A stretch of 64,000 bases of DNA, from the NCBI RefSeq assembly GCF_031769215.1, contig NW_026783003.1, positions 62,001 through 126,000 of the forward strand, given 5' to 3'. Made by a program: the position numbers and the translations under genes. The notes under the pieces were generated by a model. That model made no database searches and was not told the origin of the DNA. It saw only the letters and a program-made list of their open reading frames with translations. Shown here one piece after another: positions 1 through 64,000 of the stretch; position 1 is the stretch's first letter, and each line of letters begins with the position of its first letter. The stretch comes from Ylistrum balloti. Its lineage: Eukaryota.

Positions 1-599
1 ACTTGGTAAGTGTAACTGACCCGTCATTGGATTAAGAAGATGACCCAGTGGTCGTAGCTATAGGGATGTCAAAAGGACTAGGCACTATCATCCTATTTTA
101 AGTTATCAAGCTTAACATGAAAGATAACTAAAATCATTGTTTCCAGATTGTTACATAATACAGATAAATGTTAAACCTGTTACTGACACCATAAAGACTC
201 AAAAGTCTTATGGAAACTAGGAAATGTCTGTAAGACATGAATGTCCACCCTCCTATTCATACAAGTTCTGGAGATACATACTGCAAGTAAGGTTGATAGG
301 GAACAAGACACGATGGGATGGACAGATAGATATAGTTGCATTGAAAATCATCTAAATTACAATAGATTTTAATACTGATATTGTTTAAGATAACTCAATA
401 CAATACAGACACAGACCATAATGTCAGTATGGTTATCGTTAAATATGTTTGTTGTAGTCAGTATAGAATGAGATACACTACTGAGGACAGACAATAATCC
501 AATTCCCACAGAACAGGTGTATTGTCGAAGGATTGTTTGATTGACAGAATATTCAGATGATAAGAAAAAATGGCAGATTTTAAGGAGACAGGATCACTC

Positions 600-889
600 T
601 CAGACAGGAAGCTGCACACTGCCTAGCTTGACCGTTGACCTGCCACCAACAGAGACCGCCCGAACCACCACATATATACGAAGGCCAGAAAGGTTTGTGA
701 TGACTGGTGGAATGTTTAATGTCATAGATGTGGCTCTGGTCTCCATCCATTGGGCAATGTCACCACTACCAAAGTTGCTGCCAGCAGAGACTTCATAGAA
801 AAGCTCATGTGTTGATGTAAACACTGTGTCCCATCCTATTGTCAATTCCTGATTGGAAGAGTCCCAGCTCACATCCAGTGGGGTATCAG
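600..889 (-). CDS. Exon 53 (terminal)
   Basis: gacag|CT DTPLDVSW...VVVRAVSVGGRSTVKLGSVQLPV*; no hydrophobic anchor. Confidence 0.9.
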
Positions 890-3800
890 CTGTCAATAAA
901 ACAACACATTCATATTTAACTGTACATGTGAAACAATACACCAGACTTGAACATTGTATAAAAACATGAGCCATTACAATAATTGAATTTTAGCATGACA
1001 CCAAACACTACCACCAAACACTACCATTGTCATGACACCAAACACTACCATTGGCACGACACCACTTACTACCATTGGCACAACACCAAACACTACCATT
1101 GGCACGACACCAAACACTACCATTTCTGATAGTATTAATGTAACAAATGCAGAAGTCACAAGTGACTTCTTGTATATACAAGATTTGCCCCTGACAATGT
1201 TAAGTATGGTGAATAAAAGTCACAAACCTGTAGCTGTATTCATTAACTGATTTGACCAGCTGGGCCAGGATTGTTTGTTATAATGAAATAAAGATGGACC
1301 TACTTATTCTATTTTGCTTCCTGGCAATTTCTGATTTATGTCTTTAAGCATTTACATATCTAAAGCGCTGACAAACAATTATTCTACATAAATGAACATG
1401 CCCAGTTCATTGTGGGGTAAAATAATTATATTTTGTAGGCTACAATCTGTCACCCCAAGAGGTATACTCCATCATCAAATTTATTATTTGTAGGCAAAAG
1501 ATTACTTATGACCTAAAGCAGAGAGGCATAGAGACACTAGCAATGTACATGACAAGGAATGAGATCTGGCGATGGTTGTTTAACGTCTGCTTAGAGACAA
1601 GCTGTGGTTAGTGAAAAATATTTCAAATCTGAAAAAAATCATAAGATTTGTTGAGAAAGATCAGATTGATAAATTATGAGCGTTAATTTTGCCTTTAAGT
1701 TTCTTTTTTTTTCTGTGGCAACAATTTAAATTTTCACTCACCACTAGTTATTTATAACTAACCTTCGAAGACCCAAGGCTACTTTTAAGCAGACTGTCCT
1801 CCTCTATTTGAAGAAAACATCTTGCAACCCAACATTTTTTAAATGGTAAAGTATTCACGACAAAGTACTTAAGGCAACACATTAATGCCTTTCAGTGCTA
1901 ACACAGTTCTCTGCTGTAATACTGGCAAAAACTAAGAAGAGTTAAACGGTTACCATTTATGGTGGGAGGCTGTGTGAACACTGTAAGATAAGTGTGACTT
2001 TGGACTGATAAGAATTAAACGGTTAACATTAATGGTGGGAGGCTGTGTGAACACTGTAAGATAAGTGTGACTTTGGACTGATAAGAATTAAACGGTTACC
2101 ATTAATGGTGGGAGGCTGTGTGAACACTAAGATAAGTGTGACTTTGGACTGATAAGAATTAAACGGTTACCATTAATGGTGGGAGGCTGTGTGAACACTG
2201 TAAGATAAGTGTGACTTTGGACTGATAAGAATTAAACGGTTACCATTAATGGTGGGAGGCTGTGTGAACACTGTAAGATAAGTGTGACTTTGGACTGATA
2301 AGAATTAAACGGTTACCATTAATGGTGGGAGGCTGTGTGAACACTAAGATAAGTGTGACTTTGGACTGATAAGAGTTAAACGGTTACCATTTATGGTGGA
2401 AGGCTGTGTGAACACTGTAAGATAAGTGTGACTTTGGACTGATAAGAATGAAACGGTTACCATTAATGGTGGGAGGCTGTGTGAACACTGTAAGATAAGT
2501 GTGACTTTGGACTGATAAGAATTAAACGGTTACCATTAATGGTGGGAGGCTGTGTGAACACTGTAAGATAAGTGTGACTTTGGACTGATAAGAATTAAAC
2601 GGTTACCATTAATGGTGGGAGGCTGTGTGAACACTGTAAGGTAAGTGTGACTTTGGACTGAAAAGAATTAAACGGTTACCATTAATGGTGGGAGGCTGTG
2701 TGAACACTGTAAGATAAGTGTGACTTTGGACTGATAAGAATTAAACGGTTACCATTAATGGTGGGAGGCTGTGTGAACACTGTAAGGTAAGTGTGACTTT
2801 GGACTGAAAAGAATTAAACGGTTACCATTAATGGTGGGAGGCTGTGTGAACACTGTAAGATAAGTGTGACTTTGGACTGATAAGAATTAAACGGTTACCA
2901 TTAATGGTGGGAGGCTGTGTGAACACTGTAAGATTAGTGGTGACCTTGGGGCTAGTCTTGTACTGAAGGTTCACAGCGGAAACATCCATGTCGTGTTCAC
3001 CTTCCGACAGGCTCAGACCATGTATCCACACATAGGTCTCCACCTGGTCTGAAGCTAACATCTTCCTCTTTTCACCATCCAGTGTAAACTGTAAACAGAG
3101 GAATTAACATGGGAGACCTCTCCACCAGAAATCAAATCTTTGAATTATTAACAGCTGCTGAGGTATTCATATTTAGGCAGTCTTTCTGATAGTTGAAGAT
3201 AAAACTATTATTTATACAGCATATTCTAAGTTTGTTTTGATATCATATTGGACACCAGAATACTTCCTAATACTGTATAGATGGAGGCTAATATTTTATG
3301 TTTTTTTTTTAATTTGGGCTATTTCACAATGAGTAAATTTTGCACATGTCCATTAACTGATATCCTTGTATACAGGTTTAAAGCATAGATTTTCTTACAT
3401 TTTAATTTATGCTAAATATTTCCCGAGGATTTAATAACCACAAATACAGCAAAATTAATCTACTCACGAATATTAACAACTATGCAGTACATTTTTATAC
3501 TCTTGTTAAAAACCATTCAGGTAAATAGCTTTGTGCTGCTTCTGTTTATGCATATATTGTTTAACATCAGAGCAGCATATCCTTCATTATCCCAAAATCT
3601 GACCCTAGATAAGTGTATTCCTTACTGTAAAGCCCTCAATGCCGATATGGTCTACAAAGCCTGACCACTTCAGACGAACTTGTGTGGTGTCGCCCTGATA
3701 GTGTGGGGCTGCTGCAAATTCCTCCTGTGACAGTCCAATTGTGCTGAACTGAACATTGTCCACTGCTGGACTGAGTCGAGAGATACGGACACCATCTGAT

Positions 3801-6800
3801 GACTTGACAGACTGAACACCAGCTTTGTTCTGACAGCGGATTGTTGAGTAGACAGTCATGCCCTGGACAGAGTCATAGCCAACATCTTGGACCTGTCCAG
3901 TAAACACATTATCAGGCATCCTCATGAAAGTTTGCAGTTCATTGCCGAATGGCTGGTACCCTGGAAAAATGTGATGTTGTTGTTAGCTATATATAAGCAG
4001 GAAAAAAAATCAGATGTGACCATTAACTACAAACAATTTCCATGACATTATGTCAAAAGCTTTCCTCTACATTACATTAATTAATGAATAAAGAATTATG
4101 CTGAATATATCTATCTCTTTGAAACAGCTAATAAGTTAAAGTAGCCCTCTTATTCACAAGCAATATGATCTCTAAACTATTGTACTGTCATGTGAGTTTA
4201 CGGCATCATGAATTGTTACTTATAAAGCTAAATATTGAATTTTACAATCATGCCATGTTTATCTGATTATTCAAAATCTGTTAAAATTTTTCAAAGTTGT
4301 TACTTTATTCTTATCAGGGTTAAAACCACATCATAGATTGAAACAATACTCACCTATAGCCCATTCACAAAAGTCCAATCCTGACTCTGGATCATTGACT
4401 TCCCAGTTGACAAGCACTTCATCTTGTTCCCAGGAGTCTAGGTCCAACTCTGCACAAAGGGAGATATTTTATCTTATCTTATCAAATATACGAAGTTAAA
4501 TAAACTATATCCTCCATGTCAAATAGTTTTGATTTTTATAGAATATAATTTGGAAAGTACATTGTCTTATGTAACTAATTATGGTGTTAGGTATATTGTG
4601 GTTAATATCTACCAGGGTTATAAGATACCAATGTGAAAACTAATCAACCAATGTTTACTCCATCAGACTTAATCACAAATGTTTATTATTCATTCATAGC
4701 AGTGAATAGTGCAAGAAAATGAGAGAAAAATCCCCAAGCATGTCCAGTAAATTCCCATGTATAGCGATTCCTATTTGGATGCAGAATACCAAGTGGTATA
4801 TACCTGGTATATCTCGTTTAATATGGACTGATCATACTCAATATTTTTGACATCTTAAACTAGGTTTCCAAGCAATAGGTTCTTTGTTTTTAGGATAATA
4901 TCATGTTTTCCTTGGACGGTCTTAATAACTCTTGGTGCCGTCTTTCCTTATTATTACATTGTTTTCTGTAACTAATTTGATAAATCTATAAATATCACAC
5001 ACAGTGTTAAGTACTTACCTGTTGTTCCTGTGCCTGAAAAATAAATATAAATACTCAAGTTAATTTAATAATATGCATTTCATTTAAGTAAGTCTTAAAG
5101 AGACAAACAAGAAAACTAGGTCAGACTAATAACACTTTTATCAAATTTCAACTGGTCTTTATATGTTCTTTAAATGTTGGATATTTTCCCTCCTAATAAG
5201 AATAAGAACTAATCATAGGGAGGCAACATATATTCTTTGGAACAAAACTTTTCCGAAACTGTCACATTGTGAAAGAATAGCAAGGTGAAGGTCTATCATC
5301 AATGTGAAGATGTACATACCTGAGCCATCATTGACAGCAGTGATGACAGGTGCAGTGAGATCTACCAGGATTGGTGAGGAATACGCTATACCTTGTAGCC
5401 CTGAAGTACTGGTAGCCACCACAGTGATGTATACCTCAGATTTGTGAACAAGGGTCACAGTGTTGTTGTAGGCAAATCTCTGCTGCCCAACACTGCGGAA
5501 ATCCTGAACTTGTGTCCCTCCCTTTTTGTAACCTGAAGTAGTTAAAATAAAACAACAATATACTCATTTATGGTTTGTTTTTGGGTTCATCATCCCTTGA
5601 ACAGTCAGGGTCAACTTCTCTGTTGATTATCTTATAAAATGCATGGAAGGCCTGTAGTATGCCATCCAGAGCAAATTAGGGTATTGTGTCTATCCCTAAA
5701 CACAACCATGACAGCACAGACTGATCTGTTTTTCATATATATTATGTCACCTGTCAATACTTACCTATAGCCCACAGGTACTCTGTGATGTGACTCTCTG
5801 CCTCCACAAAACTCCAAGAGCCATGTATTGATCCCCATTCATGCAAAAACACCACATGCGCATTTACAGTGTCAGAGGTTGTGCTGTCAGTATGTGAAAC
5901 ATGATGTACCTGAATGTCGTCGATCAGTATTCCAGTACCCCTGTCCAAACTACCAAGTCTTAGAGTTGCTGAAGTACTGGACATGACAAAATAAAATGTG
6001 TGGTGATGCCAGGTGATGATCTCTCTTGTATCTGAGTGGTGGTCATCAAGACGGTAAGCCTTGGTGTACATGAGGAAGACATGTCGATCACCGAACTCCA
6101 CAAAGCCCTCCTTATTAGCGATGACTGAGTCCACGCTGGGAAGATGAGAGGTGACAAACGTGACCCTGTACAGGCCGTCTACCTCAAGTCCACTGATGTC
6201 CTGGGACAGTGCACCTCGAACTATCACCATGGACCTACCATCTCTTGCCAGGTTGGTGTCAGATGACACAACGGCAACACATGTGTCCCAGGTACTTGTC
6301 CATTGCTGTGGGAGGTGTGAGGAATTCACATTACATATATCCGTGTTGTTGACATTGTCCCAGGAAATGGAATGGCCGTTACTGTTTTCAAATGACGGGT
6401 TTGTTGCCAGATTTACAGTGTCATAGTGGACCAGCTGGGATGGAATTGGTGGGGTGGTGTCCACTGTGACCCCATCTGATACAGCTGTATCAGACTGTTG
6501 TCCCAGACCATCTACAGCATACACCTTATTGTATACTCTCATACCTGGAATTACAGAATAATTTTTCACTTTTTATAGGGTATCAGTAGTGACTGTAATT
6601 CACTGAAGCACATAATTTTAAAGAGGGATAAAATGGAACATTTCATCTTTTAGTTCTTAAAATCAAGATAGGATTCATATTATAACATACCACTATTAAG
6701 AAAAATTACAGCTACAGTTAACATCATGTAAAAACCATCACAAAATAGTATGAATTGTTTGATACGATGATGAAAATCATAACTTTGCATATATGGGCAC

Positions 6801-9800
6801 ATTTATCTATATAATATGAAATAAAATAACTTTGAAACTTTGAAATGCTGCATATTGTTAGATTTACCATGAGAGAGCGATGTTGTCAGGTTAGCTCTGA
6901 CAGCAGTGCGGAGACCTACAGCTTCCCACCGTTTCACTGAACACTCTGTCTTGCTTTGGGTGCTGCCCACACACCAGTAATACGTCTTCACTCCAGCGTC
7001 AAGGTCCACAAATCCATGCCACGTTGCCCCCAAAAGTGTGGTACTACTTTGGTACTCTAAGTCATGAATACCTGTATTACAAACATATCATACTTGATGT
7101 ATTGATAACAATAACCTCATAGACATTAACATATACAAAAGGCCAAACGTTATCTATTGTTTCAAGAATTTTTTTTCAGATTAATTAGGTTTGCACACCA
7201 GTAAAATATTCCAACATGAAATCTAGATTTCTTTATGAAACATGTCCTGTAACCTTCATGACATTAATAAGATAGGCAGAATATAATCACTTAATGTAAA
7301 TGTATTAGAAAAAGAATCAAAGACGATTCAGCATTGCATAATCTGTAAATCCACTCTCAGCTGTTAAATAATAACAAATAAAATTAACACTAAGTCCCAC
7401 AGAGATATTGGCAGCTACAATTGTTTGTTCTTAACTTGTCCTTTAAAAGTTGGATCTTTCCCTTCTCTAATCTGTTTTTGCTCTTAAATATATTAAATTT
7501 GAATATTCTTAAGAAATAGTCATAATCATCTTTTTAACTGCCAAATCCAAGACTATCTGTTATTTATATTGTTTCTCTGATCAGTCTAAAAATCCAAAAG
7601 GGCACACCTAGGGACCAAGGGGAACCTACAAATTAAATTTGAGGAAGATCCATCTAGCATTTCCTTAGAAATAGTGATAACTAACTTTTGTTTTCAAAAT
7701 TTGCGATGGTAGCCTGTCAATCATTTTATTTTCCTGTTCAATTTTAAAATCAAGTATGCTATGACTGGGAACCAATAGGAATTTAAATTGAGATTCAATT
7801 AACAGCCATCCATTACAACTGTACTTCTCTAGTAATGCCAATTTTTTATTGACAAAATAAATGATGGCTAGCTGTCAGTCATTTTAATTTTCTGACAAGT
7901 CCAAAAATCAAACTTGCGGTACAAGAGAACAACGGAAACCTACATATGAAATTTGAGGAAAAAGTTCACTTTGTATTTCTCAGGACATAGCAATAACAAA
8001 AACTGTTTAAGGCCCATCATCTGATGATGGCAAGAAATTGGCTGCAGAAATACAGTTGATGTATTACAAGGGTTCTTTTGTGATTCCAATGTCCACAGTA
8101 AATTTACTCAAACAGTTTATTAGTCAAAACAACAATTACAGAATTCCACATCACCAACATCATACACTTGTATGTGACATGAGTCATACATTTTTCACCA
8201 CAAGATATAGATGTTAATGGTCACACAGTACAAACCTCTCCTGGTACTGCATATAGGGCAGTGAAGTTCTGATCCTAAAACACAGTATCACAATATCATG
8301 CAGATACAGTCACATCTATCATTCTCCAAGAAGTTGTGACATCCAATTCAATTTGTAACTAACAACATCATCACTCCAAGCACCAAATCAAACAAAAATC
8401 ACCTTAAGTATATTTGGCAAAAATCTCCTCGCATTTTGTGATAGTGAATACCATACACAGAATAGGTGGCAGGGACAAAGGTTAATTGAAGTCTGTGAAG
8501 AAGAGGGGAATGTGATTATCTGAGGAAGGGAATTTCATGTAGAAGAAGTAGTGACCAACTGAACACCATAAAAGTGAAGAAAAGGAGAACTAAGGACAGG
8601 GATGGAAAGAGGGTATGAAGAATGGAGGAGAGTGTAGAAATAAACAAGCATACTGATATTGCTGAAGAAGTACATAGGTCAACTTTCAGCATCCCCAGGC
8701 TACAGCACTGTCAAAGATTTTCTAAAATAGTAACAATGACCTTGACAAAATAACCTGTAACTCAGGTCACAGTGTAACAACCTTGTCAAAGATCATTCGA
8801 TGTATTATAAGAGTGTGAAGTTTGATGAGAATCCCTAAAGGAAAGAAGCCACTGGAGCGCTGACAATGATTTTCTTAAAATAGTAACAGTGGCCTTGACC
8901 CAACAACCCTGAGATTCATGCCTGTTTATATATATGTTTATTTGAAGCTTTAAAAGATTGTGAAGTTTCATGAGGCTCTCTACTGGAATGAAGCTGCTAG
9001 AGTAGTGACAATGATTTTCTAGAGATTGTACCAGTGACCTTGACACAACGACCCTGAAATTCATACTTGTCCAAGATATTTTGATGCTGAATAACTTTCT
9101 ATGTGTGCAGTTTATAGAGAATCCTTCAAGGAGTGAAGCTGCTTGTCCCATCACCTACTGAGTATTAAAATACATAGGTTAGAAGAATATGAAAAGAATT
9201 AGAATTTGGATATCAAAGAAAGTGCACAAATTTAGATAAAAGGAAAATTATTTAAAGAATGAATGAAGGCAGTATTAAAAGATGGGGGAATATCCAACTA
9301 AGGAACAGAGACAGTGGAAAAGGATTTGTATCACAACAGCAGAGAATGATAAGGAAGGGATGAGGATGGACAAAATAAAATGTCTATTTCTACAGCTACA
9401 CTTACCTGTGCCATCATACACTTTACCCATGACTGGCACTACATTGTCAATCACAAAGCCGTCTGACGACTCTGTGTGGTGCAGACCCGAGAAGCTATAG
9501 GCCACTACGTTGCTGTAATATTTGATACGAGTGTCCAGATTGAAGCGTGTAAAGTTGTAATTAGTGGTGGTTCCAGGGTAACTGGCTGCTACTATGTAGA
9601 CGTCATCACCTGGCAACATATTCATCACAGAAGATTTTTATTAACACAAGATAAAAAGCTCAAGGTGTGTGAAGGTTTCCAGTTGGTTCCTAACAATGAC
9701 CTACATGGTAAAACAAAAAAAGACAATTCTTGATAATATCAATTTATAATACATAAACCCTGAAACATACATACCTCCAGGCATGGTGCTGAGATATAGA

Positions 9801-12800
9801 TTGAAGGTACGGATGTAGGAGGCTGCATTGAGAAACTTGTTTTTCCAGCTGACCATGAAGGGTTGGTACTCTAAAAAGTCCATGTCCTTGTGGTTGTGTT
9901 TGTGGTTTGATTCAGTCACCTGAAGTATTTATAATTGAAAACCATCAGTAAGTCTAATTTATCAGAGGCACAAACATTAAAATCTAGTAACACTTTTAAA
10001 CTAGAAATTCACCACTTTTCACTTGTTTTTCTCAAAAGAACATTTTTTGTATTCATTGCAAGCTATACATTGATGATACATCTTTAGAATAAGTCACCAA
10101 AACTTCATCTACTAATCAAATTATGTATCTCAGTTCCATTTTTAAGATTGTTGGAAAAAGATTTGTTCTACACATTTGTTGTTAAAAACATTTGACCGTT
10201 GAGATGTAGGAAACTTGCATTCATTGAATACCACGACAGAAAAGCACTGAACTAGAAACTGGTTGTACTAATTACAATATCTGTATGTTGTTATCATAAC
10301 ATTTACTGTGTAAATTCACCATTGTGTCAATTAAAAGATAGTTACACACTAAAATTCTATTACATCATGCTTTCCCTATAATTCATTTAAGGAAAAGGCC
10401 ACATACTGCACTTCCTCGTAGGTTGGTTGGAGTAGGCGGTGTTGTCATTATGGTTACACCAGAAGATTTGTAGATTGCATAGATATTGGAGGCATACCAA
10501 ACCCTGATGAAAAATGCATAGGATATGCCCTCTGATAGAATAGGTTTTTCTGAAGAAAAGAAAAGAATCATTGATGCAAGTGTGACATATATCCAGGGGT
10601 GTAGGAAATTCTGTTACATACAGGTAAATTCATAATTTGTTGCTGATCATGATCAAGAATTCATGAACATTACACTTAAAAAAATCTACAATCAAACTTG
10701 TTAATAAAGTTTTTTATGCTTGTGTTTTTATTGATTTAACTTGCTAGCTGATCATTCCCTCAGGATTTTAAACATTTTTAATACACTTGACCCAAGTGAC
10801 GACCTAAGGTCAAGGTCATTAATTATTCTGGCTTATCTCCACTAGATTGAACCCTAACCAGTCTTTGCATAACAAGTATGGCATTTGTTTTTGCTTTCTT
10901 GTTTGACAATTCTAATCAGTGTAAAGTGAAGAAGTCATTTAACCAGAACACTGAAGAGCTCATCATACGAACCCCGAGGAACCAGAAACAATTGCTGCAT
11001 ATTCTGTCCAGCATCATGCCAAATTCTCTCATCAGCCTGATGAAAAATCCCCTCAGGTGAGTCTAAGATCTCAAAGCAAACACTCCACTCAAACCTGTAA
11101 AGGAAGTGATTGTAACAGATAACATGCTTTATCAATTACCTGCTTTTTGGAATAAATATGACACATATATATGTGCACATTCTACCAAAGAAACATTGAA
11201 CAAATGAAATGTTTAAGAAAAAATGAAATATTTTATGTTTATAAATTTTTGCCAATGAAATATAGGTATGATGATAAAGCAGTCAATCCAAAATGGCGTA
11301 GTCTTGTTGTCAAGTACAACGTCAATCTATCTGAGGACAGGGAGCACACAAATATTTCCCGAACTCTTTTTAAAACCTCTATAGTTTATGTTTGGATCAG
11401 CCTTTCTTTTATATCGTTTTCCTTTAAAATGTGATTAAAAGAAAATTTAATATTTTTTTCCATTAAATATCATATATATTTCACTAGTATGACTATAGAA
11501 TATATCTACATTTTACATCCATGCAAAAATACAGATATTCTGTTATACATGTGAAATATATATGACATTAAATAGGAAACCATTATAAACCCTGTATTTA
11601 TCTCCCTTGAACAACACTTACAGGAAACTTGCGAATACGATGGACCTGTCAAGGACTTACCAGAGGGGTTGTAATCCACTAAAGTCTGATATTTCCCAGG
11701 AGGCACCAAGTCCCATATTTGTGGCAGTGAAACCTGTGATACTGTCGAAGTCTTTCACATCCAGGGGAGAGTTAGGATTATCTGTAACAGTCAGCAGTTG
11801 TAATAATAATAATAAAAAATGGTAGAAATTATTTATGATTAACAAATTCTGAATACAAAACCAAGAAAAAAACAGAAAATAAATCATGTGAATATTTTGT
11901 TTTGACTGTCGAACAAGAGCTTCAATCAATATTACTGTCAATCAATTCCTATAACTAACTTGAAAGTTTTCTACACTTTACAAAATATAAATATGTCATG
12001 TACATTACTTTTTCGCACAGAACAGTTTCCTTTTTTTCAATTTAGCAAAAATATCATTCATTTGAGTATGATTCATATAAAATCTATGAATCTGTGTAAT
12101 TTTTGTGTATTTTCATTGGTGAAAGAATTATTATTAAGGCCAGGATAATGGTCCAATAATGTTTTCAAATTTACCCTGTGAAGTGTAGTTGGTACATGGA
12201 TCCAAGTGACTGTAAGGACACACATTGTCCTGCGGAGCGCATACACAGTGACCCAAACATGAGTACGAGTCACAGCGACGGACCAACTCCAGAGCACCGC
12301 CAGATATCTTTCTAAACATCGAGTGAATGATAGAGCTTGACAAGCCTACCTGTAAATAGTAATTAAAAGTATGCAAGTTAGTACACAAATCGAAAATAAG
12401 TCTTCTCAAGAAATCATGATAACAAATTATAACTGTCAAAATCAAAGATGGCCATTTTGTTTTTCTGATCAGTACAGAAATTGACAGTGAACTTCTTTTC
12501 TATGGACATTACAACCTGAAGAAAGTGTGTCAAAAGAAGGTGGTGATGCATAAGTTGGAACCAATGGAAATCAACATATGGAATTTGAGGACAATTCATC
12601 CCTATGTCTTAAAAAACAGTGATTACAAGATTGTTCAAGGATGGACATTGGACCCTGATAGATGAAGGAGCAATTTGACAGCCCTATATATGATGAAAAT
12701 GGACTAATAAGCAATGTTACTTATATAGAATTGATGACAGAAGCCCTGCTGGAGGTCTATCAGTGTAATGTTACTTATATAGAATTGAGGATGGAAGCCC

Positions 12801-15800
12801 TGCTGGAGGTCTATCAGTGTAATGTTACTTATATAGAATTGAGGATGGAAGCCCTGCTGGAGGTCTATCAGTGTATTGTTACTTATATAGAATTGAGGAC
12901 GGAAGCCCTGCTGGAGGTCTGTCAGTGTAATGTTACTTATATTGAATTGAGGACGGAAGCCCTGCAGGAGATCTGTCAATGTAACATACTGTGTTTACTG
13001 CCCACATATGTATGAAAAGAGCATTGGAGGCCTTGCTGAGGTCCTGTGTGTCTATCTTGGCACTCTGTATGTGGCCTTCCTCCTGCACCTCACTTATGTT
13101 GCTGTGTGGCACCGATACAGGTATTCCTGTCACCTGTAAGGGGAAGAAAATATTAACATTAGCTAAAGCAGTATTACACTGTCACATCATCAATTTCTGA
13201 CAAATACATACTGATACATTTTTATTATCATATATGTTCATAGATTTATATTTCTGACAAATTGAGCCACCTTGGTAACTATAATCATTAATGTGTTGAC
13301 AACACGACATCTTTATTTGTATATTCAGGTGTAAGCTTCTAACCACTAACCCCTAGATCATAAGTTTGAGAAAAGCTGGCAGCAGGTAATGTCTGTTGGA
13401 TTACTTGTTTTCACACTGATGCTGAGTTTGTTTTCACTTTACAGGTTTTCCTCAAATAGTGCAGTAAAAGCTCTTCAGAGCTAGATACGCTCCTATGTTG
13501 AAGTTTATAACAAAAAAAAAACATATTTTTTCCTACTGACTTTGCTTGTTACCTTATTGAGATCACTAGCCATGTAGGTCTTGCCGACATTGACCAGGTA
13601 ATGCGACACTTCAGAGTGGAGATCAGCAAATCCAATCCAGGAAAGGTAAAGGGCACGACTGGTCCACGTCATAGAGTTAGGTACTTCCCGGTTTATATCC
13701 GAGGCATGATTTGTTTTGATGGAAAACATTCCTAAAACAAAATTTAAATATGAGGCTACTACTTGATGCACTAGTCCATTCACTTCAACGAGACACTTAA
13801 TTATTCCAAAAGCTGGTTCTATCCTTAGACTGTGACCTCTACATTTTATACCAATAAGCTATTCTCAAAAAAATGTAAAAAAGTTGACCAAAAAATTGAT
13901 TTTCTTTTTGTGATTTTTTTTTGTGAAACTTATACAAGAAAAATTATTTATATTAAAATATATTAGAATTATGAACTGCACACATTCCCCTCCAATTTTT
14001 TATCTAGGTAATGAGCTCAACCTAAACAAAATCTAAAAACCTTAACTTTTTAAAAAAGCCGGTCAAGGTCATCAGAATGAGAACATTCCTATATGACTAA
14101 AGCCAGTAACAATGTCTGTAAATACCTCTGGAGGGAGGAGAAGAGTCAACAAAGATGGCATCCGATTCTGTCTGGGAACATATTCCCGCCCCGTTACAGG
14201 CAATCAGGTTCACATAATAGTTGACCCCATCATGCAGATCAAGACCTGTGAAGGTGTAGTCTCGTACGATTCCATTGACCTTTAAAAAACAAGCTGATTT
14301 ATACCAAATGCCCAATATCTTCATGTCATCAGTATATTTTTTGTTCTAAAGACATAAAGAAAAGAAACAAATAACAGTAGATCTCTGGACAGTAGGTCAA
14401 TTAAAAATCATATCAACAACTGGAAATATTGATGTTTGTAATCTTTGTAGGATAATTTTGACTTTCCCTTAGAGATAATGGCTCTTTATATACAGGTACT
14501 TTCTTTCTCTATATGCCTTTATAGACAGGTGCTTACCTTTGTAGGAGAAAGCTGGAATTCTCCATTTTTATGGCCCTTTACAGACAAGTATTTACTTTTG
14601 AAGGAGAGAGCTTGAATTCTCCCTTTTTTTGTTGGTCTTTATAGGCAGGTACTAGCATTTGTAGGCAAGACCTGGAATTCTCTGTTTCTGTGGGTCTTTA
14701 TAGACAGGTACTTATCTTTATTGAGGGGAGGCAGAATTCTATGTTTCTGTACTAGCCTACAGTGGCAGTGTTATCCACTTTATTTACCTTTGTAGAGGAC
14801 AGCTGGAATTCTCCATTTCTGTGGGCCTTTATAGACAAGTGTTGTCTCTCGATAAGAGATTCAGCATCCTCTGCAGTCCATGTCACCTTAAATGAATCTC
14901 TCAGAAAAAGTTTCCCTGATATGAGCACACCAAGATCTTCAGACAGCGCAGGTTTGGTGATTACTGGGGCAGTATTATCTACTGTAAACCCATTTGAAAC
15001 CGTATCCACATATAAACCTAAAACAAATAAAAACTACATTAGTCCAAAAGACAGTCGGAGATATATTTGAATTGGCCTACAGACAGTCTGTGATGTATAT
15101 GTATTTGGACTGGCCTACAGACAGTCTGTGATGTATATGTATTTGGACTTGCCTACAGACAGTCTGTGATGTATATATATTTGGACTGGCCTACAGACAG
15201 TCTGTGGTGTATATGTATTTGGACTGGCCTACAGACAGCCTGTGGTGTTTATGTATTCGGACTGGCCTACAGACAGCCTGTGGTGTATATGTATTTGGAC
15301 TGGCCTACAGACAGCCTGTGATGTATATGTATTTGGACTGGCCTACAGACAGCCTGTGATGTATATGTATTTGGACTGGCCAATAGACAGCCTGTAATGT
15401 ATATGTATTTGGACTGGCCTACAGACAGCCTGTGGTGTTTATGTATTCGGACTGGCCTACAGACAGCCTGTGGTGTATATGTATTTGGACTGGCCTACAG
15501 ACAGTCTGTGATGTATATGTATTTGGACAGGCCTACAGACAGTCTGTGGTGTATATATATTTGGACTGGCATACAGACAGTCTGTGATATATATTTTTTG
15601 ACAGGCCTACAGACAGCCTGTGGTGTATATGTATTTGGACTGGCCAATAGACAGCCTGTAATGTATATGTATTTGGACTGGCCTACAGACAGTCTGTGGT
15701 GTATATATATTTGGACAGGCCTACAGGCAGTCTGTGATGTATATGTATTTGGACTGGCCAATAGACAGCTTGTGATGTATATGTATTTGAACTGGCCTAC

Positions 15801-18800
15801 AGACAGTCTGTGGTGTATATATACTTGGACTGGCATACAGACAGTCTGTGGTGTATATGTATTTTGACTGGCCTACAGACAGTCCGTGGTGTATATATAT
15901 TTGGACAGGGCTACAGACAGTCTGTGATGTATATGTATTTGGACTGGCCTACAGACAGTCTGTGGTGTATATATACTTGGACTGGCATACAGACAGTCTG
16001 TGGTGTATATGTATTTGGACTGGCCTACAGACAGTCCGTGGTGTATATATATTTGGACAGGGCTACAGACAGTCTGTGATGTATATGTATTTGGACTGGC
16101 CTACAGACAGTCTGTGGTGTATATATACTTGGACTGGCATACAGACAGTCTGTGGTGTATATGTATTTTGACTGGCCTATAGACAGCCTGTAATGTATAT
16201 GTATTTGGACTGGCCTACAGACAGCCTGTGGTGTTTATGTATTCGGACTGGCCTACAGACAGACTGTGGTGTATATGTATTTGGTCTGGCCTACAGACAG
16301 TCTGTGGTGTATATGTATTTGGACTGGCCTACAGACAGTCTGTGGTGTATATATATTTGGACAGGCCTACAGGCAGTCTGTGATGTATATGTATTTGGAC
16401 TGGACAATAGACAGCCTGTAATGTATATGTATTTGGACTGGCCTACAGACAGTCTGTGGTGTATATGTATTTGGACTGGCCTACAGACAGTCCGTAGTGT
16501 ATATATATTTGGACAGGGCTACAGACAGTCTGTGATGTATATATATTTGGACAGGGCTACAGACAGTCTGTGATGTATATGTATTTGGACTGGCCTACAG
16601 ACAGTCTGTGGTGTATATATATTTGGACTGGCCTAGACAGTCTGTGATGTATATGTATATTGACTGGCCTACAGACAGTCTGTGATGTATATGTATTTGG
16701 ACTGGTCTGCTGACAGTCTGTGGTGTATATATATTTGGACTGGCCTACAGACAGTCTGTGATGTATTAGGACTTGCCTACAGACAGCCTGTGATGTATAT
16801 GTATTTGAACTGGCCTACAGACAGTCTGTGGTGTAGTAGAAATGGTCTTACGAACCTGCTTTGTTGTAAGCCCTCACAGTAATGTAGATGGACTGGCCGA
16901 TAGGTAAGCTTGAAATAGCTGGATTGGTAGCAACCTCTGACAGGTGTAGAATTTCCTTAGCCAAAACATCATCGGTACCCCTATCTGTTCCTGCCCACCA
17001 TTCATAGTGGTCAAGTCCTGACTGCGGATCGGAAAACCCATACCACTTGGCTCCTATGTATGTCCTACAAATAGGATATAGTCTTGTGTCAGGACTCAAA
17101 ACAAATCGGCCTCATTGTTCACTTTAAAAAATTTGCATGAGTCACTCAAACAATTTGAAATAGTAATGTTCAAGACCTTTGACATGAAATCTAACTGATT
17201 CAAAAGGAATCAATGTAAACCAACTTGGTTTAGCAAATCATTCAATCAGGTAGTCATTTTCAAGTCACATAGGTGGAAATATATCTAAACTTCATACAAT
17301 ATTGACCTCTTCTATTGTAGAAACAGCAACTTAGACATTTATAGAACTTGTTTAAGCCCCATATCACACTTTTATGTTCAATAATATCATGAAGTAAATT
17401 AGCAGGAATATTTCACTTTCAAGAATAATTTTTAGGAAATTTGTAAGTAAAGAAGATATTTAGTGACTGACTGTGTTGCCTGGTAATGGATGTCTGAGGT
17501 TAAAGTCCCATCCTGAACCGCTCCAGCAGTTGGTGGACTATTGTCCAAAATGAGTCCATCAGAAGTAGCAGAGGAACACAGGTTGGCTGTATTACACGCT
17601 GTCACTGTTGTGTAGTAGGTCAAACCCACGCCAAGATGTTTCATTGACAACACAAACTCTGTGAAAAGGGATAACAATTTCCAGAATAAAAATCCTACAA
17701 CATACCCAGGAAAAAGCTCATGTTGGTTTGATAAAGGTAAGATTCCTAATTAGTATGATCATCGGTCTAACACAGGTAGGATCCCTAGGTAGTATGATCA
17801 CTGGAGAATGATACCATTAGGTATGCAGGGAGTCAATCAATAGTGATAATAAAATATTGTAGGTAGGAGTGTTTTCAACATTATCTAGCTTCACAATTAA
17901 AGTAGGGGAAACTCTTGTATCACATGCACACAGGTTTCACCAGTCATGACCCTAGCTGTGACTGGTGAAACTCGTCAGTATGATAGCTTGTGAAGTTGGT
18001 TAATAGTGAAAACACTCCTACCCAAGATGTTTCAACAATATGTAACTGTCAAATCTAAGATGGCCACCTGTGAGTCATTGTCTTTTTCCAATCAGGAATT
18101 TATTGAATTTCTATTGAAGCCTTCTACACAGATAGTGATAACAAGAATTCTTTAAAGATGGGAGAAAGGACAGAGAGACGAAGAGTGATTTGAATGAAAT
18201 AAAAATAAATTAAGGGTGATTAAAAAAAAATTACCTAATTTTAAGATTTTCACTTTGTGAAAAGCCAAGTAAATCTGAACATCAAAATGATGTTTATAGA
18301 CAACATGTTAATGTTTCATTGTCAGAATCCCTAGCTTTCAATACCTACCACTGGTGATACCAACGGCCTGTGTTTCCAGTACTTCCTGACAGCCGCGACA
18401 AGTACCGATGCTGACAGAAAACTCGCGAATGTTGGAATGTGCATCATGAAAACCTTCCCAGTATGCAGCAATGTAAGTTCTGTCTGTCTGAAAGTCTCTG
18501 TCCTTTTGATTGATGAGGTGGTCCTCAGGTTTGCCATCATACACGTGGCCTATGACAGGGGGAGTGAGGTCTACAGTTACAGCCCAGGACGAGGCAAGAG
18601 AGTAAAGTCCAGCTCCATTATACGCCTGGAAATGAAACACATCCATTGAGCCAGGGTATAATAATATAACAGAGGTCTTGATTAATTTCAATACCCCCAC
18701 TATTGAACCTTGGACCTCTGGCTTACTAATCTTACACTGGACTGATTAAGCTACAGTGGTTTTCTTTCTAATCAAGCTGTATATTACAGCTAGTATTTAC

Positions 18801-21800
18801 CAGGGTTATACATACTACCTCTACAGGAAGGAGTTTGTCCTTGAGTTTCTAGGGGTTACAAGGATGCCTGTGGGACAATGTTGATTCCTGAATCCCTATA
18901 CTTCAATCTCAAAAGAAGTAATATGTTGTGTGCAAGTTTTTAAGTATCAATTTTAGTAGATAGACCTTTACAATGCAATGGGTAGGATTCATCCTATTAC
19001 ATATAAAGTGTAGAGTGGAAATAATCAATAAAGGAATAAATGGTTATATCAAGAAAATGCTGCATAAGGTCCAAAGCAACAAAGTATGGAGTGTCAAATT
19101 TATCTCACTGGATTATCTCCCTTACACAGGGAAAGGGATTCATTCAGTTGTGTGGGTGTATGAAATTGTAAAGCTGTTTCTGAAGGTTTTCAAACAATTA
19201 ACTTTTTTTCCTTTATTTTTCAGTTAATTAGCAGTCATATGCTTATCCACAAAGCATTTCAATGCCATGAGAGAACACAATAATGTGACATTTTAGGCAT
19301 GACTTCTGCAGGGTGTCTTACTTACCTTGATTGTTATGTAGTATGCATGTCCTTCGTGAATGTCAAGGACAATATTACCATCCTGAACAGCACAGACAAC
19401 ATCTCCCACATCTGTATAAGACAGAATGTCGTCGTAGCCTGGCTCAGAACCTACAGCCCACATGTACCTCTGTATTCCACTTTCCAGGTCACTAAATACT
19501 TCCTTCCAGCTGTCAACAAACATTATCAATTTGCAAGCACCTTCTGTCAAACAGGTAAACATAATATAGTGACATGTCATACAGGTAGACATGATAGAGC
19601 GACATGTCATACAGGTAGACATGATAGAGCGACATGTCATACAGGTAGACATGATATAGCCACATGTCATACAGGTAGACATCAGACAACTGGTAAGTGC
19701 AATAGAGGTAATCACTATACAGGTACACGGCACAGGTCAATATCATACAGGTACACATCAGACAGGTAAATGACATACAGGTAAGGTCAATATCATACAA
19801 GTAAACATCACACAGAAAATAATCATTATGTAAAGTAGATGTACATCTTATGTTGAAGAGTCAATATGTTACCCACCAGGCCCCTACTCCTGTACGTGAA
19901 TTAAAGTGTCGATCAATCTTGATTGATTTGTCACTTTTAATGGGTGGAGTCACATCTATGATAACAGCATGACTCATCTGTGTGGTACTCCTCCCAGCAA
20001 AGTCCTTAGCTATAAAAACGCAGAGAATAATTGTTTAACCATCTTCATTGATTTACCAATGATACCTAGAAAACTTTATCATTATTTGTAAAATTAACTG
20101 ATAAAATAAAAGATAAAATGTTAAATGTTTGAAAAATGATTTCTCAGAAATAGTGTTCTATTTAATCACTCTTCATGGACTATTTTGTACACCTGTAGAA
20201 GTAAATAACAAGACAACAGGTAAGAGTGTTCCCAACATTAACCTGCTTCACAAAATAAGTAGGTCATATACTTTAATTACTTGCTATCCTAAAATAGGCA
20301 ACCTAAAACATATGTCCTTGAGTGTTTACCACAACATAATGAAATAGCAGTTGTAGGTGAACAATTCTAAAGACAACAATATCAAAATGTATATGGATAG
20401 ACTTATTCTGTCTTTTGTAATACAGAGTTATCTGCTCTGGTCAGCAAGTACTGATTATATATATATACAACAATTTTTGTGAGAGAATAATGTCATATTT
20501 GTGAGAAAATGATGCAAATTTCTCCCGCAAACAATGAATACCTGCTCACAAGGGTAGATAACTCTGCATCAGAAAAAGATGGAATCATTATGCTGAAGAT
20601 TCAAATGTTATCTCACCATAATGTTACTCTAAAAAATACTTACCTGTTACAGTAGCATAGTAGGTGTGGCCATTCTGGAGCTGCAGACCATGAAATGCAA
20701 CATGGTTACCTGCCCCTACATCAGTAAAGTCCACCATATCATTACCACCTGCCGTTGTTCCTGAAAAATAACATGTTATCAGTGACCCATAGTTGTTTTT
20801 TTCCTCTACATGAACTTTACCAGTTCTGTCATTCCTAGCCAGTCACTAATTTTCTGATAGTCGAGCATAAGATATCATCATATTACCTTTATGGTGCTAC
20901 AAAAGGTAGATATTGACTTGTGATAAGAATATACAATCAACCTTTAATTGTAATACATTTATAAAGACCTAATGTATCTAATACCTATGCTGACATTGTA
21001 GGCCTGGATGCCTGTGGAATGTGAGGTGGTGCTGAACTCCTCCACGTCTACAAATGTTTCCCAGTTCACATAAATATCTGTGAGGATGGTCTGCAAGTAA
21101 CAGATAAAGTAAGGAATTGATTCTAAAACTGAAAACTATTTGAAACAAACAATAAAATAACTCTTGATTTTGTACTTTACTCAGTAAATTCAAATACTGG
21201 AAGTATAAATGTATTTGGCAATGCTAACTTTAGGACCATGACAAGAAACTTTGAATTTGTTCTTGATTCAATGTTTGCTTAAAGATAGTATCACTCTTAA
21301 TGATTCTGGAGAGTCAGACTGATCAAACCAGAAAACAAAGACTACACAGGGTATTGACAAGTATTCATAAAATATTGACTCCAAGATGTAATCATGTTTT
21401 TTCTTTACAAGAATCTGAAGTTGTAAAATAAACTGCAGGATAGTTACTTGGTACAAACTGCCTGGAACATGTCCTATCCACACGTTACCAGGAATGGGTG
21501 GAGTCAAGTCCACAACTACACCATCACTGCACATGCTCACAGCCTCCAATGTTTGGGTCCATGTTTCCTGTTGTATGACAGTACTGCCTGCATGTAGACA
21601 CACGATGTAGCGAGCACCGTGCTGTAGCTCTCCATCACTAAACTCTGTGTTCATATACTCCTTATCTAAAATGTTAACGTATTTCACATTACTTGAGTTC
21701 CTCCAAGACCTTATATTTCTTAAGAGTACCATTTTCTGCTATTGTCTGGTACAACATACTAAATAACTGGCTCATGAGTAGTTGAAATGTATTGTAAATT

Positions 21801-24800
21801 GCTTAAATTTTGCAAATACTATATATTGCAAACTTACCTGTTCAGACATTTTCACGAATTTCGTAAAATGCTGATCTAGAAATGACTTAAATTTGCGAAT
21901 GATAAGCTATTAGATACCAGGACGTATACCAGAATAATCAGAAAGGATTTGAATCCATGATTATCTTTCCTTGTTTAGTAGTGTGAACATAAATCCTACA
22001 CAAAATATAAGTGATTTACAGTAGTTACACAAGAAAATGAGATGAAGTATACTTCAAGTGCATTTGGATGGAAAATCTGCAGTTTAAATGCAGCGAATTA
22101 TCAGTTGTCTTCTGATTGGTCAATAAACGATCAATACATTTTTACACAGCACCAAACTTCATCAAACTGATACAAGCAAATATCTCTTCTACAATGTCAT
22201 TGGATTTCTGTGATGTGCGATATAATAATTCCTTTAGTCAATGGTAATTACTTAATATAAACTGAGAAAGGCTACAAAGATTTACCTGTGTTGCCACATT
22301 TGATACTCTCGGGATGTGAACACGGGTCAGGGAGAGACAAGAGATTGGTAGGGTGATAGTATGATGTCACATCCATTGCCACACCTCTCAGCACTGCATA
22401 GGTGTAGTTACGATGTCGAAGGTCAGGCCACACAGCGGAGATTATGTTAGAGTAAGGAGTGTAGTCCACATCGCTATGTTTCCATAAAGCATTCTGTTGG
22501 AGGAAGATTTCTTTGCCATAGCCATTCTTCAAGGCACCAGCTACAAGTAACAGTGATTTTATACTTGAATCCATCCTTTTGAGAAGGATCATATTCAGGT
22601 CAATGTTGTCAATCAATTATAAAGTAGGAATTCTAACTTTATATTATGTTATTAGGTAGGTAGTCTATCACCATTAATTTCAGCAGCATAATCATAGCTA
22701 AGAGTTCGTCTTCTTAATTGTCCATCATCCATAACAGTTAACTGATCCACTTCTAACCAAAATCTTATAGCATTAAATGAAGAGGTTAATTCGCTGTTTT
22801 CATTGTGTTTAACTTATTATAAGGAGGTCTAGTGAAGACTGTTGGGTATCCTCACAGATTTCTACCACAATCTATTTCTGAGCGACAAACATCATGATGT
22901 TGGTTTCTCAACTTTCAAAATGTTCCCCTTTTCCTAAGTTTAGAGCTTGCTTCACTAATTTCAAATCCATTCCGTTGTGTTTTGTCTTCTTATAAATATG
23001 ACTATGTAGAAACAATTCATAACAAGGCACCATGCGTCGTACTTACTCTCATCATACTGCTGCTCCCCCACAGCATCTATAATGGTATTAGGTTGGATGA
23101 GTATCGGATCAAATGCAGCACAATCCAGGATCTCTCTTGACACCACTGTCCATAGCTTTGCTTTGTTGTAACCACGCACAGAGAAACGTTTACATCGTGA
23201 AAAGTCCATCTCACCAGTCAAACTCAGTTCAAAGGTCAACTGCAACATACAATTGCAATAATGTTATGCATTTACTGCAAGCTTTGAAAATGTATGATAA
23301 CCATAATGATCCAGGGACACGGATGAGTTATAAATTTTTTAGTTCCTCTCAAATTTATCATCAACTTTTGTTTACTTCATCTTCATTCTGGAGTTGAATA
23401 AGGTGTCATTAGTTGTGTTTCAAATCTGTCTATATTTCTTATGCATCCTGTAATATTTCAATAATTCAATATTTTTCAAAACGTTTAAACAATAAATATG
23501 GATTTACCTTTGATTTGAAGGATAATTCAGGTATATTAGGTTTGAAGGTTATTTATATATTAATAGAAGTGAAATCCAGAGTCCTACCTTGCTTGCAGTG
23601 ACGGAGAATGTGCTTAGATCTGTCCATTGTGTGAAGATCTTTCCACTGACAGAATTATCAGTGATTGCCCATTCATACTTCTCAATGGCATCGTACTTGG
23701 CGGTAACATCAGCAATGTCAGGATCATAAAAACGGTCCATTTGTACAACAAGCTGAAATAGCAAAAACAGAGTCCAGCATTTCTTGGGCAGACATAATTT
23801 AATATACAGTCAAACTTCATTAACTCAAGGTTGTCGGGGTCCTGAAAAAAACTTTGAGTTTTCTGAGTTTACAAGTTAAACGAGTTTCAATGTTTGCTAT
23901 AGATTTTGTATAATACACACTACAGACTGACGCCACCAACAAAATGCTTCGAATCAAGATGAGCATTCAAGTTTCCCTATTCCAATTAATAAAGCCCAAC
24001 TATACTGTTTCATCTTTTATCACAAACATTTAACAGATATGTTTATATCATCAGTTTTCAATACATATTTTTCTGAGTTTCGGTGAAAATATTTAAGTTT
24101 TATATTAAAGATTTCATTTCCATGGGTTTTATTCACCATCTAGCATACAATTTGTGTATTGTATACTATTAAAGTAATGCTATGTAATTAGAAACATGAC
24201 CATTCGTTAGCATAATGTTGCCTATGCAATGGCTATTCATGATTATGTCACCTACAGAACTGTATACCTTTCCAAAGGTTTTCCATTGTCTTATAATGTT
24301 AAGAACACCAACATACATCTATCAAGGACAATAAGAGCCAATCCCATATTCATTCTTTATTCCAAATGCTTCAAACTGTAATGACGTCACCAATACCATA
24401 ACTGTGTTAAAACCAACCTTCTCCACCCCTCCACCATCTGTAAGATTGAGATGAGTGACCATCAAGCTTCCAGTGATGGGTGGGTTAGAAAGAACCAAGA
24501 CACCATCAGTATATATAGGAGCATAACAGGTCAGGCCAGCACACAATTTCAGAGCAACCCGATACGATCGTCCTGGCAGAAGGATGAGGTCATTTGCCTC
24601 CACTTCATATGATGTTGACAAATGCTCAAAATCACGCACCACAGTCCAAATACCTGTTGAAGTGACATTTTTCTGTAAAGTTTCAATTTTTGTTAAATCC
24701 TGCAGCATGATTATCAATAAAGAAAATACAACATTTTGTACTACTGCATGTTTCAGCATAGCACAATACATAATCATTCAGTACTATTGAAGGAAGGATT

Positions 24801-27800
24801 GTCAGCTCTTTTTCTACACTCTTCTTCCTTATAAATTTTAAACAAAGAAATATTAAGATCCTTTTTCAATTTTGTTAAGTTACACAAATTCAAACATCTA
24901 GAGTATATCAGTCGAGTTACCTCCCCCTGCTGCATCTTCCTCTTCAATTGCCCAGTGGGCATCTGGAGTGTAGTAACGTATGGCAGGTGGAATGGTCCAG
25001 TAGGCCTGCATCATGTTGAGTGTCATTTGGAAATCCCTCTCTTCATCACAACGCACACGATTATCCTAATAAACATGAATCAGCTTATCAAATAGATACA
25101 TTTATGAGACTCCAAGAATAAGTTCCTCAATGTATTAAAACGTTAAGAATCCATGAACTTATGCAAGCCACAATCATTACACAACAATAGAAGTTAAGGT
25201 ATCCATCAGTATTCATTAGCACTTTCAGAACTAGACCAACTTACCTGTTCATGGTGGTGGAACAGTGTGCCATCATCCACTGTAAGACACAAACAAAAAT
25301 CTGGCATCAGCTTTTCATGGACACTTTGATAAAAGAACACCTCTCTCGCATCAAAATTGACCTAGACTGCTATATCATTCTAAACTTGAAGACTTTATTT
25401 ATGAGACTCCAAGAATAAATGTTGACTTAAATCAATTCCTTTATTTTGGAGTTGGGGTTGGAGGGTTGGGGGAGAAAAAATATAAAAAATATCACAAAAT
25501 ACCACGAAACAGTGTTGTTGTGGACAGGGCTATGGGGGGTTTCAATTTTGTGAAACTGATCACTGTAAATTAAATTATAAACAAACAGAAGACTAACCAG
25601 TAAAGTTACATGGTTTGCCATCATACACTTCAACCCCTGTTAGAGTTGCTCCCTCCTGGATAACTGTGACACCGTCAGACGTTACACTGACACTGCCGAC
25701 TGACGTCACAGCCTCGACTGTAAAGTAGTATGTCTGAAATACAAACCAGTGCCACATCAGTAACAGGTACAAGGCTTAAAATATCAATTAAAGTTACATT
25801 AACTGAAGTACATATTGGAATCGTGGAACATTCACAAAATTGTGACTGGCGTTGAATCAAACTGACAGAAAATGACTTAAAAAAATTGAGATTTGTTAAT
25901 TAACTTGAGTTAATTCAGTGAAGGCAAAATAAAGAAAAAAGGAAATAATAAAAAAAATTTAAATATGCAGACTAAGTTAAAAAAACCCAATTAAAAAAAA
26001 AAAAGTTCTCCTGGTATCAGAATGTGTCTCACCTGCCAATGGACAAGACTAAGTCCAGTTTTCTCAAAGGTGTTGTTGGAGGCCACAATGGCTGGGCCAT
26101 AGACCTCAGAGCCTCCTGACGTGGTACCTATAGCGATACGGTAGGTAATATCCAGATGAGGGTGATTAAAATTCATCCATCTCACCTGAAGTCTGGACTG
26201 GTCAGTTTGAAAGTCTGAATCCTCAATATCCTATGACAAACAAGGACCATCAGTATCGTTACTTTAAACAACCCTAAACATGAAATTATAAAAAATTATA
26301 AAAAAATAAAAACATGATATAGTCAGGATTTTGTTGACATTAATGTTTTTTTTTTAATCATTTTTTTTTCATTGTTCAATCTTAATGTCTTGTGCTTTTT
26401 CATGGCGGAAATGACTGTAATCGTCCAACTCTAACAGAAAATGAAATTCAATCTAATGATGCAACATTATCATATCTTGTTGTATATTATCAATACTAAT
26501 TATTTATGTCAAACTTACTGTGTAGGGTACTGCATTCTTATCACTCTGCAACAAAATTTAACGTTTCATCATTTTTTTTTTCATTTAAATTTGTTTTGCA
26601 ACTGAAGGAAACAAGAAATTGTCTGCAAGACATGAAAGCCACCAAATGCCCATGTATGCAAGTATCACTGAGTGAGGAATTTGCAGTAGTCAAAAGTTGT
26701 TAAAATGTGACCTTTGACCCATAACTTAACTTAACCTTATCATTTACAACTTGATGTTATGATACTATTGAGTAAAGAAAAAGTAAATATGAACTATATA
26801 TATATCTGGAGGTTAAGATACTGGACATTGATTTGGAGTGGGGCAAAACAATTGTACATAGATACATCATAACACTGTATATGAAGGTTGCGATTAAAGT
26901 ACAGGCAAATTTTCGGCGAAATAAACAAACATGTTACTCTCTATAAAATATGTCATAAGACCAAACTTCAAACCCGAAATATGGCAACACAGAATACCAA
27001 ATATACCCCTGCCTGACAGGGAGCAAACTTTAGAGTTCTATCAAGGAGTGTTAAGGGAAACATCTCCAGAACACTTTGTTTTTAAATCAGGTATTTTTTT
27101 TATGCAAACTGTAACTATTGACAACTTACCCCCACTGGTACATCTAGTACCACACCCTTGGCAGCCAACTGTACATCATGGAAATATGCATTCGATGTTG
27201 CTGCTACAAAAAGACCAACAGAGTTCTCTGCCCTGACAGTGACATAGTAAGCATGGTGACCATGTAAATCCCAGTCCAAAGCAGCCACCAGGGCAGCTGT
27301 ACAATCAGGCACAGCACTTAAAGTACAGGTGGCGCCACCTGACAACGGTTTGTACTGCTGGACATCCACTCCATACTCGCTGTGTCCTGAGAAGAAAACC
27401 AGAAGTGTATGAAAAATTATACACTATAGGTTTCGACAGGCAGAGCCTAGTAAAGAGATTTTGTTAACAATGCTTGAAAAAAATTAAATTCCAAGGTTTA
27501 AAAATCAAATGACATTATAGTCTTGGTGATTTTGAAATCTGAAGGGCTGATACGTTAAATGTGTTAATTTTCTTATGCACTAGAAATATAAAATATTGGG
27601 AAAAAATATTACATAAAATATTATTACCGAAAGTTCATATATCAAATTACTCTCACCAATGGCAAAGCTGTAAAAAAGCTCATAATACTCTTCTGTATCT
27701 ACAAAATCTGTGGAAGTCCAGGTAGCTACCAAATGGTCACCAACTAAGGTTGCAGTCACTGCTCCACTGAAGGTTGGGGCAGTGGTATCCAACAGGAATG

Positions 27801-30800
27801 GCCCAAGAGTCTGCAAATGTCACAGGAACACAGTAGTGAAATGTAAACTGAGCTCACACCAAAACAAAGGACAATCGTGTTAAGTAACACTGTATAATTA
27901 TAACCATTTTAACATTTTTTGGTATTTCAACTATATTTAGTAACAGTGACCTTGTCATTTGACATCAAACTTCTGAAGACAGAAATGAAGGTGGAATGGA
28001 TGGTTGAGTGCAATATATATCCCCTTCGTTGTACTCTAAATCACAGACTTTGAAGAAAAGAGTTTGACATTTTTGTATTCATATTCTACTTGAAGCTAAC
28101 CCACCTGTATATTTTCTGTTTCTGTCTTGCTGATGGTTTTTATGGCCATATAAAACTCAGCACCTGTGGATACATCTTCGTGGCGGAGAGTGATGTGAGT
28201 ATTTTGCCTAGATGAAATGAAGCTGAAGATGTCTGGAGCAGCACTGCCACCTGCCGTACTGGTTAGTCCAAATTCATGGTCAAACACTCCTCCAACAGTG
28301 TCCTCGGCCAGCCAAGAGACAGTCAGACTAGAAGATTTATGTAACATCACTGCAACTGGTGAAGGTGCTCCAGTGCTGTTATCACAAAATGTGTCACCAT
28401 CGACCTCTACCTCTGTCATATTGTCATAACGCTCCCTTGGAAACAGGTCAAGGTCTGACACCACTGTGGCTTTGGCGCTGTGTGTAGAAGTAACATTGTT
28501 ATGATTATAAGTAATTTTTCACTTCTTATTGTCAGATACTGCTCATGCTCTATCACAAATTAAGGCTATTTTCTCAAATATGTTTCCAAACGAAACTAGT
28601 TTTCCTTTCAAAATTTTTACATGGTTATCTTCAAATTTTTTCTTTGGGTTCAATATTACAAAAACTGCTTCTTCACTTCATATCAAACAATCTGTTCAGA
28701 CACTGTTGGCACTGCATCCTGTAATCCATTTATAAGTTCTTACCGACAAGCTGCAGTGGTGGTAGAGAGTTGTCTTAGTGTGCGGTCAGTACCGAGTATC
28801 CATACAGCTGTGGCTCCGGGGTCAGTCACCAGGCCACCTCTGACCATGGCTGTATCCACAGAGATCTCCTTTATTGCTGTTAGGCCACTGTCTATGGTGA
28901 CTCCATCCGAACACACAGGTACAGATGGTTCTAGGGCATGGTTAAAGGCCACCACTGTTACAAAATACACTCCCTGACCAGCAGCTGTATGACTAACATC
29001 AGTGTCAGTCGTTTCTATGACCTAGATAACAGATTAATTTTCTTATGAAACGTTTCTTCCCTTATCAATGTATAAAGTCTAATGTGTGAATAATTACAGC
29101 ACAAAATTGTAAAAGAAAGGCAGTATGGTTCTTTTACTTTAAATTTTCATTTAGAGTACACTCAAGATCACACAAAATGTAAATCTGTAAAATACATCAT
29201 TAGACGCAATCATGATACATAAGTACTACTGAAGAAATATATTATATATTTTGAGTACATACAGTTGGATCAGCCGAATCTAGAACCATGGTTGCCGAGT
29301 CTTGACATGAGGTTGCAAACTTGTACAAATACATCTTAACTCCACTCTCACGGTCAAAAAAGCCTTCCCAGTGTGCACTGAGGCTCAGCGACTGCTGGTA
29401 GTCAACTTCTAGTGACCCACGAACTCCATCGTGGACGACCCCCGTGTGTGGAGGTGACACATCAATTGTAATCTACAACAAAGAGACATGTACTTGGTAC
29501 TATATTATATATGTGTTTTCTTTCCAGGGTTTGAATTATCTCAGTTTTTCTATAAGTATGATGCCAGAGAATTAATGTTTGTGGAAGTCATAAAATGGAT
29601 GACCATTTTTTTACTTATTCTATTTTCATGGTTTTATTCTATCATTGAAAATGGTGAAAAAATAAAACTTATAGTAAACTATGAAAATAAATTTGAAACA
29701 AAGTTTGTAAAATCTTAAATCTAAGTTATTGAAAAAGAAAGTGATGCAGAGAAAAACAGCATATCTGAAAATTAATTTTCGGTACCAATACCTCAAATGA
29801 AAATTGTTTGTCATTGGCATCATTGTGCTGCATTGGTTCTTAATAAAACAAAGTAAAATAACATAATGTTAACAGGAAGAGTACCCACAAGCCCTTGGAA
29901 TCAATATGATGGTATATAAGTGACTTATATTCTTTCAGTGTATGGTTTCAAATTATCAATAATATTGATTTACTTAAGTTACGCTGTTGATGAAGACCTA
30001 CCTTCTTCCTGAGCGTGGTTACAAGTTGAGCAATGTTTGTGACCTGAATCTCGATGTAATAGTCTGAATCATGTTTTCCCGAAGCATGCTCCAGTACCAG
30101 CCCTGCTCCTACTTTGATTTCTGGTTTTACCGCGAAGTGTTGATGGAAACATCCCTGATATGGTGTACAATAACAGTCTCCTGGATTTCCACCATAAGTG
30201 GCCTGACAGGCAGAGAGATCCTGTACAAAAAGTATCAGTGTGTTGTAAATAAAATTAATTTTTTATTAAACAAAGATAATAACTACTCCCTGATGTTATA
30301 AATCTCAACATTTCCTAAGTTTAAAATAAGAATGGAAATTATCAGTCATTAAACCCGCCACTGCCTTCAGAGCTTGAGGTCTGGAAATACCGACTTGTTG
30401 CTTGAAGCAAGTACATGTAGTACCAAGATGTCAGTCAATGTTGAGTGTGACTGGCTACTTATGTACAAAGGCCAAAAAGATTTCTCTTTTCTTTATGATT
30501 TATTGTCTCATTGTCATGACTGTAACATTGTTTTTCTTTGCATACTATCTGCTGGTCAAAATCTTCACACTCAGCAGTGGTCCCTACTCCTACAATATTT
30601 TTGAAGTCTCTATGAAATTAGCCCAAAGGAGACCCTGAAACTGTTTGGGTTAACTTGGTATAGACAAGAAGAAATGATAGCTGAAGATTAGTGCTATAGT
30701 CCTGTAACTTTTGATTTTCTTTTTCAGTCTTTTTAACATACATCTGCCCGTTGTGAGATGAGATCCTCATGGCCATGCTGTATAACCGTCTCTGTGTAGT

Positions 30801-33800
30801 TATCATAAAGTTTCCAATATAGACTGTCTATACCACTATGGAAGTCGTAGCTCTCCCATTCAATCCTGAAAAAGTATACAGCATTCATTACAACACCACA
30901 AGGCATCTGTCAAAAAGTTAAAACACAGATCATCTATCACATAGCAATTACAACACAACAGGGCACCTGACAAACAGTAGTTACAACACATCAGGGCACC
31001 AATTTAGTAATTAGTTATATCAGGGCAGCAATCAATTAATCCTAATACAGTGAAATCCACTCATGTTCTTTTTGTCAGGGGAAGATGTGATGATAAGCAG
31101 AATATGACATCAACATCAACATCTGATACATTTTTTCAGGCGTGTAAACCCATTAGTAAATTTTCAGATTCACCAAATTGACTTGTTTCTAACAGAAATT
31201 GTTTGGAGATGATGAAATTGAAATTTGATTTGTTTTTCCAATATAAACAATGATTTGATTTGACTTTTGTTTATTTATTCTTTGAAATATCTAAATTGCA
31301 ATCATAATTATTGTGAACGATCACGACAGATTCGTACATGACACTACCATATCATTCATCAGCTGACATATTGCTGTATGATTTATCCATCCATTACTGT
31401 ATAGGCTACATAATGGTGTATCATTGCAAAGTTGGTACATATACAGTATGTAGCTATGCAACTTTGATAAAATGTGTTCTGATGATAGCTACTCGATCCT
31501 TGCCGACAAAAATAGTGTAACTGTTCACCTTTGAAATGCCACATTTCATTGGTTGTTAAATTAGTGGTAATTTTTTTAATGGCCAATCAGATGTCATGAA
31601 ACACTGCATAGGGAAAACTATGTTTCAAAAACATTTTACTTTCACTTTATCAGTGCTTGCGCTAATTCAGGCAATAAATGATTTGATGAAATTTTAAAGC
31701 GTCAACATTATGATATGACCTATTCAGTTTCCAATCTTCATTTCATATGATACACTTTTTCCCTAAACAAAAATGAACACAATATGAGAAAAGACGTAAG
31801 CGGCCCAGTGAAGCTTTTTGGGGCATGTAATGAAATTGATACCAGTATGCATACTAAAGACTTATTTTCAAGAAGTTTCGGCAGCAAATCGGCTCCCACT
31901 CCAACATTGGCTCCGACATTATCAGATGTTGAATTACATAAAATATAAAGGTAACAAGAGTGCCATGGACACAATATACGCTGCCACGAAATATAAAGAT
32001 CAAGATTGGTCCTTTTAATTATCACTTTTAACAAATCTGTATCATAAGTCTTACAAAAATCGATGAACCGTAAAATCGCCCCTTCATGCACATCGAACCA
32101 TTATATAAGTGACATTGAGCAAGTTTTATGAAAATCTGATATTAGTTTAGGAGGAGTTGCGTTCACAAAGCTCCACTATCAGCAAGCTACAGATACAAAG
32201 TTGAAAATGGCATAAATCAACGAACCAAAAAATCACCCCTTCACGCACATCTACCCATTGCAGTAGTAACATTGAGCAAGTTTCATGAAAATCTGATGAT
32301 TAGTTTAGGAGGAGTTGCGTTCACAAGAAATGGACATAAGGACGGACATACGGACGGACGGACAAACAGAGAAGATGACGCCAATATACGACCGCCCCTG
32401 GTTGCGTAAAAAAAATCTGTTTCAAGAAAACCTGAAATTAACCAAAAAGTGATATTAACAGATGTGATATGAAATGGGTTCCAATGTATTGCATGGAACC
32501 AATCAACACCTGTATGTAAGGGAATATTGTGTAAAACCTCAATTATACCAATAATATCATCGAGGTCAACAACTCAATGATGAGAGATACTTACATCATT
32601 GTTGTGAAGTCCTCTAAACTGTGCACAGACAGGTTGGTACGACCTCCACGAGTAAGCCATAGATCTCGTATCACTGGTGCTGTATTATCCCGAAAGACGG
32701 TCAGCATAACATCGTCATACTTTTCCATGACATCAATGGCTCGCACTGTGACATTTAGTTTATCCCCATCATCCCAGTTTACTGTCAGCGAAGTACTTTG
32801 GTCATGAATGTTTGGTCTGATGGTGGTGAATTCCTGTGAGTCTTTTAATACATCACCACCTGTGTATACCTCGAAGGATACCCAGAAATCAACCACACCT
32901 GGATAAAGTATCAATACACCCATTTAATAGGAAAACACTGAAACAGTGGTTATGAATTTTGTAAAGGAATTGCATTTTATGGCATGCCACAGCTTTAAGA
33001 ATAACGAAATCATGCTAAAACAAAACTAGAACTGTCACCAGGATGGCCAACTAATACACCGTTCTCTCAAATCAACAAAAGTTTTGGAGAGGTTGTCCCA
33101 TCAAAAAACTTGCACGAGGCCTTCGTTTGGTAACCATTTGTCGAAAATGCTATTATTAGGGCTTTCCACACAACCTATTGTTTTTGTTATGTTTCTTATT
33201 ATTCTTCTTCTGTATTTTGTGGGTTCGTAATCTTTTAAACTGTAAAAGCTAGACATACTGTCTATTCACCTATTTGTAGATACGTATATGAAGTTGTCGA
33301 TGCCGATTTTTTAAGTAGGTCAAAAATCCAATATGGCCACCATGACGTCATAAGTTAAAAACTTAAAAATGGCAATATCTCGAAAACCGTTGATTGTACA
33401 GAGTTTGTGCAATAATATTATTTGTAGAGAATTTTCATATCTAAGTTTTTGTCAGCCATATTAATACAAAATGTGTCAAATAAAAAAGCTTGCTGTGGGG
33501 TAAAGTTTTCAAAATTTAACAAATTTTTTCTTTTTCTTTTTTCCAATTTTGAATTTTCTTGAAATTGTCTTCTTCAGATCGATGCAGAACATCCTTCCGA
33601 TGAATTTAATGTTTTGTTTTTCGGTAGATTGTCACCAAAGAAGTGGAAAGCCCGCAAAATTGTTAGCCACAATTTCCAGTTGTATTTGTCATCTCCTACA
33701 CCTTTTTATACCAATTTTCAACTTAATCAGCTAATATCTTAATTTTGACCAATCTGAAGCAGTTTTGGAACACCTTATATGTCAAATTACCGGCTATAAT

Positions 33801-36800
33801 AAGGTGTAGCATTAGATCATATATAAATGAAAAGTGAAAGGGCACAACAACATATCATAGAGATGTAGTATGCCAAGTTTGAGAAATATTGCTTCAGTAC
33901 TTTAATAGGCATAACTCTACCAAAATGTTGTCAAAATTTAATAGCATAAGGATGTAGTATGCCAAGTTCTGAGATACTGCTTCAGTACTTTTTTTAGATA
34001 CATATGACACAATCTACAATATTAAAATGTTAAATCAATATTTTGGGTATCCTATACATACCATTCACATGGTCTATTGCTGCTGTGGTCCTGTTACCAA
34101 ATCTGTCATCATAATTATTGTCAACATCTGTATAGGGCCTGATAGCGTTCAGCCATTGGTTGTCTTTGTGTCGCTGGTTGATGAAAAGGTCCGTCCACAT
34201 GACATCCACAGTATTTGTATCCCTGACTACCCAAGCATAGCTAGTGTTGGAGGAGGCTGTGGTAACACGTGCATATTTGTCTGCCAGTTTCTCCACCTCA
34301 GACATGTTGTCAAATAGCATCACCTTCCTGGCACTCTGGAGGTTTCCTGCTCTGTCAATCACATGCAGCAGCAACATGTACATGCCTGGTGTTGTCAAGG
34401 CGAAAGTTGCCTGGAAAGAAAATTGAAAAGGACAATATGAAATTCTGTAAAAAAACTTTATAAACTGAATTGTTTTCAAACAGCTATCCAATGTGTGAGA
34501 ACAACTAAATTGTAAGTAAATAGGTAAGACTGATCCTCAAAGATCTGTCACAAAACTGTTCTTACTCTCAGTAAATCTATTTAAAGGAACACAATTTGAT
34601 AACTATAAATTGCTGATGTGGTGATATAGCTTGATTTCTTTACTAATTTGTCAATGAGACTCCAACATATGAAAATTTCCATTTTTTCAGTTTTCGATTT
34701 TGGAAAGGAATACTCAAATCATTTTCATTAATCTATACAGGCATCATACCGAGCTTTGGCTGGTTGGCATTACAACAGGCATGTTGGGAAGGAGCGCATC
34801 TTCTATTATAAGCCCTTGAGAAATCCTTGTGGTGAAGACTTCATACTCATATTTGTCTAGACCTGACAAATCATCTGCCCAACCATCCCAGCTGAAGGTG
34901 ATCGACGGCTGTAACAATATTAAACCATTATATCAGGTGAACATAAAACCATGATTTCTTTTAAGGTGGTATACACTCCGAAAATCAGTATGCACACTAA
35001 GTAAAGCAAACCTGTTTACAAAGTCTCCATCAATGATTGTTTAAGATTATGAAATAGTCTTCCAAGGTATCCACAGGATACACAGTAACTCATTACACTT
35101 ACATCAATAATGAAAAAGTAAGTGGAGACTCATTTAATTGCCGAGGTAGGACCTGGTGACTCATTTAATTAATGAGGTATGGCATGGTGACATTTTATTA
35201 CCGAGATAGGGCATGGTAACACATTTATTTGATGACACTGGGAGTGGTGATTCATCATCAATGCAGAAAGTTGTGACTCATGTCACTTACACTGATGCTG
35301 ACACAGGAAATATTGACTCATTTCACTTTCCTTCAATGTGAGAAAGGAATTGATGAATCATTTTATTTGCATGCTGGAAAGTTTTAACACAAGTAGGGAC
35401 AGGTGACAAAATTCACATACATCAATGATGAGTTGGGAAGTGGTGGCTCATTTCATTGGTGAAGTAGGGACAGGTGACAAAATTCACATACATCAATGAT
35501 GAGTTGGGAGGTGGTGACACATTTCATTGGTGAAGTAGGGACAGGTGACAAAATTCACGTACATCAATGATGAGTTGGGAAGTGGTGGCTCATTTCATTG
35601 GTGAAGTAGGGAGAGGTGACAAAATTCACATACTTCAATGATGAGTTGGGAAGTGGTGACTCATTTCATTTCATTGGGGAGGTAGGGAGAGGTGACAAAA
35701 TTCACATACATCAATGGTGAGACAGGAGGTGGTAACTCATTTCATTGGTGAAGTAGGGAGAGGTGACAAAATTCACTTACATCAATGGAGAGGTAGGAGT
35801 GAACGAATCAGTGAGTTGCTCCAAATTATTCATGATACTGAATGTTTGTGAGGTGTGATAAAATAACCCATTACACTTACATCCTCTGTAAGATCTGGTG
35901 CACTGACAGCCTGACCACAAGAAGTGCCCCCACTCCGGGCACAGGCATGATATGGCAGCTCCATGTCAAAATGGTACATAAACTGCCGAGAGTGGGTCTT
36001 TCCTTTCAACTTAAACAAGGTTTGGGCATACGAGTTTTCACGATGTAAAATTCTCACATACCCTCCATTTCTGACGGACATATCAAAGTAAAGCCTGTGA
36101 AAACAGAGTTATCTTTATAGATTGTTGTTGACTTAACTCAACAAGTACATAAAATAATATTCAAGTATCCAATGCTTTTAAAATCAATTTTCAATAATTG
36201 CCAATATTATGTTAACTAGCCATGCTGAGAGGTGATAATTGAGGTTTGTCTTGGAAAAATATTTACAGTAAAATGTTCTTGAGGGATGAATTTTGTTGAT
36301 TTCATGGGTACTTTTAATCAACGAATTACTATGCCAATGAACTTTTGAAATTAGCAGAAGTAGATTTATTTCGTTATATCTGTCCATAAAATCAAGAATC
36401 CACAAAATAGTATTGTTTGAAAAAAACCACAAAAAATGAGTCGAACAAAAGTTAATGATTCTATAGTACTAGACAAACTTTGTTAAACAGATATATCTCT
36501 TTTTTTCCCATCTGGAAGAATTTGGAGGCTATACAATATTTAGTCAGGTAATGGAACTAAACAAAATATCTTAAATAACAGATTTGTGGTGAATAGATAA
36601 AAATTAAAATTCAAAATTGAATTTTAATTATATTAAACAACCCTGAGCTGCTTGTTAACTCAAATAGGTAGACATATTTACCTATCATTATGCATGAAGT
36701 TACTCCAAGCGTGAAACGTTATATCTTGGGAACATGTGTATGTATCTGTTGATGGATTCATATCTGAACCCTGACAATTCCTCAAGTAATACGGCCAAAC

Positions 36801-39800
36801 GGCGGTCGATCCTACAATAAAGTGATCACAGAAATAACTATTTCTTTGCTTGAAGCTGATAAATATAATCATCACATAATCTACCTATCATCAAGTGAAA
36901 ATAAGTCGTGAATTGAAAATGGGATTTGTTTTCTTTTCATACAAGATTTTACAAAAAACTGTCCTCGTCAAGACTGGTCCTATAAAATCTCAAGAAATGA
37001 AAACTGATTTAAGCTCCAACAAGGACACAGTCATTAAGATCCCCTGCACATGTTCATTTGTAAAATATAGACATTTAAAGTGAGTAACATGGAAAACTGG
37101 AAAAGATATCAGCCAATCAGGTTATAGCAGCCTCATTAAATATGCACAGAATTTGCCAATAACTAAATTAGAACAAAGGGTTAAGGTAACAAGTCTACCA
37201 AACAAGTCTCATCATGATTCATTTGTTCCTTCAAAAGATAATGTGCGGAAAGCGTTCAGTTAGAGTGCCAAAAGATATTGGCCAATCAGGTCACAGCAGT
37301 CTCATTAAACATGCTTAGAATTTGCCAATAATCGAACCTGAACAAGGAATTAAGGTAATAAGTCTACTGAGCAAGTTTCCTATAAATCCTACAAGTCCTT
37401 CAAAAGATGTCATGCAGAAAACAGCATCCAAGAGTGATTAAAGTAATCAGCTAATCAGGTCACACCAACCTCATTAAATAAGTGCAGAATTTGATGTTAA
37501 TCAAATGTGGACAAGGGATTTAAGTTACAAGTGTACCAAACAAGTTTTGTCAAAATCTGGCCTGTCCTTCAAAAGATTTCATGTGGAAAGCAGCATCTGC
37601 ACAGCCAGAACCTATCTGAATATCTCCTGTCAACTTTGTTGGGATAATAAATCTGTAACAGCAGTAGCAATTTATGCTACAGTGTGTCACAATTGCTGTG
37701 TACAAAATGTTTCACTAAACTGGAAAATTGCTGATTACAGTGTTGCCAACTCCGAATCATCCCTAACACTTCAAAATCAAGGGTGGAAGGGCATTTCAAA
37801 GGGTCATCAAGGAAAGAAACCTTATAATAAAGTCTTTTATACAAGTTATCAAATTCTCATTGTATTTAGACACTGTTATGTCATTAACATTTGGTATTTT
37901 CTAAAAACCAATAAAAAGTGAAAAATATCAGGTGTTTTACAACGTTTTTCCTGATATGGCCATGCAATAGCAGTTTGACAAGATGAAATCAAATGAGTTG
38001 ACAACACTGTAGTTTATCCATGTAAGCAGTGATGAAACTAACTTTAAGAACCATCAGAAACATGATCTATTTCTGGTTCATGCAATAAACTCCTGTACCT
38101 TACTATTGCCAGAACTTACAATTTATAAAATATGAAGTCTGTTATATAAAAAAAAAGTTAAATGGCTTTGGATTGATCTTGTGTTGAGACTCAACTTACC
38201 TCTATACAAGGAGAATTTGATATCACCACCAATAATACCATACTGAAAGTCTGTGACATAATGGGTGGACCCATCACTAGACGGGGATGGAGGAAGGTCA
38301 GCTACTGGGACATCCACCTTGAACACACCGGTGAAGTGGGCACTGACACGATTTATCAGCCTGTTATTGGTCCAGACAGTGGGCATAGGGTCGGCATAGG
38401 CAGCATTTTGATCTGCAGGGTTCTCCACTGTCCTACCGTTCAGGTCATGCAGAACTGCTTGCTGGTCAGTAATGGCGGGAGCATCAATGACTGATAAACA
38501 CAAACAGGAATCAATGTTATCTATATACACAATGTGCAACATACCAAGATGACACACCATGTTGACCTTTTTGAGGAATATTCACATCAGACATTTACAA
38601 ATATTATCTGGTAACGGCTGTTCCAGTAAAACATCTATCTCACCCAAAGTCTGTTTTCTTTGAGGTACTACCCATAGAATTTAATTAATAACTTTGTTAG
38701 AAGTAAGAGACAGGACACTGCACCATGAGAAGTGATTTAACAATCCTGTGGTCAAGTAAATGTTTTACTGGAATAGGCATAAGCCTATATGTTCATTTTT
38801 TATATCAATAGGTACATACAGTGACCATGGCCAGATGTGACAGCTGTAGCTTAGGATAGAAACTGCTTCCAACATCCTATTATATACTTGATTCTTAATT
38901 AGTATGTAGTAGAACAAAACTATAGGCTACTGTAGTCAGATTTACACAGGTAATGTATAACAAATATTCTGTCATTGTTTAATGTTATGTTCAGTAACAT
39001 TCCTATAAAGGCACACAATCTTCCAATCAAATTTGGTGGGAATATGCAAACTTACTCTCATCACAATGGTGACCTGTAAATCCCTGCATGCATACACAAC
39101 TATCGGATGTCTCTGATGAACACTTGCCAGGGTAACAGCGTGTACTGTCTGACCGCCATGAACATGCCTCTGTCAACATGAAAAATTTGTGGTAATTAAA
39201 GAAACACAGAAATATCAAAAATGAGTTTAAACACACCTTTTCACTATGCTCAATTGAAATAAATTTCGTTCGCTTTTAACAATGTTGAACAAGTCAACTT
39301 TTTTCAATTCTGAAACTTGCAAATAAGCACCCTGCCTACCATATTCTACCCACTACATGAAAGTATCAAAAATCATTAAAATACTCAGAAATTTGAGGGT
39401 TGGAGGTATGGGGTGTTACCGTTACATTACAGGTAGCAGTAAAATTGCTCTGGTAAAGTTGTAATTACCAGGGATAATAATTACACTGTAGTAATCTTCT
39501 GCTGGTGGGGAATCAGATTATAACTGGCTCAAAAACCCTAGGTTATGTATAAAGATGAGTACTATGCTGACCAGGATGTTGTGTCCAGAGCCCATAAATG
39601 GGGGAGGGGCACATATAGGAACATGGGCTCTTAACAGATCAAATATGGTAATAATGTATTGAAAAGAGAGTGGCATATGTATGGTCTTAAGAGTTACAAG
39701 AATTGACAGGCTTTAGGCAATTGTGGAAAGTTTAACATCACACCACTTAACCACACAACTCATCCAACACCTTCCCAATGTCACATGTATACAATTTTTA

Positions 39801-42800
39801 AGACGAGAATATTACTATGTGTACAATTCTTAATTCCTTAAGCTGGTAAAGCAAGAAATTCAATTATTTTGAAAAGCTGAAAATAATGATATTGTTGAAA
39901 ACAAATGTTACACACGTTTGCAGCTCTTTTTTCCATCAGTAGCAGAGGTGTACGCCCGCCAGTACTGCTCCTCTCTAATCTCCCCATCACAGTAGGCACA
40001 AATGTTGTCCCAGGGAGACGTACACTTTCTATGCAGGCAGTGGTCAATCTTTGGACAAACTGAAAACAGAATATCATACAATTATTTCTATTGTTGCACA
40101 CAATGCTTACCTGTTGTACCCATTGATATTGTTTTGTTATTGTTCACATATACCTGTTGTAAGCATGGTTTACTTGTCGTTTTCCGTGACCTGCTTTTCT
40201 CATTGTTTACCTGTCATTGTTGTTTTTCATTTACCTTTTATGAATATTGCTTAACTGTTGTACCCATTGACATTGTTTTGCTATTGTTCTCATATACCTG
40301 TTGTAAGCATTGTTTACTTGTCGTTTTTTACGTGACCTGCTTTTCTCATTGTTTACCTGTCATTGTTGTTTTTCATTTACCTTTTATGAATATTGCTTAA
40401 CTGTTGTACCCATTGACATTGTTTTGCTATTGTTCTCATATACCTGTTGTAAGCATTGTTTACTTGTCGTTTTCCGTGACCTGCTTTTCTCATTGTTTAC
40501 CTGTCATTGTTGTTTTTCATTTACCTTTTATGAATATTGCTTACCTGTTGTACCCATTGACATTGTTTTGCTATTGTTCTCATATACCAGTTGTAAGCAT
40601 TGTTTACTTGTCGTTTTCCGTGACCTGCTTTTCTCATTGTTTACCTGTCATTGTTGTTTTTCATTTACCTTTTATGAATATTGCTTAACTGTTGTACCCA
40701 TTGACATTGTTTTGCTATTGTTCTCATATACCTGTTGTAAGCATTGTTTACTTGTCGTTTTCCGTGACCTGCTTTTCTCATTGTTTACCTGTCATTGTTG
40801 TTTTTCATTTACCTTTTATGAATATTGCTTACCTGTTGTACCCATTGACATTGTTTTGCTATTGTTCTCATATACCAGTTGTAAGCATTGTTTAGTTGTC
40901 GTTTTCCGTGACCTGCTTTTCTCATTGTTTACCTGTCATTGTTGTTTTTCATTTACCTTTTATGAATATTGCTTAACTGTTGTACCCATTGACATTGTTT
41001 TGCTATTGTTCTCATATACCTGTTGTAAGCATTGTTTACTTGTCGTTTTCCGTGACCTGCTTTTCTCGTTGATTACCTGTCATTGTTGTTTTTCATTTAC
41101 CTTTTATGAATATTGCTTACCTGTTGTACCCATTGACATTGTTTTGCTATTGTTCTCATATACCAGTTGTAAGCATTGTTTACTTGTCGTTTTCCGTGAC
41201 CTGCTTTTCTCATTGTTTACCTGTCATTGTTGTTTTTCATTTACCTTTTATGAATATTGCTTAACTGTTGTACCCATTGACATTGTTTTGCTATTGTTCT
41301 CATATACCTGTTGTAAGCATTGTTTACTTGTCGTTTTCCGTGACCTGCTTTTCTCATTGTTTACCTGTCATTGTTGTTTTTCATTTACCTTTTATGAATA
41401 TTGCTTAACTGTTGTACCCATTGACATTGTTTTGCTATTGTTCTCATATACCTGTTGTAAGCATTGTTTACTTGTCGTTTTCCGTTACCTGCTTTTCTCA
41501 TTGTTTACCTGTCATTGTTGTTTTTCATTTACCTTTTATGAATATTGCTTAACTGTTGTACCCATTGACATTGTTTTGCTATTGTTCTCATATACCTGTT
41601 GTAAGCATGGTTTACTTGTCGTTTTCCGTGACCTGCTTTTCTCATTGTTTACCTGTCATTGTTGTTTTTCATTTACCTTTTATGAATATTGCTTAACTGT
41701 TGTACCCATTGACATTGTTTTGCTATTGTTCTCATATACCTGTTGTAAGCATTGTTTACTTGTCGTTTTCCGTGACCTGTTTTTCTCATTGTTTACCTGT
41801 TGGACTCATTATTTACTTGTATCCAATGTTTGCTGTTTAATTTGGTTGTTTTCCCCTGTTGACAAGACTATACTCACTATCACACATGCCACCGTTGGCG
41901 TAGAATCCATCATTACAGCTGGAACACTGGTCAGGAGCAGTACAAGTACCTCCACTATGTCTCTGTCTCACGCCAGATCGGTACTGTATGTAGTCATTCC
42001 TATAATACTGTGTACATGCACCTCCATCACCCGGATTTATCCGCTTGTTACAAATGGCTGTGGAAAAAAAAGTTTGGTTTGTGGGAATATTCAAACACTC
42101 AAAAGGCCCTGCTTTTAAAAACAATTAAAGAGGTAAAGAAAGATCTCTGAAACAATTTAAGGAAAATTCCAAGATGGCATTAGCTGCACTTCCTGGAAAA
42201 AATTGAACTTCCACCTAATGAATAGTGTAAAAATGAAAAGCAGATAAATAGCATCTTTCTACACAAATTTAGATAAAAAAACTGCCTCATACAGCTGTTT
42301 TGTCCTTCTAAGAAATCTAGGAGGCGAATGTGAGCAAGATAAAAAGTGATCAAAGAAATGTCAAAAGAGGTACACTAACCCCAAAATTCAATCAATTTCA
42401 ATAACGCAAAATCTAAAAAAATATATATTGATAAGTACATGTGTATATATCTTCTTATAAAATGAATCCTGTTTTTATATCAACATTCAAACAATATGCT
42501 ACCATCGTGTTCAATCCATGAAATAATTTCTAAGTCTTTAAAGGAAGGACAAATGCCAACATAAAAGGTAAGTTTGCATGACTTCCATTTCAGGAATTTA
42601 ATCCAACAACTGTGGAAAGCAACAAACACAGGGCTATGATCAAACTTTTCATATTTTTCCTAAATATTCTTTCCTTTTAATGATATGTCCTTACCATGGT
42701 TGCAGTTTGTGAAATCGTCATACCAGTTCTGGTATCCGTTACAGCAGAAGTAATTGTAAATTGTCTTATCTCTGTGAACAAAGAAGCAAATTATTATCAG

Positions 42801-45800
42801 ATTGTTCAACACATTCTGTAAAAACATTAATTTTTGATGCAAGATTTTTTGTTGTTGATTTAATGGGTACTCTTAATCCACAAATTGTTAAATTAGTATA
42901 CCATGTAAGCAGATTAATTGTCCACAGACGGCCATCTTGGATTTTGATATAATAGTTTGTTTTGCTAATTAATAAAATAATTATGTAGGCAAAAAACAAG
43001 TGTCAATGAATGAATGATTTTTTGAAAACCCATAAAAATTGAGACCCACAATAATTTGTAATTCTACAGTAGTTTATCCGAGTGGTATCCTCTAGTCATC
43101 TAATATATGGTAATAGATAATAGTTCATCAAAACCAAAGGCAAAGAAGTGCATTACATGCATTGTCAAGGAAAAAGATCTGATAATCAATTATATTGTAT
43201 AATTATCACATTTGTTTATATTAAGATGATGCTATGTTTGAACAATATTTTGATTACATGTAAAAACTTATTTTAAATTTTTAGACACTGATAAAAAGTA
43301 TAAAAATGTCTGATGATTTTAGTATTTTCAAGATGTAGGCAGGTCACGACATGGCTGATATCAAGTCAACAAATGAAATCAGGCGAGTTGGCAACACTGT
43401 AACTTACAATCATTGTGAAAATGTCACTCCATTAGAATGTAGTTCAAATGAAAAGATCATTATTTGTTATAAAAATAGCTTTCAATTACTTCTATAATTA
43501 AAACTAATTTAGGATTTTTTAACTTTTTATTTTTCAAAATTTAGAAAGTTGGCTTATACATTTAAGAAATAACTTCAATTGGGAATGGACACCATTACAT
43601 GTCCCAAAAAGCCCTTAAATTTTACTAGAAATTGTATGAAACACAAGAAATCATCTAAAATGCATAATTTCGTTGTAGATAAGTGGAGGATAACATATTT
43701 GTTAGTTGGACAAATATCTAACAGATGGGTGCAATACCATTTAAAGAACTGAAAACAGTATAAAGAAGAAGACTTTGCTCATTTTTGGCTTCAACTGGTC
43801 ATCAATTCACATGTATTGGAGAGAATTGGTATCTATAACGAGTAAAGGTTGGTGATGTCTTCATCTCTAAATATAAATTCAGTACCTAATGGGGACAGGG
43901 TCTCCAGGGGCCTGTCTCTTTTAATTCTAAGGTTATCCTTGTTTCTGAAACACTTTCAGTTTTATTTGCATGAGTGTAACTATATTTGGTAAACAGTTTG
44001 TCTATTAATACTTACGTATATCTGGTACACCGACCCCACTTCCAGAAGCTACATTTTGAATAATACTTCGTTTCCTCAGTGTGAGTGCTCACACAAACAT
44101 GGTTTCTGAAACATTCAAACATTAGATTTAATTTAAAAGAAATGTTTCTTTGATAATAATTCAACATATCTGCATAAGCAGCAGTGACAACTGGCTTTCA
44201 CATGATATCTCCTACCAGGGATACATGGAGTTATCTACTCTTTATAAAAAATGTACATCCCTGAAACATGGATGTGTATCCATCTCGTCTCTCGTGGACA
44301 CAGTCCTTCAATTCTGAAACGAGATGGAGACCAGTGGCGTAGCAAAACATTTTTAAGAGTGTATGCTTTCAAGAGAGGATCCAAGGGCGAAGCCCCGGTT
44401 AAGGGGGTATAGGGGCGCAGTAAGGTTAAAAAAGTAGGGCAAATATATCTCAATGGAATTCGAGTGTATGTTTAAGCATATAAGCATACATTATTGCTAC
44501 GCCTCTGGAGACAAATCGTTTTCTAGTATCACAACGCCATTGACAAAAGCATTTGGACAACATACTTTCTCCTCGACTGTGGATACAAACCATTTCCCGC
44601 CAAAACTTTCAAGGGACGTCACTCTTTCTTAAATAAATGATGCTTCTATATATTAGAGTGAGAGACACAGATAAATGACATATAAGCGTAAAATGTTATA
44701 TATAAAAACAGCTCTTTTCCTGTGTAACTAGAGTTTATGTTATTTTCATAATATGTCATTTAAAATACATAACATTAACATATTATGATACAAACTATAT
44801 CCGACGGGAAATATATATAAAAAATCTAATATAGCGTAAATATATCTAAACCTGCCGAACGTAATATCTGCACCCTACAGGAAAGTCTTCTTGTTTTGAC
44901 GGACAGCATGACTAGAATTAAGTAATTTAACTCAATTTCAAGGATATGTACATAAACAAGCTATCAATTTTATTCCAATATATTATTTCAATCCATGCGT
45001 CTATATTTTTTCTCGATGCAAAGGATGAGACACCCAACCAATGGATTATGACAGACATTAAATGATAAATACATGCAGTGTGATGTAATCAATCATATTT
45101 TACTATCTATACATGCGAAAAAAATTGTTTTGATCAAGTCCTCCTTTACACAGCCAAGGAAACAGCCACGGACTTCGTCATACACGAGGTGGTCCCCTAA
45201 CGATATGTCTGCTACCTGTTGAAAATCGGCCAAGAAATAACAGTGTTTGTACGGACACTAGTACTGGTACCGCGTGCTAATTCAGACAATGCATTTCCTA
45301 ATTATAGATCTGTTTCTTATTTTGCTGAACAGTTCTTTGTTTTATGAACAGACATGTACCTCAAAGCTTGAATCAGATGTGTTTCTTTGTTACATCGTAA
45401 TAACTTGACGTGGATTGAATTAAACATAATTGCAAAATTTCGATTTTATTTCTTTTAATAAGACGAATCAGTGGAAATTGTATAAATTGATAAGTCCAGA
45501 TAATACGTATCTGTAATAAGGCTTATTGAGAAACAATATACAGACATGCACATAGCGTACACGCTCGTAAACAATGTGTTCTACATAACATCATTCTCAT
45601 ACGGATCTATCCTAACAACCGAGTTTTATGTCCCGGTTTCACAAGTGGGCCAAAACTAGAAGGTTTCACCATTGATCGCTTTAAAAATTGTATATGTCAC
45701 TGTTACTATAAATAGAATATGTATGACCCAGTCACGTCCTTTCTCTGAGACTAACTTCATTTTCGTTGTATTATCGTTATAAAACTCCATGCACATGCTT

Positions 45801-47616
45801 ACAGCCATGAATTCTTGTAAATGTTTGCGTCAAACTTCTGTGATAAATAACAATGTTAACATTACCTCTGGTTTGAAAAGAAAGAAAGAACGAGAAAGAA
45901 AGAAATACGAAAGATCTAAAGGCATTTTCATAATATTGATTGGTTATATAACAAGGATCTTATTTAGAATCTGGGAACAGGAATATGTTCCTGTAAAGAT
46001 CAAGAGGCACTAGATTTTCGCCAATAGTGTAGGATGAGGGCGATTGAGCTTGAGTAGATCTGCCATTTTCAGAATTCAGTATTGAATTATTCTGCAAAAC
46101 ACGAGACAATGACGTCATCTCAAAGAGGAAATGGTCTATACACTTATTGAAAAATCTCTGTGGAATAAAAACCAGGACAGTGTCGTGCCGCTTGATCTTA
46201 CTTAAGATCCCATATATACGTGTATATGATCCCATCAAATGGCTTTGTCACGTTCTACGTGAACCCATACGTTACTGATTAAAGGTTTAACTTGTAAGGT
46301 ATGTGATGGGAGTCGAGATAAATCCCATATTTGCTCCAAACACACGACGGCATTTAACTATTTCACCAGTGTAGATACATATACCGGGTCGGCTTGTTCT
46401 GGGGGTTTTACATGACACCCACCAATGTTAGGTTAAACCTCCAATTCAGCCCTCTTTAACATTATTTAAAAACAACAAACAAACACGTGGTTAACACAAG
46501 CCCGGGGCTATTCAACAGGAATATTTTATCATGTAATCTTGAAAATTCCAAATAATGAATGAGAGAAAAAAAAAAACAAAGAAAAACAAACCTTTATACA
46601 TGTATGACATATTTTGATGACCTTCCTAAAACATTGAATCATGCACATGCGTTATATTAGCACTTCGAATTCACGTAAAATCCTCATTATGGTTTACTTA
46701 TTTTTACTTATATTACTCTCAAACGTGAAAAAGAATCCATTATAGTCTTCAGCAGTCTTCTATATGTACATGTAGGGAAGGGTTTTACAATGCCAGAATG
46801 TGGTCTGCTCAGTTAGGTTCTATTACATAGTGACAATTCGCGGACACGGGGATCCTGACCAGACGAGAATATAACTGTTATATAAGAAGGGGAATTGGGG
46901 TTAGAGGGACTCGAAGGTGGAGGAGGCAGCGGTGGTAAAGGGTGGGATCAGATGTGGATTTGGAAGAGGGGTTATGATGGTAAGGGGTAAGGTGGTAGGG
47001 GGGTTTGTGAGAGAGAGAGAGAAATATATGATAATGGTACGGGATGGGTTGAATGGGGGTTGAGGGAGAAAGGGGCGGTGGTGGTAAGGGATAATAAGGG
47101 AAGAGGGTTTAAATGAGGAAGAGGCGGTGATGGTAAAGTGTATGGGGAGACAGGGATTTGGATTAGGGGAAGTGATGATAGTAAGTAGATTCGTGGGACT
47201 GAGGTTTGAGGGAGGAAGAGGCGGTGATGGTAAAGGGCGTGGTGGGATGATGGTTTGAGGATGTGGGAAGTAATGGGCAGAGATAACGTGGAATCTGGAG
47301 GTGAGGGATTTGAAGGAGGAGGCAGTGATGGTAAGAGCTAGCGAACGTCTACTCCAATTTAGACCGACTGGATATATATATATACGAAAACAATATATGA
47401 TACCTAAGATGTCTGTTCTGGACATATGATGGTATTTACTATATAGATATAGGTTTCATTGGAGTAGGAAATGGAGGAACAGCATACTCACCCAGGTCCA
47501 TCAAGTGGGTCATTATAGACCATTGGGAAGCCACCACTGGTCCCTAAGTCATGGAATGGTCCGGCCTGAGTCAGACCAAAGGACAAAACACACGTTAATG
47601 ACCAAAGCGTCAACAT
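600..47616 (-). CDS. Complete 53-exon gene encoding a ~3441-aa secreted EMI/EGF + FN3-like-repeat + galactose-binding-like protein (uncharacterised)
   Basis: Manually spliced exons, all GT-AG, phases matching at every junction; total 10326 nt (divisible by 3) from ATG 47616 to TGA 600-602; the same beta-sandwich motif recurs across exons. Product naming is inferred from motifs, no database search. Confidence 0.88.
1005..1125. repeat. ~24-bp minisatellite (gcacgacaccaaacactaccattg), about 5 copies
   Basis: Direct inspection; produces the 8-aa repeats in ORFs 974-1159 and 1032-1250. Confidence 0.85.
1940..2940. repeat. 73-bp tandem array, 14 copies, overlapping the exon 52 donor
   Basis: ggttaccattaatggtgggaggctgtgtgaacactgtaag...; units start at 1948...2165, 2238...2820, 2893. 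Confidence 0.95.
2899..3088 (-). CDS. Exon 52
   Basis: FTLDGEKRK...VFTQPPTIN G|gtaacc; phase 0-1; its 3' end is the first unit of the 73-bp array. Confidence 0.87.
3626..3960 (-). CDS. Exon 51
   Basis: YQPFGNELQTF...SSDGV...KWSGFVD...EGFT; phase 1-0. Confidence 0.9.
4354..4449 (-). CDS. Exon 50
   Basis: LDLDSWEQ...WEVNDPESGLDFCEWAI; phase 1-1. Confidence 0.88.
5019..5033 (-). CDS. Exon 49 (15-nt microexon, candidate)
   Basis: tttatttttcag|GCACAGGAACAACAG|gtaagtac; strong splice sites, phase 1-1, frame-neutral so it cannot be proven from frame alone. Confidence 0.65.
5320..5532 (-). CDS. Exon 48
   Basis: YKKGGTQVQDF...DLTAPVITAVNDGS; phase 1-1. Confidence 0.9.
5765..6544 (-). CDS. Exon 47 (780 nt; contains the galactose-binding-like/DUF642-like domain)
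   Basis: MRVYNKVYAVD...DTTPP...NLATNPSFE...LSQDISGL...IDDIQV...EYLWAI; phase 1-1. Confidence 0.92.
6868..7071 (-). CDS. Exon 46
   Basis: IHDLEYQSST...ATWHGFVDLDAGVKTYYWCVGS; phase 1-1. Confidence 0.9.
7540..8030. mobile_element. Degenerate satellite-like / Helentron-associated (HINE-like) repeat
   Basis: Recurring aaatttgagga...atttc...ga.atag...ataac subunits; boundaries approximate; family assignment from recall. Confidence 0.4.
8690..9160. mobile_element. Degenerate ~150-bp subrepeat element (HINE/satellite-like)
   Basis: gtaaca.tg.ccttgac-like motifs at about 8731, 8883 and 9028. Confidence 0.5.
9406..9609 (-). CDS. Exon 45
   Basis: DDVYIV...SSDGFVIDNVVPVMGKVYDGT; phase 1-1. Confidence 0.9.
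9775..9919 (-). CDS. Exon 44
   Basis: VTESNH...DMDFLEYQPFMVSW...STMPG; phase 0-1. Confidence 0.88.
10407..10549 (-). CDS. Exon 43
   Basis: KPILSEGISYAFFIRVWY...SSGVTIMTTPP; phase 1-0. Confidence 0.87.
10973..11094 (-). CDS. Exon 42
   Basis: FEWSVCFE...WHDAG...LVPR; phase 2-1, donor gttcgt. Confidence 0.8.
11661..11781 (-). CDS. Exon 41
   Basis: NPNSPLDVKDFD...LQPL TG|gtaagt; phase 1-2. Confidence 0.85.
12175..12349 (-). CDS. Exon 40 (Cys-rich)
   Basis: VGLSSS...RCDSYSCLGHCVCAPQDNVCPYSHLDPC; phase 0-1. Confidence 0.88.
12710..12985. repeat. 54-bp minisatellite, about 5 copies
   Basis: aatgttacttatatagaattgaggatggaagccctgctggaggtctatcagtgt; starts directly after the exon 39 donor. Confidence 0.92.
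12990..13133 (-). CDS. Exon 39
   Basis: VTGIPVS...HMWAVNT |gtatgt; phase 0-0. Confidence 0.85.
13553..13731 (-). CDS. Exon 38
   Basis: MFSIKTNH...SWIGFADLHS...SDLNK; phase 1-0 (an in-frame alternative donor lies 12 nt further on). Confidence 0.85.
14126..14279 (-). CDS. Exon 37
   Basis: VNGIVRDY...ACNGAGIC...DSSPPSR; phase 0-1. Confidence 0.9.
14480..14845. repeat. Degenerate ~60-bp tandem copies of the exon 36 3' end plus donor
   Basis: The copy at 14537-14590 matches exonic 14788-14841 at 46/54 nt with no indels. Confidence 0.8.
14788..15017 (-). CDS. Exon 36
   Basis: LYVDTVSNGFTVDNTAPV...QLSSTK; phase 1-0. Confidence 0.88.
15070..16835. repeat. 38-bp minisatellite, about 46 copies, filling intron 35
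   Basis: ggactggcctacagacagtctgtgatgtatatgtattt; local 152-bp (4-unit) higher-order repeat. Confidence 0.95.
16856..17064 (-). CDS. Exon 35
   Basis: TYIGAKWYGFSDPQSG...VRAYNKA; phase 2-1. Confidence 0.9.
17472..17658 (-). CDS. Exon 34
   Basis: FVLSMK...TACNTANLC...DNSPPTAGAVQDG; phase 1-2. Confidence 0.9.
17863..18021. mobile_element. Foldback/MITE-like element with nested inverted repeats
   Basis: Outer arms gtaggagtgttttca / tgaaaacactcctac (15 bp perfect); inner arms gtttcaccagtca / tgactggtgaaac (13 bp perfect). Confidence 0.55.
18349..18625 (-). CDS. Exon 33
   Basis: AYNGAGL...DLTPPVIGHVYDG...YWEGFHD; phase 0-1. Confidence 0.92.
19326..19509 (-). CDS. Exon 32
   Basis: WKEVFSDLESGIQRYMWAVGSEPG...YYITIK; phase 2-0. 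Confidence 0.9.
19565..19800. repeat. 30-bp minisatellite (gacatgtcatacaggtagacatgatagagc) with decayed flanking copies
   Basis: Direct inspection; produces the TCHTGRHDRA and MSTCMTCRSI repeats in the ORF track. Confidence 0.85.
19877..20009 (-). CDS. Exon 31
   Basis: KDFAGRSTTQMSHAVIIDVTPPIK...; phase 1-2. Confidence 0.87.
20644..20760 (-). CDS. Exon 30
   Basis: TTAGGNDMVDFTDVG...GHTYYATVT; phase 1-1. Confidence 0.9.
20985..21090 (-). CDS. Exon 29
   Basis: TILTDIYVNWETFVDVEE...YNVSI G|gt; phase 0-1. Confidence 0.85.
21448..21665 (-). CDS. Exon 28
   Basis: ttttag|AT KEYMNTEF...CSDGVVVDLTPPIPGNVWIG...YQ; phase 1-0. Confidence 0.87.
22286..22540 (-). CDS. Exon 27
   Basis: GALKNGYG...SIKCGNT; phase 1-1. 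Confidence 0.87.
23047..23239 (-). CDS. Exon 26
   Basis: LTFELSLTGEMD...QQYDE |gtaagt; phase 0-1. Confidence 0.88.
23588..23752 (-). CDS. Exon 25
   Basis: LVVQMDRFYDPD...YEWAIT...VTASK; phase 0-0. Confidence 0.88.
24418..24653 (-). CDS. Exon 24
   Basis: caacag|GT IWTVVRDF...YRVALKLCAG...GGVEK; phase 1-0. Confidence 0.85.
24921..25065 (-). CDS. Exon 23
   Basis: DNRVRCDEERDFQ...HWAIEEEDAAG; phase 0-1. Confidence 0.85.
25245..25279 (-). CDS. Exon 22 (35 nt)
   Basis: cttacag|TG DDGTLFHHHEQ |gtaagt; needed to bridge phase 1 to phase 0. Confidence 0.78.
25598..25733 (-). CDS. Exon 21
   Basis: TYYFTVEAVTSVGSVSVTSDGVTV...KPCNFT; phase 0-1. Confidence 0.87.
26033..26230 (-). CDS. Exon 20
   Basis: DIEDSDFQTDQSRLQVRW...IAIGTTSGG...HWQ; phase 0-0. 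Confidence 0.9.
27130..27386 (-). CDS. Exon 19
   Basis: HSEYGVDVQQY...YYVTVRAENSVGL...DVPVG; phase 1-0. Confidence 0.9.
27657..27810 (-). CDS. Exon 18
   Basis: TLGPFLLDTTAPTFSG...FYSFAI G|gtgaga; phase 0-1. Confidence 0.9.
28105..28477 (-). CDS. Exon 17
   Basis: AKATVVSDLDLFP...TETENIQ; phase 2-0. Confidence 0.88.
28744..29021 (-). CDS. Exon 16
   Basis: VIETTD...YFVTVVAFNHALEPSVPVCSDGVTID; phase 0-2. Confidence 0.9.
29263..29472 (-). CDS. Exon 15
   Basis: ITIDVSPPHTGVVHDG...HWEGFFDRESG; phase 0-0. Confidence 0.9.
30002..30220 (-). CDS. Exon 14
   Basis: DLSACQATYGGNPGDCYCTPYQGC...YIEIQVTNIAQLVTTLRKK; phase 0-0. Confidence 0.88.
30742..30865 (-). CDS. Exon 13
   Basis: IEWESYDFHSGIDSLYWKLYD...SQRAD; phase 2-0. 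Confidence 0.87.
31953..32410 (+). mobile_element. Non-autonomous Helentron-associated (HINE/pearl-like) element
   Basis: AACAAGAG start, two ~157-bp internal subrepeats (32072/32229), (GGAC)n microsatellite at 32341-32363, GC-rich end before an A-run; matches the layout described for bivalve pearl/HINE elements. Confidence 0.6.
32595..32898 (-). CDS. Exon 12
   Basis: VVDFWVSFEV...DNTAPVIRDLWL...; phase 1-2. Confidence 0.9.
33150..33500 (-). mobile_element. Probable interspersed repeat remnant
   Basis: ttattagg...tttcttattattcttcttct start and aatatggccaccatgacgtc / aatatctcgaaaacc motifs resembling bivalve dispersed repeats; from recall only. Confidence 0.35.
34062..34410 (-). CDS. Exon 11
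   Basis: ATFALTTPGMYMLLLHVIDRAGN...IDHVN; phase 0-1. Confidence 0.9.
34750..34908 (-). CDS. Exon 10
   Basis: PSITFSWDGWADDLSGLDKYEYEV...SQSS; phase 0-0. Confidence 0.87.
35393..35800. repeat. 71-bp minisatellite, 6 copies
   Basis: gtagggacaggtgacaaaattcacatac... at 35393, 35464, 35535, 35606, ~35682, ~35753. Confidence 0.9.
35881..36094 (-). CDS. Exon 9
   Basis: LYFDMSVRNGGYV...APDLTED |gtaagt; phase 2-0. Confidence 0.87.
36682..36811 (-). CDS. Exon 8
   Basis: STAVWPYYLRNC...SNFMHND; phase 1-2. Confidence 0.85.
37100..37620. repeat. Diverged ~170-bp satellite-like subrepeats, about 3 copies
   Basis: (a/g)gc.aatcagg...cctcattaaa at about 37110, 37282 and 37449. Confidence 0.7.
38200..38490 (-). 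CDS. Exon 7
   Basis: IDAPAITDQQ...IKFSLYR |gtaagt; phase 1-1. Confidence 0.88.
39056..39169 (-). CDS. Exon 6 (EGF-like)
   Basis: ACSWRSDSTRCYPGKCSSETSDSCVCMQGFTGHHCDE |gtaagt. Confidence 0.9.
39916..40059 (-). CDS. Exon 5 (Cys-rich)
   Basis: tttcag| CPKIDHCLHRKCTSPWDNICAYCDGEIREEQYWRAYTSATDGKKSCK |gtgtgt. Confidence 0.88.
40103..41800. repeat. 144-bp tandem array, 12 copies, filling intron 4
   Basis: gtacccattga anchors at 40116, 40260, 40406 ... 41702; 288-bp dimer higher-order repeat in the middle. Confidence 0.95.
41878..42057 (-). CDS. Exon 4 (EGF-like)
   Basis: ICNKRINPGDGGAC...GGTCTAPDQCSSCNDGFYANGGMCD |gtgagt. Confidence 0.9.
42695..42771 (-). CDS. Exon 3 (EMI-like, second half)
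   Basis: cacag| DKTIYNYFCCNGYQNWYDDFTNCNH |gtaagg. Confidence 0.88.
44016..44105 (-). CDS. Exon 2 (EMI-like, first half)
   Basis: tttcag|A NHVCVSTHTEETKYYSKCSFWKWGRCTRY AC|gtaagt. Confidence 0.85.
44332..44507. mobile_element. 176-bp MITE with 14-bp TIRs and a 5-bp flanking duplication
   Basis: CAGTGGCGTAGCAA ... TTGCTACGCCTCTG (1 mismatch); GAGAC on both sides. Confidence 0.8.
46890..47340. repeat. Purine/G-rich degenerate repeat in intron 1
   Basis: Recurring gagga.gaggc.gtgatggtaa motif with strong G/A skew on the + strand. Confidence 0.75.
47492..47616 (-). CDS. Exon 1 (signal peptide)
   Basis: MLTLWSLTCVLSFGLTQA-GPFHDLGTSGGFPMVYNDPLDGP, then GG|gtgagt; in-frame TGA upstream of the ATG; phase 2 fits exon 2. 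Confidence 0.85.
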
Positions 47617-47660
47617 GACCCAAGGAAAGTGGCCGTCGAGTCATCGATATCACATAATTA

Positions 47661-47685
47661 TGACGTCACACTCACACTGACGTCA
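47661..47685. promoter_or_regulatory. Tandem CRE (TGACGTCA x2) just upstream of exon 1
   Basis: Perfect palindromes at 47661-47668 and 47678-47685, 45 and 62 bp from the ATG; TATAAAT on the minus strand at 47819-47825. Confidence 0.55.
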
Positions 47686-50600
47686 GAAAAATAATCTTGT
47701 ACTGTAACAGTTTCCTTGGTTCTGTAATTCCCTTCGAAATTTTACACACAAACGATTTCTTCGTCACGAAATCGTTTTCTTCGGCGTTTTTGTTACACCA
47801 TTACACCATTGCTGGTATATTTATAAAATGAAGAATGTCTTGTTACATTTTCTCCATGTAAATAAAGATATAAGACAGAAATGTTAATCTCCGGAACAGA
47901 TTTCACCAACCTAGACCTGTCTTAGTAGTGCTAGCCGCCATTACTAGGTAGCTGTCATTGTTCGTGTTGTTCGTCTCTATTGTTTCGGAGTTCGATGATT
48001 AGTGAGATAAGGGTCGTCATATACAATATCATAAGGTTTTATTCGTGTGTGACTTAGATGGTATCCAACAGTCCAATACGCCATTCAATACATTCAAAGG
48101 CAGACTTAGTATGAAACATAGGAATAGAGAGAGAGAAAAAAACAAGTCATAATATTATGACAGGGGTCTGTCATCGGCTAATGTTAAATAGGTGTTGTAA
48201 TGAGTTGTTGCATACATTTTTACGTTATTTCAATAAGTTTTGTATACTCGAATAATTAGTTAACTCAAATACCTCCAGTAACCCGTGTGTTGTGTGGGTA
48301 TGTATCATTGCTAAATCAGGATGACAGACAGCCAATTTAGATGTGACGCGAAATGATAAATGTACAGTTGGGTTCACTGCGATATATTATATAACAAATG
48401 TCCAGACACGAGCATGGCAAAACATTGAGTATTAAGGAAAGAATAAGAAAATTTAGATCTATCGCAATGACTGATAGTTTACTTTTTCTTATAAGGATAT
48501 GACCCGGTCAAAACGGCCGCCCACAATTCTCTATTAAGCTTCACACGTCCAAATTTTCATCACCGGTAAAAGTTTAAGCCTTTTATGTTGTCTCTTATTT
48601 TGTGGATAAACGGCTATTATCAATCATAACTCTTAATACATATATATATAAACATATCTGTCATTGTTCACTATCATATTTACAACGAATTAACAACAAT
48701 TTACAAGTTGTCTCCCTTAGTATACGATGTGCAGTGTGCATTGTAAGGGATATATATATATACATGATATATGATTAGTACGGAAAATGACGAAGAGGAG
48801 GAGATGGCAGGACAGGACAGGTACAATATTTTGTTCACAGAATCAATAAAGAAGATTAAACTGTACGACAGCTTGCAATCCACTCCGTCTCTGACTTTAA
48901 ACAGCTAAAACGTTACATCTTCAGTGAACGTTTTCGGCGACGTTCTCATAAGATTACACTACATATTTAAAATTTGACTGTCATCGGAAAACACCATTTG
49001 GATAGAATATAAATTTGGGCTAAGAAAGCGGGTTCGAATCTTTCACGGCTGCATGTTTATTTGTCAACACACAAATCATTATCATTGTATCACTGAGACC
49101 GGTATAGAGGATCGTAACGATCCTGTACTGGTAATAAACTTAACTAACCTAAACTAAAGCTCCAAATATAATTTCTTGTTGGTTTACCTGTTCTGGGTGT
49201 TACAATCGACAGGAAACTATGGGTCCTTCGAATTAATAAATGTCTTAAAAATATAGTGTCTCACACTGACCGGGACGTCGATAGGACAGTTTGGCTAAGA
49301 CTCTCAGAAGTAGACTGGTCCTTCTATTTATGCAATCGGATAGAAAATCTTATCACACAGATTATAAGGTACTGTTCATCTGGGTCTGAGGCTTGTTTTT
49401 GGAGTCTTTAAAACCATACATCTAATTCAAGTCTCCACGTAGATACTAACGAACCGTCGCTGTATAATGGTCGATATGAAATGTCGCTACATTCCACACT
49501 ACACGGCTTGTTGTTACCTTGTGTTTTATCTAAATTATAAAACTCAATTTCAAAATAAAATAAGTGCATTCCATGTTGTTCCGAGTTTCAGACAATGTTC
49601 AAATTTATGTCCATACATATTTTGGAACATTTCTTCAGGTTGGCAATGTCAATAGAATAAAAATTCTTATGACACAACCATCAGAAGATTAAAGTGTGAC
49701 GTTTCGATAACTACACTGCACTGGCGTACGTAGTGTACGAGATGGTAAGGCATCGACCAACTTTTTCGGCTGCACTTTAATTTTATGAGCACTGAAGTCG
49801 ATAATAGTGTGACGAGATGGTAAACAGAGTATAGACCAAAAAACTACACCAGATGGTAACAATGTACTATAGTCAATTCGGCTACGCTTTATTTAATACT
49901 TGGTCAAAGATGGGCGACACAATAGAATAAATACCATTCCTCAATTATGTTTTTAATCTACCATAAAGTTGACTGATTGTTGTATGCAATGAAATTTTTA
50001 AAAAAAAATTAAGTCAAAATATAATGACCCCCCCTCCACCACCCCTTCAGTGATAGTTGAACCACGGGTCAATATGCAGAAAACCAATTATAATCACCGG
50101 CTATCGGTGACTGATCTCCTTGCTGTAGAGACAGGTATCGACAAGACATTGTCGTTGTCCGTCTTCGGATGAGTCAAATGTACTCTACCCATTTACATAG
50201 ACAGAAGAGCGAAGACCAGACTCTGTGTAGAGCCAGCAATACAGAGTGTCTACATTAACATACATTTAATTTAACTGTACATTGGATTATAGCATACATA
50301 ATTTGTCGCTTCTTCTTTCTATTTTTTTTTTTTCAATACTACATTTTATCGTTCGTTTTAAACTAATTATTCTTCTACCTCTTTTTAGTCCGCCATTTAT
50401 TGGCTCTGATGACCTTTACTGTGTTGGTGGGTTGTAAGGGTATGATTATAATAATAGAACTGCCCCGCCGATAGACACATATAATTTACGATCGTTTATG
50501 GAATTCATCAATGTCCACAATCTACCTTTTGGTTTAATGAACCGTGTTTGTAACTGGTCAGTCAGCCTTTCAGGTGACATACTTTTATGGTAGAACAAAC

Positions 50601-50899
50601 GTCTAGCTTATCTATTTCACTCTTCCGTAAAAATAAGAAATACAAAGGTAAACACGTTTAGACATTTAGCGGAGTCTTCAAAGTAAAGGGACAGAATTAG
50701 TAGTGGCGTGATGTTTCATCCATCGGTCAGGGCGACTTCACGGACTGGATGATTCAGGCCTGTGTAGATTTTCTTCGAGAAGCGTGTGTAATCAGAAGTC
50801 ATAACAAAAATACATATTCTATCGGTAGAATTGAACTTTATTTTCATATTGTTTTCATGACAGGTGTGAGTGCATGTATGTAAGTTGTAACACTTTAAT

Positions 50900-50914
50900 G
50901 AGAGAGAGAGAGAG

Positions 50915-50976
<62 letters not shown>
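50900..50976. repeat. (GA)n microsatellite
   Basis: Direct inspection. Confidence 0.97.
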
Positions 50977-52764
50977 CTGGCGTTGTGCTGACAAACGGCA
51001 GACTGGATTTATCACAGGTTATGACTTCAAATACTTCCTATTTTACCCCCATGAAGTGTTGCATTGTCTTTATCTGAAATCACACCCCTTTAAATATCAA
51101 TGTTACGATTTATCAAATTATAATCAAATTCGATTCCAAGAGATAAGACAAAATAAGATATTCTAAACACACACTGCGCAATGAAATGGTGTAGGCCTCA
51201 TCGCTCAGGTGATGTAAATTGATAGCAAGTTATCTCCTTACTTGAATTTTCCACTTATTTAAAAAATCTAGATATGTTATCTTAAGCCTATGTTAATAAT
51301 TGTGAAAGGTTAGACGAAATGACACGTCTAACAAAAGTTTAGGATTCCGCACAAATCATGTTCAGACTTGTGGGTAGGGAGTGGTAATTTCATTAGAAAT
51401 CGATTACCTCGGAAATCGGTCATGTGTGTTGGTATAACATACACAAGCAAGTTTTGTGATTTGATAAGCCGGATGTGGCGCATAGGGAAATCAAAAATAC
51501 GACACTCTGTCATGGAGTTTTAAATAATTAACAAAAACATACATCTGAACGATACAGCATGGTCTATCGTGAGAATTACTCGAGAGAGAGAGAGTCTACA
51601 GTCGCTATGAAGAAAATAGTTCGATTTTTTACCTTATTTCTGTCTATCTTTTGTTTGTTTGACTGGGTTGTTATTGTACTGACGGTGGTACAAAGGACTC
51701 TCTCTCATTTACATGCAATGCTATAGAATCATTGTTAACATAACAATGATTGTGAACGACTGTTTGTGCTCTTTTAATAACAATGAATTAAGTAACTAGA
51801 AGTCTGATGTGAGACTCAAAGTAAAATGTGACCGCTTGATTTAAGTTGAGGTGGTCTGGGTTGCTGATCACGTAGCGTCTCTCACTAGGGTTTTATTCTG
51901 GATGCATCAGTCCGAACGAGCAGATTTTTTTTTCTTTTCTGGGAATTTTAGATTCCTTACAAGCAAAGGAAATAAAAAAAAATCAAATATATATTTTAGC
52001 ATATCATTAAGATATCAAGGTGTCATCTGTCCTCTTTTTCTCGGAAAGCCTAAAAACAAACAAACCCGGTTAGTCACTTTTTCCTAACAACGAAATACGG
52101 AATATATTGTTAGTAAAATGCATTATATTTACACAAAATTTAATGAGAGATTTATATCGTATTTACTTTAAATATTTGAATTTTAATATTTTGAGACACT
52201 CAATCAAACCATTGGCAATACACCTTCTAATATAGGATGAAAATCTCACTAGTAGGCTATAGTGAAAAACGGAACCGGTGAGGAACTTCCGATATTTAAC
52301 ATGACAATTCAGTTTATTAGGTGTGCAAATACGTATTAGTTATGGATGGTCTGATCTTTATGAAGCAGTTAAGATATCAATGAATCTCTATATCTACAGA
52401 TAGATTTCCGACTTACTTAAATATTTAAATCACGTTTTCAATAGACTATCAAATCAGCCACATCTTTAATTAAAAAATAAACAACAGTACACTGAGACTT
52501 ACTAACAGTTATAGATAGGGATTCACGTACGAATGGAGCCACATGTGCAGCTAAAACGGTCACCCACTTAAGGTGAAATGATTGTTGGTGTACAATACAA
52601 TTACTCTGATAACACAGATTTTAAGTTTTGACATTTGCACAGTCACAAAAAAATCATTTCACACATGAGTACGTTCCACTAAGTTGCGGTTTTCTGTAAT
52701 GTAGATAGCATGTACTATAAAGGGTTCCATGCAAATCATCAAAATTTTATTAGAATTAAGAATG

Positions 52765-52897
52765 GTTAAGTGGCGCAGTGGTAACACTCTCGTCTCTCGC
52801 CTAGACGTCCGTAGTTCGATTCCCCTTCCGGACGTGAAAAAGATATGGTAAGGGGATCACCTGCCCAACCACGTGTATTCCGATTGCTTCCCACAAT
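52765..52897 (+). mobile_element. tRNA-derived SINE, 5' part
   Basis: A box TGGCGCAGTGG at 52771, B box GTTCGATTCC at 52814, then tattccgattgcttcccaca resembling the V-SINE-type central motif TACTCCGGTTTCCTCCCACA. Confidence 0.65.
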
Positions 52898-53760
52898 TCA
52901 ACAGTTCAGTTGTTAGTTGTCTGTCGGTTTATCAGCATGTGCATGCACAACCGTTTATAATACAATAACATGAAGTACGTAATTGAAGACATGTCATAGA
53001 GAATGATTATTATGGACAATATGCTTATCACCAGTAACATATCTACAAAACATAAATGGGTCCGATACGTGTTACAATCAGACATAGCAGAAATGCTAAT
53101 GCTCAATTATTTCATCTGTTTGCTCTTGGCTAAGAAGCGGCAATGAAATATTTAGTTGTTAATATTTTTCATATTTTTGTAAAATTTTTAATAATAGTGT
53201 AGATTTATTGTGTTGAACTTAGATTGTAGGGTACTATTAATGTAACGTAATCTGAGCTCATGGTAAAATGAACAAAAAACAATGAAATGTAATTTGTCTT
53301 CTATATCTCTTACACTTAAAACATAATAGCTTGTTTTTATGGATCATTTTATATCCGTCTCTTTCTACAAGTAGATCGTTAGACGAAATGGTAAGCTAAA
53401 TTTTACAATAATCAAAATACACGACACTCTTAAAGAATTCCTTAGATAAGATTGTAGACAATTTACCTCAGGCAGATGTTGACGCAAAAAACATTTGGAA
53501 GAATTTTCAAATTGATTATTTAACTTCTGTACAAAAGCATCAATTAAACGCTGGGTAAACATTTGATATAAATAAATGATTATGTACAACATTCTAATTA
53601 AACCAAACCGAAATCCAAAACCTTGAGTCATTATCTTTTTTCACTAATATAGTTAACATTTTTATCGCAGTACGGTCCCTCACGCGTTACCATCAGCGCT
53701 GTCAAGATTGATTGATTATTTAAGTTAAAGTGCAGTGTAATTGAAATTCATCTTTAGATA

Positions 53761-53763
<3 letters not shown>

Positions 53764-53836
<73 letters not shown>
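53764..53836. repeat. Compound (TA)n(TG)n microsatellite
   Basis: Direct inspection. Confidence 0.97.
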
Positions 53837-54879
53837 TTTAATAGGGAAGTCACTTACACGTAAGTTTGTCAGAGTGACTGAATAAAACCTTAAGAAAGCT
53901 AATTTCCCCATTATTTTTTTTTAATTCGCGAACTTGCGATCATAAAGAAAAGATGGTTTGTTTTATCAGCTCACGCTGACAGAGACATTTGAAATGGGTT
54001 GTGAACTTTCTTTTGTCATTGCAAATATGGTATCAATCATCAGCGCCTAGTTGATTCCCAGAAAGTCAATTTCATAAACTATGATGTTGGGATAAGATAT
54101 GTCTGTATATTTTGGTGTTTGTCAGGCGTTTCGTAACATTTTGACACGACACAGAAACCTTTAAAAACAGAAGATAGATTTGTAGCATTAAATACAAGGC
54201 AGTATTATTAGTTGATTTTCGCATTCCTTCGTCGTAACAGCAGATTTCACTATAGTTGTTGTGGATTTGTGCAACTTTTACGACAACGTACGTTTATTTG
54301 TTTCCTGGGTTTATCGCCCCGTGAACAACTAGGACCACATTAATGGAGTCTCCCTATAGTAAGTGGTGACCACCTCACTGAATAACATACAGAAGGACCA
54401 TCGCATGTTATCCAAGGCAATTAGGCTAAAGTATTTTTTCCAAGAAACAGCTTTCAGCATCTTGAAAAAAGACCTCAACCGCCGCCATTAGGGATTCTCA
54501 AACTACGTAAGTAATTCTGATATATGTACTTGAAGATAGTTCATGATTCCAGTTAGAATTTCGTGTCATGTTCTAAACTCTGCCTGCAATGAAATATCGG
54601 GTTCAATACCAGGTAATAGGTACTTGCTAAATATGCCAGCTTCCTGGTATTTAATTGTGTGTGTCACCTGTTAACGTATACTTTATCCATCGTGTATTCT
54701 ACTATTTTGTTATTTGGTCCGAGACGTAACGGTAGATTCTGGCACCAACTGATTTGTAATGTTTTAAAATGTATTTATAAATACATAAAATCCATTATAT
54801 TAATAGGTTTAATAAAAGGATGACATCGTACTTTACGCATACATTCCTATACATTCCTATACAAGTTCACGAATACATG

Positions 54880-55710
54880 CACTGGCGTAGGCAAGGGGGG
54901 GGGAGGGCAACTGCCCCCCTCCCCCCCCTCCCCAATTGTCCCAGAGGTGACTTTTGTGAAACGTGTAAATCCCCGTTGAGTTTTTTTTTTATGGGGGGGG
55001 GGGGGGGGGGGGGGGGGGGGCATTCTTTCGTTTTCTGCATCTGTATTTTTCATATCTATATTTCAGTGATTTCATCGATTCTACTTGCATTCTGTCGAAA
55101 CTAACACCACACAAACTACACTCAGCTCAGGTAACAGAATCAGAACTCTCACTTTCCCGTTAGCCGCGATGGAAACGGATGCAACACATTGTTTGACAGG
55201 TCAGATTACATTCATTGGACACAGAACGTCTTGTAACTAAATGTGAAGGCTCATAGAAGATTATGTCTTCTCTAAAACTGAAAAGTCTGCATTTACCTGA
55301 ATATGATTTTTTTTGAAACGAGACAGCTTTGAGCTTGAATATTGTTGATCAAAAAGAAAACGCCAGCTAACTCTCCATTTGACCCTAACCAACTCGGTTT
55401 TTTTTTACCTGAGAGGTATTCTATGCTGATTTTTGATGTTTATGTTTGTTGTCATTTACTGATATTTCTTACTGACTGTTATGTACATGTAGTCCGACAT
55501 TATTTTGTTTCCATTTGTATCTTTTCTAACTTTGATTTATTTCAATATATTATATCGACTTTTCCCAGTATTATTGTGTCGTTATTTTCCTTCAAAATAC
55601 GCTCATAATGCAGGAAATGGAGCCAAAATTTTCAAAATTTTCTAGGGGAGGGCCCCCAGACCCCTCGCCAAAGCTTCGCGCTTTCGGCTCTCGCGACGCA
55701 CGGCTTCGGT
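54880..55710 (+). mobile_element. Partial MITE-like element(s) related to 44332-44507; contains a T10 tract and a G28 tract
   Basis: CACTGGCGTAGG start; G run at 54993-55020; ggggagggcccccagacccc motif near 55645; no right TIR found. Confidence 0.4.
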
Positions 55711-57921
55711 TACTCTTAGAAGTTACTATATGTCAGTAAGAACACGGATTTTAGATTAATTTTAAGTTCGTGATAAGAGATACGGCACATGTAATATCAA
55801 AAATCATAATTTTAAAAATACGTTCAGTTTTCCCTTCATCGGAGTAAGAACCTTTGCCACTTTTAAATCAAATATATGACCGTAGAGTTAAGAATTCGTG
55901 CTAAGTCTGTGTCCCGAAAGGGCCCTTCACCGCCGCAATCTAACCGTGTTCTCGGATAACAACAAGGTAAGGTATTACGAAATAACCTGTCCCAGCTGAA
56001 AAACTACAAGAAGACAACATATCTTTATTTCTTATTTATATTCATGATATCAAGAATGTTATATCGTTTTGAAAATGAATAGCATACAAGATCACTTGAA
56101 AAAGTAAAAAGGGTTGATTAGTTGCGTTTAAATTGTTGTTACGCACGCCGACGGTCTTGTTTGAGATATTTATGGATTTTCCCAGGTCGTTTGAATGGGT
56201 GTGGCGGACACAGTACAGAGGATAATACTAATATCAGGATGTCCGGTTCTACCTCAACTCCAACTCGGTCAGAAGGGGAAAAACTGCGAACAGTCTTACA
56301 AATTCTATTAGGCAAAATCAAGTAGTGAAACATAAGCTGGTCTTAATGGAACTGTGCATATTGTTGGAAAATGGTAAAAATTGTATTGTTTTGTATGTAC
56401 AGATAATACTAAACTTATAAGATAATAAATTGAATGGATTTAAAATTACATCCGATATTTATTAACATCGTAAACATAGTTAAGCATAATTATCCTGCCA
56501 AATCCGACCACGTGATCTCAATATCTAAAATTTACTGTTGTCAATTCAATCCAATCTATTTTCCTTTGTCGTGTTTAAGGTATAGAGAAAGATGTTTACA
56601 AAGCAATATGTCATTGTTCAGCAGTTGTGTGATAAAACATGAAAACCTGTTTCGTTTACTATCCCAGTACTATTGTTACACGTCTAAATCTCCGTCGGGC
56701 TGGTCACACAACTTCAGGGAATTAAAACACGTTTGACTTTTGTCTAACTGTATGGCTTAATGTATCTGACGATTCAAATAAACTTCCAGTATAGACAAGT
56801 GTGATACTAACGATAAAAAATAGCATTTTCTACTCTTACTTGGATCATAAATAAAGTTACGATATTTTTTTCAGTTGGGGGTTTACTGGCGAGTCCTTCG
56901 AAACAACTGACCATATGCACTCATAAATGAAATATTATATTTTATTCAACAGATATTGTTGAACTGAATTGTAACACTCTGAGTTTTATAATAATCACTG
57001 AACGTGGTTATTATTTGTTTGTGATTTTGAACATGGATATTAATGCTATCACGGATTCAAATTCGAAGCAAGTCCGACATGTTATGATGTGTAACCTCTA
57101 TGACTGGCCCCTTTCTACCTGTGGGCTCGCGTGCCTACAACTCGATAACCGCTAAGGGGACGTTACCCATGGTATCCCGTAGAAATAGCTTCATATGTTT
57201 TCGTTGTTTTGTTTCTGCTTTGTTAATTCAATAGAACTGTTAACCCTACTTAGTTATCACAACTTTTATGTTTAAATATCTTCCTTTAGATTCTATTTGT
57301 TGTGTTGTTTCCAGGTTATATTATTTAATTAGTTACGTTGATGTCCAATTGAATACTTTTGGTCCTTTACGTAACGATAGACCTGTCTTATTGTGATAGT
57401 GCACCCAGTCACGAACAAAAAACAGGTAAACGTCGTAGCTGTCATTCTGTTCACTGTATTATCTGTATTGTCTAAGTATTTCGATAAATATTTTTGTACA
57501 TTCTTAACGTGCTTCAATTCATACAAAAATCCCCTAAAACTCCTATAATTTTTTTTACTTGTTTCTTATTTTATCGTATGTAAATCCCTTCCATTCCTTA
57601 CGTTAGAACGTTCATTTAATGATTGATACAAGAATGAAACATTAACAACATGTCAGGTGAAAAGTTAAATTTTATGTATGGTTAAATATGGTAACCTACA
57701 AGCCTACCTAGCCTCTCCTACTTAAACCACTGACGCTGTGATGAGAGGGATGATCAAATGAGTCATGTTAAGATAGAAGAGGTTTTATAAAATAGCACCA
57801 GATTCGTAATTGGATATTGAAAAAACGAATCAGCTGGGTTAAACAAGCATTTTCTTTTTAATTCTAATGATATATCTATGATAGGTTTGGGATTTATGTA
57901 AATGATATTTTTGTGACTTAC

Positions 57922-58037
57922 CCTGGACCGTGAATAAAGAACGAATATGGATAAGGGAAATCAATCGCTTCGCTCCTTCTAATGAGAATGAACACCGACC
58001 ACGTGATAGTCCAGATGATCAGGGTCACTTTTCCCAT
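57922..58037 (-). CDS. Candidate alternative first exon (second signal peptide) of the same gene
   Basis: MGKVTLIIWTITWSVFILIRRSEA-IDFPYPYSFFIHGP, then GG|gtaagt; phase 2 and GPG junction as in exon 1; too short for the ORF track. Confidence 0.65.
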
Positions 58038-58501
58038 GAGGATCAATATTGTCTCCGTACCAGTTCGCCAGAAAAAAAAGAAAGCTCTCGCAGCTTGTCT
58101 GAGGGTGTTACCACCACGCCACCCCGAGCGTTTTCTTCACCAAAAATATAAACTCTTGAAAGTTTGTTTCTGGATTATTTCAAAACTCTGCAACACAACA
58201 CGAATTTACCTCCAATAGAACGTATCATCATATAATCCAAATGTCCTGTATACACACAGTATCACACAAAATTTTACATGACAATCACGACTAACGAATC
58301 AAAAATGAAAGTGATAACATTAAAGATTCCTGGTACTAATCCATATCATTTGTGTAAAAATCTATCCACTGTATCCTCTGTAATTAGTTGCTTCGAAATC
58401 ACTGTCCACCGCCCATCTCCCAACAGTACAGTTAAATCGCCTGTTGATATTACATGTCCGTTTCAACAGCATTTCCTTATTTATGGTCGTTCGTCAACAA
58501 G

Positions 58502-58739
58502 CCAATCGGGGAATCACCACAGACCGTGACGACAACTCAAGCAGACCCCCTAGGCGTGCACAGATCAATAGACTATGCCAATCAAAACACCTGTAGTAGC
58601 ATGCTTTTAAGACCCTGCCCCAGATCCGTGACGGGGTCAAATGTAACCGGTTCGTTTTTATACAACCACTAAAATTCGTTTATTGCTTACTCAGATGATA
58701 ACAAAGCATTACACAATATTGTTTGCACACTGACGTCAG
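58502..58739. promoter_or_regulatory. Putative distal promoter: two CCAAT boxes plus a CRE
   Basis: GCCAATC with CCAAT at 58502 and 58578; TGACGTCA at 58731-58738; upstream of the candidate alternative exon. Confidence 0.4.
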
Positions 58740-59064
58740 TAAATAGCAGAAATTTTGGAGATACGACACACACGGAGTTTTTACATGGAGACACCAGTTG
58801 TTTATTAGATATGTCATAATTTTCTATCAATTATTAATATGTATCCTTTTAGTTTTGATAACAAGATGCTATTAAATGTATTGACACAATACGCGACTTG
58901 GAAATAAATGACATTGAAAGGCTTTAACTGTACAATAGGATACCTTTAAATTATAAATAATGTAAAAATCTAACCATTAACTATGTTAACGTAACTAGAT
59001 AAAGAAGATCACTTCCACCAGTATTACAGAAGTGCTTTAATCCGCTGGATAATTTGTTCATGAG

Positions 59065-59795
59065 ATGAAACTAAACCCCAAAATGTCCCCAACGTAACTT
59101 ATATATATATCATGGGACTAACACCCCAAAATGTCCCTAACGTAACTTATATATATCATGGGACTACACCCCAAAATGTCCTCAACGTAACTTATATATA
59201 TCATGGGACTAAAGCCCCACAATGTCCTCAACGTAACTTGTATAGATTATGTGACTAAAACCCCAAAATGTCCCGAACGTAACTTATATATATCATGGGA
59301 CTACAGCCCCAAAATGTCCCGAACGTAACTTATATATATCATGGGACTAAAGCCCCAAAATATCCCGAACGTAACTTATATATATCATGGGACTAAAGCC
59401 CCAAAATATCCCGAACGTAACTTATATATATCATGGGACTACAGCCCCAAAATGTCCCGAACGTAACTTATATATATCATGGGACTAAAACCCCAAAATG
59501 TCCTCAACGTAACTTATATATATCATGGGACTAAAGCCCCACAATGTCCTCAACGTAACTTATATAGATTATGTGACTAAAACCCCAAAATGTCCCGAAC
59601 GTAACTTATATATATCATGGGACTACAGCCCCAAAATGTCCCGAACGTAACTTATATATATCATGGGACTAAAGCCCCAAAATATCCCGAACGTAACTTA
59701 TATATATCATGGGACTAAAGCCCCAAAATATCCCGAACGTAACTTATATAGATCATGGGACTAAAACCCAAAAATGTCACCAAAGTAACTTATAT
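59065..59795. repeat. ~46-bp minisatellite, about 16 copies
   Basis: atgggactaaagccccaaaatgtcccgaacgtaacttatatatatc; a 322-bp block is duplicated. Confidence 0.93.
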
Positions 59796-60850
59796 ATATT
59801 GGGAAACGAACCAGCAAAATCATCTAAAAATATGACATTGAATCCCATAAGTAACCTCACCCCCACCCACCCCCACCCCACCCAGATAACTTACATACGT
59901 CATGGTATTGAAGTCCCAAAATAACTGATAATTAATGCATATTCTATCAATTAAGCCGAAAATACCCTCAATATACGTAATAATTAATATATATATCATG
60001 ACATTTAGGCTTTTCCCATGGTATCTATTTATACATTAAACATAATCTGGCAAGGTGTCGATGAGTCATAAACTAGAGACATATAGTGTAGAGTTATCAA
60101 TAAATATCAATAGGTTGAAATTAAAGACTTAATTCCCCTTATCCAACCGGTATGGCGCCTGATCTTTGTATGTACATGTATTTTTAAAAAGTTCATAACA
60201 AATAAATGATGTTTATAAGTTATTGGTAATGCGTATGCTTACTTGAGAAAGTCAAGCTGTTTGTTGTTATTGGAAACAATAATTATTTACCAAATTGGGT
60301 TAAACATCAGTCAACATATTAAGACGAATAAATTGACCGATAGTTTAATGTTGTCACGAACTTGCTGTAAGCTGCTGTGATAATGTTAGCTCTACCCGGA
60401 TGTCGTCAATGATCTACATATTTATAATACCGTGTCTGTATCATCAGTCATTGTAAGTGACAACACGATACAGTAAATAAACATTCTATGACTTTTATAA
60501 TAGTCACACGCCAACGAATTCATTACAATGCCAAGCCGATATGTCAGGCTGTCACCACGTCAAGTAACCAGAGTTGTTTTGATAAATATCATCATTTACT
60601 GCCGATATTGATAACTATTAAGCAATAATTAGTACTCTGTTAAGGCTAAAGCTGGTTATAAACCGTAGAACATTAAATAGGATACGGTATAAAGCGAAAT
60701 TCGTTACCCTTAACTACTGATATGATATAATACCATATAAAGACTGATTTCAATACGATATGATAAAAAACGCTGAATGTGATATCGTATAAAATATTTC
60801 ACTGAATTTGATTAATGTCATTCATTAGAATATAAATATGTAAACTACCA

Positions 60851-61525
60851 TACAAAAGAACGTTGTATGTTATAAGTATGATACAAAAGAACGTTGAATA
60901 TTATAAGTATGATACAAAAGAACGTTGAATATTATAAGTATGATACAAAAGAACGTTGAATGTTTTAAGAATAATACAAAAGAACGTTGAATATTATAAG
61001 TATGATACAAAAGAACGTTGAATATTAGAAATATGATACAAAAGAACGTTGTATATTATAAGTTTGATACAAAAGAACGTTGTATGTTATAAGTATTATA
61101 AAAAGAACGTTGAATATTATAAGTATGATACAAAAGAACGTTGAATGTTTTAAGAATAATACAAAAGAACGTTGAATATTATAAGTATGATACAAAAGAA
61201 CGTTGAATATTAGAAATATGATACAAAAGAACGTTGTATATTATAAGTTTGATACAAAAGAACGTTGTATGTTATAAGTATTATAAAAAGAACGTTGAAT
61301 ATTATAAGTATGATACAAAAGAACGTTGAATGTTATACGTATGATACAAAAGAACGTTGTATATTATAAGTATGATACAAAAGAAGGTTGAATATTATAA
61401 GTATGATACAAAAGAAGGTTGTATATTATAAGTATGATACAAAAGAACGTTGAATGTTATACGCATGATACAAAAGAACGTTGTATATTATAAGTATGAT
61501 ACAAAAGAAGGTTGAATATTATATA
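60851..61525. repeat. 31-bp minisatellite, about 22 copies
   Basis: tacaaaagaacgttgaatattataagtatga; a 185-bp block is duplicated. Confidence 0.95.
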
Positions 61526-63609
61526 ATATCACGTAAAAGAATACTGAATATGATACAATATAACACAATAGAAAACAGAACATGAAACAATATTATATAA
61601 AAATGTTGACGCCCTGTACACAGAAATCATGTAACACGGACAAAGTGCTAGAACTAGGGAGTCATTCTGTGTTATCACTTGTCTTTTTCCAAACCATTTC
61701 TCTGTATCATGGATTAATCAAAATTACAACTTAAATCATATGTTGTTGATTTTAAATGGCGGATTCAAGTAACTGGTTTTGGAATCATCATCATGGTTTT
61801 AACAATAACACAATTCGACTGAAAGACAAGGTTGTTCGATAGAATTATCCCGATATATTACCATTTTGGCAGATTCTTACATCAATAAGTACATTTAAAC
61901 AATGTTGGATCATATGAAAAAAGACGCGTTTATAAATCAATGTATCAATAATTAAATTGGTAATAAACACAGCACAACGTTCAAATGTGAAAATGATTAT
62001 TTGGATACAAATTTAAGTGGTCATCTTGTTCAGTTTCCTATCATGGTGGTCTGTATGGTTAATTCTGCAATGCAAACTCTTTTTGCAGTGGCATTTAGGC
62101 ATGCAGAAACATAAAAGGTTCTAAAAACTGGTTCGTAACCACGACAACAACTGCAAATCAGTACAATTTCGAGCATATGCCTAGATTCCTTCTCTAGTAA
62201 TTCTCTAAGACTACATGTATTAACTTGCAAAGAAGTTGATATTTTGTGAAATATTATTTTTTTTGTTGTTGCTATAGAACTGTCATGCTGAAACATGATC
62301 TTAAGCACACAATTTGGAAAGCTTGTAGTCCCATGTTTCTAAAAGTTAAATGTTTCGTTGGCCTGTGAGTTTTGGGGTTAAGTGATCGATGGTGACATAT
62401 AACGTCAGTATAATACTGACACATTTCTGTTTATATCCATGTTAAAACGAGACGATAACTCTAACCTGATGATGTACAAACACAAATAGAAAACTGTTTT
62501 AGACAGATTGCAAAGGAATTAAAATCGACTTATCTGCATGATTGTACACAAGACACACACATGAATAACAGCTTTCAATAATTTTATTAGATATAGTAGA
62601 GTCAAATAATAAAACTGTATCAGATAGCTGTTCCGTTCTCCTAAGGCTCGTCAATGACGCTAAGGGCCTAATTTGTTGAAACATAGAACATTCAAATTGG
62701 TTGAAATATGAGTTATAAACAAGACGGGAAGATGCAGTAATCCAAACATTCAATAACTGTCGTAATGTTATATAATTTCAAAAGAACATCAGGTATATGT
62801 GCTTTAAACGCATGTTGGCAATAGAACTTTGTGAAACAACCTGCGTACTCATATAGTGGTTAGCAAAATAAGTAATCCACTGCTATCCGTGTATTGAATA
62901 ATTTGTTTCCAAATAGTGACAAAACTTTATCTTTTTAATCTTTTTAATTGCGTTGGTTATTTTGAGTTCGTGTATCTTGAAATACATCTATTGCAAAACT
63001 ATTTCTGAAAAACTACCTTTAAAATTTGCACTTTTATCTTTTATGGCATTTTATTTTATGATGAAAGAAATGTGATTTAAAACGCATAAAAGTGGAAGAA
63101 AATTGAACGTTTCATTTGATAATATGAATGACACGTAGTTTCAGAAGATCCAGAACATCCTTTCACGGTTGGAAATCGTGTCTATTAACATAAACGATGA
63201 ATCCCCACGGCACAATCTACCTGACACAGGTAACATTAACTTGTCACAAGGACATGGAGTGTTTAATTAATCTGTCGTGATTAATTAACATATTTGGTAC
63301 CAGTAACGTCAGTAATCATAACGAGAGTTAATTAATCTTAAGTGGTTGATTGATGCGTTGGTTGCGTTCATATCCCCTAGGATACATGATCTTACTGTTG
63401 TGTATTACGTTGTAGGATTTCTAGTGGTTATTTATCATAAACAAAGAAGAAAATACAACATGTCAATAGAGTCATATTCCAAACTCAAATGCAATACACC
63501 TAGGGAAAAATATGAACAAAAGAAATATTTACACAGAGACCTATGAAAACGTACAAGGAAATTAATACCAGATGTTCCAGAAGAGTAAGCGTTTTCTACT
63601 TCTTTACGA

Positions 63610-63730
63610 CACCAGCCATGTAAATGTTGGGAAATCCAAGTAAGTAATGTCATGTTCCTAAATGAGAACACCAGCCATGTAAATGTTGGGAAATCCAAGT
63701 AAGTAATGTCATGTTCCTAAATGAGAACAC
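63610..63730. repeat. 59-bp tandem duplication
   Basis: caccagccatgtaaatgttgggaaatcc... at 63610 and 63669. Confidence 0.95.
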
Positions 63731-64000
63731 AGCAAACAACAACGGAGCCATCAAACATAGAAACGAGCGAAGAACATGTCCAACTTCATATAACAAAAGG
63801 AAATAGAACATTTCTCTATGAGATTATTATTATAACATATCTAAAACTAACAAACTTCCAGTCAGTTTCATCAACCGCAATCTCTCTCATGAAGATAGAA
63901 AATGCTGCTCTTTATGCGTAAGTATTGCACAAAAGATACACTCGAGAACAACACATCTCCGTACAAATATAGGTGCTGTTCTCTTGTGTATCTTTTGGTC

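Follow-up and report, generated by a model that had tools for sequence, protein, structure and literature searches.

The stretch of DNA analysed here—64,000 nucleotides from the scallop Ylistrum balloti, termed the window in the following—holds one complete gene on its minus strand, whose roughly 55 exons encode a giant protein that is predicted to be exported. Judged by its sequence, this gene is a member of a large and conserved family of giant proteins that is uncharacterised to date. Within the protein, a signal peptide is followed by a Cys-rich stretch of ~220 residues that includes an EGF-like unit, by a head of ~200 residues and by a series of FN3-like modules bearing a jelly-roll insert. 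On a slight balance of probability, we favour a function in which this long secreted rod, equipped with a glycan-binding side module and a partner-binding N terminus, would act as a scaffold or tether in the matrix, mucus or cell coat. Given here are a checked gene model, a domain map and the placement within a family.

The DNA of the window is AT-rich, and open stretches in which one protein pattern recurs—"...W-x-GF-x-D-x-SG-...-Y..." followed by "YY-x-V-x-A-x-N" and then "SDG-x-x-VD-x-TPP"—are found on the minus strand only. The longest intron-free stretch (272 aa; 5757-6572, minus strand) served as a seed query against 1.8 billion protein representatives and returned 217 relatives, many of them 2,800-3,550 aa long and with the matching piece located at ~80% of their length. 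When 68 fetched relatives were compared with the window by tblastn, all HSPs fell on the minus strand (1,509/1,509, with 0 on the plus strand). These collapse to 39 exon cores spanning 39170 to 606, with which the Sinanodonta protein P0020 is colinear. Junctions were set singly, by weighing all phase-compatible donor/acceptor pairs between adjacent cores with splice-site matrices and by how the joined peptide aligned with as many as 20 relatives. The model obtained without ortholog guidance, and blind to the exon list of an earlier note on this DNA, comprises 52 exons with GT-AG introns throughout, a CDS of 10,314 nt without an internal stop and 3,437 aa. A simple gene finder had been dropped, as its exons over-ran into introns and tandem repeats and numbered anywhere from 47 to 75 depending on the penalty setting.

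Aligned to the protein P0216 of the scallop Argopecten irradians, the 52-exon model matches from Met1 to the final residue at 78.7% identity with few gaps. These gaps point to three skipped micro-exons and to one donor that had to be moved by 9 nt. Exon 20 (26519-26545, 27 nt) has good splice sites and encodes SDKNAVPYT, where P0216 reads SDKDRVPFT; exon 47 (8236-8274, 39 nt), likewise with good splice sites, encodes GSELHCPICSTRR against GSELHCPICSMKR in P0216; and exon 51 (5019-5033, 15 nt) has strong splice sites and is frame-neutral and possibly alternative, with P0216 carrying five residues at this position. The final model, to which these three micro-exons conserved with A. irradians were added, has 55 exons, all GT-AG, and 10,404 nt that encode 3,467 aa. 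It runs as a single open frame with 0 internal stops from the ATG at 47616 to the TGA at 600-602, and its residues 1-3466 align with residues 1-3461 of P0216 (of 3,462 aa), 79.4% of them being identical, with gaps at 7 positions. The claim of the earlier note that one complete gene lies here in one open frame is therefore borne out, while the size given there—53 exons, 10,326 nt and 3,441 aa—departs only by a few small and perhaps alternative exons from the 52-55 exons and 3,437-3,467 aa at which we arrive.

Could the model nevertheless be an artefact, either by fusing two adjacent genes or by following a decaying pseudogene? The two models do differ by three micro-exons and one donor, but 10.4 kb without a stop or frameshift, bounded throughout by GT-AG introns, and the colinearity over the whole length with complete proteins from many phyla make this reading extremely improbable. 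It is further opposed by a Logan contig of 11,147 nt, which contains an uninterrupted family ORF of 3,429 aa and looks like the assembled transcript of a relative.

Exon 1 (47492..47616, aa 1-42; this and all following exons on the minus strand) starts with the ATG, aligns with P0216 from Met1 and ends at a GGG/gtgagt donor. Its translation displays the signal peptide MLTLWSLTCVLSFGLTQA followed by GPF..., with a hydrophobic core of ~14 residues and then TQA/G, as can be read directly and as the earlier note had stated. A putative alternative first coding exon of 116 nt (57922..58037) ends in GPG before a gtgagt donor and has the same phase 2 as exon 1. The mature protein amounts to ~382 kDa and is acidic with a pI of ~4.9; there are 22 N-x-S/T sites. 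As the Kyte-Doolittle mean of 19-residue stretches peaks at 1.48, the scallop protein has no transmembrane-like segment, and a hydrophobic tail at the C terminus is lacking as well. The earlier note had likewise seen no C-terminal anchor, and the orthologs agree: all 12 that were inspected, from seven phyla, have this same module at their end and no hydrophobic tail behind it, and signal peptides are seen in several of them. The scallop protein is, as predicted from these features, secreted and free of a membrane anchor.

Many long animal FN3 arrays belong to receptors, and a membrane-anchored adhesion receptor would be obtained here if a transmembrane exon lay beyond the model or the window. 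We regard this as highly improbable. The stop follows the last module in exon 55 (600..889), the Argopecten protein finishes at the same residue, the 12 orthologs end there as well, and 10 kb downstream of the stop on the same strand contain no module-like open frame.

The N-terminal region counts 24 Cys within its first 240 residues, in line with the Cys-rich N terminus of the earlier description. Exon 2 (44016..44105, aa 42-72) is Cys-rich, leads from phase 2 to phase 2 and aligns with residues 43-71 of P0216 at 86%; exon 3 (42695..42771, aa 72-98) encodes a CCNGY motif. Together, exons 2 and 3 make up the only well-scoring chain that links the phase-2 exon 1 to exon 4. Cys-rich sequence continues in exon 4 (41878..42057, aa 98-158), which gives weak EGF-like matches in Pfam, and in exon 5 (39916..40059, aa 158-206). 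Exon 6 (39056..39169, aa 206-244; 8 homolog HSPs) is EGF-like: its EGF_Teneurin match reaches 23.5 bits against a cut-off of 24.3, EGF_laminin, hEGF and EGF_2 match more weakly, and the EGF scores of P0216 amount to 17-19 bits in Pfam. The EGF unit proposed earlier thus stands on this one near-threshold match with weaker EGF-family matches besides. The EMI domain proposed along with it, whose first half was placed in exon 2, is not supported. With a limit of E = 1, Pfam EMI (PF07546) is absent from exon 2 and exon 3, each searched by itself, and from the N termini of P0056, P0155, P0037, P0175, P0063 and P0033; with a limit of E = 0.1, it is absent from residues 1-260 of P0216, the 79%-identical ortholog. 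The sole feature reminiscent of EMI in this region is the CCxGY motif.

The head (residues ~236-440) is encoded in three parts by exon 7 (38200..38490, aa 244-341), exon 8 (36682..36811, aa 341-384) and exon 9 (35881..36094, aa 384-455), and it is conserved in deuterostome, annelid and nemertean orthologs. For the head of the sea-star ortholog, AF2 with a shallow alignment predicts an enlarged beta sandwich (pLDDT 76, pTM 0.71). In VIA-align, this model is matched best (Z ~9) by repeat domains of bacterial adhesins, by the C-terminal barrels of transglutaminases, by RbmA and by FN3 domains, and Foldseek finds no clear match (best E 1.3e-3, TM ~0.3). In the predicted structure, the head is an enlarged Ig-like/FN3-like beta sandwich with generic matches only.

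The stalk begins with module 1 in exon 10 (34750..34908, aa 456-508) and continues through exons 11 (34062..34410, aa 509-625), 12 (32595..32898, aa 625-726), 13 (30742..30865, aa 726-767) and 14 (30002..30220, aa 768-840) to exon 15 (29263..29472, aa 841-910), which holds the first half of a canonical module. Exons 16 (28744..29021, aa 911-1003), 17 (28105..28477, aa 1003-1127), 18 (27657..27810, aa 1128-1179) and 19 (27130..27386, aa 1179-1264) precede the first micro-exon; exons 21 (26033..26230, aa 1274-1339) and 22 (25598..25733, aa 1340-1385) follow it. Exon 23 (25245..25279) is a further micro-exon of 35 nt, which is required for the frame and at whose site P0216 aligns ungapped. It is followed by exon 24 (24921..25065, aa 1397-1445) and by exon 25 (24418..24653, aa 1445-1523), whose alternative donor is located at 24427, 9 nt further upstream.

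For the remaining stalk, most exons were placed by homology together with the choice of junctions: exons 26 (23588..23752), 29 (21448..21665), 31 (20644..20760), 33 (19326..19509), 35 (17472..17658), 36 (16856..17064), 37 (14788..15017), 38 (14126..14279), 39 (13541..13731), 43 (10973..11094), 44 (10407..10549), 45 (9775..9919), 46 (9406..9609), 48 (6868..7071), 52 (4354..4449) and 53 (3626..3960). The choice of junctions together with the alignment to P0216 placed exons 27 (23047..23239), 28 (22286..22540), 30 (20985..21090), 40 (12990..13133), 42 (11661..11781) and 50 (5320..5532), and the choice of junctions placed exon 32 (19877..20009). Exon 34 (18349..18625) contains the best-conserved modules with up to 256 homolog HSPs, and exon 41 (12175..12349), placed by homology, the choice of junctions and the alignment to P0216, has a small internal Cys-rich stretch. 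The final 51 nt of exon 54 (2899..3088) and its donor are copied in an intronic array of 73-bp units. Exon 55 encodes the last FN3-like module and the TGA, and it is at this same module that the orthologs stop.

An iterated HMM seeded with one module identifies 21 modules of ~110 residues each. Rerun on the 55-exon model, the same HMM returns 23 matches; as two of these are very weak, and one of the two overlaps the jelly roll, we put the count at 21-23. The earlier note had estimated about 17 repeated beta-sandwich modules; the array is there as described, but it is longer than was thought. In the PDB, a profile built from 28 ortholog modules picks up FN3 domains of contactin-2, contactin-1, fibronectin and monobodies, the lowest E being 2.8e-5. 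Hereby, the classical FN3 domains are matched weakly: the family profile reaches 27.6 bits on the whole chain of contactin-2 and ~16 bits on its best single domain. Pfam fn3 passes its whole-protein cut-off in the orthologs P0029 (60 bits), P0021 (46 bits) and P0056 (42.9 bits). It is found neither in single exons of the scallop nor in P0216, which carries no Pfam domain above threshold anywhere, and among the 28 single modules only one reaches E < 0.1 against Pfam fn3. Ten single exon-like stretches of the window likewise gave nothing significant in Pfam—a silence on the level of single exons that is explained by introns splitting the modules. As far as profile comparison goes, the modules are strongly divergent members of the FN3 fold class. 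The FN3 label given earlier hence holds for the fold class, as the PDB matches indicate, but not for Pfam fn3, which the scallop proteins do not reach.

The jelly roll of ~180 residues is a single insert four modules upstream of the C terminus. It lies at ~5877-6428 (aa ~2868-3051) within exon 49 (5765..6544, 780 nt, aa 2829-3089), which in addition to the complete DUF642/CBM-like domain encodes the last part of the preceding module and the first part of the following one. For this exon, AF2 with an alignment of 35 sequences yields a model with pLDDT 82.7 and pTM 0.77. Foldseek matches the core of the jelly roll in the PDB to CBM61, CBM16, CBM4-2, CBM22 and the hyaluronan-binding module 4d0q with E of 1e-6 to 1e-5 and a TM by target of up to 0.67; in the ESM Atlas, DUF642 clusters of bacteria and plants are nearest (TM 0.64-0.73). 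The alignment of the relatives reveals a near-invariant NPSFE motif and invariant aromatic residues. Pfam PF04862 (DUF642) is not found in exon 49 or in residues 2850-3050 of P0216; among the orthologs, it falls just short of its cut-off of 27 bits in P0056, with 26.5 bits, and it is precomputed on several. The structure prediction thus identifies a beta jelly-roll fold of the DUF642/CBM kind, and the carbohydrate-binding-like insert of the earlier note is confirmed as a fold by AF2, Foldseek and the Atlas. By analogy with these modules, the jelly roll may bind glycan. HpiC1 cyclases also appear in its list of PDB matches, and jelly rolls of this type serve as enzymes or protein binders as well.

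With the DUF642 (PF04862) proteins and the CBM4/16/22/61 modules, the scallop domain has the jelly-roll fold and an N-terminal strand motif of the NPSFE type in common. However, the DUF642 proteins of plants are small—and reported to act as regulators of pectin methylesterase (PMC9694414)—whereas the scallop copy is a single insert within an animal protein of 3,467 aa, in an exon without a Pfam hit. The DUF642 family is called exclusive to seed plants in one review (PMC6651502), and among the matches listed from the DUF642 literature, no animal protein is found, all of them concerning plants or bacteria. In the genome of Y. balloti, the jelly-roll exon is present at two loci, the second of which lies on contig C8 and shows 39% identity.

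Colinear relatives of ~3,200-3,500 aa are present in oysters, mussels, snails, an annelid, a nemertean, hemichordates, echinoderms and amphioxus. For full-length proteins of seven phyla, this colinearity is covered by one to three HSPs, with one or two spanning nearly the entire length in the case of amphioxus, sea star, nemertean, annelid and snail: residues 55-3399 of the model align with 48-3381 of 3,412 in amphioxus, 132-3400 with 35-3273 of 3,304 in a sea star, 36-3399 with 17-3224 of 3,259 in an annelid and 38-3435 with 27-3186 of 3,187 in an apple snail. Nemertean, brittle star and acorn worm proteins are colinear in the same way, and those of oysters and mussels show 47-49% identity over the whole length. 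P0216 of A. irradians, LOC105348718 of Crassostrea gigas (P0191), LOC118405866 of Branchiostoma floridae (P0056) and LOC110977889 of Acanthaster planci (P0155) resemble the scallop protein in length, order of parts and C-terminal end; they are unnamed and have no function assigned, and some of their paralogues carry additional N-terminal domains. Because length and order of parts are kept from scallops to amphioxus, strong constraint must act on this protein of ~3,400 residues.

Despite this conservation, the family is nameless, and its scallop members have zero Pfam domains above threshold. The ~150 named relatives are termed 'uncharacterized' or 'hypothetical', save for automatic UniRef domain names and three labels: ADGRL2 and SCARF2 on amphioxus paralogues, which we read as automatic, and a PQQ-binding beta-propeller label on one protein of a bacterial MAG. 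A literature search by accession and locus names, covering main text, returned nothing about proteins of the family. The absence of a characterised relative reported in the earlier note is thereby upheld, also by the comparison across molluscs, echinoderms and amphioxus that it had proposed, in which all full-length matches are to uncharacterised proteins. The protein does not stand alone, though: the family is large and multi-copy and already predicted in many public annotations.

The closest well-known architectures are those of fibronectin, tenascins, contactins and usherin, which are also extracellular tandem arrays of the FN3 type—in the case of tenascin with N-terminal EGF-like units as here. 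These proteins do not bear a DUF642-like jelly roll, and the scallop protein in turn has no fibrinogen, laminin or Ig part and no transmembrane segment. A possible mode of action can be outlined from the parts. After export, the stalk would form a rod of ~80 nm if fully extended. Its jelly-roll side module would, going by the fold, bind glycan, and the N-terminal Cys-rich and head region might bind a partner or oligomerise. It is from this combination of a putative rod, a glycan-binding jelly roll and N-terminal binding or oligomerisation that we derive the net role as scaffold or tether in the extracellular matrix, mucus or cell coat. The roles that the earlier note had put forward, in mucus or matrix, in adhesion or as an opsonin, are likewise putative.

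Other members of the family carry further domains at the N terminus: a C-type lectin in mussel, a SUEL lectin with cbEGF in amphioxus, TSP1 in acorn worm, PLAT in abalone, three SRCR in brittle star and PAN in nemertean. As these different recognition domains of paralogues and orthologs sit on the same stalk, they suggest that the stalk stays constant and presents a binding head that can be exchanged. This might also be the layout of a soluble pattern-recognition protein or opsonin, whose lectin-like module and head would bind microbial glycans while the stalk bridges to haemocytes. C-type lectin, SUEL lectin, SRCR, PAN and TSP1 are heads that one typically meets in recognition proteins of invertebrates, multiple copies of the family occur in bivalves, amphioxus and sea stars, and the protein is predicted to be secreted without an anchor. 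The scallop copy, however, bears no recognisable lectin head but only Cys-rich and EGF-like sequence, the jelly-roll exon has just two copies in this genome, and the tight 1:1 conservation of length and architecture across phyla agrees better with a structural role than with an immune family that evolves fast. Immune recognition is the main rival and, in our view, an unlikely one; given this conservation and the few copies in the present genome, a structural role is the somewhat better fit.

A further option would be a structural secretion product of a single tissue, as a component of the coat of gametes, of an adhesive of larvae or adults, or of shell or byssus matrix. A giant, acidic protein that can be glycosylated at its N-x-S/T sites would be suited to this, and all animal relatives inspected stem from aquatic invertebrate groups. 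Yet orthologs are found in amphioxus, acorn worms and nemerteans, and as these phyla have neither shell nor byssus, a role in shell or byssus only is not ancestral. In addition, no family member is named in the proteome literature, as searched by accession and locus name in main text. We therefore consider this option distinctly improbable and retain the more general role as scaffold or tether. Should the function prove to be ordinary matrix scaffolding, the main value of these results would lie in a better annotation of hundreds of "uncharacterized" entries.

The modules have close counterparts outside animals. An HMM built solely from animal modules scores ~100 bits per module in giant proteins of bacterial MAGs, P0054 (Acidimicrobiia) and P0087 (Schekmanbacteria)—above the median of the animal family's own modules and far above the ~16 bits of the best classical FN3 domain. 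The bacterial giants have the ~110-residue subtype VD-x-T-PP ... W-x-GF-x-D-x-SGI-x-x-Y ... YY-x-TV-x-A-x-N-x-AG in common with the scallop protein, but are intron-less, consist of homogeneous repeats and bear neither an EGF-like region nor the head. The bacterial match to the 272-aa query is confined to its FN3-like part, and the CBM-like part stays unmatched. In Pfam and NCBIfam, the bacterial repeats are classified as Ig_J_second, Ig_Rha78A_N, Big_13 and OmpL47-type, the last of which is not found by NCBIfam in the one animal segment that was tested.

That animals and bacteria share this subtype may go back to an ancient transfer or to a subfamily that has long been common to both. A far-reaching version of the former, which we regard as quite unlikely, is that the stalk—the SGI-Y FN3-like array together with the DUF642-like jelly roll—derives from a giant bacterial surface adhesin that was acquired by an early animal before the protostome-deuterostome split, was filled with introns and became fused to animal EGF-like and lectin heads. 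If true, this would be an old, phylum-spanning transfer of a whole multi-domain scaffold from bacteria to animals. The family thus offers a concrete target for work on function as well as a test of a bacterial origin of an animal matrix scaffold. In the genome of Y. balloti itself, the module subtype recurs at no fewer than seven further loci, at some of them in long intron-free frames.

The family to which the giant secreted scallop protein belongs is represented more than once in the Ylistrum balloti genome. A second member lies on the plus strand of another contig (C8:277772-301138), where a jelly-roll exon at 300386-301138—39% identical to that of the window gene—is preceded by exons with modules scattered across at least 23 kb upstream. 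The FN3-like module subtype of the window gene is found at at least six further loci besides this copy: C407:602-661 kb, C836:6-44 kb, C511:565-576 kb, C759:394-403 kb, C1035:11-23 kb, and C45:822-850 kb, all contigs of the same genome, with L007:1853-5308 (minus strand) listed alongside. At these further loci, the modules often sit inside long open frames that no intron interrupts, the largest reaching 1,155 aa, and one ORF of 1,152 aa gives a weak Pfam fn3 signal and nothing more. These loci look like other, intron-poor gene families made from the same FN3-like module.

Elsewhere, the 11,147-nt Logan contig SRR14492776_9840 (L009) carries a single uninterrupted family ORF at 138-10427, which encodes 3,429 aa and shares 41% identity with the scallop protein. 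The contig has the appearance of a complete transcript assembled from a species other than this scallop. In an old amphioxus model (Branchiostoma floridae C3YYL8, 6,805 aa), two family copies in tandem are fused into a single protein: the scallop protein's N-terminal region aligns to it twice, at approximately 18-540 and again at approximately 3743-4126. This two-copy fusion probably arose when the amphioxus annotation merged two gene models.

Upstream of exon 1 (window 47492-47616, minus strand), a further open frame of 116 nt is present on the minus strand at window 57922-58037 (translation MGKVTLIIWTITWSVFILIRRSEAIDFPYPYSFFIHGPG) and terminates at a gtgagt donor. Because of its length, this frame ends in phase 2, as exon 1 does, and both share GPG as their last residues; judged from the sequence, exon 2 could therefore be joined to either.

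Tandem arrays occupy several introns of the gene. In the last intron, copy 1 of a 73-bp array (window 1937-2949; 13.9 copies, 96% matches) overlaps the final 51 nt of exon 54 plus its donor, and the intron hence contains approximately 13 additional copies of the exon 54 end with its GT donor. Two large intronic arrays with units of 38 bp (window 15064-16835; 47 copies) and 144 bp (window 40104-41800; 11.8 copies) each give rise, on either strand, to long open frames that are spurious.

What the first reader, a model, noticed from the sequence alone, without database searches (positions are those of the whole stretch)
5907..6413. DUF642/CBM4-9-like galactose-binding domain inserted intron-free in the gene's only very long exon
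Seen: NLATNPSFE...W...A.DG...G.LSQ.I.GL...LY.V.F...T.RLG....G..IDDIQV lies inside a 780-nt exon; the next largest exon is 373 nt. It is placed right after a DTTPP linker between two FN3-like modules. Established: N-x-x-F-E ... S-Q ... Y-x-x-x-F ... I-D-D-V is typical of galactose-binding-like jelly rolls (CBM_4_9, DUF642), best known from bacteria and plant cell-wall proteins. Inference: late insertion (retrocopy or horizontal transfer) that gave the protein glycan binding.
Basis: partly seen in the sequence, partly recalled or inferred. Interest (0 to 1): 0.7.

Follow-up and report, generated by a model that had tools for sequence, protein, structure and literature searches.

The report
Ancient DUF642-type lectin-like domain exon
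A 780-base exon of a giant secreted scallop protein encodes a sugar-binding-type jelly-roll domain (DUF642 family), but it is not a recent insertion: the same domain sits at the same place in the same giant protein from a sponge to amphioxus.

Summary
On the minus strand, window 5765-6544 is one 780-nt exon bounded by phase-1 introns. It is about twice the size of the next largest exon (373 nt, 28105-28477). Window 5907-6413 lies just after a DTTPP linker between two FN3-like modules and encodes a ~170-aa domain.

The family call holds too.
- AlphaFold2 gives pLDDT ~90 for the domain, a beta-sandwich nearest bacterial CBMs (VIA Z 13-14; Foldseek E 1e-7 to 1e-5). It is not Ig/FN3.
- The scallop sequence gets no Pfam hit, but a profile of it and four relatives reaches bona fide DUF642 proteins.
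- Orthologous domains reach Pfam DUF642 (sponge 30.1 bits, cutoff 27).
- hhalign against DUF642 gives 99.6% probability.

"Late insertion" is not supported.
- The domain sits at the same position in colinear ~2,800-3,500-aa orthologues of bivalves, gastropods, a nemertean, an annelid, echinoderms, hemichordates, amphioxus and the sponge Corticium.
- The domain tree roughly follows animal phylogeny.
- The sponge also encodes it without an intron, in an exon of at least 477 codons.
- A pattern scan (one conserved motif, tblastn-confirmed) of 185,579 prokaryote species found no close relative.

A much older transfer from bacteria cannot be excluded. Glycan binding is plausible but untested. This is a divergent metazoan member of a known family and is of moderate interest.

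The parts
5765..6544 (-). The long exon: 780 nt, bounded by phase-1 introns on both sides. It encodes the end of one FN3-like module, the linker, the whole jelly-roll domain and the first strands of the next FN3-like module.
   Evidence: Splice sites were read from the sequence. The same acceptor and donor positions occur in L002, L003 and L004. Oyster, mussel and sponge proteins each align as a single tblastn segment.
5907..6413 (-). DUF642-type (galactose-binding-domain-like) beta-sandwich domain, residues N53-V221 of the open frame. It has the N-P-S-F-E motif at the first strand, N-K-E-G-F-V in the middle and I-D-D-I-Q-V at the last strand.
   Evidence: The AF2 model has pLDDT ~90 over residues 50-225. 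Foldseek and VIA matches are to CBM61, CBM4, CBM16, CBM22 and CBM70. The profile reaches DUF642 proteins. hhalign gives 99.6%. The ESM Atlas points to DUF642 clusters.
6447..6461 (-). D-T-T-P-P linker motif at the end of the upstream FN3-like module. The same V-D-x-[TS]-x-P motif recurs at other module borders of the gene.
   Evidence: Translations; alignment A1 consensus VDTTPP.
6414..6544 (-). Last strands of the upstream FN3-like module (..VYNKVYAVD..SDGVTVD) plus the linker.
   Evidence: Conserved in alignment A1. Orthologous giant proteins score as fn3 in Pfam over the whole protein.
5765..5906 (-). Spacer and first strands of the downstream FN3-like module (..H.V.LHEWGSIHGSWSF.E.ES.I.EY.WAIG). 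The exon ends in the Gly codon of WAIG.
   Evidence: Alignment A1; donor position.
6279..6335 (-). Span from Cys79 (6333-6335) to Cys97 (6279-6281). Each Cys is conserved in at least 90% of close relatives. The pair is a candidate disulfide of an extracellular domain.
   Evidence: Listed among the nearly invariant columns of alignment A1. The disulfide itself is inference.
5324..5533 (-). Next coding exon downstream, continuing the FN3-like module that begins in the long exon.
   Evidence: tblastn with oyster P0045 residues 762-831, mussel P0090 2470-2540 and sponge P0210 3007-3076. Limits are approximate.
6863..7072 (-). Preceding coding exon upstream, part of an FN3-like module with the W.GF.D....Y.W..G motif.
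   Evidence: tblastn with P0045 456-507 and P0090 2132-2203. Limits are approximate.
603..39164 (-). Host gene as far as I mapped it myself: a giant secreted protein made of FN3-like modules, colinear with ~2,800-3,400-aa orthologues. The last coding exon ends at the stop at 600-602.
   Evidence: Colinear tblastn segments of Sinanodonta P0090 (residues 15-2831) and Corticium P0210 (residues 222-3224); earlier finding s1-244119.

Best explanation
Window 5907-6413 (minus strand) encodes a divergent metazoan member of the DUF642 family. This is a galactose-binding-domain-like beta-sandwich of the same structural class as type-B carbohydrate-binding modules such as CBM4, CBM16, CBM22 and CBM61. 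The domain sits in the linker between two FN3-like modules, in the C-terminal quarter of a giant secreted protein.

It is an old, vertically inherited part of that protein. It was already at this position before sponges and bilaterians diverged. It has stayed in one long phase 1-1 exon in molluscs, and in an even longer exon in the sponge. Some echinoderm-like lineages have introns at its borders.

Shown here: the fold, the family link, the exon structure, the conserved position and the vertical descent.

Inferred (about 50%): the domain acts as a lectin-like module that ties the long FN3 array to a glycan of the extracellular matrix, mucus or a microbial surface. Binding would use the sheet face or loops of the sandwich. 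The conserved N-P-S-F-E and D-D motifs at the two end strands would play the structural role, often calcium-linked, that they play in related CBMs.

The ultimate source of the domain, whether eukaryotic inheritance or a very old transfer from bacteria, is unresolved.
For: Exon and splice sites.

Fold:
- AF2 gives pLDDT ~90 for residues 50-225.
- Foldseek PDB top hits are CBM70, CBM22, CBM61, CBM16 and CBM4 at E 2e-7 to 1e-5, probability 1.0.
- VIA search of 48,161 chains: 8hhv Z 14.0, CBM61 2xom Z 13.8, CBM4-2 4bj0 Z 13.5. Animal jelly rolls (MAM, Fbs, reelin, Eph) reach only Z 9.5-10.6.

Family:
- The domain-only profile A2 finds 125 representatives. Nine tail hits scanned (E 6e-9 to 4e-4) carry Pfam DUF642 at up to 221 bits, some with SLH, Pkinase or CBM_4_9.
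- 32 of 47 short hits match DUF642 at E <= 1.
- Domains in the animal context reach 30.1 bits (sponge), 27.1 and 26.6 bits against the cutoff of 27.
- hhalign of 28 animal domains against 13 DUF642 domains gives probability 99.6%, E 1.2e-23, over 151 columns.
- ESM Atlas on the domain alone: 18 of 30 hits are DUF642 clusters at 0.90-0.92.

Age and descent:
- Named orthologues come from Sinanodonta, Mya, Crassostrea, Haliotis, Lottia, Patella, Pomacea, Elysia, Lineus, Owenia, Acanthaster, Amphiura, Saccoglossus, Ptychodera, Branchiostoma and Corticium.
- In the full-length (~2,800-3,500-aa) models the domain lies at roughly residues 2250-3110.
- Sponge and mussel proteins are colinear with the window's exons.
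- In the tree the animals form one clade (93/91), bilaterians are 98/88* with the sponge outside, hemichordates 99/96*, and molluscs plus nemertean 97/93*.
- The second scallop gene, on contig C8, has the same architecture and the same uninterrupted exon.
- The sponge genomic ORF P0175 is 99.6% identical to XP_062522967 residues 2637-3113, so the domain is intron-free there too.
- No close prokaryote relative was found in 185,579 species.
Against: - The scallop sequence itself gets no Pfam hit even at E <= 10. Membership therefore rests on profiles and on orthologues.
- A PDB sequence-profile search found nothing.
- No binding data exist, and plant DUF642 proteins are also reported to bind a protein (pectin methylesterase; abstract of PMC4264326), so the ligand could be a protein.
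- The non-bilaterian evidence rests on one named sponge species plus two unnamed relatives.
- Expression of the scallop exon could not be checked.
- The bacterial DUF642 set used for hhalign was chosen from the hits of the animal profile.
Confidence: 0.8

Rival explanations
1. Stem-metazoan horizontal transfer. A bacterial DUF642 or CBM-type domain, possibly together with bacterial-style Ig/FN3-like modules, entered the animal lineage before sponges and bilaterians split, and was inherited vertically afterwards. The missing introns would be a relic of that origin.
For: DUF642 and related CBMs are abundant in bacteria, and the closest structures are bacterial. Apart from fn3 itself, the best partial Pfam matches of the flanking modules are to phage or bacterial Ig-like families (Ig_J_second, Ig_Rha78A_N). 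FN3 plus CBM_4_9 architectures exist in bacteria. The domain is intron-free in both the sponge and molluscs.
Against: No bacterial sequence is close to the animal clade, and the bacterial set (P0153, of unknown taxon, falls elsewhere) forms one clade outside it. The prokaryote genome scan found nothing. The PDB is biased towards bacterial CBMs. According to the Atlas and the literature, DUF642 also occurs in plants, so an old eukaryotic origin is equally possible. Lack of introns in one exon is weak evidence.
Confidence: 0.15
2. One reading: a late, lineage-specific insertion (a retrocopy or recent horizontal transfer) into a pre-existing FN3-array gene of molluscs.
For: The domain is intron-free inside the only long exon, at a module border. 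The closest structures are bacterial.
Against: The same domain sits at the same position in colinear orthologues from a sponge to amphioxus. The tree tracks animal phylogeny. Both scallop paralogues have it. Identity to any DUF642 protein is too low for a recent transfer: 19% in the hhalign alignment. No prokaryote relative was confirmed by tblastn.
Confidence: 0.02
3. The identity and history are the same, but the domain does not bind glycans. It would be a protein-protein interaction or purely architectural module, comparable to MAM domains, or to plant DUF642 proteins binding pectin methylesterase.
For: MAM, Eph ligand-binding and reelin jelly rolls match at Z 9.5-10. [quoted passage not shown] Several conserved residues are specific to the animal clade: S-H, N-K-E-G, H-x-F, W-H-x-H-x-F-Y-F.
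Against: The best structural neighbours, by 3-4 Z units, are sugar-binding CBMs. The family and clan are mainly carbohydrate-binding.
Confidence: 0.3

Closest known systems
DUF642 (Pfam PF04862), of bacteria and of seed-plant cell-wall proteins such as BIIDXI and TEEBE
   Same: Profile-profile homology over the full domain (99.6%). Shared motifs: N-P/G-S-F-E at the first strand, G..Y.[VL].F, a central E-G-x-V, W....F.A, and D-[DN]-[IV] at the last strand. The fold class is the same. The sponge orthologue passes the Pfam threshold.
   Different: The scallop sequence is below Pfam detection. There is one domain embedded in a giant FN3-like array of an animal, rather than the two tandem domains of the ~370-aa plant proteins or the bacterial combinations with SLH, PEP-CTERM or kinase domains. 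It has an animal-specific Cys pair and His-rich conserved positions. The plant literature calls the family exclusive to spermatophytes (PMC6651502).
Type-B carbohydrate-binding modules CBM4/CBM_4_9 (PF02018), CBM16, CBM22 and CBM61
   Same: Best structural matches: Z 12.4-14.0, rmsd 2.0-3.2 A over 127-135 residues, and Foldseek probability 1.0. Eleven of 47 relatives give weak CBM_4_9 Pfam hits.
   Different: Sequence identity is only 12-24%. There is no Pfam CBM_4_9 hit for the scallop domain. Those modules are appended to bacterial glycoside hydrolases, not to animal FN3 arrays. Sugar binding is unproven here.
Animal jelly-roll modules: MAM domain, F-box sugar-binding domain (Fbs1/Fbs2), reelin subrepeats, Eph receptor ligand-binding domain
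   Same: The same general beta-sandwich, found in extracellular or glycan-recognising animal proteins (Z 9.5-10.6).
   Different: Clearly lower structural scores than the CBMs. The only sequence signal is a single MAM hit at E 0.07 in one relative.

Membership tests
DUF642 (PF04862) | The sequence matches the Pfam model at or above the gathering score (27 bits) | tested here: not met
   The window's exon and the domain alone give no Pfam family even at E <= 10 or E <= 1. Orthologous domains do reach it: sponge P0175 30.1 bits, P0161 27.1 bits, P0189 26.6 bits. P0227 carries a precomputed PF04862 hit.
DUF642 (PF04862) | Homology to bona fide DUF642 domains detectable by profile methods over the whole domain | tested here: met
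   hmmsearch with A2 reaches proteins with strong DUF642 hits at library-wide E 6e-9 to 4e-4. hhalign gives probability 99.6%, E 1.2e-23, 151 aligned columns. Caveat: the DUF642 set was drawn from those hits.
DUF642 (PF04862) | Galactose-binding-domain-like beta-sandwich fold | tested here: met
   The AF2 model has pLDDT ~90. Foldseek and VIA-align place it among GBD-like CBMs.
DUF642 (PF04862) | Motifs at the terminal strands: N-x-x-F-E at the start and D-[DN]-hydrophobic at the end | tested here: met
   N-P-S-F-E at residues 57-61 and I-D-D-I at residues 215-218 of the open frame. They align to the same motifs of DUF642 in hhalign.
Plant cell-wall DUF642 proteins in the strict sense | Two tandem DUF642 domains in a ~370-aa secreted plant protein that regulates pectin methylesterase | tested here: not met
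   There is a single domain per gene: only two matches in the whole scallop genome, one per paralogue. The host is an animal giant protein.
CBM_4_9 (PF02018) / CAZy CBM4, CBM9, CBM16, CBM22 | Match to the Pfam model | tested here: not met
   No hit for the scallop domain. Hits in 11 of 47 relatives are weak, best E 2.7e-4.
CBM_4_9 (PF02018) / CAZy CBM4, CBM9, CBM16, CBM22 | Demonstrated binding of a polysaccharide chain in a cleft on the concave sheet | not testable with these tools
   The domain has ~170 residues, and none of the top 50 Foldseek or VIA matches is titled as an FN3 or Ig domain.

The most novel reading that the evidence does not exclude
The host is an undescribed giant matrix or adhesion protein of animals, present from a sponge to amphioxus, with no vertebrate, arthropod or nematode among the hits that could be named. 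Its single DUF642 domain is a metazoan branch of a family that the plant literature regards as restricted to seed plants. The domain, and perhaps the bacterial-looking V-D-x-T-x-P Ig/FN3-like modules around it, would come from a bacterial surface protein taken up by the animal stem lineage.
Probability: 0.15. Interest if true: 0.6.

Novelty: new member of a known kind. Interest (0 to 1): 0.33.

Why it matters
It removes a tempting case of recent gene transfer into an animal: the intron-free jelly-roll exon is ancestral, not a late arrival. It also places a DUF642-type, probably lectin-like, domain in a giant secreted protein conserved across a sponge and many bilaterian phyla. All named members are annotated only as 'uncharacterized', 'hypothetical' or by a generic domain name, and the gene identifiers I searched appear in no paper of the held library. 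That gives a concrete handle, one recombinant ~170-aa domain, for asking what this conserved marine-invertebrate protein binds. It also offers a clean example for studying how introns were gained around an old domain exon.

Tried and rejected
- Pfam on the exon, on the domain alone and on eight neighbouring exons gave nothing usable.
- A PDB sequence-profile search gave only chance matches at E of about 0.5-1.
The taxa and intron maps of most short hits therefore could not be obtained. I fell back on cluster names and on BLAST of genomic ORFs against named proteins.
- The short fragment hits, examined as evidence for introns inside the domain, are mostly ambiguous. Many simply end at contig ends.
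- The asteroid-like ORFs P0099, P0102 and P0139 lose similarity about 36 residues into the domain behind a Ser/Thr-rich stretch. This may be an intron or an insertion, and I could not tell which.
- I first treated P0153 as a bacterial outgroup. It is a protein of unknown taxon with six N-x-x-F-E-delimited DUF642 repeats plus a partial one, and it landed on a long branch inside the mollusc clade. I regard that placement as an artefact.
- The metagenome scan gave only three loci.
- The prokaryote genome scan gave none. Its sensitivity is limited to relatives that share one conserved peptide pattern.
- No RNA run was found.
- The literature searches found no paper linking DUF642 to animals and none naming these genes.
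Colinearity was judged with public protein models of other species laid on the window exon by exon.
- The second structure job and the third word search were left unused.
Full report
**1. What is at the coordinates**

The gene lies on the minus strand. The stop-free frame 5757-6572 contains one exon, window 5765-6544, of exactly 780 nt. A polypyrimidine tract and AG precede base 6544, and GTAAGT follows base 5765. Both neighbouring introns split a Gly codon after its first base, so the exon is phase 1-1.

In order, the exon encodes:
- the last strands of an FN3-like module (..VYNKVYAVD..SDGVTVD);
- the linker D-T-T-P-P (6447-6461);
- about 170 residues running from N-L-A-T-N-P-S-F-E (starting at 6413) to I-D-D-I-Q-V (ending at 5907);
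- a short spacer and the first strands of the next module, ending in W-A-I-G.

So is the remark on exon sizes. The next largest exon I could delimit is 28105-28477, which is 373 nt. No other segment of orthologous proteins on the window exceeds 387 nt.

All comparisons were made exon by exon, or with public protein models of other species.

**2. Fold**

I aligned the exon with 31 relatives (A1) and modelled it with AlphaFold2. The model has pLDDT of about 90 for residues 50-225 and low confidence in the truncated FN3 flanks.

Foldseek against the PDB returned carbohydrate-binding modules at the top, at E 2e-7 to 1e-5 and probability 1.0. These were CBM70 (4d0q), CBM22, CBM61, CBM16 and CBM4, plus the C-terminal jelly rolls of Cry protoxins.

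An independent VIA-align search of 48,161 chains gave Z 14.0 (8hhv, C-terminal module), 13.8 (CBM61, 2xom) and 13.5 (CBM4-2, 4bj0). Animal jelly rolls such as MAM, Fbs1/2, reelin and Eph reached only Z 9.5-10.6. No match titled as an FN3 or Ig domain appeared in either top-50 list.

**3. Family**

The scallop sequence has no Pfam hit at all, and a PDB sequence-profile search found nothing.

I built a domain-only profile (A2) from the window, the scallop paralogue and three metagenome loci. I searched it against 1.84 billion cluster representatives. It found only 125 proteins at E <= 1e-3.

- The upper part of the list is animal proteins.
- Nine tail hits that I scanned (E 6e-9 to 4e-4) carry DUF642 in Pfam, at scores up to 221 bits. 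Some also have S-layer homology, protein kinase or CBM_4_9 domains; PEP-CTERM turned up among the short hits.
- In the reverse direction, Pfam's DUF642 model hits 32 of 47 short members of the list at E <= 1.
- It reaches or touches its 27-bit threshold in domains that have the animal FN3-like flanks: sponge ORF P0175 at 30.1 bits, P0161 at 27.1 bits and P0189 at 26.6 bits.
- hhalign of 28 animal domains against 13 DUF642 domains gave probability 99.6%, E 1.2e-23, over 151 columns. It aligned N-P-S-F-E, G..Y.[VL].F, E-G-x-V, W....F.A and D-[DN]-V.
- The language-model Atlas, given the domain alone, returned mainly DUF642 clusters of plants and bacteria at 0.90-0.92.

I conclude that this is a divergent DUF642-type domain of the galactose-binding-domain-like superfamily. 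The scallop sequence itself nevertheless fails the formal Pfam threshold.

**4. Age and mode of descent**

Cluster look-ups named the long hits. They come from:
- bivalves: Sinanodonta, Mya, Crassostrea;
- gastropods: Haliotis, Lottia, Patella, Pomacea, Elysia;
- a nemertean (Lineus) and an annelid (Owenia);
- echinoderms: Acanthaster, Amphiura;
- hemichordates: Saccoglossus, Ptychodera;
- cephalochordates (Branchiostoma);
- the homoscleromorph sponge Corticium candelabrum.

In the full-length (~2,800-3,500-aa) proteins the domain lies at roughly residues 2250-3110, always with the same FN3-like flanks.

The mussel protein (P0090) and the sponge protein (P0210) are colinear with the window's exons, from about 39 kb (sponge; about 33 kb for the mussel) down to about 0.6 kb (mussel; 3.6 kb for the sponge). 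Each crosses the long exon as one segment.

I made a maximum-likelihood tree of 34 domains with seven bacterial-type DUF642 domains as outgroup (P0153, of unknown taxon, was mis-set as an eighth; see section 9).
- The animals form one clade (93/91).
- The sponge, plus an unnamed relative, falls outside a starred bilaterian clade (98/88).
- Hemichordates (99/96), molluscs plus nemertean (97/93) and gastropods are recovered.
- Deuterostome relationships are unresolved.

The scallop genome holds exactly two copies of the domain. The second lies in a paralogous, more compact giant gene on contig C8 (274,180-304,331). That gene has the same architecture and the same uninterrupted exon with the same splice positions.

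A pattern scan (one conserved motif, confirmed by tblastn) of one genome from each of 185,579 prokaryote species found no relative.

'Late insertion' is therefore not supported. The domain was in place before sponges and bilaterians diverged, and it has descended vertically.

**5. Introns**

The acceptor and donor of the long exon are at identical positions and phase in the window, the scallop paralogue and two metagenome loci (L003, L004).

In the sponge, a single genomic ORF (P0175, 493 aa) is 99.6% identical to XP_062522967 residues 2637-3113. The domain and more of its flanks are thus encoded without an intron, in an exon of at least 477 codons.

Locus L005 groups weakly with a starfish in the tree. 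It keeps the same acceptor but has a phase-1 donor (GCAG|GT) directly after the last strand of the domain.

Two echinoderm-like ORFs (P0098, P0106) begin just before N-P-S-F-E and end just after the domain. This suggests a domain-sized exon in those lineages.

The simplest reading is that the long exon is ancestral and the border introns are later, lineage-specific gains.

**6. Function**

The following is inferred, not shown.
- The host protein ends without a recognisable membrane anchor: the last exon stops at 600-602 after an FN3-like module.
- It is therefore probably a secreted, filament-like array of FN3-like modules carrying one jelly roll.

By analogy with type-B CBMs and with what is reported for DUF642, the most likely role is binding of a glycan. 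Candidates are a glycan of matrix, mucus or a microbial surface. I give this about 50%.

A protein-binding or purely architectural role is the main alternative, at about 30%. Plant DUF642 proteins are also reported to bind pectin methylesterase (abstract of PMC4264326).

Positions conserved in the close (mainly mollusc) relatives of A1 that would be the first to mutate:
- the Cys79/Cys97 pair;
- S-H at 141-142;
- N-K-E-G at 152-155;
- H163, F165, Y168 and K170;
- W-H-x-H-x-F-Y-F at 187-194.

**7. Comparison with what is known**

In the held library DUF642 is discussed almost only for seed-plant cell walls. The plant literature calls it exclusive to spermatophytes (PMC6651502). Pfam hits show that it is common in bacteria.

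I found no paper that mentions it in animals, and none that names these genes. Some animal members already receive automatic PF04862 hits, so this is a new, divergent member of a known family rather than a new kind of domain.

**8. Verdict**

- Observation: confirmed.
- Fold and family interpretation: supported.
- 'Late insertion, retrocopy or horizontal transfer': not supported.
- A stem-metazoan transfer from bacteria remains possible at about 15% and is untestable with the data at hand.
- Interest: moderate. The HGT story falls away, but a conserved, uncharacterised giant protein of a sponge and many bilaterian phyla, carrying a testable lectin-like module, is a useful lead.

**9. Limits**

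- There was no RNA evidence for the scallop, and read laying was not used.
- The taxa of most short hits are unknown.
- The non-bilaterian evidence rests on one named sponge plus two unnamed relatives (P0227, P0234).
- P0153, which I first used as an outgroup, is of unknown origin, and its position in the tree is a long-branch artefact.

Noticed in passing
G000:C8:274180-304331 (loci L010, L006, L008, L002, L007): A second, paralogous giant gene of the same architecture in the scallop genome, on the plus strand. It is packed into about 30 kb, against at least 38 kb for the window's gene. It has its own DUF642-type exon at C8:300371-301144, 39% identical to the window's.
   Followed up: partly
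window 603-39164, module borders (e.g. 6447-6461, ~18560, ~17500, ~14130, ~29460): Many module junctions carry a V/I/L-D-x-[TS]-x-P motif. Examples are VDTTPP, VDLTPP, LDNSPP, VDSSPP, VDNTAP and IDVSPP. Apart from fn3 itself, the best partial Pfam matches of the modules in orthologues are to phage or bacterial Ig-like families (Ig_J_second PF24489, Ig_Rha78A_N). The modules are thus not classical animal fn3 domains.
   Followed up: partly
window 15270-16814 and 12662-13015: Intronic tandem repeats that produce long spurious open frames on both strands. One set shows repeated ...YIYITDCL... units and the other repeated ...NVTYIELR(M/T)EALLEVYQC... units.
   Followed up: no
protein P0153 (1012 aa, unknown source): A protein made of six DUF642 repeats delimited by N-x-x-F-E motifs, spaced about 157 residues, plus a partial one at the N-terminus. 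It has Pfam DUF642 at 102 bits. Its taxon is unknown and it sits on a long branch in the tree.
   Followed up: partly
proteins P0227 (3062 aa, 18.9-kb JGI contig) and P0234 (3079 aa, 21-kb JGI contig): Near full-length relatives of the sponge protein (57-59% and 29% identity in the domain region), each called as one uninterrupted ORF on a short contig. They are either assembled transcripts or intronless genes. P0234 has a very divergent domain at residues 2530-2653.
   Followed up: partly
proteins P0099, P0102, P0139 (asteroid-like genomic ORFs): Similarity to the Acanthaster orthologue starts only about 36 residues into the domain. It is preceded in the same open frame by a Ser/Thr-rich, mucin-like stretch. 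This is either an intron at that point or a lineage-specific insertion in the first loop.
   Followed up: partly
window 39030-39275 and 41840-42124 (minus strand): Cys-rich, EGF-like coding stretches upstream in the same gene (...CYPGKCSSETSDSCVCMQGFTGHHCDES......CSSCNDGFYANGGMCDS...). A further Cys-rich exon lies at about 12164-12352 and is conserved in the oyster, the mussel and the sponge.
   Followed up: no

Follow-up and report, generated by a model that had tools for sequence, protein, structure and literature searches.

The DNA analysed here, called the window, is a 64,000-nt stretch of the genome of Ylistrum balloti that appears to carry, on its minus strand, the 5' part of a gene for a giant secreted, cysteine-rich and repeat-rich protein of scallops (Pectinidae). 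The locus raises the question of where this gene begins, and whether it has one beginning or two. A sequence-only reading had proposed that, besides the obvious first exon with a signal peptide (exon B below), another exon of the same kind (exon A) is hidden further upstream, and that the two are mutually exclusive first coding exons, each spliced in frame to the same exon 2. The proposal was upheld by a gene model of the scallop Pecten maximus in which exon A is joined to exon 2, by the conservation of both exons, and by the structure of exon B, which can only be a first exon.

According to the reading favoured here, to which a probability of about 0.78 is assigned, two alternative promoters would serve a single giant protein, the body of which would stay the same while the leader and the short mature N-terminus come in two versions. 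The alternative first coding exons would lie 13.8 kb (A) and 3.4 kb (B) upstream of exon 2, each providing a start codon, a signal-peptide-like leader and a short mature tail that differs from that of the other. Both would finish on G-P-G(G), in phase 2, and join the same exon 2 at position 44105. Depending on which of the promoters, separated by 10.3 kb, is active, the same body would be preceded by a different leader and different first 15-24 mature residues.

Structure of the two first exons

The features of the locus are listed in Table 1. Direct reading of the sequence confirmed the coordinates, the phase and the description of exon A in the sequence-only reading. Exon A, on the minus strand, consists of 38 codons, starting with the ATG at 58037-58035, plus two nucleotides (116 nt, phase 2, last base 57922). 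The encoded peptide comprises, in order, M-G-K, an uncharged core of 16 residues, R-R-S-E-A and I-D-F-P-Y-P-Y-S-F-F-I-H-G-P, followed by a split glycine codon. The leader has a basic n-region (K3) and a core with a mean Kyte-Doolittle hydropathy of 2.3, the c-region reads S-E-A in the window and C-D-A in P. maximus, and the mature tail of 15 residues terminates in G-P-G. A crude home-made filter recognised the n-region, the h-region and the small residues at -3/-1, and the leader is accordingly described as signal-peptide-like, a predicted Sec-type signal peptide with a long core and a dibasic pair. The only sequencing run covering the stretch is a DNA run (X1) of about 11x from another individual, roughly 1% different; its depth is even, at about 11x, over exon, intron and upstream sequence. 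A 1,944-nt contig from this run spans 57168-59102 with about 1% divergence, and none of the differences listed falls in exon A.

Table 1. Features of the 5' region of the scallop gene in the window
Feature	Position	Strand	Remarks
Presumed 5'UTR and core promoter of exon A	58038..58160	minus	inferred from a TATA-like element and composition
Exon A, alternative first coding exon	57922..58037	minus	ATG, signal-peptide-like leader, mature tail; orthologue in P. maximus
Splice donor of exon A, GTAAGT	57916..57921	minus	context CCAGG/GTAAGT, same in P. maximus
Conserved region upstream of exon B (5'UTR and promoter)	47617..48125	minus	~64-66% identity to P. maximus over ~500 nt
Exon B, other first coding exon	47492..47616	minus	ATG, signal peptide, Gly-rich mature tail; orthologue in P. 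maximus
Exon 2, common acceptor exon	44016..44105	minus	Cys-rich module N-H-V-C...; orthologue at L001:53657-53747
Rest of the giant multi-exon gene	600..44015	minus	many repeated modules; continues past the low end of the window

The presumed promoter region of exon A holds a TATA-like TATATTTTT at 58150-58142, has a locally higher G+C content and contains no upstream ATG. Alignment of the sequence upstream of exon A with P. maximus gave no convincing conservation.

Exon B extends from the ATG at 47616 to 47492 (125 nt) and likewise ends in phase 2, with a tail terminating in G-P-G and the donor GTGAGT at 47491-47486. In both scallops an in-frame TGA lies eight codons 5' of its ATG with no AG between them, and exon B is therefore usable only as a first exon. 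As the two genomes read, in-frame splicing of exon A into exon B is impossible, and as starts the two exons exclude each other. The first base of exon 2, at 44105, follows a ...tttcag acceptor, and of the three frames only that entered in phase 2 is open, the other two reaching stops within 10 codons; the phase compatibility with exon 2 was computed for both exon A and exon B.

Comparison with Pecten maximus

When 1.84 billion representative proteins were searched by phmmer with a non-repetitive exon near the 5' end of the gene (window 38201-38488, minus strand; 96 residues), one close match was obtained, P0001, a protein of 424 aa whose residues 243-338 match the query with 83% identity. P0001 is XP_033751511.1, the "uncharacterized protein LOC117335548" of P. 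maximus in RefSeq. This natural RefSeq protein served as the spliced reference, and for translation the base completing the split glycine codon was added. Residues 1-40 of P0001 represent the orthologue of exon A (a hydrophobic leader, K-R-C-D-A and I-D-F-P-H-P-Y-S-L-F-I-N-S-P-G), to which the exon-2 orthologue is directly joined from residue 41 onward (N-H-V-C-V-T-T-H-T-E-E-T-K-Y-Y).

At the corresponding P. maximus locus (LR736847.1:16730603-16823586, here L001), the exon A orthologue is the annotated first coding exon (L001:10001-10119), and exon 2 starts at 53657 after a first intron of 43.5 kb. This intron contains an intact but unannotated orthologue of exon B (L001:43257-43381), which retains the length of 125 nt, the ATG, the phase and the donor (GTGAGTA) and shares 69% amino acid identity with its counterpart in the window. 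The annotation of P. maximus is thus a mirror image: its model uses A, while B lies unannotated in the first intron. The sequence-only reading had suggested a tBLASTn of both exons in related genomes, and the equivalent comparison with P. maximus found both of them intact and in the same phase. Exon A of the window had a single match in L001, at 10028-10120 (E = 8e-9); conversely, the only match of the P. maximus A peptide in the window was at 58040-57921 (E = 3e-9). The distance between the A and B starts is 10.3 kb in the window versus 33 kb in P. maximus, and that from A to exon 2 is 13.8 kb versus 43.5 kb, the P. maximus introns being about three times longer. The two genes are alike in having an A-type first exon spliced to exon 2, as predicted for the window and annotated in P. 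maximus, and an intact B in the intron; LOC117335548 differs from the window in an exon A that is one codon longer, in a largely different leader sequence and in a model of 424 aa. The P. maximus record, which gives only the longest product per gene, holds no B-type product; on the same model a B-type product would be two residues longer.

A tblastx comparison of the whole interval with P. maximus identified as conserved only exon 2, exon B with its upstream block, and exon A, and it returned neither a third alternative exon nor an internal exon between exon A and exon 2. This result and a tblastn search of the exons of the gene against positions 47.6-64 kb, which found nothing, accord with the earlier remark that A and B have no further exon between them. 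A further candidate explanation, that exon A is the start of a tandem duplicate of the gene, was rejected: blastn and tblastn searches with the exons of the gene against 47.6-64 kb found nothing, and a region without DNA or protein likeness to these exons argues against a tandem paralogue.

Both exons bear the mark of selection on the encoded peptide. In the last 16 full codons of exon A, 8.0 of 10.2 synonymous sites have changed between the two scallops, against 5.0 of 37.8 non-synonymous sites (Fisher p = 1.2e-4); for exon B the values are 21 of 30.5 and 18 of 92.5 (p = 2.4e-6). The proportion of synonymous differences (pS) is 0.69-0.79 in exons A and B and 0.42 in exon 2. With synonymous sites so near saturation, unselected DNA would not be expected to align, and the flanks of exon A indeed gave no alignment with P. 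maximus, the exon forming an island of conservation. Its length, 116 nt in the window and 119 nt in P. maximus, differs by one codon, so that the frame is kept. The leader of exon A has diverged (pN 0.65), yet the hydrophobic core of 16-17 residues, the dibasic pair and the small-x-Ala pattern are retained. Divergence of sequence with retention of hydrophobic character is the usual mode of signal-peptide evolution. Judged by the comparison of the two scallops, exon A is a real, conserved and selected first coding exon, and exon B is conserved to the same degree and likewise under selection as coding sequence. The case illustrates that, at saturation of synonymous sites, comparison alone suffices to validate first exons of about 40 codons.

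Conservation also extends into non-coding DNA, as about 500 nt upstream of exon B can be aligned at 64-66% to P. maximus despite the saturation of synonymous sites. Within this region, a non-coding block of about 140 nt (window 47967-48107, minus strand; L001:42813-42953), located 350-490 nt 5' of the exon B ATG, has ~64-70% identity between the scallops, with long runs near 80%. The block has stops in all frames and no match in Rfam, and probably represents either a regulatory element (promoter or enhancer) or part of the 5'UTR of the B transcript. Closer to exon B, 45-70 nt 5' of its ATG, two perfect palindromic TGACGTCA (CRE-like) motifs are present at 47685-47678 and 47668-47661 (minus strand); neither is kept in P. 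maximus.

The sequence-only reading had considered the A and B peptides otherwise unalike, the fruit of an old duplication with both frames kept. The lack of similarity holds at the DNA level, where exons A and B have none, but not for the mature tails. In an ungapped comparison from the junction, all four tails of the two species share F-P at -12/-11 and the terminal P-G, with equal spacing to the junction and G-P-G common to both exons; Y at -9 occurs in three of the four, and I or L is found at -5. Shuffling of columns in the A and B tails gave p = 0.002, or 0.046 without the terminal G-P-G. This likeness weakly suggests an old exon duplication or, alternatively, a common constraint imposed by the module that follows.

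Use of the two exons and competing explanations

The join of exon A to exon 2 is seen in the RefSeq model of P. maximus only, and from it the corresponding junction of exon A with 44105 would be expected in Y. balloti. In principle, the P. maximus join could be an ab initio extension of the gene model. Such an extension would be unusual, because a 119-nt exon 43.5 kb away was chosen over the nearer intact exon B. The join of exon B to exon 2 is predicted from phase, donor and conservation, and it is conservation that argues for the use of this exon. The spacing of the two starts (10.3 kb, and 33 kb in P. maximus) implies that exons A and B may be under separate control. Both predicted leaders would be cleaved. 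It is, however, conceivable, if rather unlikely, that the A-type protein is an uncleaved type II signal-anchored form or one processed by a convertase, with the B-type protein simply secreted. Such a difference would fit the core of exon A, which with its 16-17 residues and mean Kyte-Doolittle value of 2.3 is longer and more hydrophobic than that of exon B (1.6-1.9), and the dibasic pair (R-R or K-R) that follows it in both scallops. If this were so, the choice of promoter would switch a giant matrix protein between cell-tethered and free forms.

That exon A is a chance open frame, in which an ATG, a hydrophobic stretch and a GTAAGT happen to combine in phase 2 and are never expressed, was assessed with the crude filter. 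The filter, designed after the candidate had been seen, required an ATG, signal-peptide-like n, h and c regions and, ahead of any stop, a GTRAGT donor. Five matches were returned for the 64-kb window with both strands included, and the only two in phase 2 are exons A and B. Third-order Markov simulations produced 0.37 phase-2 matches per 128 kb, from which about 0.05 would be expected in the 16 kb upstream of exon B. This rarity is suggestive, not decisive, since the filter is post hoc and many windows were read; with very many windows scanned, a rate of about 0.05 per 16 kb leaves some room for coincidence. Applied to the P. maximus sequence of 53.7 kb that precedes exon 2, the same filter returned exactly the orthologues of A and B. 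An exon that is orthologous, frame-preserving, under selection and annotated as coding in P. maximus is a very improbable product of chance, and conservation effectively refutes this explanation.

Two further explanations accept exon A as coding and dispute how the exons are used. One holds that only one of them is really in use, for instance that A is the working exon and B rare or restricted to some lineage, or the reverse in Y. balloti. The presence of an A-type product only in the P. maximus record agrees with it. An unused exon, however, would not stay so well conserved: both exons have kept the ATG, the frame, the phase and the donor under purifying selection at saturated synonymous divergence, and about 500 nt of DNA upstream of exon B is conserved as well, which makes the use of a single exon unlikely. 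The other explanation is that exon A heads a separate secreted N-terminal product of about 400 residues, generated by early polyadenylation or read-through into an intron, and that the giant protein is of the B type only. Its starting point is the sole annotated A-type product, which has 424 aa and whose C-terminus runs into sequence without homology. This ending is explained by a 1-nt shift at L001 ~82,966, within a conserved exon; homology resumes in the next frame with 82% identity, and the next P. maximus exon past the shift is present at L001:83498-83662 (87%). XP_033751511.1 thus ends at 424 aa because the P. maximus assembly is frameshifted by one nucleotide relative to the window, and the short model is no evidence for a short isoform specific to exon A. 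The shift may be an indel of the assembly or a real lesion in that individual. The source of the P. maximus assembly, PacBio Sequel reads followed by polishing (PMC7191990), makes a residual indel error plausible. The window moreover has no sign of an early terminal exon, and a short A-specific product is regarded as quite improbable.

Gene body, related systems and flanking DNA

The body of the gene consists of many repeated modules with V-D-x-[TS]-[PA]-P motifs. Pfam gave no family above the cut-off for ten exons of the window or for P0001, P0008 and P0013; the result was likewise negative for a distant relative of 1,400 residues. An EMI domain, considered for exons 2-3 on account of the pattern N-x-V-C ... 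C-C-x-G-[YW], was not confirmed, as the whole 424-aa P0001 is without a Pfam family at E <= 0.01. In an AlphaFold model of P0001, based on an alignment of six sequences, pLDDT is below 50 for residues 1-109, and a Foldseek search with this model gave no significant match, only generic beta-sandwich matches. A sequence search of the PDB found nothing. Word searches for other N-termini with P0001 and with its residues 1-155 returned distant mussel and abalone proteins, whose N-termini are not comparable, or nothing. No paper was found in a literature search for the locus or the protein accession.

The observed/expected ratio of CpG changes in a step at ~44 kb, which corresponds to exon 2: from about 0.8-1.0 it falls to the 0.1-0.5 of the gene body, with values of 0.7-1.5 over all of the upstream sequence. 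The same step occurs in P. maximus just before exon 2, at about L001:52000. The undepleted sequence upstream was considered as evidence against transcription from exon A and was rejected as such, because the intron between B and exon 2, which is necessarily transcribed, is equally undepleted and the boundary is the same in P. maximus; the profile is thus uninformative on the transcription of exon A. The step has the appearance of a germline gene-body methylation footprint, with methylation beginning only at the point of convergence of the two alternative transcripts.

In the clustered protocadherins and UGT1A, related first exons stand in tandem, possess individual promoters and signal peptides and are spliced to common downstream exons; they arose by exon duplication. 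The scallop gene resembles these loci in having tandem first exons with signal peptides that would be spliced to common downstream exons, but it has only two of them, they are tiny (38-41 codons) and encode no domain, and the homology of A and B is weakly supported. Alternative first exons that change the N-terminus are also represented by the long and short signal-peptide isoforms of IL-15, by secreted and cytoplasmic gelsolin and by IL-1RN. Transcription units with an alternative exon 1 have been described for human SHBG (PMC2706245, PMC2973947), and alternative first exons have been surveyed in plants (PMC2174465). As in these cases, the scallop gene would have exclusive 5' exons with their own starts, a common second exon and a common body, and a difference in the N-terminus or leader. 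In the scallop gene, however, both alternatives encode a signal-peptide-like leader, and the predicted choice would lie between two leaders and two short mature tails, not between a secreted and an intracellular form.

Alternative first exons are well known, and what is new is a case in an uncharacterised scallop gene. The use of two promoters would be biologically ordinary; its value lies in annotation and in pointing to forms of a large extracellular protein that may be specific to a tissue or stage. The gene model is corrected in that the start of the giant gene would lie 10.3 kb upstream of the obvious exon 1, with two conserved, selected N-termini.

Several minor features were noted around exon A and its orthologue. 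The 8 kb upstream of exon A in P. maximus (L001:1-8000) have a G+C content of 52-57% versus ~36%, and a single-exon TatD-DNase-like ORF at L001 6728-7417 has no counterpart in the window. A 6-kb segment of the first intron of P. maximus (L001:20001-26000) is entirely devoid of CpG. A weak match of 91 nt between window 52758-52848 (minus strand) and L001:10324-10409 (67%, E = 6e-4), situated 5 kb downstream of exon A in the window versus ~250 nt in P. maximus, may be either a displaced conserved intronic element or a chance similarity. The Rfam scan of 44-64 kb identified no families. Simple and tandem repeats are found in the region from 47.6 to 64 kb; upstream of exon A (59070-59799 and 60850-61523) they include a 46-nt tandem array of 16 copies and a 31-nt array of 22 copies. 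The intron between A and B contains two dispersed repeats (56836-57336 and 55500-55666), whose word depth in the DNA run is 400-590x versus ~11x for unique sequence.
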